In this document: in pieces, positions 1 to 59,195 of the stretch
Layout of the letters: each line of letters begins with the position of its first letter
Position numbering within the stretch: position 1 is the stretch's first letter
NCBI GenBank assembly: GCA_001938485.1
Contig: MQRK01234068.1
Span: 103,821-163,015, forward strand
DNA length: 59,195 nt
Origin: Girardia tigrina
Lineage: Eukaryota
Direction of reading: 5' to 3'
Notes under the pieces: generated by a model
What the model saw: the letters and a program-made list of their open reading frames with translations, nothing else
What the model was told of the DNA's origin: nothing
Databases searched by the model: none
Made by a program: the position numbers and the translations under genes

Positions 1-239
1 TCTGAATAATTGGAGTCAGATCAAAAGATAAAAGATTATTGATTGAGAATTATTGATAAAAGATTATTGATTGAGAATTATTGATTAAAGATTATTGATT
101 AAAGAATAAAGAATAGAGACTTACGATTAAAGATAGAGATTTAAGATTTGTGTTTTAAAAGTGAATAATTGAATCAAAGATAATTTTTAATAATTTAAAA
201 ACCCAACAAATATAATTTTTATGGTCTTTTAAAAAAATC

Positions 240-1335
240 ATGGAAAATTTTGAAATTCGTGTTCTTTTACGCCATTACTGGAAACCGGGCTTAAACGCAA
301 CTGCAGCAACAAAGAAGATATGCGAAGTTGAAGGCGATAATGTGGTCTCAAATCGTACTGCACAAAATTAGTTCAAAAGGTTCAACGAAGGCGACATTGA
401 CCTCGGAGACAATGTACGTCCAGGCCGACCTATCACCGTAGATTCCGGAGCAATTCGTGAAGCCGTCGAGACACATCCGTCAATAAGTACTCACAGATTG
501 TCGGCCGAACTCGATATTCCTCAAACATCCATTGTACGACACCTTCACACTCTTGGCAAGGTCAATAGTCGATGTCGAGAAGTGCCTCATGAATTGACAC
601 AAATTCAAGCCGAAAAGCATTTCGAAACTTGTCAAAAATTGCTTGAAAATCCGCGCGATGACCGTTTCATCCGTCGAATTGTAACTTGCGATGAAAAGTG
701 GGCTTACTTCAGTAATCCAGACCAACAAAATCAATGGTTGGACCCCAAACAAATGACGAAACCAGTAGCAAAACGAGATCTCAAGGAAGCCACTTTTGTG
801 TGTTTGGTGGAATTTCGAAGGCGTGATTCACTTCGAGCTGGTTCCGAATAGTCGTACCATCGACGCTGACCTTTACTGCGCCCAACTTGATCGAATGTAT
901 GCGGTACGTGGCGAGAAATACCCCGCTTTGATCAATCGAAAGCGAGTTCTTCTACAACAGGACAATGCAAAACCGCACACCGCCAAACAAACAAAGGAAA
1001 AAATCAAACATCTCGACACATTTGAACTTCTTCCACACCCAGCGTATAGTCCAGATCTTGCGCCATCCGACTATCACTTTTCCGCTCTATGGCACACTTT
1101 CTTCGTGGTTGCAGCTTCAATAATCTGGCCGAGGTCGAAAACGGGTGTCACCAGTTCTTCGCTTCTAAGAACAAGGATTGGTACCGCAGCGGGATCGCAC
1201 AACTTGCCCATAGATGGGTTCAAGCTATAGATTCAAATGGCCTTTACTTTGAAACTTAAATGTTTTTTATTTGTTGTAAAATTATGTTTAAATTTTTAAT
1301 AAAAAATACGAAAAGACTTTTGGTTCACCCTAATA
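240..1335 (+). mobile_element. Mariner (DD34D) transposon, decayed, left TIR missing
   Basis: ATG at 240 (MENFEIRVLLRHYW...), then VPHEL, IVTCDEKW, QQDNAKPH and HPAYSPDLAPSDY motifs across frames, with one stop and frameshifts; stop at 1257-1259; right TIR ...ttttggttcaccctaa followed by TA at 1334-1335. Confidence 0.93.
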
Positions 1336-2196
1336 TAATCATTAATCTCAATTAATTTAAATTATTTTTAATAAAAATAACGCAATTTGTAAAAAAAATA
1401 TTTTAAATACTTGATTAATAAATTTTACAAAGTTGATTAAGTTTCCTAAGATTCTTAGGTGGTTTTTGTGGCTTCTGGTTGCAAATTAAACATAACAAAT
1501 GGGTTTATAAATGGCTTAATGTTTATCCTTTTTAGTATTTCGAACAATTGTATGGCTTTCTAAAGATTCCTTTGACAAAGATATATATTTAAAAGGAAGA
1601 ATTTAAGTTTTCAATTATGAATAAAGACGAAAATTAACGGGCACAAGAATTCAGTAATCTAATTTTTTATTTCGTTTTCTCTGTTTAATTTTCCATGAGA
1701 ATTATACCGAAAGTATTGTAAATATAAAGGAAAAATGTAAAAGATAATGACTCTTAATATTGTAATAATATTTATAAAATTTTGGAATGATATGGGGGAT
1801 GTTTAATGTTCAAATATGATCATATATTTTGAGGTTTTCTTGAAAGAATTCGGTCACAGTCATCATCCATTTTTGAAAGATGATATTCTGAAGGAAGTTC
1901 TTTTCAAAATAATGCAAAGATCTGGAAAAGCTTTTTCTTTAATTATGGAATAGTTGAACATTTACGTTTATTATTTCTCATTTTAAAATATTTTTATATG
2001 ATTATTTGCAACTATTTGTCGATAAGTGAGTGGATTATGAATCTTCGTTTATTTCGAAACAGTGAACTATTTGTAATGGGAAAACGATAAAAGAGACATA
2101 TTTAATCATATAAACACAAATGAGGTGCATTTCAGGTTTAAGCTAATCTAATTTATCTATCTTCAAAGATACACTATCCAAGAATGACTTTAATAA

Positions 2197-2427
2197 AGGA
2201 CTTTGGAGTCGGAGTCGGAGTGAAGGAGTCTGAGTTTTTGTATTTTTCGGGAAGTCGGAGTCGGAGTCTGACTCTGAGTCGAAGATTGAGCCGAAGTCGA
2301 CCAAAATTATAACCAATATTATCAATTGACCTAAAAAGGAGTCGGACTCGGAGTCGGAGTCGAAGGCTGAGTCGATGTTGGAGTCGGAGTCGGAGTCTAA
2401 CAATTTTAGTCCGACTCCGCAGCCCTC
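2197..2427. repeat. Non-autonomous element with (GGAGTC)n array, hAT-like MITE
   Basis: GGAGTC hexamer runs; ends ccgactccgcagccct, inverted relative to the start; explains the D/S-rich pseudo-ORF 2143-2403. Confidence 0.65.
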
Positions 2428-2519
2428 GACTTATTATAAATCATGGAACAGGTTATAATTTTTTTTAAAGATTACTACAAATATAGAATCAACAAACGAC
2501 TTTTTAATCTTTTTGTCAG

Positions 2520-3400
2520 TAAAATAAACGCACCCCAAAAGAGTACGAGATTTTTGTTTGCATGATTAATATTTTGTTGGGAAACCATTATTTTTAGGCT
2601 TTTATTCTTACTGACCTGTAATCTACAAAGTCCCGGCATTATTTATAGAAATGACTTTTTGCTATTCTGAAAAATTATAGTTTTGTAAAAGTCAATAAGT
2701 TTTTATTGGGATCAAATCTAATCCAACATTATTATGAGTAAACTAAGACTTTTTAAACTTTGATGAACGTCAAGGGTTAGAATTTTGTTTGAAAGATATC
2801 CATGTTGATCAAGAACTCTTAATTTAACATGTTAATGTATTTTCCGGAGTTTAATGAAACAGCTGGAGATATTATTTCAATATCTCCTCTACCAAAACTT
2901 AACAAAATTCTTCAGATCATTAAATTTTTAGCTTGCTTTACCGTAGAAACCACATAATTGACGGCCTGCTTATCTTAGCCATCTCTTTTGACCATTGATC
3001 TTCCATTCAATCTTTAAGCAAATTACAAAATCTCATTTGAAGCAAAGGTTTTATACTTTGTCTTGTGCGAGTAGGAAATTTACATATACATACAAAATAT
3101 ATCTATGGATTGTATTATCCGGAATTTTAATTCATCTATAGAATCTGAATGTATTTTTTGCAATGTCTGATGATTAAATAAAAGAATTTTTGTAAAATTA
3201 GAATTGTGTTACATCTACATGAACTTCTCTAAACAGGAAAAGATCCTTCTTTTCGAAATAATTTCTACACTTTTTCCCCTGTAGACTGAGTAATTTTTTT
3301 CATTAAGCTGCAATTTTCCGTTGATGGAGACACTTAGTTTTGCCAGAGAGACCTCCTCTGTACTCTGATGTTTTGCCCATTATCATCACAAGTACTTGAG
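2520..3400 (-). mobile_element. Highly decayed Tc1-like transposase remnant
   Basis: Minus-strand fragments MGKTSE..., QRKIAA, ITQSTGEKV*KLFRKEGS and KPLL resemble a Tc1 N-terminal HTH and linker; many stops; boundaries approximate. Confidence 0.4.
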
Positions 3401-3929
3401 TAATTAAAGTAAATAAAAACTTATTTAAAATTGCATAAAATTCATTATTGCGGTGAAACAAATCAATTTTGGTTGAACAGTACGGGTATCAATGCAAATC
3501 AGATGCTTCAGATTATTTTCATATTCGAACATTTATAACAATAATGTATGAAACACAACAATGTAAAAAGGATGAATAAAGTTTATCAAATTCCTTCTTG
3601 TTTGTTTTGCGATACAAATTAGAAAATCGAATAAAAGTTAAAAGTTCGAAAACTTTACTATTTTCCATTCATATATCCCTAGACTGAGATCTTTTTATTG
3701 TATGTTCTATTATAATACATTATAAAAACACATTATAAAAAAATACATTATAAATATCTACATAATTACTGTTTTATTTTAAATCATTTTCAAACGTATT
3801 TTAAATAAATTGTAACGATTTCTATTAATTTAAAATTATTTAGATGCTGTTATTTCAATATTATTTATTTAAAAGCATTTAACTTAAATATAATTTTAGA
3901 TCTTTAAAATATTTGAATGGTACAACTTT

Positions 3930-4103
3930 ATTTGTTCGAATAATTCGAGATTTAGAAACAGAATTTTAATTAATCAATCAAGAACGATGTCGAATTACAA
4001 ACTTTTTGTGGAGAATTGTTTTGACGGCAATTCGGGTTGTGATGTCAATAAATGTATTGGAAATTAAAATTCTGTTCCTAAATCTCGAATTATTCGAACA
4101 AAT
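3930..4103. mobile_element. MITE with ~40-bp TIRs (tttgttcgaataattcgagatttag...)
   Basis: Terminal inverted repeats read directly; related TIR-like sequence recurs at ~18410-18452 and ~49567-49620. Confidence 0.75.
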
Positions 4104-5311
4104 GTAAATTTCAATTCCTTACTAAAATATTTTTAAATTAATTTCAAAAATATTTTTATTCATTTTAAATGCATTATCTATGATTAAATAAATCTTTACG
4201 TTGCACAACAACAATAAACACCATTCGAAAATATTCTTCACAATTATTATTATTATTATTTAAAAAAATATTATTATTTTATAACATTTATTATATCTTA
4301 ACTAATTATTTTAATTGTCAATTTTCTGCCATAAATTAACACTGTGGCTTAAAGGAGACCGCAAAGTGCCGAAGTTGAAAATGGATTCAGCAGGTCGAAC
4401 ATATATATTAAATAAATTTTAATATGATCAAAATAATAAACTTAAAGCTTGTGTATTTCCTGAGCTTTGTAAACTGCGTTGGTGGTCTGAGAAATCAGGA
4501 AACAGAATTTCCTTATTAAAAGAGTAAATCTTTGAACATTCTTGAGGGGAGGTTAACTATATTTTACATCAATTTTGTAATCTCTCCCTACAGTCCTGTA
4601 TTTTAAAAGTGAATGAGACAAAATTGATGTTTTTTTTGTTAATCTCTAGTGGTTTTTGTTATTCCTTAAAGATGATTCCGAAGAAAATTAACAACTTTAT
4701 GATTATTTTACCGAATCCGGAAAATGTTCGCGTAACACTCAACCCGACATACTTATCCCATGATACTTAAAGAGAAGGATCATTAAAATGTGGGTGGCAC
4801 AAGAGTATCATACAATTGCAATTTATTATTTTTTTTCTTAATAATAATATTATCTTCCTTAAACCTCGGAGTACGACAAAATTTTGCATTTAGAAACCTT
4901 AACATTATTTACTCACAAAGTAATTATTACTTTGAAGAATTTTCACAAATTTTCTCTGTTAATACACCCTGTTGAACCATGCTTGGTATCACGAAGCGTA
5001 CAAGAAATAGACAATCGAAGTAAGTTAACTATTACTTAAAAATCAAAAATATTTGCTACCGATAAATTTAAAAAATAATCTGTATAACATTAAAATAAAC
5101 CATAAATTATTGTTTACTGTTCGAAAATGGGACATAATTTGGACATTTTATTTCGATTCATAACGACAACCACAAATCCTAATAGAAAAAAATCATAAAT
5201 ACGATTTGATCATCAATTTTTATTGGTAATGATTTCATCTTCTGATTGTTCGATCAACATAAATAATTTATTAACAATAGTAAAGTTTTGCAATACGGTA
5301 TTATCGGTGAT

Positions 5312-6025
5312 CAGTGGCGGATTTAACTATAGGACTGCGGGTCTGACCGCCCACCCCCACGCCCATGTTGGATTCTAAATGGCGCCCCCAAGATGACTTT
5401 TATAAATGTATAGTTTTGTGTACAAGAATTAGTTGCATTATGATTAAGTTTCATCCTTAACACTGACGCAAGGTCTGTGACACAGAAGAACTAAATGGAT
5501 TGGTTTGGTATGTATTATTAACGTGTACACTGCAACATATTGCTGCTGATGCTTTGCTATTTGTAATATTACCATGTTGTATTGTTATACATAGATGATG
5601 CAGTAGGCTAGCAGGTATAATATTTTTGGGCAGTGGAGAATACTACTGAGACTTAAGATTTCACTTTTCACTTGCTTGTACAAGTTTTGTCTGTCTATAA
5701 AGTCCAACGGGGGTTAATACACTCCAGTTACCACTCTACACTACAGTCATTTATTAATATTAAATATATCCGGCCGGAGTAAACCCACATATTATTAAAA
5801 GTCGGTAATAATGACGGGTCAACAAAACTTCATTATTTTTAATAGTTATTTATTTTTTGGTGCTGCCTACCGCTGGAACAAGATAGCTGGGAGCGTACAA
5901 ATCGTGTATATTATGGTATTTACTCAATATTAAAATTAGTAGGGCTGGTACTACCTTTATCCTTTTTGGCGCCCCCTGAAAGTTTTCTCGCCCCCACCAC
6001 GCACCAAAATCTAAATCCGCCACTG
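5312..6025. mobile_element. hAT-type MITE
   Basis: TIRs cagtggcggattta / taaatccgccactg with a perfect 8-bp TSD TCGGTGAT (5304-5311 and 6026-6033). Confidence 0.92.
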
Positions 6026-7011
6026 TCGGTGATTGGGACAAAAATTAAATTTCATGATACCGATATTATGGAGCTTGAAAACCAGTATTAAAAAAATTAA
6101 GAATTGAAATCTGTACTCCAAAAACAATATTTAGTAGGTACATGATAATCCGATCTGGACTCGTGCACTAAAAATCACTAAATTATAGTAAACCCTCTTG
6201 TAAATTGATGTCATCCTTTTACATCTGATTTAATGGATCGGTTATTATAGTTGTTAAATCCTATTACACTTTTGGTTGCATTTGCAATGTATGTTATCCA
6301 AGATAGAATTTGCATGTAAAAAATGTATGGATGACAATAGTAAATAATAATCTATAACTTTGTGTTTTAATATATCCTTCAAAAAGACGGATATCAGTAA
6401 AATAGGTATAGTGTTAATTGAAATATCTATTTCTTATTCGGAGGAAGTCAATACAAAAACGCTGAATATCGTTTTACTTTGGTCAACATTAGTATATGTT
6501 ACTAAGTTGTACAGCGATACATATTACAAATAATAATTATTTTAAAAGAAGTAAATAAGTAAAATGTCAATATGACCAAACAGACAATGGATTTACTGAA
6601 AATATATACAAAAATATTCCGAGTCATATCCAGCTCACTCAAGGCTACTCAAACCCATGGGAGTAATTGGCATTGAAGCGACTTGAAGGGGCTAGGTCAT
6701 TTGACTGTCATTACGACGACTGCGGAATTTCGATTTTATGTAAATTAATTTACAGAAAACCATCTCAAGAGTATTTGTTGATTTGAATATGTCTGACTGG
6801 TGGTAAGTATTTTTAAGGAGCTGAGGAAAAGTTTATTGCCTAATAATTAGAATGTTATACTTGGAAATTGATCTGTGAGCCGCAGGTTGAGAACCACTGA
6901 TTCTTCACTCTTATTCTTCAAATTAATTTTCGGTCAATTTTATTTTCATTAAATTTGTTTACTTCACTATTTCATTGATTTTTATTGACAATGTTCATAA
7001 ATTCGTATAAA

Positions 7012-8415
7012 CAGGGTTATTAAAAATTATATCCATTTTACTAATATTTATATCCAATTCAATAGTTAATTAGTACGTTATGTATTTGAATTAAGGAAAT
7101 CATTAAAAAATTCATCCCAATATGGAAAATAATAACAACATCAACAATGTCACAGTTTCTGATCAAAGGTTAAGGGCTAGGAAGAAAAGAATCCCATTAA
7201 CTTTAGAAAAGCTAAGACTAATTGAAACTATGGATGAAAAGGGCGTCTCGGTATCAATCATATCTGAGCGATTAAACTTATCTAAATCAACTGTATATAA
7301 AAAGTTAGAAAAAATTTATTTATGCAAGGAGCAAGGTAAAAACGTATCTGGGTTGATAAAGAAACCTGGCCCAAAGGTAATGGAAACCAATGAAAAGAAA
7401 ATGATTTTGTCCGATATAGTTCAGGAAGATAATGAACTGACACAGCAAGGAATGGTTTCCAAACTGAAAGAAAGTGGTATCTTTGTGTCTCAGGCGACTG
7501 TATCAAACTGCCTCAAAAAATTAGATATCACCAGAAAACGTTTAAAGTTACGTTCAAGTGTTGTCTTAAATGATGAACTGATACACAAAAGAAAGATTTA
7601 TGCAAGAGAATTTCTAAGAGATATGATTAACAAGCGCTTGTTTTTCTTGGATGAAACAGGCTTTAATCTCCATATCTCTAAGTCATATGGATATTCTCCT
7701 AAAAACGTTGATGCGATAAGACATGTTCCTTCAAACCGTGGAAGAAATCTTTCTTTGTTAGCAATAATTTCAGATATCAAAGTGATGAATTACAAGTTGT
7801 TGAGTGGTCCATACAATACCGAAAATTTTTTAGCTTTTTTTAATGATTGTATTTTACAAAATATTTTTGAGCCAAATTCGATTTTAATCATGGACAATGT
7901 GAAGTTTCACCATTCTGATAGTGTAAAGAGGTTTTTACAAGAAAGGAACATTAATTTTAAATATCTTCCTGCATATAGCCATTCTCTAAATTCTATTGAA
8001 GAAGTCTTTAGTGCTCTCAAAGCAAGATACACATCTTACAGACCAAGGCCAACATCTATAAATGAGATGTGTGAATTATTGAACACTTTAATTTCCTTCA
8101 TGAACGACAATGATTCGTTTAATTTCCAGAATTTATATTTTTCATATGCACGAATTTGTCAGAAAAGCATACAATGGAGAGCAATTTTAAATAAAATCTT
8201 ATATGACTTTTTTCTTTCTATTTTAATATACTTGTAAAATTTTGTATGGTATATCGTACATAAGAGACTTTTACTAAAAACTAGTGAAGAATATTAAAAG
8301 TATGACTTAAAAGCATATATTTTTGAAACAAAAATGAATTAATACTATATATCTAAAAATATTATAATTTTTAATAAAATGGATATAATTTTTAATAAAG
8401 TGGATATAATTATTA
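7012..8415 (+). mobile_element. IS630/Tc1-like DD34E DNA transposon
   Basis: Subterminal inverted repeats built from ~21-bp direct repeats (ttattaaaaattatatccatt) at ~7012-7070 and ~8362-8415 flank the transposase ORF. Confidence 0.8.
7122..8237 (+). CDS. IS630/Tc1-like DD34E transposase (HTH + DDE), near-intact
   Basis: FFLDETGF, ILIMDNVKFH and YLPAYSHSLNSIEE motifs; 34 residues between the second D and E; a probable frameshift in the T-run near 8140 (alternative frame ends HMHEFVRKAYNGEQF*). Confidence 0.9.
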   Translation: MENNNNINNVTVSDQRLRARKKRIPLTLEKLRLIETMDEKGVSVSIISERLNLSKSTVYKKLEKIYLCKEQGKNVSGLIKKPGPKVMETNEKKMILSDIVQEDNELTQQGMVSKLKESGIFVSQATVSNCLKKLDITRKRLKLRSSVVLNDELIHKRKIYAREFLRDMINKRLFFLDETGFNLHISKSYGYSPKNVDAIRHVPSNRGRNLSLLAIISDIKVMNYKLLSGPYNTENFLAFFNDCILQNIFEPNSILIMDNVKFHHSDSVKRFLQERNINFKYLPAYSHSLNSIEEVFSALKARYTSYRPRPTSINEMCELLNTLISFMNDNDSFNFQNLYFSYARICQKSIQWRAILNKILYDFFLSILIYL

Positions 8416-8511
8416 ACACATTGACTGCTGTTGACATCATGCACCGAACGTCTGCTACGCGCGCTACGCGTGGGACAAAAAAGTTTACATTGTTGCCTTT
8501 TTAGCATTTAA

Positions 8512-8647
8512 CACATTGAATGCTGAGTACGAAATATCTCGTACTTAGCGTCTTAGTAATGTAAGCCAAAGTACGAGATATCTCGTACTTAGCGTCTAAC
8601 TAATGAATATTGAAGTACGAGATATCTCGTACTCAGCATTCAATGTG
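8512..8647. mobile_element. piggyBac-like MITE with three internal palindromes
   Basis: TTAA at 8508-8511, TIR cacattgaatgctgagtacg / cgtactcagcattcaatgtg, then TAAA; three copies of agtacgagatatctcgtact (first has one mismatch). Confidence 0.75.
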
Positions 8648-9439
8648 TAAATTTTCTCATAATTTTATTTATTGTTTTATTAATATTTATCGATATTTAT
8701 TTTCTAAAATTAAAGTTAAACTTTTAAATGTTGTATTGACTTATTTTTAAAAACCAAATGTTGCCAACGATTTACAAGTTCAAATTATTAGCAGTCCAAA
8801 GACATCACAATCTTCTAAATGAGAAAATTTGTCAATGAAGTGAAAGTGATATTTTACGATTCAAAGAAGAATTTCGTCCACTGATAGTAATAAAACTGAA
8901 AGGCTCCAAAATATCAAAAACATCCTCCAAGCAAATCTAAAGCTATTTTACAGCAAAATATCAAGATTAAAAATTGAAATTTTTAAATCAAGTATTGAAA
9001 TTGAGCAATCCTTTACTTTGATGTCGGTTAATTTTGCACCAAGAAAAGATTCAGAATGAATGACTCCACAGTAGACTCTTTCTGCTACTGGAACTCATTA
9101 TTTAAATCAATACAATAAGCTTCTTCTGTTCAGTTTCTTGACCTTACAATGTCTGAACCGATAGTATCAATGAATAGTTTTTAACTAATTATCTGACCTT
9201 ACCCTTAAACACTTAAAATAAGTAGAAAGAAATACATAATTTTTATAATATAAAAAACGTTTTACTTGTCAAAACCAATACCGGCATTAAAAAACTCAAG
9301 TATTTCGCGTTTCTTAGATCATGGTCGGTTGATACTTTTAAAGAATCTTTTAGTTTACATAAGTGTATTTAATACTAAAAAAGTTAGGATTTGTTTAAAT
9401 TTTATTATTATTCGTATTTTAGATTTACTTGTGAAATTT

Positions 9440-10061
9440 TATACAGAAATTCGCGTGACTAAAAGATATGTTTCGTTAAATGAAGTCTTTGATACGTCTA
9501 AAAGTTTATCCAAGACTGGAAATATCGCTACTTCAGTATTCGTTATAGAGAAATGTGACAGATCGTTCCACGCTTCCTAACAAATGAAATGTGTGAAAAC
9601 AGACTCAGTACGTGTCAGGCCGATCTTATGACATTGGAGCCAGTTGAAGATAAAGTTCTGAAAAATGTCATGACAGTTGACAAAAACCTGCTCGCTCTAT
9701 CTATCTACCAGACACTAAATATGAGTCTTAAGAATGGAAATACCCAAACGATACGAGCACAAAGAAGTTACGATCATTAACTTGCCACCGGAAATTTCTC
9801 ATGTTAACTATGTTTTGATATTTAGATTTTTTTCTTCATCTCAAGAAACACATACGATGTAGACAGTTCACCTCGAAAGTAGAAAAATTCTACGACAATG
9901 ACTTCTAAGAGCAGGTTAGGCGCTGGAATAAGTGTGTAGAGAATGGTGGGACCTATATTGAAAAATAAATACCTATACGTGCCCATAAATGTTGGTTAAA
10001 AATTATTTATATGCCGACTTCTTTTCCATTTCATTCCTGGCATTTATTGTGATCACCACGT
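9440..10061 (+). mobile_element. Internally deleted mariner remnant
   Basis: FFHLKKHIR...RRWNKCVENGGTYIEK C-terminal motif; 3' end resembles that of the remnant ending near 50970. Confidence 0.6.
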
Positions 10062-10242
10062 TCAGCCCTTTATGATATGTAATAATAAGTGTACAATGTA
10101 GATTATGAACAAAATATATTTATAATTTTTAATTAATTAAAAAGAATGAAATAAAAGCAAGACTTTCTCAAATTAATATTCACTATTTTTAAATAATTAA
10201 TAAGGAAAAAAGTATAATTACAATATTGAGAATTGGTTTAGA

Positions 10243-10599
10243 CAGAGTCGTAGTGAGGGCGGTGCGAGCGGTGCGGCCGCACCGGGCGCATGGGCGCCAA
10301 AATCTGAAGGGGCGCCAAAATTGCAAAATGACCAATTTTGACTGATCAGATCTCTGTAGGTTAATCACTTTATAATAATAATTATAGTAGTCTATTTTGT
10401 TTAATGGCAAAACATCCATGAATTTATCCGAATAAATTGATGTTTTCTTATAGCTAGGCGATGTAGAGCATGTGAATACGAACGTCCAAAGTCAATTTAA
10501 TTCTTTTAAGGCATAATTTGTAGTAGTGATTTTTTTTCGCGCTGGGGGCGCCAGATTTGAACTTCGCACAGGGCGCAATTTTTCCATACTGCGGCTCTG
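10243..10599. mobile_element. hAT-type MITE ~290 bp downstream of the bHLH stop codon
   Basis: Termini cagagtcgtagt / actgcggctctg with a perfect 8-bp TSD GGTTTAGA (10235-10242 and 10600-10607). Confidence 0.9.
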
Positions 10600-10889
10600 G
10601 GTTTAGAGAACCTTTAGTATTCAGAATATAAAAGGTCTTCAAGATGTTAGGAAATAGTGATATTTCGTTTCTATTTAAGGTTTTTTTCAACTTTTTTTTA
10701 ATTTTAAATTAGTGAGGGTCTGAAAAAATTTTAAAGATTATCTCTAAAACTAGTTCTTTTGCATTTACCTAAGACTTTTCACTAATAATTATGTTTTAAT
10801 GATTTATGTCATATTTTTATTAAATCAAAAAAAAACATTTAAAATTATTAAATTCATTAATTTTCAATCATCTAAAACAATCTTAAAAT

Positions 10890-11486
10890 TTATTTATTTA
10901 ACTCTATAATAACAGATTGTTCATGGATAACTTTTGTTTGTTCATCATTGTTGATCTCTTGGTTCATATGTTTCAAAAATGATTCATCAACATCTTGATC
11001 TTGTCCGGATAAAATTTTCTCCAAAGTATTGATGTAACGTATTGCTGATCGCAAAATCTCAACTTTACTTATTCTTTTCTCACGATTTGGTAAAGGTAGA
11101 CAGCGACGCAATGTATCATAACCTTCGTTTACGTAGCGTACTCTTTCTCTCTCTCTTTCGTTGCGACGTCTAATAAAACTTTGCGCACAGCTGTAATGAT
11201 TGGAAAAGTGATAAGGAAATGGAACTGGATAATTGAATGGATCTTTGTGATTAGAAGCTGTGTTGTTCCCGTGCGGATTTATGCTTTGATTGCTAAACAC
11301 TGGTTTACGAGTTTTGCCTGTATGAAGAGAATGAGACGCAGAGAGTGGATTGTAGATGGCCGACATTTCTGGATAAGTAACCCAATACGGAAGAGTACTT
11401 TCATTATTGTGAATTTCATTACCCATAAATGGAGATGGCGATAATTCAGTTAGAAAATTATAGGAACCGTTCCGATATCTCTGCAT
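10890..11486 (-). CDS. ascl: Achaete-scute family bHLH transcription factor, ASC-b group (ASCL3/4/5-like), 198 aa, single coding exon
   Basis: bHLH FIRRRNERERERVRYVNEGYDTLRRCLPLPNREKRISKVEILRSAIRYINTLEKIL, preceded by YPVPFPY, as in ASC-b proteins; first true ATG at 11486, just downstream of a TAG acceptor. Confidence 0.92.
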   Translation of the reverse strand: MQRYRNGSYNFLTELSPSPFMGNEIHNNESTLPYWVTYPEMSAIYNPLSASHSLHTGKTRKPVFSNQSINPHGNNTASNHKDPFNYPVPFPYHFSNHYSCAQSFIRRRNERERERVRYVNEGYDTLRRCLPLPNREKRISKVEILRSAIRYINTLEKILSGQDQDVDESFLKHMNQEINNDEQTKVIHEQSVIIELNK

Positions 11487-11500
11487 TAAGTGGATTTTTA

Positions 11501-11750
11501 CTAAGAAAATATACAATTAATTGTCATTTAATTAGATTAAATAAATATAATTTGGAAAAATAAAGAAAATAATTTGCTAAATTAATATATTTAATCAAAA
11601 ATTAAAAATTCATACCGTGTTCTAAATGATTTATTTAAATTAAATTAATATTAACTAATGATTTTATTGCTAGTGCAGATTTAAGTTAATTTCGTCAATT
11701 AAATCAACCAATAGAAAGAAAGCGCTGAATTTTCGTTCGATTCTATTGGT
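11501..11750 (-). promoter_or_regulatory. Probable 5'UTR intron (11501-11615) and inverted CCAAT-box pair of the ascl gene
   Basis: Minus-strand CACG|GTATG donor and TTCTTAG acceptor; ACCAATAGAA...TTCTATTGGT 10-bp inverted pair at 11708-11750. Confidence 0.5.
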
Positions 11751-12660
11751 CAGATTCAGTAAACCGTAATTATATTTAGAATTATTTATTCACACATGAT
11801 TTAATTGTATATTAAATCAATATTTATTGGGTAAAACAAAATTAATTTGTATAAATTTATTTATTCAATCTTGATTTAATCTTAAGTAGAATAATTCGCA
11901 AATAAATGAACAAATTAAACTTTAATAGAAAAAATACTCGATATTTCTATATTTTTTATATTATAAAAATTATTCATTAAATTAAAAATAAATAAAATAC
12001 AGATGAGTTCATTAATTATTAAATTTTAAATTATGGTTTTAAAAGTCTAATTTACATTGCTTTTGACTTTTCCTCAAATTTTCGGTGGTTTAAAAAATTT
12101 TTATAAAATTTATTATAAAATTTAAATATTTTTATAAAATATTTAAGATGTATGTATAATATAAAATAATTTTTAAAAAAATTGATCATGGAACAAGTTT
12201 CCAAATTTTGTATTCCATCAACATTAATTATAATTTAATTTTTGTGAGTTTTAATGTTAATGTTTTAAAAAGTTATTTTTTACAGGAATAATGTTTAATT
12301 TATTTTAATTGTTTAAGATATTATTGGATAATAATGACGAAATGATTTTAAATTCAATTATTTAATTAATTTGAAGAGTTTGAATGGATCAAATTTGTCC
12401 ATTTTGGATGTTTATTAATGGGTTGTTGGGTCTTATTAATAATGAATTACAAAAGTGCCGCTCAAAATGTGAATCAAAGACCTTCTGTAAAACAGAAAAC
12501 TCATCCTTTGAAACAGAAGAGATTCTATTTTTACAATAAAACCAACAATTGAGAACCTGACTCGTTTGACTTGATTATGAATGCTCACTAATCCGGATTT
12601 TGGGATTAGGATTTGTATCTCACATATGGAGGTCTCATTTCTTTCAATAGTATAGAGCAT

Positions 12661-13990
12661 TTAGGCTCTTTAGAGGGTTCACAAAAACCAAAGAGCCTAA
12701 TAGCCCCCCGATAGATCTTCAACGGGGTCGCAGTATTTTTGTCTCCGAGACCTCTCCAGCATCATTGTAATAAATGAACAGCCGTGGACTGAGGTTCCAT
12801 GGTTCTGCATCAATTTGTCTGTGTTAGCGAACTTAACACAGCCACGAAATGAACATTTGAACTTCATCCTTGCAAAGATATCTGCGATCCTAAAAGCTAA
12901 ATGTGTATCTTCAGTACCTATTGTTTCCTCGATAGCCGTTGGAGTAGTTGGAGTTTCCGTTAAAGATTAATTGTCTTCTTGTGGAATACCTTCAAAGTTA
13001 TAGATGTGAACATTATTGATGTTGTAAACTTGAATGACTTGCACTGGTAGAACTGTTGCTTCGGCGACATATAATATTTCATTGGACTTGTGTTGATAAA
13101 GATTATGGTATCTTGAAATCATCCTTTCGTTTTGTATGACGTTTTGCTATTCGGGCATTATAATGGATGACGACATTTTGTTCTTCAGGCATATCTTTAG
13201 AAAATGAAGTAAACACTAACTCATAATTTCTTCTGATATGCTTGTTCAGCTCCTTTTGCTCCGAAAATTCTTTAAAACAGTGTGCTTTTGGACATTATAC
13301 AAATTTTCCCTATCGTGTATCAGCTTTGATACATCTTTTCTTACCCTATCAATTATTCCAGACATGTTCAAAGTTTTTATATACACTTCTATGGATATAT
13401 TGGGATATCTGTGAATGAAATTGCCGATGAAGTCTTCATAGATTGCTTCATCTTCAAATAGCTACTGTGTGTTCAGACGGAGAAACTCCTGGATAGATTG
13501 TTTCTATCTTTCACTGATCTATTTTTCTAATAGGCACTCCTTCTTTCAAAATTCTTTTGACATAGTCGAAATGTTCTATTTTTTCAACTTCACTTTTGAA
13601 AGTCAGACGTCTTCATATTCTTCTTTTCGGTTTTTTTCACATTCATAACATACTTAATACAAAGGTCATAAAATTTGTTTAATTTCTTAAAAGTTTTAAC
13701 ATTAGTTTTCCAACTTTCACAGCTACAATACATTACACAAAAATACAAATAAGTATTATTTTCTTTTTTGTTTTTCATCGTCAGCTTGGAGCTCTTCAAA
13801 ACTTATTTGAGTTCTCTGATCTTCTGAGTTTTTCTGCGTAATAGTTTTTTATATCTCCATCGATATTCCCAGTGGAAGAGATTATGGATCCTAAGTAGGT
13901 TAAACTAGAAACCAACTCAAAACCGGTCCAGAAACTGGTGACTGGTAGTAAGGACCTTTAAAATAAAGACTTTTGTTTTATTGTTGTTGA
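12661..13990 (-). mobile_element. Decayed 5'-truncated RTE-like LINE, same family as 22191-23529
   Basis: TYLGSIISS thumb motif, CFKEFSEQKELNKHIRRNY and FKCSFRGC...NHGTSVH finger remnants; 3' end matches 22226-22290. Confidence 0.75.
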
Positions 13991-15944
13991 TTTAATGTTT
14001 GTTTTATTGTCAGGTCATCTCCACGTAACTTCCATTTTGATCTTCTTTTCTTTTAGAACACTCTAGCCGTCATATTCTTTATCAATGAGCAAGACATCTA
14101 TTATTATATCTATTACACAGTCATCTTAACACGGTTAAATGAAACTATGAAAAGTACCGAAAGGAAGCCAACGGTATGATAATAAAACGTTCATTTCACT
14201 ATCTTTAACTATAAATGTAAATAAGAATAAAATCATCAGTATATTATTTAATGAATTGAATGAATATAAAAAATGAAACATATAACAAATAGAAGGGGTA
14301 GGAGCCGAAAGAATAGATCTCAGAAAAAGAGTTATTGTCAAAAATAATAATGTCAAAAACTTCTTACGTAAATCTTCAAAATAGTAAACGAATAGCCGGA
14401 AAATCGAATTGACTTGCTCGTAGAGAATGTTTGTGTCAATATTTAAATTAAAGACTGATTTACTTATTGAATATTGAAGTTTTTCCTTTTTCGGGACAAT
14501 TTGTGCAAGATTTTTAATTGAAACGATGACCAAATCGAAAACTAATTAAGGATAGACAATAATAATTGTAGTACTTGGAACAAAAAGGGCTAAAAGAATT
14601 CTGTGTCATGATTGATGAAGAACACAAAATATATGTTGTCTCTATTGTCTCAAAAACGATGATAAAATTTCGACATAACCAAAATAATAATTTTAAAAAT
14701 TAAGTTTAATTATGAATGTGGAATTCTATAGCGAATCGATATCACCATAGGAATTTTAAATTATAATTTTATCACTATAAAATTAAATTACATATATAAT
14801 AAAATAATCTGAAAATAATAATAAGTAATAAATAATATTATATATATATATATAAATAAATAATCTAATAATATATAATTCTGGTTTAAATATAAGGAAG
14901 ATTTTTACAGAAACCATCAATTTTGTCTGGAAACTGAATAAGACGATAAAATTCGAAACGTTCATTCATAAAGGGGGATTCACTAAATAATGATCAGAAA
15001 ATTGACATCCAAAGCGATATTGGTCTCAAATCGAATTATAAGCTCATTGACCTTGTTTATAAAAATGTCAACGTTGGGTATCATTTAACAACAATGAACG
15101 ACCACTCGATATTTGAACCCTTCAGTAAATTTCTCAAGAAATTAATGCCATAACTCGGGGTCTTCCAAAATATTCTCAATCTATTTATTTCCAATTCCAA
15201 TTAAGAAAAGACTTTCCTATTTGATGATGCAAGAAAAATTAATCTAGCTACTCTCTTCTGTTATCAATTGACATGTAGATCTATGAACTACACTGTGATA
15301 TGTATACATGTAGTTGTTAACATTGCTTCCATTACAATCTGAGTTAACGTCGTCAACAATTAAATTAAATTACGAAAGTGTACCTTATTTGAGTCGAATC
15401 AATAAATATTTTACTATTGTGTGTGTTGGGACCAGTGAGTTTTTCCTTCGCGTCAGCCTCGGGCCTATTCATTGCACCGGCACCGAGGCAGGCGAAGGAA
15501 AAACTCCGTAAATCTAAAAAACGAAAAATAAAATATTATAATGATAATTTATAATTAATTAATTAAAAAATAGAAACTTTTAATTGGTTTTGACCCTTAG
15601 ATCCTGTCGATTTGAATATTTTCTTGTGAGAATTTGATAGCCTGATTTGTTGACGTGGGTTTGATCGGAATTTTGGCCATCTCCGGGTTATTTCTATCTG
15701 AGGACTGTTGACTTAGTGATGGATAATTGAAGGTTGACTGTGAGAATTGTCTGCTTGCTGGTTCTGTGAGTTTTTGTGACGAAAGATTGGTATAAATTCA
15801 TCCGAATTTGTGCACTTGATCAGACTTTTTATTGAATAAATTTTATTAGAGAAAAATAATTTTTGTTTTGAACCTAGATAATTTTTAGATTCTATTTCTT
15901 TTTTTTTGAAGTTGATGGAGGTTGGGGAGCACCTCAAGGTTGCC

Positions 15945-16103
15945 GATCTGTCGATAGATAACGGTAAGGGCTTATAGTTCCTGCCGAGACTATTGACGAT
16001 CAGGTAGGGAATATGAACAGGTTGTGAGGTAATTTGATGACTGCCGATCTGTTAATAGATTAACGGCAGGTGCTTATAGTGCCTGCCGAGACTATTGACG
16101 ATC
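15945..16103 (+). ncRNA. Two tandem ~57-nt hairpins, candidate pre-miRNA pair or structured RNA element
   Basis: Units 15945-16001 and 16046-16103 share an identical 22-nt 3' arm (CCTGCCGAGACTATTGACGATC); most 5'-arm differences keep pairing through G:U. Confidence 0.4.
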
Positions 16104-16236
16104 TGGAAGTTTGAGAAAGTCCTTGCCAAGTTTCATTTCTAGAAGAGAATTCGTTTCTCTCAGCCTCCATCAATTATTTTTTTGTTTTTTTATTTATTTT
16201 TTTATTTTTTTTAATCCACTCATCGTCCTTATTCAG

Positions 16237-17012
16237 CATAGATAGGAAATATAACGAAAACAAAGAGCAACAAAGAGAACTGCTGCTGGAGTTGCAGAAA
16301 TGGAAAGGCGCATGTGCCAAGCTGAATGAAAAATTGACGAAGAGGACAACCGAATTTGAGGACTACAGAAAGCATTCAGTTCCTCTATCAATTCATAAAC
16401 CGGTTGTGGATAAATATTTGTTGGGACAACAGAAAATAAAGTCCTTGCAAAACGAGGTCACCGAGATGAGAATTCACATGTCCAGCTACTACAAGAAGGT
16501 GATCGAAAAGATCTCAGAAGAGCAACCGGAAATAATTATAGAAACGGCAAGCAAGATTAGATCAAATACGGAAAAGAAGCCTCTGGTGACAAATCCAAAC
16601 ATTTATAGGTCAATTATGAAAGAGGATATGGCATCATCTTCCTCTAGGGTGCTCAGCAGATCTCAGAAGCGGCGAGAGCAGAGGAAGCGAAAGGCTCAAA
16701 TGTTTCAACAAGCCAAGAATGAGCTGCAAGCTGTTTTTAAAACCAGTCGTATTGATGTTGACGTCCAAGATGGAAAGACGGTAATCAGAAATGACACCAG
16801 TCAAAGAGAGTCTTCTGATTTTGATACCTTGCATCAAATTTTGTTGTTTTTTTCCAACAAATAATTTCCAAGAGACTATAGAACAACAAGAATGGCTGGA
16901 CTTTAAGTTAAAACTTGAAATTCAGAAGGAGAATCGTGACCGCCTACAGTTCCGCTCTATCACAACTGGTCAAGGTGAAGAGTTTGTCAATCTATCAGAT
17001 TTGGATGATTAG
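16237..17012 (+). CDS. Orphan coiled-coil protein exon with basic NLS-like motif; one frameshift at a T7 run
   Basis: Open frame begins right after a poly-T tract and TTCAG acceptor; SRSQKRREQRKRK motif; removing one T at ~16847-16853 joins ORF 16292-16864 to the tail of ORF 16791-17012; AATAAA at 17062. Confidence 0.5.
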
Positions 17013-18980
17013 GGACGATGGGTGGATTGCCTTTGATTAGCATTTTCTTTTGTTATATTTTAATAAAACAATGTCAACATATAATTTGTTCATGTTATTT
17101 TAACTTTAATCTCTGATATGAAAATGATAAACTTATAAAAAGAAATATAGTAATCAAATAAAAAAACATGTTGAGGAAAAAATAAGATAATCATTAATTA
17201 AATAGAAGTAGCATAAGCCAACTTTCATAGACTTAATATATTTAAATATAATGTAGAACCCAATAGCTACTTCATCAACTTCATTGGCGAGATAAAAGGG
17301 CCATATGGGGTTGATGGGGTACGATATGGATCTCTAATAAGTGTGAGTTAGAGACACTTAGCGGAGAGACATATCTAAATAATATGTTGTGTCCAAATAA
17401 ACTCAGATGCTAAAACATACCATGAAACATAAATTTAAATAAATAAAATTAAAATAATCATGTAGAATACAGCACTAATAATATCACACCCAACATGTGT
17501 CTCAGAGAGAAGAAGCATTGGAGAAACTTGAAAAAATAATGCTAGAGAAAAAGTGTGACTGCGCTTGGATCGGAGTGTCAAACAACTGCTTTAATTTCAG
17601 ATCAGTCGCTCGAGATACCCTCCATAAAAACAATTTTAATTAAAGATAAAATTTCGAGTCTCATAGTGATCCATAAGTCATGATTAACTTTCATTTCCGA
17701 CCTTTCGAGATGATATGAGACTAAATCAATTGCCCATTAAGTCTCAGAGGATTCGGTCGGAGTATGTTCACTCATCGGGTAATGAGTCAAATCCTTGATT
17801 TCCGGATGGCTAAGATTAGTGAACAGTAGAGGTTGACACAACTCTTCATAATTATCGATCGGATATCATGAGAAGGATCGGTTGAGATGAATGTGACGGA
17901 TAGTTGAAGACTTATTGCGTAATTGAGATACAGAAGACGCAACGAACAAAACTCTGAATACGAACTGATGTCGCAGATTGGCATGAGTTTTACATGGTTT
18001 CGAAGTCCAGATAGACATGGTTGTCCATAGCAGACGAAAAGACCTCGGATCCGTTTGCGTTATCCGCCAGAGAAATTTGAACGACGGTAAAATTATCTTT
18101 GACTATTTGTGACATTTTCACGATAATCATTTGTCTTTTGGATGCATGTATAAATTACATTTTCAATTCGTCTTCACACGCTTTCATGCTTTTTTGGACT
18201 TCATCGCTTCCTTTTCTTAACAAAATTCTATTTATGTAAATAATCATATAGAAATTGTAATTTTTGTGAATTTAGCAGTAATGTAGTCACAACAATCCCT
18301 ATTAAGAACACTAATATGATTTTCATTACTTTTTTTGACATCACAACTCGAATTGCCTCTAGGAAAGTTCTCCACAAAACTTTCGTAGTTAGACATCGAT
18401 CTTTATTGATTAATTTTTAATTCTATTTCTAAACCTCAAATTATTCGAACAAATTTTAAATTTATAATTAAAATATTATTATATATTTACTGATTAAAAT
18501 ATATTAATTTAATTTTAAAATTGTTACTTACTTTTTAAAATTGTTCGATTAACACGACTGTTCAAAACATTTAAAATATCAATCTTCCATCTGGTGGTAG
18601 GAACATAATTCTAAAAACAACATTTGAAAGTTTTCCTCTTAGTCCTATATATTTTAAATACAACAGTATAAAATGTATAGATTTATTATACAACGCCAAA
18701 CATACGCTTCGCTGACAATTATTCAGGAAAAAATAAAGTGAAAACCGATAAAAACAACTGATAAAAAGTCCGAGATTCTCATCTCCGTATGTTAACCTAG
18801 AAAATGAAGATTAGAACCCTTTAAAACCTTTATAACATATCAAATCCTGGATTGAAGAACTTCGTGAACAATATTGTCACTGAAAAAGATTACTTACAAA
18901 TAATCAGTAATCTATCTGGAAACAAAAAATGATTAAGCAAAATACAAATAGACAAATACAACTTAGGACCTAAGTTTAAG

Positions 18981-19089
18981 TTTTTATGTTTATTTGTGGT
19001 GTTTATGTCAAAACCGATTATTTAACTACCTAAGTCTTAGGTAGTTAAATAATCGGTTTTGACATAAACACCACAAATAAACATAAAAA
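18981..19089. repeat. Perfect 54-bp-arm palindrome with 1-nt spacer
   Basis: 18981-19034 is the exact reverse complement of 19036-19089. Confidence 0.9.
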
Positions 19090-19506
19090 ATAAGATCAAA
19101 ACAGTGCGAATTGGTCATTTTTAGATCCTGATCGATCAACGAATACTTCGATTTTCCAAAAACTTCAAATAAATAGAAAAAAAAATTATAACTTGAAATA
19201 GTTTAAATTGAATAAATGCCTAACGAGACTCAATGAGACCTTTCTGCATCATTGCATGTCGTTTGAATATTTTGTATAAGTCCTGAAGATTCAGGATCAG
19301 GGTTCTGATCCTTCGCATATAAAAGGAAATGAGCAGACGATAGAAGAACTGTGAAGAGATGTAGACTACATCATGTAGCTGTGTTGCGTTTTCGTTCAAG
19401 ACAATTCTAAACACCTTTTTTACTTATAAATAAATGTCATGTATTCTATGTATTTCAGACTGTGAAAATATAAAGAACTAGAATCATCAGTATTTATTGA
19501 AGATAT

Positions 19507-19628
19507 CCTAACCCTGACCGAAACCGAAATCGAAACCGTAACCGTAACCATAACCTTAACCGTAACCGTAACCGTAACCGTTACCGTTACCCGAAACTCT
19601 AACCCTAACCCTTACCATAACTCTAACC
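19507..19628. repeat. Interstitial telomere-like hexamer array (TAACCG/TAACCC variants)
   Basis: ~20 degenerate hexamers including taaccc. Confidence 0.85.
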
Positions 19629-20210
19629 AAAAAATATGTACTTATATCACACTCTCAGAGTATGATCAAATTGAGTATCAAGATAAAATTGTTCAATTCC
19701 AAAAGGAACGACAGTTTGTTCAAGAAGAACGAGAGAGATATTTATTCGGTGTACAGAAATGCTTTGGAGAATTTTTTGAAAAAAGACTCAAGAAAAAAAT
19801 ATATATGTTAATATTTATGATTTAATCATTGTGATATTTATGTTTATTCAATCTCAAAGAATTGGAAAAAAACCTCACTAAGATCGAAACCGAGTTGTCC
19901 AGATAATGTAAAGAATCCGTCTCTGTGATAACTCGAACAAATGACCTAAACTTTGATTGTTGACGAAAATTCTTTTAGTCAGATATTGTCGAATCTTCCT
20001 TAGGAAAGTTGTAGATTTTGACTATCATTCTATTTAATGTATTCTCCGAAGGATTATTTTATAAATAATATATCTAAGTTTTTATATATATTTTATCTTT
20101 AAAATATGTTTATTTTAATATTTAAGAATATTGACGTGCGTCGGTATTACTTTAATTTTTTAATTTAAGTGTTCACATTTTGAACTATTTTTGATTCAAT
20201 CCTAATAATA

Positions 20211-21500
20211 TTAGGTTGGTCGAAAAATAATGGCAGTTTTTGAGCTTTATACTTTGTTTATCTACTTTGATATGTATATGTATTTGTTTATATGTATATA
20301 AGTTTAAATGCATTAGTGTTAGATATTATTTGAAATCTTATGCCTAGCTGTATATTCCTATAGCCATTATTAACATATTGCTGTTATTTTTTAGAATATA
20401 TACGGTGCTAAACTAATAATGGAAAAAATTAAAATTCGAGCAATTTTCTTGTACGAATTTAAACTGGGTCGTAAAGCAACAGAAACGGCTCGCAATATCA
20501 ATAAAGCGTTTGGCAAGGGAACAGCTTCTGAGCGCACAGTGCAACGATGGTTCCGAAAATTTTCTGATGGAGATTTTACCTTGAAGATGAAGAAGGTCGT
20601 GGTCGTCCAGTTGCTGTGAACAACGACAATTTGAGGACAATGGTAGAAACAGATCCCCGTACAACAATCATAGAATTTGCAGATGGGTTGGGCATTAGTC
20701 ACTCAACAGTCCTGGATCATTTAAAACAACTTGGAAAAATCAAGAAACTTGATAAATGGGTTCCACATGATTTGAATGAAAATCAAAGAACCGACGCTAT
20801 GAAATTTGTTCTACCAATCATCTTCGCAATAAAAACGATCCATTTCTTGATCGTTTTGTTACCTGTGATGAGAAATGGATCCTGTATGATAACCGACGTC
20901 GATCTGCACAGTGGTTGGACAAAGATGAAGTACCGAAACACTTTCCAAAACCGAAACTAACACCCAGTAAGGTTATGGTGACAGTTTAGTGGTGTGATGC
21001 TGGAATCATCCACTATAGTTTCTTGAATCCAGGTGAAACAATCACAGCGGAGAGGTACAGTCATGAAATTGATGAAATGCATACAAAATTGAAAACCCTT
21101 TGTCCGGGATTGGTCAATCGAAAAAGTCCCATCCTTCTTCATGATAACGCTATACCTCATATTTCAAAAGTGACTCTTCAAAAGCTTAATGAGTTGAGCT
21201 ATGAAACCTTGCTTCATCCACCATATTCACCAGACCTCTCGCCAACGGACTTCTACTTTTTCAGATATTTGTATAACTTCCTACGTGAAAAAATTTTCAA
21301 AAACCAAAATGATGCTCAAAATGCCTTCCAAGAATTCGTCGCTTCGTGAACCGATGCATTTTATGCTGATGAAATAAAACAACTTGTTTCTCGTTGGCAA
21401 AATGTATTGATGCCAACGGTTCATACTTTGATTAATAAACTTTTGATTCTGTGAATTTGCACGTCTTTGAAGTTTGTGTCCCAAAACCGCCATTATTTTT
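20211..21500 (+). mobile_element. Nearly full-length mariner (DD34D), frameshifted
   Basis: TA + ttaggttggtcgaaaaataatggc left TIR; MEKIKIRAIFLYEFKLG, WVPHDL, VTCDEKW, HDNA and HPPYSPDLSPTDF motifs; partial right TIR at ~21482-21500. Confidence 0.95.
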
Positions 21501-21749
21501 AAATACTGCAGTTTATTAATATTAAATACCAAAACAGATTTTGGATATGACAACAATTTATGTGCAGTGAAAGATATAAATGACTTTGAGTTTAAATCAA
21601 ACACAATCAAGAATCATTTAAATTTCAAGTAACAAATTATTAGAGAAACTAAATTGTTCATCATATTTTTCAGAAGAATAGATGGGTCACTATCATTTCA
21701 CCACGAGAAGTTAGGAATAGTTTCAATCAATTAGGAAAACACCAAACTT

Positions 21750-24700
21750 TGCTTTAAGAGCATCACTATAAGAGTGACACTTACTTTATTTTTTTACACT
21801 AAAAATTTGCGGTCGCATTATACACGAGATACAGAAAATTTTTTTTGTGAACAGTTCATCAAATAAACTTCATTGTTGTAAAACCATTTATTAAATTGAA
21901 AATCTAATCAACACAATCTTCAGCATCAATTCCTAAACTTGAAAATAAGTCCCTGAATTCTTCAGAATTAATTACATCATCATAAACATTATCTTCTACT
22001 CTGCTTCTATCACTCTCGGCACTCTCGGAACTCTGATATAAAAGATCATCTTCTGTACCACCAAGAGAATTAGAAATTCCACATTTCTTGAATACTTTAA
22101 TTACTCGTTTTTCATCAATTGCATTCCAAGATTCTTTCACCTACGTACAAAGTGTTGATTGTGTTGGAGCTTTCATAAGTCCTCTTTCGTGGGCCTCCCA
22201 TCTCTTTCAAATGGTATTGAGCCACTAGGCTCTTTAGAGGGTCCACCTAAACTAAAGAGTGCTAGCTGGCCCCCGATAGGCCTCCTATGGGGACGGAGTG
22301 CTTCAGTCTCCGAAATTTCTTGGACTTCCCTGTTGCAAACGACCAATCATGAATTGTGGTACCATGATTGAGCATCCCTTTGGCTGTATTGGTGGACTTG
22401 GTACAGCCGCAAAAGGGACATTTGAACTTTCCCCTCGCATTTGGATCTATGATCCTAAAAGACAAATGTGTATCTACGGGAAAAGTTGTTTGCTCTACCA
22501 CCGTTGAAATAGTCGGGGTGACTGTTGCTGGCTGAAAATTGGTCGTTTGGATAAGTGTGGGTTCTTCGTCTCTGTCTGGATTGTCGCTTCTTCTGTTGGA
22601 TTGCACTGATGATTCTGTCGGATGTTCATTGATATTCTCCCTCTATTCTATTCGATGATCTTTACGCAGATTCCTAGTGAACCATCCTTTCGTTTTGTAA
22701 CCTTTGCTGAATTTGGTACATTTAAACGGTTTTTCATCTTCCGGGAGCTGAAGCAGGATGCTTACTGTGGATTCCATGTGATCTCGCTTGAGATGTCTAT
22801 TTAGCTCCTTTTGTTCAGTAAATGTTTGGTGTATCAGAGGTGTCCAACCTACTATGATAGGCAAGTCTTCTGCTTGCAATGATATCCATGGGGAGCGGGA
22901 GTCCAATGTCGATGGTGTCCATCTGTATCCTCTCAGTCTTCTGCACTTTCATGATTGTGCGGGTACACAAATTATGAAAGACAGCCAGCATCTTGATTGT
23001 TTTGTTTGCTGTTCGCCAATTCTCACAACTGTAGTATACTACGGGAAGTATGCAAGAGCTGACAATCTTCTTCTTGTTCCGTAAATAGAGTTTGGAGCTC
23101 CTCAGAACCAGTTTGAGGTCCCTGATCTTCCTGGTACCCTTTTGAATTTTTTCTCTTATCTCATCTTCAGCGGTGTCTTTTGAGGAGATTGTGGAACCCA
23201 AATAGACGAATTTGGATACCCACTCAATACCAGTCTCAAGCTGGTGTCCAGCAGTGAGAATTTTGGTTTCTCTGTTTAGGTTCATAACTTTGGTCTTATT
23301 GATATTGATCTTTAGTCCTAAATCTACAAATGAGTCATTCAGTAGAATAAGGTTTCTGATAAGATTGTTCCAGTCGGTGTGTATCAGACAGAGATCGTCC
23401 GCGTAAGCCAGTCTGTTGATCTCGAGGCAGCTTCCATCTTCAGTAGTCATCTTTGTTCCTCCTGAGAGACCATTCCTTATCGCTCGTTTCAGGACTGTAT
23501 CGAAGACGATAAAAATAGGAGCGGACTTCCTTTCGTAAACGTTTTTTCACCGTCTAGCATCCATGTACTCCATTTATCACACATTTTGTCTTTAAATGGC
23601 TTATTTAATGACAAATCAAGAGGTTGTACAATACTCGTTAGGCCACCCGGAATAACTGCTAGATGTGTGTTGGACTCGTACACACATTTTGAACACTTTT
23701 TTACTTAATGGGAACGGAACATATGCCAAACTACCAAGCTCTTCGTATTTTGTAAACCTTCCGGTCTTTGTTGCCAAAATTTTCGAAGCCAAATCTTGCA
23801 CCCTTCTTCTTCCATCCACCCCTTTGGATTCACATGAACAATAATTCTTTTTGGAAAGTCTTCCTTTGGCATTAACTTTCGCTTGAAAATCACCATTGGA
23901 TTTAATTTTTTGCCATTTGCTAAGCAACTTAAAACAACTGTAAAGTGTGTCTTTTCATGCCATGTTGTCCTAACAAATACTGTCTTCTCACCACATTTGT
24001 TGACAGTATAATTGGAAGGCATATCGAACAAAACTGGAGTCTCATCCATGTTGTCGATGTTTGCTAAATCATACATATTTTCTTTCAAGCAATTAATTAC
24101 GTACTTATGAAATGCAAGCATTTTCTCTTTTAAGTCTTTGGGCAATTTTTGTGCTATCTTTGTTTTTCGTCTAAGGACTAAGTTGCGCCTATTCATAAAA
24201 CGTGTACACCAACCTGGCGAAGCGATGAATTCTGAAATTCCTTCCTTGCGAACTAACTTAATGGCAAAAAGTCTTATTGCATTTCTTGTTATGATATAGC
24301 CACTTTCGCGTGATTCACATTTCCAGCTTGCCACATTATTTTTTATATGTGGCCACTTACAATTTGAACCTCTATTATCAAATTTGTATGAAGGCATCTT
24401 CTCTAATTTTTCTTTTAGCTTTCGCCAATTTCGGATATTACTCTCACCAATACCAAAAGGTTTTCCGGCTTGCAAATGACTTGTTTCTTCAGCTAAAGTC
24501 GCAACTTGTAATTTTAATTTTGCACAATACTTTCGGATAACGTTCTTCTCCATTGTGATAAGGTAATTAAAATATATAAATTATAAAAATAAAATAAAGT
24601 TATAAATTAAAGTATATGCGTCATTTTATTGAATTTAAATAAAAAATTCTTTAAAAAAGAAATTTATTGCATTTAAACACCGTTAAAATAAGTTGAAATA

Positions 24701-24929
24701 TATTTATAGAGTATCTTTTTAGAAAGTTATATAGTAGCCACTTATTTTAAACTTTTTCATCCTTTTTAAATTAAAAATGGTTAAAAAGTTGACAAGTGTC
24801 AATCAAATTTAGCACCCAAAAACTCCAACTTACATGATACACGGGTTAATGATAAAATCATGTTTTTTGGATGTAAAAACCCAACTCGCATAATACGCGA
24901 GATCGCACGATACGCGAGTATATACGTTA
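21750..24929 (-). mobile_element. pogo/Tigger-family transposon interrupted by a LINE
   Basis: ORF 23705-24553 has CENP-B-like HTH (FIASPGWCTRFMNRR) and NMDETP; continues IPGGLTSIVQPLDLSLNKPFK and, after the LINE, MKAPT...FKKCGIS (21904-22180); terminus ...cgcgagtatatacg-TA near 24929; other end approximate. Confidence 0.9.
22191..23529 (-). mobile_element. 5'-truncated RTE-like non-LTR retrotransposon with C-terminal C2H2 fingers
   Basis: LAYADDL and FVYLGS RT motifs, three finger-like motifs; flanked by a 7-bp TSD CTTTCGT (22184-22190 and 23530-23536) inside the pogo ORF. Confidence 0.88.
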
Positions 24930-25147
24930 CTTCAGAAATCAAGGGGATGCTAAAACTGCCTTCAACGATTTAATCGCCTCCATAAAGCCAGACTTTTATG
25001 CAACCAGAATAAATAAACTTGTGCAACGTTGGTAAAAGTGTATTGATGCTAACGGTTTTCATTTCGATTAAAAAAGTTGATTCTACGCTGAGATATTTGT
25101 CTAAGATTAAAGTTGAAAAACAACATTATTTTTTAAACAACCTAATA
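24930..25147 (+). mobile_element. Mariner 3' fragment with right TIR
   Basis: FRNQGDAKTAFNDLIAS...LVQRW*KCIDANGFHFD; TIR ending caacctaa followed by TA. Confidence 0.8.
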
Positions 25148-26264
25148 CTTAATAAATATTAAAATCAAATTTTGAATATTATTTATAGTATTTATTATTG
25201 TCCATTGAATGAATAGATTTTATAATTTAACTTTTATAAAACTTTTTTTTCATTTAATAATATGTATTTCAAAATCAAATTTTATGAAATTTGAATTTTT
25301 TGAACTTACATTGATTTAAAATAATAAATAATTTTAGTTAATTTTTTTTTAAAATGTTATATTAGTTCTATAATTCAGATAAATTAAATCAATTTTGTTT
25401 AAATAATATAATTAATTTTTAATATGATGTTCTTGAAAATATCATTGATATATGTGGTACTTTCTTTTGAACTAAATAAACTGGTAGTACGCTGAATTTT
25501 TAATCAGCTCACTTTACAGTATAATTTAAATTAATTTTAATAATAAAGTAATTGCTTTAATAACTCAAATTATGAATTATTAAGTTAATTACTTATTTTC
25601 AATTATTTAATTTTTATTGAATTCCACAAATTTTAATTTTGATATTCATATAAATTGAATGTTGGAAAAAATACCATTAAGGAAAATTAATCTAATTTTT
25701 GGTCATGTATTTTTTGATTTATATTATTGATTTTACCAAATTAATTTTTGTTAAAGTAGAAATGTATAGTTTATTATTAGTTATATATATTTTGTAAGTA
25801 GCGTTTATGCCACTTTCATTACTATCAAATTCAGAACTCATAATTTAACACCACAATTTATTAATATAACAACAATTCAAATATTTAAACAAACTTTTTT
25901 GTTAATTCAATTATCTCGCCACAATTAATCTATTAAATTCTTTTCGATTCAATTTTTAAAATTTAGCAAATTTTAAACTTTAAATTAATTAATTAATTTT
26001 CACATTAAAACTAAAAATTTATATTAAAATTTATTTAAAATTGTTTCATAACTTCTATTAAAATATATAAATTGTCATGACTGTTAAAAATATTCTTATT
26101 AATAAATAACTTTTTAATATTTAATGGGTTTTTATCATTTTTAATTTTAAGATATTTAATAGATACATTAAAAAACATATTTTCTATTTTTAAATAAGTA
26201 TTTAATTTTTAATGATTTTCTTAATTATATCATTTTTCATTTTAAAATATTTAATAAGCATATC

Positions 26265-27110
26265 AGGGCCTTTTTAAAGAAATTTTCACTTTTACAAACA
26301 ATCTGGAATGGTCATGTGCCGAAATATGGTAACTTTTTATCTTGGATAAAAATAGTTATTTTACCTTGATTTTTATAATGAAATTTCCTATTCCAAACAG
26401 TTTTTTCTATCAAATGTTCTTAGATTAAAAAAATGAAAATATTCATGTCACTTGACCATAATATTTTATGATCAGTTCAACACGAGTTATATTACATAAC
26501 ACTTCAATACATGTTACTTTTAAAAATAGAATTGGCAACAATTGGCAGGTCCCATTTCAATTCATTGCGATCATCATGCGAGAGTTGGCTGTCTCTGCTG
26601 AGGTGCTCGCCCGATTTGCTGAAACGCTCAAGTTGTATAAAGAAATAAGCCTGTCAGGAAGTATACTGTGAAGAGTGAGTGTTACTGAAGACGATTTTAT
26701 TTTCAAAAGTACGCAACTGCAGCGCTGTAGAAAGGTTTTCAACTTCAATTAGGGTAAAGTATTTAATGGCCATTGCTTAACACAGTCATCTGCAAAGCGC
26801 TGAATTTCTTCTGAAAACAAATGTCATGATATATTCACGATATATAAGTGTTTCGAGTTCTGCTGTTTACAAAGAGTTAATATGTCTTGGACAACTTCTT
26901 CTAATTCCACATCAAACCGCTCTCCAAGATAATTCTGTGCTGATTATCCAATTTTGAGGAGCACTACATCATGATTTCTTATAGTTGGACAATTCTTGTT
27001 AACAGCTCTTAAAATAAGTCTCTATTTCCAGGGGCTGTAATTTCTTTTCCTTTACACCAAGATAGGGGGCCCTGGATATAAGGTCTAATTTACGAAGTGC
27101 CTGTGAAAAA
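26265..27110 (-). mobile_element. Very decayed Tc1/mariner-superfamily (DD41D-like) remnant
   Basis: FENKIVFS motif and cagggc-type terminus; many stops; boundaries approximate. Confidence 0.35.
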
Positions 27111-28431
27111 TATTTTAAATGTTTGATGTTTTGTGTTTGAATGCTATATATTGATTTGGAATTGGGTATCTCCTACCCAGATGAATGATTAATATTTGAA
27201 TTCTTATTATCTAAAAATATGTAATGTTTAAATTTATTTTTCCTTTCAAATAATTTTAAAATTTTAAATAAGTTAAATATTTTTTTTTCAATTTTTATTA
27301 AATAAATCAAATTAATATTTTTTAAATAATTAATAATCATTTTAATTTTTATCCAATATGTTTTGAGTAAATATTTTAAAAAAATATTTATTTCTCAATT
27401 TGCTAAAAAATTAGTAGAATTATTTCATTAATCAATTTAGTTTAGCATGCACTCGTACGAAAGCTTTGACAAAGATTGTCTTAAGGACAAAAAACTTTGG
27501 AAGACATTAGTCCCCTATGCCGCACAAAAGCAAAATTGAAACTACGATTTATATTTAAAAATTCGGGACTTTGTCGACATGCATTTGCTTTTCACTTTGT
27601 ATAAAGCTTGTCTTTTGGCTTCATTAAATATTGTTATTCATCATCATTTCTTTCCACAAATGATATTCATTCAAATTTTGTAATTCACCGCTGAAAAATA
27701 TCGTTTTTACTGTAAATAATTTTAATTTTTTCGATTAATGCATGACGTTTTTTTAGAATTGGCAAGTTTTATTTGTGTTTTATATAATATTTACGCAAAA
27801 ACTCATCACGTAGTACTATGAGCATTTAAGGGTACGAAAAAGTCATATCCCTAATATATATATATATATGTATGTCATGAACGAACTCAAAATCTCACTA
27901 ACTGCTATGAAAGTAGGGCAAATTGTTGTTTTTGTCGACTTTTTAAAAACAAGTCATTATTTTTCGTCAAATATTTTTTAAAAATGTATAATTTTTCGCA
28001 TTTTTTGGGTTATTACATTATATAAATTAATAAAATTAAAAGTTGGCTGTTCGGTTTTCAAAATCTGACCCCCATAAATAACTCAACAGATTTACATTAT
28101 AAAAAGACATGAATTATTTTTTTTATTAAAATAAATTGAAAACATTAATGTTTGTGATTAATAAAAGCATTTACATAAAAAGCAATACACCACAAATATG
28201 TTGGTTTTATATTTATATTATTTAAACAGATCCAGACTTCAAATATCACATTTGAGTTAAGAGTTTATTTCAAAAAGTATAAAATTCTAATATAAACAGA
28301 ATTTTCCATTTATAGTTATTATTGGATATGAAAATACAAAATTAATAGTACAAAGAAAAAAATCCTGAATCATGGTAATAAATTTAATGTTTAAGTAGAC
28401 TTATTATGACCACAAAATATTACACAGGGAC

Positions 28432-28545
28432 TCAATCTTCCTGATAGACTGTGTTTCGATAATGGTGTTTCCATCCGTTTTCCATTTCAAAAAATTCCAC
28501 CTGATGTCGACCATAGCTTCGCAGACGTTTACGACGCATAGCAAT
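28432..28545 (-). CDS. Mucin terminal exon: cytoplasmic tail IAMRRKRLRSYGRHQVEFFEMENGWKHHYRNTVYQED*
   Basis: CAG acceptor after a 58-bp intron; basic stop-transfer motif; TGA at 28434-28432; AATAAA downstream near 28265. Confidence 0.85.
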   Translation of the reverse strand: MAMRRKRLRSYGRHQVEFFEMENGWKHHYRNTVYQED

Positions 28546-31500
28546 CTGAAATAAATAATTTATCAATTTTTAAAAATTTATAACAAATAAATATTATAAT
28601 TACAGAGATTATGATAAATATCAAGCAAATGAGCACCACAATGGAGAATATCACAATAAGGACAATACCATAAACTGGAAAGGTTGGACTAGGTGCAGTT
28701 GTCGTCGCGAAATCTAAAAAAATCAAAAATAATTATTAAAATTTTCCTACTCACCTTATTTCATGATTGCAGAACAAAATTGTTTAAAAAAAATTTTACA
28801 AGTATACTTCAAAAAAATTAGTTATATAAGGTTGACCAAAAAGTTCTAATACACCAAAGAAAAAAATACATTTTGTTGCAAATACATTAATATACTTGCA
28901 TAATATTATAAATAATTAATTAAATAATTATTAAATAATTAATAATTAGAAATAATTAATATTTTTAACGACTTGTTTATAGATTATTTATTTTGTATAT
29001 TAGGTTTACAAAATACAAAATGAAAATTGACAAAATGGAGTTTCGCGTTTTGATTTGGTACTACCGGAAGCGCAACTTATCAGCAACTGATGATGTAAAA
29101 GAGATATGTAATGCTACAGGCCAGGAAAAAAACAATCATGCTTCAATTAAAAGGTGGCTCAAACGATTTAAATCTCGTGACGTTAAATCAATCCCGTTAA
29201 AAAAAGATCAGTCCAGTTCCGGCCGATCAGCAACAGTGCACTCCAAAGATATGAATGCCCAATTTTTGAGTAGCAGTCGTGAACTGCCAAAAGAAATGTG
29301 TGTTAAGTCACATCAAACAATATTAAATCACTAAGACCAATTGAATTTTTATCCACAAGAAGCCAAGACTAGATTCGCTTTAGCACAAGCTTTCAAAAGA
29401 CAAAAAATTATCCGTGAATTGATCAATAAACCTTCCGATGATCTTTTTTGCAAAATGATTTTTACATCAAATGAAAAGTGGGTTTACCTTGTCAATCACA
29501 ATCGGGACAGGCTTTTGATTCAGAAGGGGCAATAAACGCCGTAAGTTAAGAAGCATAATCAATTCGTTAAAATGATCGTGATTTGCATCAGGTGGAATCT
29601 TGAAGGAATTGTACATTTCGAATTCGTTCCGAATGGTTACTCCCAGTGCTTTTTTTGTAAAAAAATAGGTGCCGGTACTAGGGTGAGCATATTTCTGTTC
29701 TGCCATTCAGGGATGCTATTTTTGAAGTGGACGAACGAGAGTGCCGAAGGCACCTGAGCGCGAGCGTCGAAGACGCTAAGCTGCTCGCGATTAGGGGTTC
29801 TGGGGCGGAGCCCCAGCCGCCAACGCATTTTCAAAATTTCTATTCATTGCGTTTAAAAACAAGCGTGAACTTATTAATAATAATGACGTCACATTACGCA
29901 CGCGTTTATAAATAATGTGGCTGCGTAAGCTCTTTTCAGGTGACGGATGCGTTTTCAATGTGGATATATAATTTTTGACGGCTAAATAACTTGGTCGGCG
30001 TTAATAACGAACACGACCTAAGTATGAGTTATACGCAGTACGTACTAATCGGTACGATGCGAATATTATATTATACTACGGTAGACCATTTTTTACATTA
30101 GTTTTTTTAATGTGTTTAAGTGTTATAGATGCAATTTTAAAATTTCAAATTCCGATTTATCAAAAAATTATTATTATGAAATATGAATAATATAAAAATT
30201 TAAAAATATACATTAAAACACGAAAAAATTATATTTTTTTATTTTTCATCACTTGAAAAAGGTGCCGGTACGCCTCACTGACGATTCGGAAGATGACTCG
30301 GAGCCTCACTTTTCCAATTCCATTTAATCGACCAATTTTCCTTAAACTCAATTTCAAAATTATGCTTTTTTATACTAACAAGAGGCGCATCAGCCTCTTT
30401 TCTGTCGACAGCCGAATTCGATTCGCCTCGTCTGATCACTGGTGGCTGTGTCTCCGATGCAAACACATTTACCACTGTCGGTTTCGAGTCGATCGATTCT
30501 GAATTAATTATTGATTTGTCGATTCCCTTGTGTTTCGATGTGAATTTACAATCACTATTTTCTGCATTCGATAATAAAATCCAATTTTAATGGACTGTCT
30601 CAATTGTGCCAGTACAAACGAACGATTTGCATTTTACGTTCACCCATTTACCGATAAACGAAGCATATTTATCTGGCATATCGGTTTTCTTACGAAAAGA
30701 TTGAAAATAAAACAATAATGAATCAAAAAATACACAAGTTTTCCATTAAAAAAAGTATATTTAAACAAACTCGATTAATAAAAATTTACAATTTGTTTTC
30801 TCTGAGTTACAATTCCAAAAAAATTTTTAACTTTAATTTTTAAAATCACATCTTATTTACATAATATTTTTTGTAATGTTTTTGATTTATTATTTTTTAA
30901 TTAAGAATCATGTGAACTCAAATCGTCCACTATTTAAAGAAGATTAGCTTCTTCCATTTTTTTATTGATAATTCATAAAGTATCGGAACAAAAATCACCA
31001 AATTTATTCCGATTTCGAATTGGGGGAATTTTTGGTCACTACACCATGTAAATCAGAATAATTTGTACTTGAAAATATGAAAGTTTTGTACTTCAATTTT
31101 ATATAAAGTTTCCTGATTGTCTTAACTCTCCTATTTATTTTGAATTAATGGATAATTTTTAAAACTTAAGATATTAAGCATTACACCAAGATATAGGCAC
31201 CAAAACAGTTTTACACATCGGGGACTGAAAAGAAGAACAAAACAGACCCTCAAACGTATGCTTCGATTAACTCTTTTATTAAAATATTTATATAAATAGA
31301 AATAAAAAAATAATTTTAATTAAACTATATTAAATAATAAAAACATGCTTGAATCCAAGTCGTATATAAGATTTTTAATACCACAGTAATTGGCGAAGAC
31401 GTAACGTACCAAATCGATGATTCTATTGTTCCTTGACAACACAACTCGGGTTATTCTTTGTCTCGTTTCTTCGTTTGGTAATTGAAAGATGACGGATTAT

Positions 31501-34500
31501 CCTTGAACGTTCTATGTTTGATGATTACAATTTTAATATTCGGTAAATTGATAATATATTGTCCGGCAATAGGATACGATTCGACGATTAGATGTCTGAG
31601 TCTCGATTCGATAATACTTCGCTCAGCTAACTTGATAAATAATAAAACGGTTCAAACAACACCACTAATGATAGGATTAAAATTCAGTCCAGGACAGATA
31701 ACTTTAAATTACCAAATTTTTATTCATCGATTTTTATTATCGATATTTTTTTAGTAAATTTATATATATAATTTATTATATATAATTAATTTATTATATA
31801 TAATTTAGAAAGAAGAACTATATAAATTTTCTATGGTTTCTATTATATGGTTTCTGTTAGAAAATTATCGAACTTTGTTGTATACCAAACTATCTATAGT
31901 AAGCTAATAACGCATAGAATTAGAGCCCGCCATGTGTCTTAAAACACTCATATTTATTTAACTATTAGTTTGTTGCAAAAGAAATGCAGATTTTTGATTT
32001 TTTTGTATTTATTTTTTGTATTTTTATTATTTATGTTATACGACTAAACATGTATGATGTTGTGAGTCATTCGAAATCTTAATTTATAGTCTTTCAGATA
32101 TATTTGTCTAAAACTTATTATAATGTTTCTTTTTGTAATAATTTCGATTTTAATTGCAGATGTCGAAACGTGATTTTCGCAACATTTACTTCTACGAGTT
32201 CAAGCTAGGGCTTCATGCAGCTAAAACCGATCGAAACATCAACGAAGTTCGGGGCAAGAAAAGTGTCAACGAATGCAAAGTGCAGCGCTGGTATCAAAAG
32301 TTTTGCTCTAGCAATACCAACCTAGAAGATGTACCTCATAACAGCCGCTCATCGACGAATGATAACGATGAATTGAAGGAGCTAGTGGAAGCCGATACTT
32401 GCAAAATTGTTCGAGAACTCACAAAAGAGCTTAACGTTGATTCCTGAACCGTCACTTGGCACTTGAAGCAAATGGGAAGGTTGAAAAAGCTCAATAAATG
32501 GGTGTCTCACAAATTGAACGAAAGTTTAAAAAAATTGTCGTTTGAGAAGTACTGCCTTGAAATTGACATAATGCATCGCGAGTTCCAACATATGTGCTCG
32601 AGATTGGTCAATATGAAGGGGCCAAATCTCCTCTACGCCAACGCTCGGTCACACATCGCAAAACCGATCCTACAAAAACTAAACGAATTAGGCTGCGCAA
32701 CTCTACCTCATCCACCCTACTCACCGAACCTCTCAATCACCAACTACCATTTTTTCAAGCATCTGGACAACTTTCTCCATGAAAAATGATTCAAAAACCA
32801 AGATGACGTCAAAGACACATTTAACGCTTTCATCGCCTCCAGAACTCAGGACTTCTACACCAGGGCATCAATAAACTTGTTTCTCGTTTGCAAAAATGTA
32901 TTGCTTCTGATGGTTTTTATTTCGATTAATAAAGTTTATTCTGTGCTGAGTTACATTTGTTTAAAGTTTATGTTCAAAAACCTGCATTGCTTTTTCAACA
33001 ACCTAATACAATCTTTAAAACATACTTTAGAAATTAACGTTCTTGTGATAACAAAAAAGCTGCCTGTCTGTTTGTAGTTGGACAAATATAGTATGTCCAG
33101 TGTATTTTTAACATAATACATTTTACTTTCTTTATATAGCTGCCGTGGGGCTGATTGTCAAAATCTAGGGGGGTCTTCAAGCGTCTCAGCCCCCTTCCCA
33201 ATTCCGGCACCTATGCTCCAACATAAGAACATTTAAAGGAGTATTACTATAATCATTAATGTTCTCAAAAGTATAGCATAAAATAATTAAATTGCGAATT
33301 ATATTAAAATTATTTCCACTATTTTGAAGAATTTAAAATGATAAGTAATAAAATTTTTCTTACTTATGTCCCCACCAATGTTACTGATAGCATTTTCAAT
33401 TTGAGTTGAGGGTAGGGAAGATTGTACTGATAAATTTGCAATGATACTCCCCTTTCTAAATTTAAAATATTTTAATAAGTAAATAAAATATAAAAATAAG
33501 CACAATCATTTTTTTCTATTTTATTTTATTTTTAAGTATTATTGTTGTAATTTGCTGGAATTTTAATAGAACAACGATAAATGTAATATTGGTTTTAATA
33601 CGGCGTAGAAAAAACTACAATTTAAGGCAAAATATACAATTTTTCGGAGATTAAAATAAATGTTCATTATTGTTTTTTATAAATGTCTAAAATGATACAT
33701 TTATTAAAAATTATTCCATTATTAAGATAAAAAAATTAAAAATATTTTCAAATTTAGTATTAAATGTCGCTTTACCGCAAGAAACTGTGAACAAGTACAC
33801 AATTTACACGTTAAGATTAAAATGTCTCTAAACTCATAACTAGTAAATCAAAAAAAAATCTTAATTCATCCTTTATGCGGACAGCATTCTTCTTGGTCAA
33901 CAGAATTTTTTTGTAATCTTTTGTAGAAGGGAAAATTACTATTACATTTTTAATCAATTTATTATGTTATGAGTAACTATTAAAAGCTTTTTTAGAAGGG
34001 AAAATTTCATACAAAAAAATTACAACTCCATTTTGCAATTAAATAGTTACTTATAACAGAATAAATTTATTATAAAGCATGGAAGGAAAAAAACCAAAAC
34101 ATTTCTTTTTAATACAGTTTAAACATTTTTGGATAATCGTAAAACGTTTTATTGCAAAAGTATTTTTTTGATTTACTAATTTGATCGAATTTTCACATTA
34201 TCATTTATTTTTTATCATTGAGAATGAGTAAAAGTGCAAAGATTAGAGAAAATTGATTGAGTAAAAATTCTTCAAAAATAGGTTTCTAAATTCCATGGAT
34301 AAATTTGCAATGATACTCCACTTTCTAAATTTAAAATATATTAATAAGTAAATAACATATAAAAATATACACATACCTATAGACGTGGGCACGTTTTAAA
34401 ATTTTCTAAACGTTTAAACGGTCTTCGTTTAGCAAATTAAACGTTTAAAAAACGTGTAAATGATCTCTAATTTCATTGATAGACATGGGTACTTTTATAA

Positions 34501-37500
34501 TTTTTTTAAACTTTAAAACGGTCTTCGTTTAGCAAATTAAACGTTTCTTTATTAAAACAGTATGTATCATATACTTCTTTCCAACAATCTAATTCGCAAA
34601 CTGCGATAGAGGTATCTTCCAACACTCAATCATTACACACACAATCACATACATCAACATGTTTTACTTTTTAATGAAGGACACTGATCATCTCTCCTTG
34701 TGATCATGCATCCTCGTTTTCCTGGTCTTTGTCATATGCCAGTCTATAATCTGTAAACATTACTTGTCTAGAGTTTCCTTCATTTGATCTTGTTTCGAAT
34801 TTTTTGATTGCTGACGAAGTCATGAAGATCTTCACCATCCATCTGTTATTCAAATTCAAAGAAGACAAATGCATTGGTTGGAAAATGTCGAAAGAAAGAA
34901 TCACAATCATAATATGTAGCAACATGACCGACAATAATTTGCTGTTAACTTCAAGTCACTGTACATTAAATTTTTTTATTCGGTATTATTCACGTAATAA
35001 TTTAATTGTTTGCTGTTGTATGAAGTGGTGATACACTAATGCAGTGGTTTCCAACCTGTGAAGCGCACCCCCAGGGGGCACGACACTGTTGCAATGGGGG
35101 TATGCAGCTGTTTCCAAAATATCATTTTTGAATACAACCAAAAAAATCGAATAGGTGTCACAAAAAATGAATCAACAATTTTTTTAAAGGGGGACGTACC
35201 AATTTTTTTAAAAGGGGGCACCGGTACAAAAAGGTTGGAAACCACTGCACAAATTTATAATACAACAAATGAAATTGTAATTTGTTCTTACATGAAACTT
35301 TTCTTAAACTTTTTATAAATCAAAATATGGAAAAACTTATCAATTCATTTTATTATAAATGATTATGGTGATAGTGAGCAAACATATGAAGATGTGGAAC
35401 TGTGCATTCGACAAAATTTTGATGACATGGTTTCTGACGGAATCGTATGACCTTGATGTAACAAGCCTTCGCCGACTGAACGGATAACTGAGTATCGTAG
35501 CGACTACAGTACCAGCATAGGCATACCGAGTAACAGAGTAAATCTATTGACTTGTAATTCTAATTATTGAAAATTCGAAATACGAACTTAAGAAATATAC
35601 ACCCGTTTATAAATTGCTAAACGTTTAAACGTCTTAAAAATCGAAAACGTTTAAACGCGAAATTTGCCCACCTCTAGTCCACGAAAAAGCTAAATAGATT
35701 GGGACAATGTGTTCTTTACCAATTAATAGGCCTAAGGCAAACTGATTGAAGTTTCAAAAAAAGTATAACTCATGTTGTGAGTTTTGAAATACAAACTTAA
35801 TATTATACGCTCGTTGAGAAATCGCTAAACGTTTAAACGTTCTAAAAAACGAAAACGTTTAAACGGTCGTTTAAACGCTAAACGTTCCCACCTCTACATA
35901 CCTACATACCTATTTATAGAAAGTAAGCTAATAAAAAGAATGGAAAAATGTGTTAATCGTTTTAATACAAAGGACAAATCATATAAATGTCAGTAATCAT
36001 AATCTTCATTGGTTGTTAATCATAATCGGTCGTTGGTTGCTTAACTTCGGAGATCGGACGAGATCCGACGTACCCAACTGCGGCCATTGACTACTTATTA
36101 TTTATGTTTATTAAAAAATAGTAATCTTATAAAACATCTGTCCAATAAAAATGGTACTTACATTTCGTTCTTTGTGTTTAATGAGTTGTCGAAATAACCA
36201 TTTTTCTTGGTTATTTTTTAAGTTTTAACATGAAAGGCAAAGATTCAATAGAGTCCAATTAAACAGTTAATAATAAAAGCGTTATTAAATCAAGTGTCTT
36301 ATTCGTCTTCGTAGTAATACAACACTGAACTATGGTATTCAGATAGAACTAACTCAATCGATGCAGCAAGAACTACTTTGATAATAACACTATTTTATCA
36401 GATAAAAATATTTTTGCAAAACTTTTAACATTTTTTATGAAAAGAAATGTGAAATTATTAATTAAAATTAATTAAATTTGACCAACATTCTATTTTAAAA
36501 TTTGTAAAATCCTAATTATTAAATAAAAATATCAAAAATGTAATAATACTCACCATTGATATAAAACTATAAATCTAATGTGTGTATGGCATATTGAATT
36601 TAATCAATTTCAATAATATTTATTTTTCGTTTAGGGTATTATGATATTTTAATATATTATATATATTATATTAATATAAAATATTCATAATTTATTAGTA
36701 GATCTTTTTATGCTGTTATTATTCAGGAACTCTGATGGAACAGTTTTGTTCCAATTTTGAGACATTAAACAATTTTTTTGATCAAATTTTCACATTATCA
36801 TTTATTGTCATCGAGAATGAGTAAATATGGAAAGTTTGGAGAATAAGTTTGAATAAAAAGCCTTGAAAAATAGGTTTCTAAATTTAGTCCATTCATTATC
36901 AATAATAAAGTTTAAACATTTATGGATAATCGCAAAACGTTTTTGTGCAAATTTTTTTTTGATTTATTACTTTGATCAAAGTTTTGCATTATCATTTATT
37001 GTCATCGAACATGAGTAAATGTGCAAAGTTTGAAGAAAATTGATTGAGTAAAAAGCTTTCAAAAATAGGTTTCTAAATTCCGTATATATATATATATATA
37101 TCATACCAAAATTTTACATACCAAAAGGGTACATAATTTAAAAGAAGTTACGCTTATTATTTAAATATTATGTTTTTATTCTAATTAACAATATTAAGGT
37201 TTTAATGACTTACGATAGTGAGTAAATGGCTATTAATTCAGAACCTATATTAAGTTGTTGAGCCAATCTAGTTCGGATATCAGTAGTCTTCATCTTGAAA
37301 TCGTCACTGTTAGGATTGGAATATGTGTCTTTCCATTCTTCGTTTGCAAAACGAACGTTATAATTTCTAAATACCCCAGGAGTCGTTGTTCTAGTAATTG
37401 AATCTAAAATACATCAGTAACTTTTTATTAGAAATTTAATTTGTTTAAAAAAATAAACTGAATGAAGTTGATAAAAAGTTTTCATTTCATTTTAATAATA

Positions 37501-40500
37501 TGACGAATAACTTTCAAAGACTAAATAAAATAAAAAATATCACCTTATAAAAGTCACATTACTCACCGGACTTAAATCTATGTCACAGATTTCTGCCTAG
37601 GAGCATAAAGCATCACTTAAAAAGTGTTCAGATATGGATAATCTTGATCCTTTACTTCTTCAAGAACAGATTGGAAAGTTAAAATTACATTATAGTAAAA
37701 TCATTGTGTTTCATGGTTGTTATAATGATTGTGAAAAATATAAATAATTGCTAAATATTCCTTATTTCTTCAAGAAAAAACTTTTGCGACAATCTAGTGT
37801 ATAAATTGTCACTCAATTTTGACTTCGTGAATGAAATCAGAAGAACAAAATGATTTTTTTTAAAAAGAAAGTAACTTATTTGGTTGACTTAAAAGTCATT
37901 GCGTTTTTGTAAAAGGTTTATCACATGATAAACTATTCTTTAACGACTGGTTAACTATACTTTCGAACGTACTTGAAAGGGATATTGACTTTTGGTTAGT
38001 GATTTCTTGGATAATATTTCCTTGCAATATAGAGATTTGCTCGTTAGATTAATGAAGGTTAAATAAACCTTTGAAAATACCGATTATTTAGGAATTGATA
38101 AACAAATGTTTATTCGGAGTTGAAGAAAAAGATAAATGATGTTGGTTTCTGTCTTTGGATTGACTGTTGGCAAAGATTAGTTTTTCTAATAATTTTTTTA
38201 ATTGATTTTTTAATACATAGTAATCTCATCGGATCCGAGAAATATATTTCTTTTTTATCTAAATAATTAATTTGTCTATCGATTAACTAATCAATATATT
38301 TTTTTAATATGCAGGGTGATCATAAAGTAACTACCGAGTTTTAAACTGCAATAAATTTTTTGGCAAAACATTATGAAAAAAATGGTTTTAAATGACAAAA
38401 AGCATTTATTAAAATTTAATAATATTCAACAGAATAACCATCGACACCAATACAATGTTTAAGACGTCCATGAAAAGACTTAATGGGCTAGGGTTATGGC
38501 ATTTCACCATCTATTTTTGCAACTTCTTGACAAATAAAATCTTTAAGTTGCTGAATTGTTTCTGGTTTTCTCTTATACACTTCCTTCTTCAAATACCCTC
38601 ACACAAAATAATCGAGTGGTGCCAAATCAGGTGACCTAGCCGGCTATACATATGGACCACATCGTCCCACCCAACGTTGTGGAAACGCTTCATACAGAAA
38701 TTGTCGTACAATCAGCGAATAATGGGTAGATGCTCCATCTTGCTGAAACACAGCTTTCCGTTTGCATCTTCTTGATAACGATGGCATAATTCAACTTTTT
38801 AACGTATCCAGATAATGCGCCGCTGTTATGTTTCTTTCAATAAAAAAGGGCCCACAAACACGAGTTGAAGACAATCCCATCCAAACATTAACTTTTTCAC
38901 TAGCCTGTGACCTCTGATATGTTTCGCTTGGTGTTTCAGTGCCCTAAATGCGACAGTTATGTTTGTTTACAATACCGTTAAGATGGAAAATTGACTCATC
39001 AGAGAATATCAGGTTACTAAGAAAATTTTCATCTGCATCTATCGATTGAATTAACGTTTCATACATAACACGTCTAAGAGCGCATACATATGGACCACAT
39101 CGTCCCACCCAACGTTGTGGAAACGCTTCATACAGAAATTGTCGTACAATCAGCGAATAATGGGTAGGTGCTCCATCTTGCTGAAACACAGCTTTCCGTT
39201 TGCATCTTCTTGATATCAGGTTACTAAGAAAATTTTCATCTGCATCTATCGATTGAATTAACGTTTCATACATAACACGTCTAAGAGCGCAATCTTCTTC
39301 ATACAAAAGTTGCGTGGCTTGAATTGTGTAGGGGAACATTTTAAAGTCGTTTCGTAATACTTTTTGAACAAATCCATAAGAGCAATTCAGAGTTGACAAC
39401 GATTTCGTGGTAGAAGACTGGGGTTCTTGCTTAAAATGTTCTGCTATCTCATTTTTCTTTTCATCATCAATTGGTGGTATTCCAGATTTTGGGGCATTTA
39501 GAACGCTTCCTGTTTCCTAAAACTTTTTGAAGATGCTTCTAATACTTTTTTCGGTTGGAATATTTTTCCCTTTAAGTCGTTAAGGTTCTCTTCTTACTAA
39601 AGTCACTGACTCATGCTTCGCAAATAAAATAACAATTTTTACATGGTGATTTACATTAATTTTGATTCTTACGCTTAAAACAATGACAATAATTATTACA
39701 TTTAAACAACATGTACTTTTAATTAAATTTTAAAGAATAAGCTTCAAGATGCCTTTATAATTAAAAAGAAATACAATATAATTCAAAAGTTATTGCATTT
39801 TAAAACCCGGTAGTTACTTTATGATCACCCTGTATATTAACATATTTAATTTAATTCAAATTAATATTATAAAAGCCCAAGTCACTCACTGCTTCACTAA
39901 CGCTGACGTAGTTACTAAGAATAGATTTTATTGATTATTCACTGTAGTGAGTGTTTTATTAGAATCTAGACATTTTTTAAATATTACAGTTATTGTTTCA
40001 ATTGGCAATAATAGATAATTATTTATTTAAAAGTATTATTTGTTGAAAAATAAATTTTATAGATTTGTAATTCGTTTTTACAAGCTGTGAAATTTTTGAA
40101 ATGATTTTATAATCAATAAAGAAATGATTGTATATTAATATATTTATTTATTAATATACAATCATTTCTTTATTGATTATAAAATCATTTCAAAANTTTA
40201 CCTTACAGCGTTAGTGAGGCAGTGAGGCAGGCAGTGAGTGACTTGGGCTTTTATAATATAAAAAAAATTGAACCCCCGGCAAGAGAGGGCCGCGAAGCGG
40301 GCCGAGCGCGCTAGTATAAATATAAATAAATAAACATAAAGATCCCTCATCCGTATGAGACTGCTAAAAGAATGTTTCGACGGATGGGACAGATTTAACT
40401 AAATATCATACTATAAAATAAGAAAAGTAAATAATATAAAAATATGTACTTAATTATATAAAGCATGTAAAAAGTGAAAGTAGTCATTGCATATAATTTT

Positions 40501-42049
40501 AAAATTAGTTAATTATTTTTTATAATTTTATGTTTACATAATAATAACTGTTAGGAAATTTGTTTGAATTATCATTATTAAAATTCAGATAAAACACTAA
40601 TTAGAATGATGATAAATAGTGAAAGAACGTCTGAGAATTATGATTACTCAAAATGTAATAGTAATAAATATTTGAAAAGTAATTGTGTCGGTTCTATTAA
40701 CAAAACGCATTTTCTTTAATTTCATGGGGTAAACGCATTTCGAGCTTACTAACGAATCCAAGTTTTCTAAATTATTTTACAACACTTTTTGATTTCTTTT
40801 GTCATCATACCTGAATAAGATTCGATCATGGTTGTTAATTTTATGCTATCAACTTTAGAGGGTCGATCAGACTGTAGTTCATCTTTCAGACCAAATTCTA
40901 CACAAGGAAATTAAGAGACTCCATTTTGAAACTTTGGAAATTTGAAGGAGTCCCTACCATATACAAAAAAATCTTCTTATGAAGTTGTACAGAGATGGGA
41001 AACACGACGAATATGGTTATGTTCATTCTCCATTTCGAATCCAGGAAAAAGTAATAAAAATTGCAGCAAAATCATTTGATACAAACATAGTCTGAAAAAT
41101 TAGATTTGAGAATTTATAATTGAATTTAAATTTTATCACACCTTTCCATATTTTCTAGCTTGTTTTTTGTGTTGGAAGTCATTTAAAGAAACTTGGATTC
41201 GTCAGTAAACTCGATATGTGGTTACCACATGAACTGAAAGAAATTCATTTGGTGAAACATATAGACATTTGCGATTACCTTTTGAAGCGAGAACAAAGTG
41301 ATCCATTTTTGAAACGCTTGATTACGGATGACGAAAAATGGATTGTTTACAACAATGTGGAACACCGACGATCATGGACAAAACGTGGTGAGCCTGCCAA
41401 AATGATCCCAAAAGCAGAAATTCACCAAAAGAAGGTTATGCTTTCCGTCTGGTGGGATTTTAAAGGAATTGTGTTTTTTAAACTCCTTCCGAGGAATGAA
41501 ACCATCAATTCAGACAGATATTATGGTCAGCTGGAGAAATTGGCTCATTCAATTCAACAGGAACGTCCTGAATTGGCAAATCGAAAAGGAGTTGTAATTC
41601 CACATGATAACGCAAGACCACATACAAGTTTGACAACTCGCCAGAAACTCTTATCACTGGGTTGGGAGGTTTTGCCGCACCCACCGTATTCTCCAGACTT
41701 AGCCCCATCGGATTTTCACTTACTTAGATCACTGCAGAATTTCTTGAACAGAAAAACATTAGCCAGTGATGATGACATCAAATCATTCCTAGACGGCTTT
41801 TTTGCTGACAAAGGCAAAGGTTTTTATGAATCAGGAATAATAAAGCTACCGGAAAGGTGGAAGAAAGTGATTGAAAATAATGGACAGTATATCGTGTAAA
41901 AATATTTGTGCATCCATGTCATTTTTTGATAATAAATATTTTAGTAAAAAACACAATGACTTTTTGACAAACCCAATATTTTATTCAATGAATTCGTTTA
42001 TTTATTAATAACGTATAAAATGATAACGATAACACCTTTCTAATAAATG

Positions 42050-42087
<38 letters not shown>

Positions 42088-42137
42088 NNNNNNNNNNNNN
42101 NNNNNNNNNNNNNNNNNNNNNNNNNNNNNNNNNNNNN

Positions 42138-42175
<38 letters not shown>

Positions 42176-45100
42176 CAGATTTTTGTTCTGCACTTAATTT
42201 TACAGATTTATCAACCCTGCATTTGAAGCAGCAAATCCTTTAATCTTAAGATTTGTCGCAATTTTCAAAGCACAATTTTTAAAGTTAGTTCCATTTATTG
42301 GTTTGGCAGATTCCCTCAATTTTCTATAAAACTGAAAAACCATTCCATCAATTTCGTTATAAATTTCTGATTTATGTGAAACTTCTTTAATATTTTTTTC
42401 TGATTGTCTGTATTCTTGAAAAAATATACATGGAGAAAGGCATTTTTTCTACTATATCAGTGATTAAATTTGCACCGTGTTAGAACACAAGAATAATTTA
42501 TAAAGATTTATTTATATCAAAATTCAAAATTGTATACAACACTCCGTTATTAAAACAACACACCATAAATTAATTTAATATTTAATTAAATTAATTTCGA
42601 GAGACTTCAGAAAATTCTAGAACCGATTGTTAATATTGATTTTAATAGATAAGATAAATTATAATAAAGATAATTCCTTACATTCCCCCTCGTTTGAAAA
42701 GTTTTAGACATTCCACATTTCTTCTAATTCTTCTACCGTCTTCACTTTTCAGTTCGTAACTACGATTATGGACCTTATTAATAATTTTAAGCGGTCCTTC
42801 ATATCGGTATGCTTGTTTGGATATGTTCTCTTGCTATACTAGAACTTCATCACCAACTTCAAAGTTTCGGTTGCCTCTATGAGCGGTGCTATAAGTGACT
42901 TTATCCTGATTTATACGTGCTTTCTCAAAGAGATCTTTTTTTTTCTTGTTTATGACTTGCGTTACACCACTGCCGATTTATTTTGAATCCAAAAATGATT
43001 TAAGCTGGGCTCATCTGTATTGCTTTTTGAGTTGTGGCATTCAAACTAAACTCAATTTCCGATAGTAAATCAACCCAATTTTTGTCGCTCTTTAACTAAT
43101 GTTGCATTCATAAAGTCCCTTATGGTTCGGAATTGTCTTTCCACCAGTCCGTTAGTGTTATGGTGGTAAGGACTTGAAAACTGTAATTTTATATTATACT
43201 TCTGTCCCATTAATTTCATCAAGTTAGATCCGAAACTTTTACCACAATCGACGTGAATTATTCTTGGTGCAACAAACTTCAGTATCCAGTTTTTTACTAT
43301 TGTTTTTAATGTCGTTTCTTTTTTAATGTATTAACAAAGTTTTAATATAAATTAAATATAAAAATATTCAAATAAAATTTCAATTTATTGTAAATCAAAT
43401 TAAAACAGACTAATTTAAATATCACCAAAAAGGGGTTTTGAAATTTGTAATTACAGAAATGTTTAATTATATAACAAATGATAATAAAATAAAATATAAG
43501 AATCAAATAATTTTTCATTTATATATTTAAAACTATTATTAATCATATTTATTTTACTTGTTGAAGTCGTCGTTGAACTCGAAGTAGAAGAAGATGCGGC
43601 ACTCGCATTTTGGGTGACACTACTTGACGATGTAACTAAAATAAAAAAGTTTAATGTTTTAAAAATATAAATTAAATAGGTTAGGTTTCTATCATATATT
43701 TATGATATGCTGCACATTAAGGTGCCAACTGGCCTTTCGGGTGTCCCAGTCAAAGTTTGAGGATATTGTGGTTCCTTTTTTCCCTACCATGCTTTTCCCA
43801 ATGACTTATGAGGAAATAAACGAATTTGATTTCAAATGTGCAACGTATTTGAATACACTTCTTTTTACAAATAGAAAATGCTTTTGGGCAAACATAAAAG
43901 GTTTGTTTTTTATTTTTTGTTTTAAATTTTTGATGATTTTTTAAAAACTTTAAGCATGACAGTCCAAAAATGCAAATAGACTGAGACATATGTAAAATAT
44001 GTATTTGGATTTATTTTTGGTAGAAACATGATGCGGAAGCATCAATACTCATTATGTGCGCAAAGGTTCTTGTTCCAGATTTGAATTAATAAAAAAATAA
44101 GAAATAATTAACATTGAAATTGGAATTTTGCATTCCAATTCATTAAAATTATATGATATATTTATATAGATATATGTATATATTTTATATTAAAAATTTA
44201 AAATTGGTTTAAAATTCGTTTTGTTTAAACGAATTAATTTATGTTAGTTTTTTGATAACCAATAAAGAAAATCGATTGCCTTGTTTAATTGTCTAATTTA
44301 ATTGTCTAAATGGCTAATTTAAAACAACAGATAATTTTACCTTTTGACTCTATTTTTAACGTGGATAATTTTATAAAGACAAGTGGAGGCATTCACGATC
44401 ATTGGAATGAATTTATGCGATATTTACAAAANNNNNNNNNNNNNNNNNNNNNNNNNNNNNNNNNNNNNNNNGATCCTGATGAACCAAACAGAGAAACGGC
44501 AAATTATTTGGTGTCAAAATTTCTGAAAGTGAATTCGAATCTTGGGAAACTGTTTCGACCAGATTATCTCATCGGTGGTTCCTCAAGGACTTCTTTTAAT
44601 TGTGAAAGATATACGGCCCTCTTCAGGGCCATAAATCGTGATTGGAAAGTAGAGACGGAATGGATAAAAACAGTTCTCAACGATTATTTTGAAACTTTCC
44701 AGACTAAAAATATGAGTACTAAATTAGCTTGCCTCCTACAAGTTATTTTGGATTTATTTGATAGAAAACTTTACCATTTGAATTGGATTGAAACGATTCT
44801 GACACTACCAATTCTGACTACGAAACCATTATATTACACAATGTTAATTTTACACTTAAACTTGATTTATGCGGTCCATTTTAATGCAATTATTTATTTT
44901 GCGATCTTATTCATAATTTTTGAGTATGATATCACACAAAAAATAACTCAAAAATTTCGCAAAAATAAAAATCGCATTAAAAAGAATCGCATAAAAACAG
45001 GTTTGAGTGTATTTTCATTTTTCTGTGTATATAATTGTCCAATGTTACCCCTAATGATTATAAGCTTGTTTGTGTTCGTATTGTCCTCCAAGCACTCTCT

Positions 45101-48100
45101 AACCTTGATCAGCCATTTCAAAATCAAGAGATCCAAACTATATGAACTAGGCTTTACATCGTATTTCCTCTATACTTTTCTTCACAAAATCTCTATGGCT
45201 TTATATAGCAATCTATTGGTTTACCCAAAAAACATTTTGATATATTTTCTTTTTTTAGTGACAAGAATTACAAAAAATGATTTTATTTCAATTTCCAATC
45301 CGTTAGTAAATTTTATATTATGGAAGATATTATTCAGGAATTTTAAGAGTGACTTTTTCGTGGGTAAATTTAGGAATAACAAAAAGATATCATCTACTTA
45401 TTTCTTATATAAGATGTTTTTCAATAGTGCACTTATGGATATGATCTTCAATAGACTTTCAAAAAAACATTGTCTTTCTGAATTTACCATTCCACATAAA
45501 AATAAATGGTACATTTTACTACAAATTTAAGAAATTCTTCCAAAATCTTCTTGTCATTAATCTTAGTAACAGACTTAATATTTTTTCACAAAGATCTTTT
45601 ATTTTTCCATAGTAACATTCTTGAATAAACTGAAGATTTCAAAGGAGACCATACTGTTAGAACCACATTTTGGTATTTGCTATCCATGATTGAAAATTCA
45701 TTGGAAATGAAGGTACTCGATAGTGAATCAAATGTGAGGTTCAATGTCTTTCGAACTTTATTTCGAACTTTACTCCTAATAAATCTTATTCTTCTTAAGG
45801 TTGTGGTTATTTACTGTTTATAAATAAATGAAATATAAATCAAACAAATAGTATGTAATAACTTTTATTTATAATGACAATCACAAAGTCTATTACATAG
45901 AAATCCTATGTGGTTTTTGTGTAACGGAACAATTAAGAACAACAGTATCTATGATGACCCACAAAGGTCGACTGAAGAGGGCTTACAAAAAGAATATGTT
46001 AATCACACCAGTTCTCAAAATTTGGTCGCTTGACTAAACCTCAAATATCGAAGGATTGTCAAAAAATAAAGATTTTAATTTTAAAATTCCTTTCTAATAA
46101 TTCAAAAGATTAACTATTCATTATTAGGTCATTGTGAAGGCGATTTGTATTAATAGATAATTATTTTAACTAAGATTTTAAATAATTAAACGTTTATAAT
46201 TATATTAATATATCGCCAGTTATGAAGTTTGAAGAATTTAAATCAAAGTGTATTGATAATATACAATAAAAATATTTATGTCATTTATCAAAGTATGCAC
46301 CCATATTATTGGCACACTTTTCGTCGTTTGAGCGGCAGTTTGTTAATGCCATCAAATAAAAATTTGGAGTTCGATAATTTATTAATTCCTGGAAGTCCAT
46401 TTTTACGACATTTTTGAAATTTGATTTTTTCCTATCAAAACGTTGTTTAAATTGTGGGAGAAATGGTAATAAGATTAGGCTGTATCAGGTGAGTATAGAG
46501 GAACCAATGCACTCCATACTAAAAATGGAGAAATCCAACAGCATGGATGAGTCCCAGGGGAAAGACAATCCGGTTGTTTCAAACGAGTTAATCAATTCAT
46601 TCTCAAACAGAGTTCAGCAACTCAAAAATGAGGACAACTACTTCTCCTCTGATGAAGACTCATCATAGGCGGAAGTATAAGATATACGATATAAGGTGTA
46701 TAAGTTGGCGGAAGCGATCACTCAAACTAGTTTTTTCTGGAGAATGCCACAGGAAAAGAACACGGTAAAACAAGTAAACAGCTCACTAACCGTTTGGATT
46801 TATATAGAACAAACCGGGTACTTTTGCTCATAGCTAAAAAAAGCAAACCAAGTTGCGCTAGCTTGGCCACGGTCTTAAGTTGCAGTTTATAATTTTGGAT
46901 TATTGTGGAGCAAGATAAGAGTCGACCAAATGCGGCTGTTTTTCATTGACTTTTCACGCCATATCTTACAGTTGGTTGTAATAGATATATGATGTGATCG
47001 ACGAACCAGGTTTCATGAAGTCCTAATAAATTAAACCTACAGCAGAAAATTAAACACTCCCATTAGCTTCTTTTGATGAATGTTGTGCTTTGCACTGTGT
47101 TTTAATGCTTCATTCGTGTCCACCCTGCTCACTGAATGTTTGCAATTATCATATTGGTTTCAAATTTTATCATAAGTAAATATTCGATTCAAAATGTGAC
47201 CATATTTATAACAAGAAAGCATCATCAAGCAAGCATCCAAAAGCTCTTGTTTCTGCTTTTCATGCAATTCACGTGGAATCCCATTATCCAACATTTTCAT
47301 TTAACCATTTTGAGCCAAATGATTCAATATTGTTTGCTTTGTAACGGAAAATGTTATCCATAAATCATGAGCACTTTATCATGGATTCGACTGCATGATT
47401 ACCTTCAGTTCGTCATTGTCTATCTTAGCGACCCCAAGACTCATTATTGAGGTTAAAATTACCTTTCACAAATTTACTGAACCAGTTTGAGACTGCCTGG
47501 TGCGCAGTTGAATTGTATCCAATTACACTATTCATGTTTCACATAGTTTCTGATAAAGATGTTCCACGCAGGAACTCGTACTTTATAACAGTTCGAATGT
47601 CTGCATTTTCAAATTTTTACAAAAGTGATTATTTGAACTAGTTATCAAAACTTTTAATATATTTTATGGATATGTTCAATAGCCAAGATTTGTAGCAATC
47701 AAACCAAAAAATGGAGTAGAAAGATGCCACGCGAGGATCAAAAGATAACTATTTCATTTATTGTAATCATGCTTACAAATTTCATACTTGATAACCTAAT
47801 AACATAACAATAGTTAAAAATATATTCTGATCTAAATCAAACCTATAAATGTATTAATTTTTACTAAAAATTTATAATTTATAAAAATATTTTTTTATTT
47901 TATTACTAACTTTATAAAATTCAAATATGTTATTAATAAAATAAAATTTTATAATTATAATTTTTTACGCTGACAAAAAGAAATTGAAATATTTTTAGTA
48001 ACATTACATATTTTTTAATATTTTTGTATATTAAATTTTTTGTTTTAATTAGCAATTTAATCTTTTTTAAGTTCTAAATAACATTCAATCAGACATATAA

Positions 48101-51100
48101 ATACAAAAATTTTTAAAAACATTAATAAAATAAAATAAAGTCAAATAAAACAAGATAAGATACAATTAAGTAAAAAGTTTGAGGACGAACCTCATTTCAA
48201 AGGGTAAATAGGCGATTCGCCTAATAGACGTTTCACCTAAATGACAGTTAGTTAGGGTTAGGGTAACCTAAATTTATTTAGAATCAAGTAAACCAGATTT
48301 CTTCAATAATACTAATAATAATAGTAATAATAATAGTTATAATAACTGTAATAGATAATAATAGATAATAATGATAACAATAATAAGAGTACAATTATCA
48401 TGAAAGGTACAATTTCCTTGTTGATCTGTACAACGGAATTTAATTTGTGATTTCCAAAAGGAAAATTTATTAATTATGCTCTTTTATTTTAAAAATGTGC
48501 ATTTCATTAGGTAAAATAACAATTAGGTAAAACTTCATTTAGGTGAAACGTCAATTAGGTGAACCGCCTATAAATCATTTCAAAGACATTTACAACTTTG
48601 CACTGCACAGTATCAATCACTGAGAACTAAATGTAGTTATAAAATGATTTATGTATTTAATTAACACTAATAAACTTAGCTTATTCTGAACCATAATATC
48701 CAATCAGTCTCAAATTTATTATTGATTCTTTTATTCTTAAGTAGACACTTAAGTAGATCATTTAATTTAGTTTTATACTTTGCATTTTGACATTTTACTC
48801 TTTTTTTAAGACTTAATTTGTTGATCTAATCTATACCTACTATGTCATTTATTTTATTAAATAAATGAATTAAAATGAAAAAAATTTATCAAATGTATAA
48901 CTATTTGATAATGATAAAAAAAATTTAAAATTAGTAAAATTTGAAGAAATGATTAAATATTTAATAATGATACATAGTTAATTATGCGTTATGATTGTTA
49001 GATGTTGTTTGATCATCCTCAGAATTATTATTAAAATTCAACCCCGACATAAAATCCAAATTTATTAAATTACGTTTTCCAAAAAAATGATTAAACATCA
49101 ATATTTAAACAAACTTTTGAGAAACAACTCTTTTTATAAATCTTTACTTATCAAATTTTATTAAAGGTGAAATTATTTCATAATGGTAATGGAAATTCAA
49201 AGGTGTAAAACTTTAATTTATGAAATGAAAATAAAATCAAATATTAATACTGTGAGGAATATTTTAAATTGTTTGAATGTGTAAATGTATGGATGATGTC
49301 TGTTGATTTAAGTATGTTGAATTTAGAATGGTGATTCTCCCACCCAGATGGAAATTGGTATTTTTTATTTAAATTTAAAGTGATTGACTATTCGAACACA
49401 ATTAAAATTAAGTTTAATATTTTTTTAATAAAATTTAAATTAAATGCATTTTTAATAATTTGAGGATATTTTTATTATTTTAAGATTTATTGAAAAATGG
49501 TAAAAATTATTATTTTTTTAATTAATATTTTTAGAGGCTAAATATTTTAAAAAATAACTTAGAAAAATTGTTCAAATAATCATGATTAAAAACAGAAATA
49601 AGAAAACCAATTAGAACGATGACAAACGATGAAAGACTTTCTGAGTGTCATAATGACTCAAATGTGATTGTAATAAACATTTAAACGAGACTTGTTTAAA
49701 TGTTCTTAATAAATACAACAAGGATTTTTATTTAAACCTACTAAAGATTTATAAAAAGAGTTACTTCTCAAAAGTTTGTTTAAATATTGATGTTTAATCA
49801 TTTTTTGGAAAACGTAATTTAATAAATTTAGATTTTATGTCGGGGTTGAATTTTAATAATAATTCTGAGGATGATCAAACAACATCTAACAATCATAACG
49901 CATAATTAACTATGTATCATTCAGAGTCTAAATGGCGTCAAATGCGTTGAAATTTCTTGGAAAATCAAGCTCCAAAAAGAAGAGAACTAAAATATCCCAT
50001 AAAAAATAGCTGATAATGAACTTTTTTCTAAACCCGAGGTGTAATCCTTGTCAATTTTGGCTGAAAGAAAGACATAGGTATTTCCATGTCGTTTCTCTAG
50101 GACTGCTCACCAATCCATAATCCTGCAGAAAGTGAATTTGACCTAGTTACCAATCCTCCCTACAGTTCAGACATTGTCCATAGATCTTTAACTCTTCAGG
50201 TATATGAAAATTTTCTTGACAAACAGTTAACAAATGCTATAGATCTCATGGTAAAGGTAGATATTTTCCTGCGTGATGAGTTAGTGAATTTCTTCAAAAA
50301 TGCATTCTTTGTACTGATGCAACGCTGGAACAATGCGTGAATGTGTTTCTATTTAATTTCATTCCTAATTATTGCTATAAATGTTTGGGTACAGCCAGTG
50401 GTTTGCAAATACTATGTAAAGCATCAACTTACTACAGGAAATATCGCATGCTAACAGTGTTTTTGGATTTCCATGGCATCGTTTCAAAAGATTTTGCTGA
50501 TCTGAATTTTTTTCTGATATAAATGTGAAAATTTACTCCTGTTACTATGTCGAGCAAGTTCAGAAAGCTAAGAAGTCCAGAAGAAACTCTTGCAAAAAAT
50601 CTCTATTTTCTTCAGGATAATGCCGAAATACGCATAAGTGCATTCTGTACAAGCGGTATCGTGATTGTGGATTTCCACACCCTCCCTTTTCCCCAGACTG
50701 ATTAAGCTCCAACTGATTTTTATTTGTTCATCCATCTCAAGAAACACCTACGAGATAGACATGTCACCTCAAAAGTAGAATTATAAAAGGTGGTGCAAGA
50801 ATTCCTGCAGAATCGACCCGCTACTTTCTTCTTGGAGGTGGTAAGACTCTGGAAAAAGTGTATCCAGAATGTTGGATCTTTTATTAAAAAATAAATAATG
50901 ATTGTTGCCAAGTATTCATGTGTCCCGTTCTTTCTACTTTATTCCTGACATTCCATGAATACACCAAGTATTTTAAAGTAAAAAGACAGAATATAACTTT
51001 GAATTCAAATCGATTTCGAGGATCTAAGAGAAGATAAAAAGCAAGATTTGGAGGTTTTGTTTAAAATTTCTTTAAAAAATAAGTAGTTAATTTAATTCAT

Positions 51101-54100
51101 GATTAGTTTATCATTCTGTTTATTTGTTTTTAGCTGTGTTTTCTAATAGTAATTATAATAATTATTAACATTGTTAGTTCTATTTTCTCATTTTTAAATA
51201 AATATTTAATGATGATTCATTGTAAAACTAGAATCCGAATTTCTTAAACATAAGAAACAAAAATATGTAATTTTCCTTAATCGATATATTCGATGTACCT
51301 GAAGTAACACTTCGGGTCCCCCCTTAAACCTCTTGCCTACGAATATCTCTAACACAATATTAATTAAATATTATTAATTATTTAAATATATTTATTTATC
51401 TCTTGGTTGATAACTTTACTTGAAATTGAAGTAAAATATATAAATTGGTTTTGTAAAACTCAACTACATCACTTGTTTATTATATCTAATAATTGTTATA
51501 ATTTTTTAAACTGACTCACTATAAGAACTCGTAGTATTAGTTACATTTGCAGACGGAATGTTGGCTGAAAAAAAACATTATTTTTATATTTTTATGATAC
51601 AAATTGAATAAATTCACATGAGCTACTTATTGAGACGTATGTTGATGTTGATGCACTGACAGGGGACCCTAAATATGCAAATATTATTTTAAAAACAGTT
51701 AACATTTCATTAAAAAGGAAGTAGATTATCTTTTATTTAGAAAATAAAAAGCGTACTTGTATCGTTGCTGGCTGAGCTACTTGATGTTGAAGTATTTGTG
51801 GATACTGCTAAAATAATATGAAAAATTAGAACGTATTTCTTCTGTCTCAAAATAAACTTACATGTTAAATTGTTAGGGAAACTACTTGCTGTCGATATAT
51901 TAGTATATGATGCTAAATATTATGTTTCGAAATTAAATCATTGGTATTAAAAAGATATAATATTTACATGTGTTATTATTAACAGAGCTACTAGCAGTAA
52001 TAGGCCCTAAAAATATTAAAATATGGTAAACAATATAATAAATATATAAAAATTATTATTCAAAACATGAATACATCATTTTACAAAAAAATATTTTAAT
52101 TATTATCGCAAATAATTTCGATGGTACAACCGTCATCATCAGTTCAACAAGAAAAATATGAATTCTATTCTGCTTATTAATTTCGCAATCAATGAATAGT
52201 TATGTAATCTAAACACAATCAATAATGAATGAAATTTGAGAAAGCCGTTGACGATTTAATTTTAGTATATAAAGATATAATAAATATGGCTTTCAAGACG
52301 TACAAAATCGAGGAAAGCTAGTATGTTATTAGAGTCAGTATGAATTGTGAACTCAGTCATTAAACTCAAAAACGGTTCTATATAAAATTCCTCTTTAAAT
52401 ACGAAAGAAAACATCGTTCTTATAAACTAAAGATTTATTTCCTGTGAATAAATCAATTTTTTCTTCAGATTGCATAAAAATAGATACCAAAGTAGGTTTT
52501 AAAAGTGACCCTATGGTTACTTATTGTCGAACACAAATGATAAATCCTTTGTAGAAAATACCAATAGATGTTGCAACATCTTTGGCTTCAACTTTATATC
52601 TTGTGTTTTACTTATTACATTACCTCTCTCATTTCACAAACCACTTACCAATTCTGATGCATCATCAATTAGAACATCTGTAAACAAACTTTTTGCATCA
52701 AATGATACCATCCTCTATATGAGAAGTGGTTGCAACGTCTATATCAGAATTCATTTTTTTTAAACACCAAAATTTATTACTATAACAATTCACATTTCTA
52801 AAACAAATTTTCCTGTTAATTTAATTTAATTATCNNNNNNNNNNNNNNNNNNNNNNNNNNNNNNNNNNNNNNNNNNNNNNNNNNNNNNNNNNNNNNNNNN
52901 NNNNNNNNNNNNNNNNNNNNNNNNNNNNNNNNNNNNNNNNNNNNNNNNNNNNNNNNNNNNNNNNNNNNNNNNNNNNNNNNNNNNNNNNNNNNNNNNNNNN
53001 NNNNNNNNNNNNNNNNNNNNNNNNNNNNNNNNNNNNNNNNNNNNNNNNNNNNNNNNNNNNNNNNNNNNNNNNNNNNNNNNNNNNNNNNNNNNNNNNNATA
53101 TGTTTTTGTAATTTTTAGAATATTAGAAGTATAGTTTTACTCTTTCTGCTTAAATACACTTAATTTTGATTAATTCAGCACCTTTAATTAGGTTGCGGCT
53201 ACAACCGTCATGGCGCGAGCGGACTCTAGACACTATGTAATGGGACGATGGCGGCTATAACAGCAAAAATTTAAAAACGTAAATGACAGGTTTAATGACT
53301 GAAATAAACAATTTTTTGTGAGCAACAAAGTATTTTTNNNNNNNNNNNNNNNNNNNNNNNNNNNNNNNNNNNNNNNNNNAAATAAATGACAAATAAATTT
53401 ATTATAATTTTATAATTATTATACATTATTTTCGGTATGCCATGTTTCAAAGCATGGTGCAGGACATTGCATACTAAATTTTTTTTCGAAAACATGACAC
53501 TAGGCTTCTACTTGTACGCTGGTAAATGCACATTTGTGCTGCTACAGCCGCAGTGTCTAAAAACGACCGTTTCGTATTGGACGGCTATTGCCGTCATGTC
53601 ACATAGTGAACTTGAACTTGACGGCTATAGACGCAACTGTCCGTCAACGTGTTAAAATATTTAATAAGCAAATTAATATAAAAATATTTTACCCTTTAAA
53701 TTAAAAAATAATAAACTATTCAGGCGAGATAAAAATTTAAAATTAACCCCTCATACTCTACTTTTCAATCGTTACAGATTGACCCAAAAATAAAGTTTTT
53801 TTACATTTTAATTAGTATATTTCATTTTACATTATTTCAAAAATTTTAACAATATTTCTTAATTCCTCAAAAGTATATTGAAATCAAGTCAAAATTAACT
53901 TACCAATTGTATTATTACTTACAAAGGCACTTGCAACTGAAAATTAAATTAAATTAAAAAAATATACGTAGATAGTGAATATACAAGTAAATGATTTAAT
54001 ATCTCTTCTTTTCTAAATCATAAGTTCATAAAGACTTGTATAATAAAGGATATTTCTAAATATATTATTTTGTTAGAGTCTAAATATTAAAGAGGACATC

Positions 54101-57100
54101 TTGTGCAATATATCACATAATATGTAACCGAGCATGTGTAACTGACTTAAAATAATTTCTTCTGTACATCATAAATTTATAAAAAATATTATTTAAACTC
54201 AAAACCTTTAAGCTGCTTTCAAACATCCGGTTTTCTTAGTCCCTGAGTTTTTCCAGAGAACTGGCGCAAAGATCAAGGTGCTGATCTACTAATCGGGGGT
54301 TATTATTTTCCGTTATAAAGAGCTATTAAAGAGATAAGAAGGAAGACATAATGATCCAGGTTAATTTCATTAGGTTTGACTTGCCTTGTAGGAATATCAA
54401 CATCGAAAGTAACTTCAGAAAAAAACAAAATTTATCAAAACTTTGGATTATTCAGAAATGATATTAGACGGTCTGTTACAAACGAATCTATTTATAACTG
54501 TGTATGTTTATTTTTCTAAAATTTTTAAAAATAATTTAATAATATGATTTTTAATAATACATAATAAAAAATAATGACAAATTTTTCTAAAAAATTAATA
54601 AACTTTTTTTTCGGAAAATACTATTGTTTCTATTGATTCCGGTCTTTTACCGAGTATTTCTGTCACTCTCCTCCAGACAAAGTCGTTTGTTTTCTTTTAT
54701 TTCCACGTGATCTTCAGCATTCCCCTATGTCACTTCATTTCAAACGCTTTAAGTCTATCCATGCTCTTCTGATTTATTGTCGAACTCTCTGGCTGGCAAT
54801 TTATTTTTTGAAATTTATTGTTGATTTGACGGTGGTTATTTTATCGATTGATTTGAAATTCATTGGGGATTTAAAATAGTGATTTATTTTTTTGATCAAC
54901 TGAAACCATTACTGAAATTATGTGAGTAAATATTAGAAGAAGTTTGATCGTAAAAAGGAGGGGAGGGGAAGAAAATTAAATAATCTCGTCAGAATTCGAA
55001 CAAAATATCGTTGAAAACTCCAAAAGTCGAGAACCAGATGACGAGTTTTATACGCACAAACATAAATAAATATATCGATTTCTAAATCGCCGACCTTGAA
55101 ATAGTTCTTTACTATACCACTGGATTTTCCGTAAACAAGGATTCTGAGGAGATCACAGCAAAGAACTATCGAACAGAGCATGAAGCGCCTCGATTATTGA
55201 GTCGAGTGATATCTTCGAAATTCATCCTTCATGATTCCGGCGAGACTTCGTTAACGCACTGCAACGCTTCGGATTCAAAATTTTCCAACAAAAACCAATG
55301 GCTTCTGTTGCAGACTGTTTCCGTCTCTGAAAAATCATGTTTTATGAAAATCTCTTGTCATCTGTGGAAGCCAATGGTGGTCGATTCTTCCCATGGATGA
55401 ACTCCCAGATTCTGGCTACTGTGTCGATGTTAAAAGCCGGAGATGATACTGACCTATGTGTTTTTGCTTATATGTCCCCGGAAACCGCTGAGAGGAGATC
55501 TTTGGACTTGGAGAGCTTCGAGGGAGTTCGACAAACGAAAAAAACCGAGTTTATCGACGAGGGCTGTCTCGGAGTTGAAATGGTTCCAAATTCAGGTGAG
55601 ATGCCATTAGATCTTTTCCCGACGACTCGCAAACCACCACCTTTGTCATTGCGCAACTGCCACGTGAAGCCCGTTCTCACACCAACATAAGATTTGTTTA
55701 AAAAATAAATTTTTAATCTTTGAAACGATTTTCTTCTGTAGAACAATATTTTATTTTGAAATATATATGAACCAAACAAGAACAATATATTTCAAAATCA
55801 AAGGAATATGGACCAAGTATCTCAATCTTTACAGCAGTTCTCTTGAGAAACTCAGAGACTGCCAAAACACGCTCTAAAGAACCTCTTGGTTAATCTCAAA
55901 TTCATTGATGAAAATAAATAGGGTTTTTTAGTGGAAATGAGAAACTAAAATTATGTAAATTGAAATATGCAATTTTCAATACATTTAGAACTATGTTTAT
56001 AAATTCTTAAACATTTAATAATTCATTTTTTTCAATAATTTAAATTTGTATATTTTTACAAATATACCGTATTTACAACTGTGCACTGTGTCTTCTAAAA
56101 TTACTACTAAGACTACAATGTACAAAAGTTAAGGGTGGAAATAATTGAAAGGGTATCGGTTACCTAATGTATTATTTTAAGACGAGTATTATATACTAGA
56201 AAAGGACCTACCATATATGGCAGGTAAGCTGCATTTTCATTTTTGAAATTTTCCGTTTTATTATTTATATAATTATTCTATTCTTTATCAGTTTTATTTA
56301 CATCATTTTTTAGATAACATTATTTATTATCATTTTAATTCATTAATAGTTATTAGAATGTCTACTTACAACTATAAGTAGAATGAATAAACGATTTTGA
56401 CCGAATCCGTCAGTCAATCAAGATCATTTAGGCTATTATATATTAATTAAATTATTTTTGTTTATTTAAAATTTCGATGGAATAACCTTGAAATTACAAA
56501 AAATTCCAATATCGACAAATAAATTATTCGATTTTTTTTAAATCAATAAAAATCCTTTTAGAAAGTATCGAAACAGAAATATAATTTAAAATTCAAGAAA
56601 TATTAAACTTTGAAAGAATAATTTAATATCTTTTGACAAAATATATATTTTTTATTTTGACGAGTAAAACAAAAAAATGAATATTTCTATTTTTTTTAAA
56701 AAAACTTTCTTTTTCTTTCTTATTTTTGAGATCCGTTATTTTGAATATATAATGAAATATAATATACCAATGAAAAGTTTGATGAAATTAATTAATTTTT
56801 CTAGAATTTCAAAAATTTATATTTGGAAAAAATACATACTTTATATTATAATAAATGTAATTTAATATAAAAGTTAGTTTTAATTATAATTATAATCGAA
56901 TTTACTTAAAATGAAAATTCTCACTTGAAGAATTTGTAGAATTGGTTAAGTCAGATGTCACGACACTCGGAGAAGGGGCTGAAGGAATATTATAAAATAA
57001 AACAAATTAATTATTTTTAAATATTTTTATTTTTGTATTAGTCTTCAATTTTTTGTATTTATTCCTTTTATATTAAAAGAATCTATTCGAATATTTACAA

Positions 57101-58845
57101 ATAAAAATGCAATATAAGTAAATAATTGAACAATTTGTTTTGTGAAAACCGATTGCTTGAAGAGAATTTAAATTATTGTTATAAAAATGATATCTTTGAA
57201 GTATATATTTATCGGTAGGGTACAATTTACGTAGAGCATTAAAACTTGATTCAGATTTTAAAAAAATAAACAAAAATTTAAAAAAACGTTAATTGTTGTG
57301 AACGTTTATATATATTAAAAAATGAGGTCTTTAAATTCGACATCCTCTTCTGCACGGATTAAGGAAGAAATTATAGTTTTTGAGATTATATTCAGTAAAA
57401 TACGATACATATTCTATCTGTAGATCGCAATACTTATTTTTCTATTGATCCAGAATAAATTATAAAATTGCTTAGTTTATTTGTGCACACGCAATATTCG
57501 TTTAATGCGGTTAATATGTTCCTCAAGAACAAGTAGTAAAGGGAAACCACGTTAATCGAAATCATCTTTTTATATGTAGCGTATCTTAACTCAAATACAG
57601 CATCCATATAATAATATATTTTGACGATGTTGGAAAACAAGTATTATCTTACCGATTTTTTTTAATTTAACTCAAAATGAGATTTTTTAATGTTAGAATT
57701 TACTTTCTAAACGGGTTTGACTGTAATCCTTTTGTAAATATAAAAGCATTTTCTACAATAATTAGTTAACTTCAGGCAATATTTTCTACTGAGAAGTTCA
57801 ATTGAGAGTGCATTTTTTGTAATATTTGCCGTAAGAACATGCTATAAATATTGTTTATTTACTAAATATTTTAATGTTATAAAATTAAAATAATTAAATT
57901 TTTATTAAACTCATTTAGAATTTTCACGTCCCAATAAAAAGATTTTATAATCTTCTACAAAAATATACAACATTCAATTCTAATAAAATTTATTTTCCAT
58001 AAAAACGAAGTTATAATGGCCTCATTCATTGTGTTTGTTTTATATTAATAATTTTGTATCCTTTTATAAAACATTGAAAAGTTTCAATAAAAAATTATAA
58101 TTTTCTTTTTGTTCATACAAAGAAAAGACAGGAAGAGATATAGTGAAGCAGAAGTGCCCGTTTGGTACATAAATAAATTCGCCGCATGCATCGGCCCTAA
58201 AGCGTCACTCATCACTTGGGTGAACGTCTCCGGAAGAAGGTCCACCCTGGTTATTGCCAAACGATGTTCATTAATAAATTTTCGTACCAACAATTTGTAA
58301 ACCAACAAACCCTTGAACACTAGTTAGCAGTCAATTTCATAAATGACAATTTTCACTAAATTTTAGTTTCAAAGCCCCCTCAGTAATTTAGCACCGTACG
58401 CTTATTATCTTTTTAACATTCTTTTTTGATTTTTCAGAGGTCAACAGTTTGCTAGAAATTAATATTTAAAAAAATTTTTATATAAAAAAGACACAAAACT
58501 CCTAAAAATGCTTCAAGATAAACTTCCTGGACCTTTATGATCAGAAAAAATAAGTTTACCTAAATGGAAATTTCATTGTGAATCTCATTATATATTTTTT
58601 GTGTTTGGCGTAAAACTTCTTGTACGAACCATATAATAAATGGTGAAAGTCTATAAAAATTAGTATTCACAACTTTTACTGTTCACGAAACACCGAAGAA
58701 TTTATTTTTTTTAAATTTTAGTGAAGTTTATTTAAACTAAAATTAATTTAAATCTTTTTCGGTCATACAAAAATATTAAAATTTTTAACGAGATATAATA
58801 AAAAATACTTACAACTGGTGCTGTTCACGGACACCGTAGAATTCG
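28432..58845 (-). CDS. Multi-exon type-I transmembrane SEA-domain mucin (>=14 exons, ~342 aa visible; 5' end not found in the window)
   Basis: Exons (minus, all GT-AG, phase-consistent): 58845-58813, 56978-56925, 53936-53904, 52006-51968, 51912-51862, 51807-51757, 51668-51618, 51564-51520, 43635-43558, 40897-40811, 37403-37214, 33455-33364, 28713-28604, 28545-28432. The joined frame is open: S/T stalk, SEA domain, TM helix, RRKR tail, stop. Confidence 0.85.
28604..28713 (-). CDS. Mucin transmembrane exon (FATTTAPSPTFPVYGIVLIVIFSIVVLICLIFIIIS)
   Basis: TAG acceptor, GTAAT donor, phase 1 to 0; hydrophobic segment of more than 20 residues. Confidence 0.88.
28827..29640 (+). mobile_element. Decayed mariner, 3'-truncated
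   Basis: TIR-like taaggttgaccaaaaagt; MEFRVLIWYY, IFTSNEKW and ICIRWNLEGIVHFEFVP motifs. Confidence 0.85.
29667..30272. repeat. Non-autonomous repeat bounded by direct aggtgccggtac copies, with GC-rich ggggcggagccccagcc core
   Basis: Terminal 12-13-bp direct repeats and a GC-rich core typical of MITE-like repeats. Confidence 0.5.
30275..30679 (-). pseudogene. Chimeric pseudo-ORF: Sm/LSm-like N-terminus joined to an LTR-retroelement-like segment
   Basis: MPDKYASFIGKWVNVKCKSFVCTGTIETVH*NWILLSNAE... continues in frame into FEIEFKENWSIKWNWK; one internal stop. Confidence 0.35.
31965..33006 (+). mobile_element. Internally deleted mariner with both TIRs
   Basis: TA-flanked TIRs ttagtttgttgcaaaagaaatgcag / ctgcattgctttttcaacaacctaa; YEFKLG, WVSHKL and HPPYSPNLSITNY motifs; central part of the DDD domain deleted. 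Confidence 0.92.
33364..33455 (-). CDS. Mucin SEA exon 2 (KGSIIANLSVQSSLPSTQIENAISNIGGDI)
   Basis: TAG/GTAAG boundaries, phase 2 to 1, matching exon 37403-37214; GSII corresponds to the SEA GSVV-type motif. Confidence 0.88.
34380..35896. mobile_element. hAT-type non-autonomous element with nested copies
   Basis: TIRs tagacgtggg / cccacctcta with 8-bp TSD CATACCTA (34372-34379 and 35897-35904); a second TIR pair inside (~34479 and ~35676); Tigger fragment (KMSKERITIIICSN) at ~34850-34930. Confidence 0.85.
35042..35247. mobile_element. Small hAT (Charlie-like) MITE
   Basis: TIRs cagtggtttccaacct / aggttggaaaccactg; degenerate 8-bp TSD (cactaatg / cacaaatt). Confidence 0.85.
36025..36091 (-). 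pseudogene. Truncated 5S rRNA-derived sequence (5' half)
   Basis: Minus strand reads GTCAATGGCC...GGATCTCGTCCGATCTCCGAAGTTAAGCAAC, matching the conserved 5S 5' half and box A; the 3' half is absent. Confidence 0.75.
36765..37082. repeat. Locally repeated ~175-bp intronic unit (copies ~36765-36883, ~36909-37082, ~34117-34294)
   Basis: Shared cacattatcatttatt...gagaatgagtaaa...aaaataggtttctaaatt. Confidence 0.75.
37214..37403 (-). CDS. Mucin SEA exon 1 (DSITRTTTPGVFRNYNVRFANEEWKDTYSNPNSDDFKMKTTDIRTRLAQQLNIGSELIAIYSL)
   Basis: TAG/GTAAG boundaries, 190 nt, phase 1 to 2; W-x3-Y-x-NPNS-x2-F pattern of the SEA N-terminal half. Confidence 0.88.
38312..39832 (-). mobile_element. DD41D (rosa-type) Tc1/mariner element with TIRs and an internal rearrangement
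   Basis: TIRs cagggtgatcataaagtaactaccg at both ends; IFSDESIFHLNG and FQQDGA...PARSPDLAPLDYF motifs with 41 residues between the last two D. Confidence 0.92.
39864..40314 (+). mobile_element. Helitron-like non-autonomous element or remnant
   Basis: Inverted copies of tattataaaagcccaagtcactcactg (~39864-39905 and ~40206-40260); 3' hairpin ggccgcgaagcgggcc followed by CTAG|T at 40311-40315. Confidence 0.6.
40811..40897 (-). CDS. Mucin phase-1 exon (87 nt; KFGLKDELQSDRPSKVDSIKLTTMIESYS)
   Basis: TAG acceptor and CAG|GTATG donor, open in phase 1; less S/T-rich than the other exons, so less certain. Confidence 0.6.
41170..41978 (+). mobile_element. 5'-truncated mariner (DD34D) with an uninterrupted catalytic-domain ORF (41216-41899)
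   Basis: WLPHEL, ITDDEKW, HDNARPH and HPPYSPDLAPSDF motifs; right TIR ...gactttttgacaaacccaa followed by TA. Confidence 0.95.
42180..42480 (-). mobile_element. Tigger/pogo CENP-B HTH remnant
   Basis: EIDGMVFQFYRKLRESAKPINGTNFKNCALKIATNLKIKGFAASNAGL. Confidence 0.7.
42531..43320 (-). mobile_element. Gypsy LTR retrotransposon 3' end (integrase fragment, PPT, short LTR)
   Basis: IIHVDCGKSF...SSPYHHNTNGLVERQFRTI integrase motifs; polypurine tract GAGGGGGAA followed by a TG...CA segment (42682-42531). Confidence 0.85.
43558..43635 (-). CDS. Mucin S/T exon (78 nt; ITSSSSVTQNASAASSSTSSSTTTST)
   Basis: TAG/GTAAA boundaries, symmetric phase 1. Confidence 0.85.
44680..45790 (-). mobile_element. Decayed Penelope-like RT remnant
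   Basis: MVSFEIFSLFKNV and YKK*VDDIFLLF motifs on the minus strand; boundaries approximate. Confidence 0.7.
46790..47620 (-). mobile_element. Decayed mariner
   Basis: DIRTVIKYEFLRG...VSNWFSKFVKGNFNL and GIPRELHE motifs. Confidence 0.8.
48203..48576. mobile_element. Mutator (MULE)-type MITE
   Basis: ~45-bp imperfect TIRs (ggtaaataggcgattcgcctaat...), 9-bp TSD ATTTCAAAG (48194-48202 and 48577-48585), internal gttagggttaggg and (AAT)n. Confidence 0.8.
48966..49921. repeat. ~180-bp near-perfect inverted repeat pair (48966-49146 and 49742-49921), foldback-like
   Basis: Arms read as reverse complements with only a few mismatches. Confidence 0.85.
49925..50970 (+). mobile_element. Decayed mariner remnant(s)
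   Basis: VFLDFHGIV, FLQDNA and APTDFYLFIHLKKHLR motifs. Confidence 0.7.
51520..52006 (-). CDS. Cluster of five mucin microexons (39, 51, 51, 51 and 45 nt)
   Basis: GPITASSSVNNNT / SSYTNISTASSFPNNLT / SVSTNTSTSSSSASNDT / RSPVSASTSTYVSISSS / SNIPSANVTNTTSSY; introns of 55, 54, 88 and 53 bp, all GT-AG, all phase 1. Confidence 0.88.
52290..52790 (-). mobile_element. Penelope-like RT fragment
   Basis: RMVSFDAKSLFTDV and FVFDNK motifs on the minus strand. Confidence 0.7.
53904..53936 (-). CDS. Mucin microexon (33 nt; IASAFVSNNTI)
   Basis: CAG/GTAAG boundaries, symmetric phase 1. Confidence 0.75.
54640..54800 (-). mobile_element. RTE LINE post-RT fragment
   Basis: TINQKSMDRLKAFEMK...MLKITWK*KKTNDFVWRRV motif. 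Confidence 0.6.
56925..56978 (-). CDS. Mucin microexon (54 nt; SPSPSVVTSDLTNSTNSS)
   Basis: CAG/GTGAG boundaries, symmetric phase 1. Confidence 0.82.
58671..58704 (-). pseudogene. Dead duplicate of microexon 58813-58845
   Basis: Aligns with the upstream exon, but has a 1-nt insertion and has lost the AG acceptor; the GT donor is retained. Confidence 0.7.
58813..58845 (-). CDS. Mucin microexon (33 nt; xNSTVSVNSTS)
   Basis: CAG/GTAAG boundaries, symmetric phase 1, two NST sequons. Confidence 0.82.
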
Positions 58846-59195
58846 CTGCAATTACAAATAATAATCATATAAGATTAAATATTTCTTAAAAGGCATGTTA
58901 GAAATAAGTTCTTATTTTAAAAGGTCTCGAAAAATATTTAAAATTCATTGAACTTTGTTTATAAGAAAATGTTAAGGTTTCTATTTATTGATTTGATCTC
59001 CTTGCATTATCTTCTATCAAAATTTATCTTAGTTTCTTCAAAAAAGCACATTTTATTTTTGCCAGCCCCATATTTTAAGTAGACAAATAAACCAAGTCAC
59101 AAAGGTTATAATCCGTCGGGAAGCTGACCATTCATTGTCACCACCATTTTAGAGAAACTGCTCTGGATTCATTAAATATATATATATATATATAT

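What the first reader, a model, noticed from the sequence alone, without database searches (positions are those of the whole stretch)
28432..58845. Hidden 30-kb SEA-mucin gene whose stalk is built from symmetric microexons (micro-exon-gene-like architecture)
Seen: ten consecutive minus-strand exons of 33, 54, 33, 39, 51, 51, 51, 45, 78 and 87 nt. All are multiples of 3, all phase 1-1 with GT-AG ends, and nine encode non-repetitive S/T/N-rich peptides. They are followed by a two-exon SEA domain (GSII), a TM exon and an RRKR tail. The stalk exons are too short for the ORF track. Known: vertebrate membrane mucins (MUC1-type) usually encode the stalk as a tandem-repeat block in one large exon, whereas symmetric microexon arrays are the hallmark of schistosome micro-exon genes, which vary by exon skipping. 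Inference: a surface glycoprotein whose stalk length and glycan load could be tuned combinatorially by splicing, in a gene automated annotation may well fragment.
Basis: partly seen in the sequence, partly recalled or inferred. Interest (0 to 1): 0.85.

Follow-up and report, generated by a model that had tools for sequence, protein, structure and literature searches.

The report
Planarian membrane mucin with microexon stalk
This is a real, expressed flatworm gene for a sugar-coated cell-surface protein of the MUC1 type whose stalk is stitched together from about fifteen tiny in-frame exons; the layout resembles the micro-exon genes of parasitic flatworms, but only one spliced form was seen.

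Summary
The gene is real; the combinatorial-splicing idea is not supported so far. Nine of the ten claimed stalk exons exist (33, 54, 33, 39, 51, 51, 51, 45, 78 nt; all phase 1-1). RNA contigs from four runs (2 studies) join the exons from 53936 to 51520 at the predicted GT-AG ends; the two 2013 runs extend the chain to all nine. No 87-nt tenth exon was found. The genome is a dugesiid planarian. The gene extends about 30 kb beyond the window to a signal-peptide exon: 21 exons, 470 aa, with a 286-aa stalk (56% Ser/Thr, 26 sequons), a split SEA domain (GSII; best hit newt MUC1), one TM helix and a 37-aa tail. The stalk is partly repetitive: one 33-nt exon occurs three times and a 54-nt exon twice, with flanking intron, so it grew by exon duplication. 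No exon-skipping joint appeared, although contigs drop rare forms. Other SEA mucins in this genome use large stalk exons. The gene passes a loose operational MEG filter but fails the classical 6-36-nt criterion; CD46 and nepmucin are vertebrate precedents. The scan noted part of this array on this window only.

The parts
58813..58845 (-). Stalk microexon, 33 nt, phase 1-1, 2 sequons; third copy of a 33-nt exon (other copies lie upstream of the window)
   Evidence: Its exact 33 nt lie between the two 54-nt copies in RNA contigs of X21 and X22 (table 5c); duplicates
56925..56978 (-). Stalk microexon, 54 nt, phase 1-1; second copy of a 54-nt exon
   Evidence: table 8 (0 mismatches; the upstream copy has 3)
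53904..53936 (-). Stalk microexon, 33 nt, phase 1-1
   Evidence: Joint 52005/53903 in four runs, crossing two N gaps
51968..52006 (-). Stalk microexon, 39 nt, phase 1-1
   Evidence: Joints on both sides in four runs
51862..51912 (-). Stalk microexon, 51 nt, phase 1-1
   Evidence: Joints on both sides in four runs
51757..51807 (-). Stalk microexon, 51 nt, phase 1-1 (a tandem acceptor 3 nt further in is possible but not used in the contigs)
51618..51668 (-). Stalk microexon, 51 nt, phase 1-1, no internal sequon
51520..51564 (-). Stalk microexon, 45 nt, phase 1-1
43558..43635 (-). Last stalk exon, 78 nt, phase 1-1, 76% S/T
   Evidence: The loose end of the X21 and X22 contigs at 51520 is the first 30 nt of this exon; its 3' junction was not observed directly
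37214..37403 (-). SEA domain exon 1, 190 nt, phase 1 to 2
   Evidence: Pfam SEA E=0.073, the only hit; best phmmer hit newt mucin-1 E=2.7e-7; aligns with SEA paralogs in this genome
33364..33455 (-). SEA domain exon 2, 92 nt, phase 2 to 1, begins with K-G-S-I-I (predicted autoproteolysis site G/S)
   Evidence: same intron position and phase as four paralogous loci; no Pfam hit on its own
28604..28713 (-). Juxtamembrane and transmembrane exon, 110 nt, phase 1 to 0
   Evidence: Hydropathy peak at residues about 410-432; junctions predicted, not observed
28432..28545 (-). Cytoplasmic tail exon (RRKR stop-transfer, 37 aa, TGA)
   Evidence: single copy in the genome
28366..28431 (-). Probable short 3' UTR: ATTAAA, then a CA, then a U-rich tract
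   Evidence: Sequence; inference from 86 leftover letters in RNA contig X21 record 9
34298..34373 (-). Dead partial duplicate of the acceptor and first about 27 nt of SEA exon 2 (93% identical; runs into a repeat and a stop)

Best explanation
A single-copy planarian type I membrane mucin of the MUC1 kind. Shown: transcription, and splicing of the stalk exons from the upstream 33-nt copy through to exon 43635. Predicted from sequence: a cleaved signal peptide, a 286-aa Ser/Thr/Asn-rich stalk, a SEA domain, one TM helix and a short tail. Inferred from known SEA mucins (own knowledge): the stalk is densely O- and N-glycosylated and extends as a bottle-brush in the surface glycocalyx; the SEA domain cleaves itself at G/SII and holds the stalk non-covalently, so it can be shed under shear. 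The microexon layout is best read as the way the stalk grew: every stalk exon is phase 1-1, so duplicating an exon with its flanking intron lengthens the stalk in frame, usually by one or two sequons. In bulk RNA the exons are included together as one dominant isoform.
For: Exact joints, one unbroken contig per run, four runs, two studies. Open 470-aa frame with signal peptide, stalk 56% S/T and 26 sequons. SEA homology to newt mucin-1 and to paralogs, with the same phase-2 intron before xGS[IV]. Exon duplicates with 72-93% identical intron flanks, and both copies present in one transcript. A further dead duplicate of SEA exon 2. 14 of 15 symmetric exons carry an internal sequon.
Against: The junctions from 43558 to the SEA, TM and tail exons, and those among the first six exons, were not observed directly. 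The SEA halves score below the Pfam cut-off when searched apart. Two hints of branching near the duplicated unit: the X22 contig begins exactly at the first base of the upstream 33-nt copy, and the X1 and X4 contigs show no second 54-nt copy. Glycosylation, cleavage and tissue are inferred only.
Confidence: 0.72

Rival explanations
1. The same mucin, but with regulated skipping of some stalk exons (CD46- or CD45-like), giving a few cell-type-specific stalk lengths that are minor in whole-animal RNA.
For: All 15 stalk exons can be skipped in frame. The X22 contig starts exactly at an exon boundary, and X1/X4 lack the second 54-nt copy. The exon at L005:9859 has in-frame alternative donors at 30, 63 and 69 nt. 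Precedents: PMC2118878, PMC2118321.
Against: No skipping joint among exons 53936-51520 in four runs, at contig depth up to about 450. The boundary hints can also come from low coverage or allelic differences.
Confidence: 0.3
2. A true MEG-type system: many combinatorial isoforms made by near-random skipping, to diversify a surface protein, as in schistosomes.
For: Passes the operational MEG filter of Olson et al. 2020: 21 exons, 13 under 70 nt and divisible by 3, a run of 11 (PMC7653826). The host is a flatworm. Some schistosome MEGs are membrane-anchored, O-glycosylated and mucin-like (PMC5825161).
Against: Unbroken single contigs. Only 9% of the CDS lies in exons of 36 nt or less. The gene is single-copy. 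It carries a folded SEA domain.
Confidence: 0.1
3. The stalk array and the SEA-TM part are two genes or misjoined pieces across the gap at 42088-42137.
For: The junction 43558/37403 was not directly observed; the gap is flanked by TA repeats.
Against: Phases match. The SEA, TM and tail exons are single-copy and have no other signal peptide. The X21 contig runs on for 670 nt after exon 51520, which fits 584 nt of exons to the stop plus a short UTR and poly(A).
Confidence: 0.04

Closest known systems
MUC1-type SEA-domain transmembrane mucins (best hit: mucin-1 of Lissotriton helveticus, XP_078526568.1)
   Same: Signal peptide, S/T stalk, membrane-proximal SEA with a GS-hydrophobic motif, one TM helix, basic stop-transfer, short Tyr-containing tail
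   Different: The stalk comes from 15 symmetric small exons rather than a tandem-repeat exon; it is unusually rich in N-glycan sequons and poor in Pro (3%); the TM lacks the VPGWGIAL start seen in MUC1 and in one planarian paralog
Other SEA mucins of this genome (contigs C222418, C202569, C221916, C244238 and look-alikes)
   Same: SEA split by a phase-2 intron just before xGS[IV]; phase-1 entry into the SEA or stalk exon where it could be traced
   Different: Their stalks lie in large exons of about 330 to over 790 nt, two of them fused to SEA exon 1
Micro-exon genes (MEGs) of schistosomes and tapeworms
   Same: Run of symmetric small exons behind a signal peptide; flatworm host; passes the Olson 2020 filter
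   Different: Exons are 33-102 nt rather than 6-36 nt (mostly 15); folded SEA domain; single copy; free-living host; no isoform ladder seen
CD46 STP exons and nepmucin
   Same: A mucin-like S/T segment of a type I membrane protein encoded in separate exons (a 15-aa STP segment in CD46)
   Different: There the skipping is demonstrated and only 2-3 exons are involved; here there are 15 exons and skipping was not seen

Membership tests
SEA-domain transmembrane mucin (MUC1 type) | N-terminal signal peptide | tested here: met
   Met-Lys-Lys, a hydrophobic core and a small-residue site in an exon at L006:9548-9490; hydropathy peak at residues 3-5. By eye and hydropathy only; its junction was not observed.
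SEA-domain transmembrane mucin (MUC1 type) | Long S/T-rich extracellular region | tested here: met
   286 aa, 34% Ser, 22% Thr, no Cys; exons spliced
SEA-domain transmembrane mucin (MUC1 type) | SEA domain | tested here: met
   Exon by exon: Pfam SEA E=0.073 (below cut-off), top two phmmer hits are multi-SEA proteins (E=2.7e-7 and 7.4e-6), alignment with paralogs. The joined domain was not searched.
SEA-domain transmembrane mucin (MUC1 type) | GS-hydrophobic cleavage motif | tested here: met
   GSII at the start of SEA exon 2; actual cleavage not testable here
SEA-domain transmembrane mucin (MUC1 type) | Single TM helix and cytoplasmic tail | tested here: met
SEA-domain transmembrane mucin (MUC1 type) | Tandem-repeat (VNTR) stalk in one large exon | tested here: not met
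   No coding tandem repeat; longest repeated word in the CDS is 29 nt, from exon duplication. So it is filed as a SEA membrane mucin-like protein, not as a MUC1 ortholog.
SEA-domain transmembrane mucin (MUC1 type) | Heavy O-glycosylation and apical location | not testable with these tools
   Needs protein work
MEG, operational filter (Olson et al. 2020) | At least 7 exons, at least half under 70 nt and divisible by 3, run of at least 4 | tested here: met
   21 exons, 13 micro, run of 11
MEG, classical (schistosome) | About 80% of the coding region in symmetric exons of 6-36 nt | tested here: not met
   9% in exons of 36 nt or less; 47% in symmetric exons up to 81 nt
MEG, classical (schistosome) | Signal peptide; secreted or membrane-anchored | tested here: met
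MEG, classical (schistosome) | Many isoforms by exon skipping | tested here: inconclusive
   No skipping joint in four runs, but only contigs were available and they drop rare forms
MEG, classical (schistosome) | Sequence similarity to a MEG family | not tested
   No MEG sequences were compared; low-complexity 10-30 aa exons cannot be searched usefully one by one

The most novel reading that the evidence does not exclude
A free-living planarian already runs a MEG-like system: a SEA mucin whose 15 in-frame stalk modules, almost all carrying one or two N-glycan sites, are skipped in many combinations by cell type or condition. The micro-exon architecture of parasitic flatworms would then derive from ancestral surface-mucin stalk exons.
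Probability: 0.12. Interest if true: 0.75.

Novelty: new variant of a known kind. Interest (0 to 1): 0.4.

Why it matters
It is a worked example of a mucin stalk that grows by duplicating small phase-1 exons rather than by expanding a tandem repeat, next to paralogs in the same genome that use the ordinary large-exon design. The papers found here report micro-exon genes only from parasitic flatworms; a gene in a free-living planarian that passes the same filter shows that the layout alone is not a mark of parasitism and gives a tractable (RNAi-accessible) test case. No paper in the library mentions SEA-domain mucins in planarians. The value is moderate because skipping was not seen and vertebrate stalk-exon precedents exist.

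Tried and rejected
87-nt exon: four open candidates, all with negative acceptor scores, the best inside a mariner-like relic. A length of 671 nt with such an exon also fits the 670 nt left in contig X21 record 9, but that would end the contig one base short of the stop; 584 nt plus UTR and poly(A) fits an ATTAAA/CA/U-rich site, so this is not decisive. Extra exon 30498-30376: lies in a high-copy repeat. Duplicated 33+54 unit as an assembly artefact across the 1465-N gap just outside the window: rejected, both copies are in one RNA contig in genomic order. The search for homologous proteins with SEA exon 1: nothing, uninformative because of the length limit. PDB sequence search: nothing. AlphaFold of half a SEA domain without alignment: pTM 0.42, uninformative, not used. 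BLASTP of single SEA exons against one MUC1 repeat: no significant alignment. Rfam: no match in the window. DeMarco 2010 is not held. Species name not established by papers. As the operators asked, the spliced model was searched exon by exon only; the joined protein was built inside scripts for frame, composition and hydropathy and was never searched or folded. N gaps were not filled.
Full report
Host. The window is G000:C234068:103821-163015 of a 1.43-Gb assembly in 255,254 contigs. An intronless PIWI gene from the same assembly is 89% identical to PIWI-2 of Schmidtea mediterranea and 74% to a Dugesia japonica PIWI, so the animal is a dugesiid planarian. The assembly size recalls Girardia tigrina, but that is memory and was not confirmed.

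Observation. Reading the minus strand and scanning for open AG/GT exons rich in Ser/Thr gives nine phase 1-1 exons: 58845-58813, 56978-56925, 53936-53904, 52006-51968, 51912-51862, 51807-51757, 51668-51618, 51564-51520 and 43635-43558. The other five strand/phase classes give 0-1 rows each. Downstream lie 37403-37214 (phase 1 to 2), 33455-33364 (2 to 1, starting K-G-S-I-I), 28713-28604 (TM) and 28545-28432 (RRKR, stop). The tenth exon of 87 nt was not found. The four open candidates have negative acceptor scores, and the best one lies in a mariner-like repeat with inverted ends.

RNA evidence and gaps. Logan contigs of four runs (at most three samples, two studies; 'RNA' is the tool's guess, but the contigs are spliced) were laid on 51400-57100. 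All four show the joints 51564/51618, 51667/51756, 51807/51862, 51912/51968 and 52005/53903 with CT..AC ends, one contig per run, at depths 6.3, 3.6, 38 and 454. No differing letter is listed in the in-window exons. The last joint crosses the gaps 52835-53097 and 53338-53379. In X21 and X22 the contig continues from 51520 into the first 30 nt of exon 43635, crossing gap 44432-44471. Upstream it reads: a variant 33-nt exon, a 54-nt copy with three differences, exon 58845, exon 56978. The 72 letters between exons 56978 and 51912 in the record equal 33+39. Gap 42088-42137 and the SEA, TM and tail junctions were outside the laid stretch and were not observed. They rest on matching phase, on the single copy of those exons and on contig length: 670 nt remain where 584 are needed to the stop.

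The gene beyond the window. Upstream DNA holds eight more exons on the minus strand: L006:9548-9490 (signal peptide, phase 0 to 2), L006:8120-8038 (83 nt, 2 to 1), L005:9859-9791 (69 nt, weak donor, alternatives at 30 and 63 nt), L005:6704-6666 (39), 6116-6015 (102), 4571-4539 (33), 3989-3957 (33) and L004:4751-4698 (54). Only the last two are seen in RNA; the rest are predictions that leave 234 nt of leader in the X21 contig. The model has 21 exons over 60 kb and one open frame of 470 aa: signal peptide, 286-aa stalk (34% Ser, 22% Thr, 12% Asn, no Cys, 26 sequons), SEA from residue 304 with GSII at 368, TM at about 410-432, and a 37-aa tail. The joined protein was used only inside scripts; all searches were exon by exon.

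The stalk grew by exon duplication. The 33-nt exon at 58845 has copies at L005:3989 (98% with flanks) and L005:4571 (77%). The 54-nt exon has a copy at L004:4751 (93%). The introns around them match at 72-93% over hundreds of bases. Both 33+54 units are in one transcript, so this is not an assembly artefact. A dead duplicate of the acceptor and first 27 nt of SEA exon 2 sits at about 34324. Fourteen of the 15 symmetric exons carry an internal sequon.

SEA identity. SEA exon 1 gives Pfam SEA as its only hit (E=0.073). Against 1.84 billion proteins its best hits are multi-SEA proteins, the first being mucin-1 of a newt (E=2.7e-7). A 61-aa metagenome fragment (38% identical) ends at the same phase-2 donor and is probably an ortholog from a soil animal; its contig is too short to show a stalk. 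A loose Pfam search of the genome finds other SEA genes. They share the phase-2 intron before xGS[IV], but where a stalk could be traced it lies in exons of about 330 to over 790 nt, two of them simple Thr-rich repeats fused to SEA exon 1. The microexon stalk is thus special to this gene among those found; the search gives a lower bound.

How it most likely works. Shown: transcription and ordered splicing of the stalk exons. Predicted: type I topology. Inferred from MUC1-type mucins (own knowledge): dense O-glycans on Ser/Thr runs plus N-glycans stiffen the stalk; SEA cleaves itself at G/SII and keeps the halves together until force or a protease sheds the stalk; the protein serves in the surface coat of an epithelium. 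Tissue and partners are unknown. Symmetry of the exons is sufficiently explained by growth: once the flanking introns are phase 1, only duplications of 3n exons keep the frame.

Combinatorial splicing. It was not seen. An abundant skipped form should break the contig or appear as its own joint, and joints with sides of 21-30 nt are listed elsewhere in the same output. Contigs drop rare variants, so minor or cell-specific skipping stays open. Two weak hints point to branching near the duplicated unit: the X22 contig starts exactly at the first base of the L005:3989 exon, and X1 and X4 show no second 54-nt copy. Low coverage or allelic differences could explain both.

Comparison with known systems. 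By the filter of Olson et al. 2020 (PMC7653826) the gene counts as a micro-exon gene: 13 of 21 exons, a run of 11. By the classical description, about 80% of the coding region in exons of 6-36 nt (PMC5825161), it does not: 9%. MEGs are described as restricted to flatworms and as secreted or anchored (PMC4350168), and some are mucin-like, so the resemblance is real but is one of layout. In mammals, CD46 varies by a 15-aa S/T/P segment (PMC2118878) and nepmucin by mucin-domain exons (PMC2118321), so stalk exons of this kind are not new in themselves. No paper in the library joins planarians and SEA domains.

Verdict. A real, expressed SEA membrane mucin with an unusual, duplication-built microexon stalk: a new variant of a known kind, interest 0.4. 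The scan's only related note on this array is from the same window (s1-692026); it was not found on other DNA.

Noticed in passing
window 10890-11516 (-): Intronless achaete-scute-like bHLH gene (Pfam HLH E=9e-16; 79% to an unnamed UniParc protein), 17 kb downstream of the mucin on the same strand.
   Followed up: partly
L025:4133-4261 (contig C244238): A SEA-mucin paralog whose TM helix starts VPGWGIAL as in vertebrate MUC1 (64% identical over 25 aa to newt mucin-1): a better MUC1-like candidate than the gene studied here.
   Followed up: partly
contigs C195103, C244238, C221916, C202569 (L022-L031): These SEA paralogs have a 33-39 nt phase 1-1 candidate exon after SEA exon 2, probably the last SEA strand; the gene studied here has no such candidate.
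   Followed up: partly
window 34298-34373 (-): Dead partial copy of the SEA exon 2 acceptor and 27 coding nt, 870 nt upstream of the real exon; a possible decoy splice site.
   Followed up: partly
window 15437-17067 (+): Unit with inverted ends, twin similar hairpin-like segments near 15941-16109 and an orphan 190-aa ORF at 16292-16864; no Rfam match, no convincing Pfam hit. Noted earlier by the scan (s1-691944, s1-691974).
   Followed up: no
window 7122-8237, 23705-24553, 41216-41899, 22815-23450: Tc1/mariner, pogo-like and LINE remnants; 7122-8237 is a near full-length DDE_3 transposase frame.
   Followed up: no
L019 (JGI 3300031718): Metagenome contig with an ortholog-like SEA exon 1 and the same phase-2 donor; source organism unknown.
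   Followed up: partly
window 48966-49146 and 49742-49921: 181-bp inverted repeat, 98% identical, about 600 bp apart, in the intron after exon 51520; probably a recent non-autonomous element.
   Followed up: no
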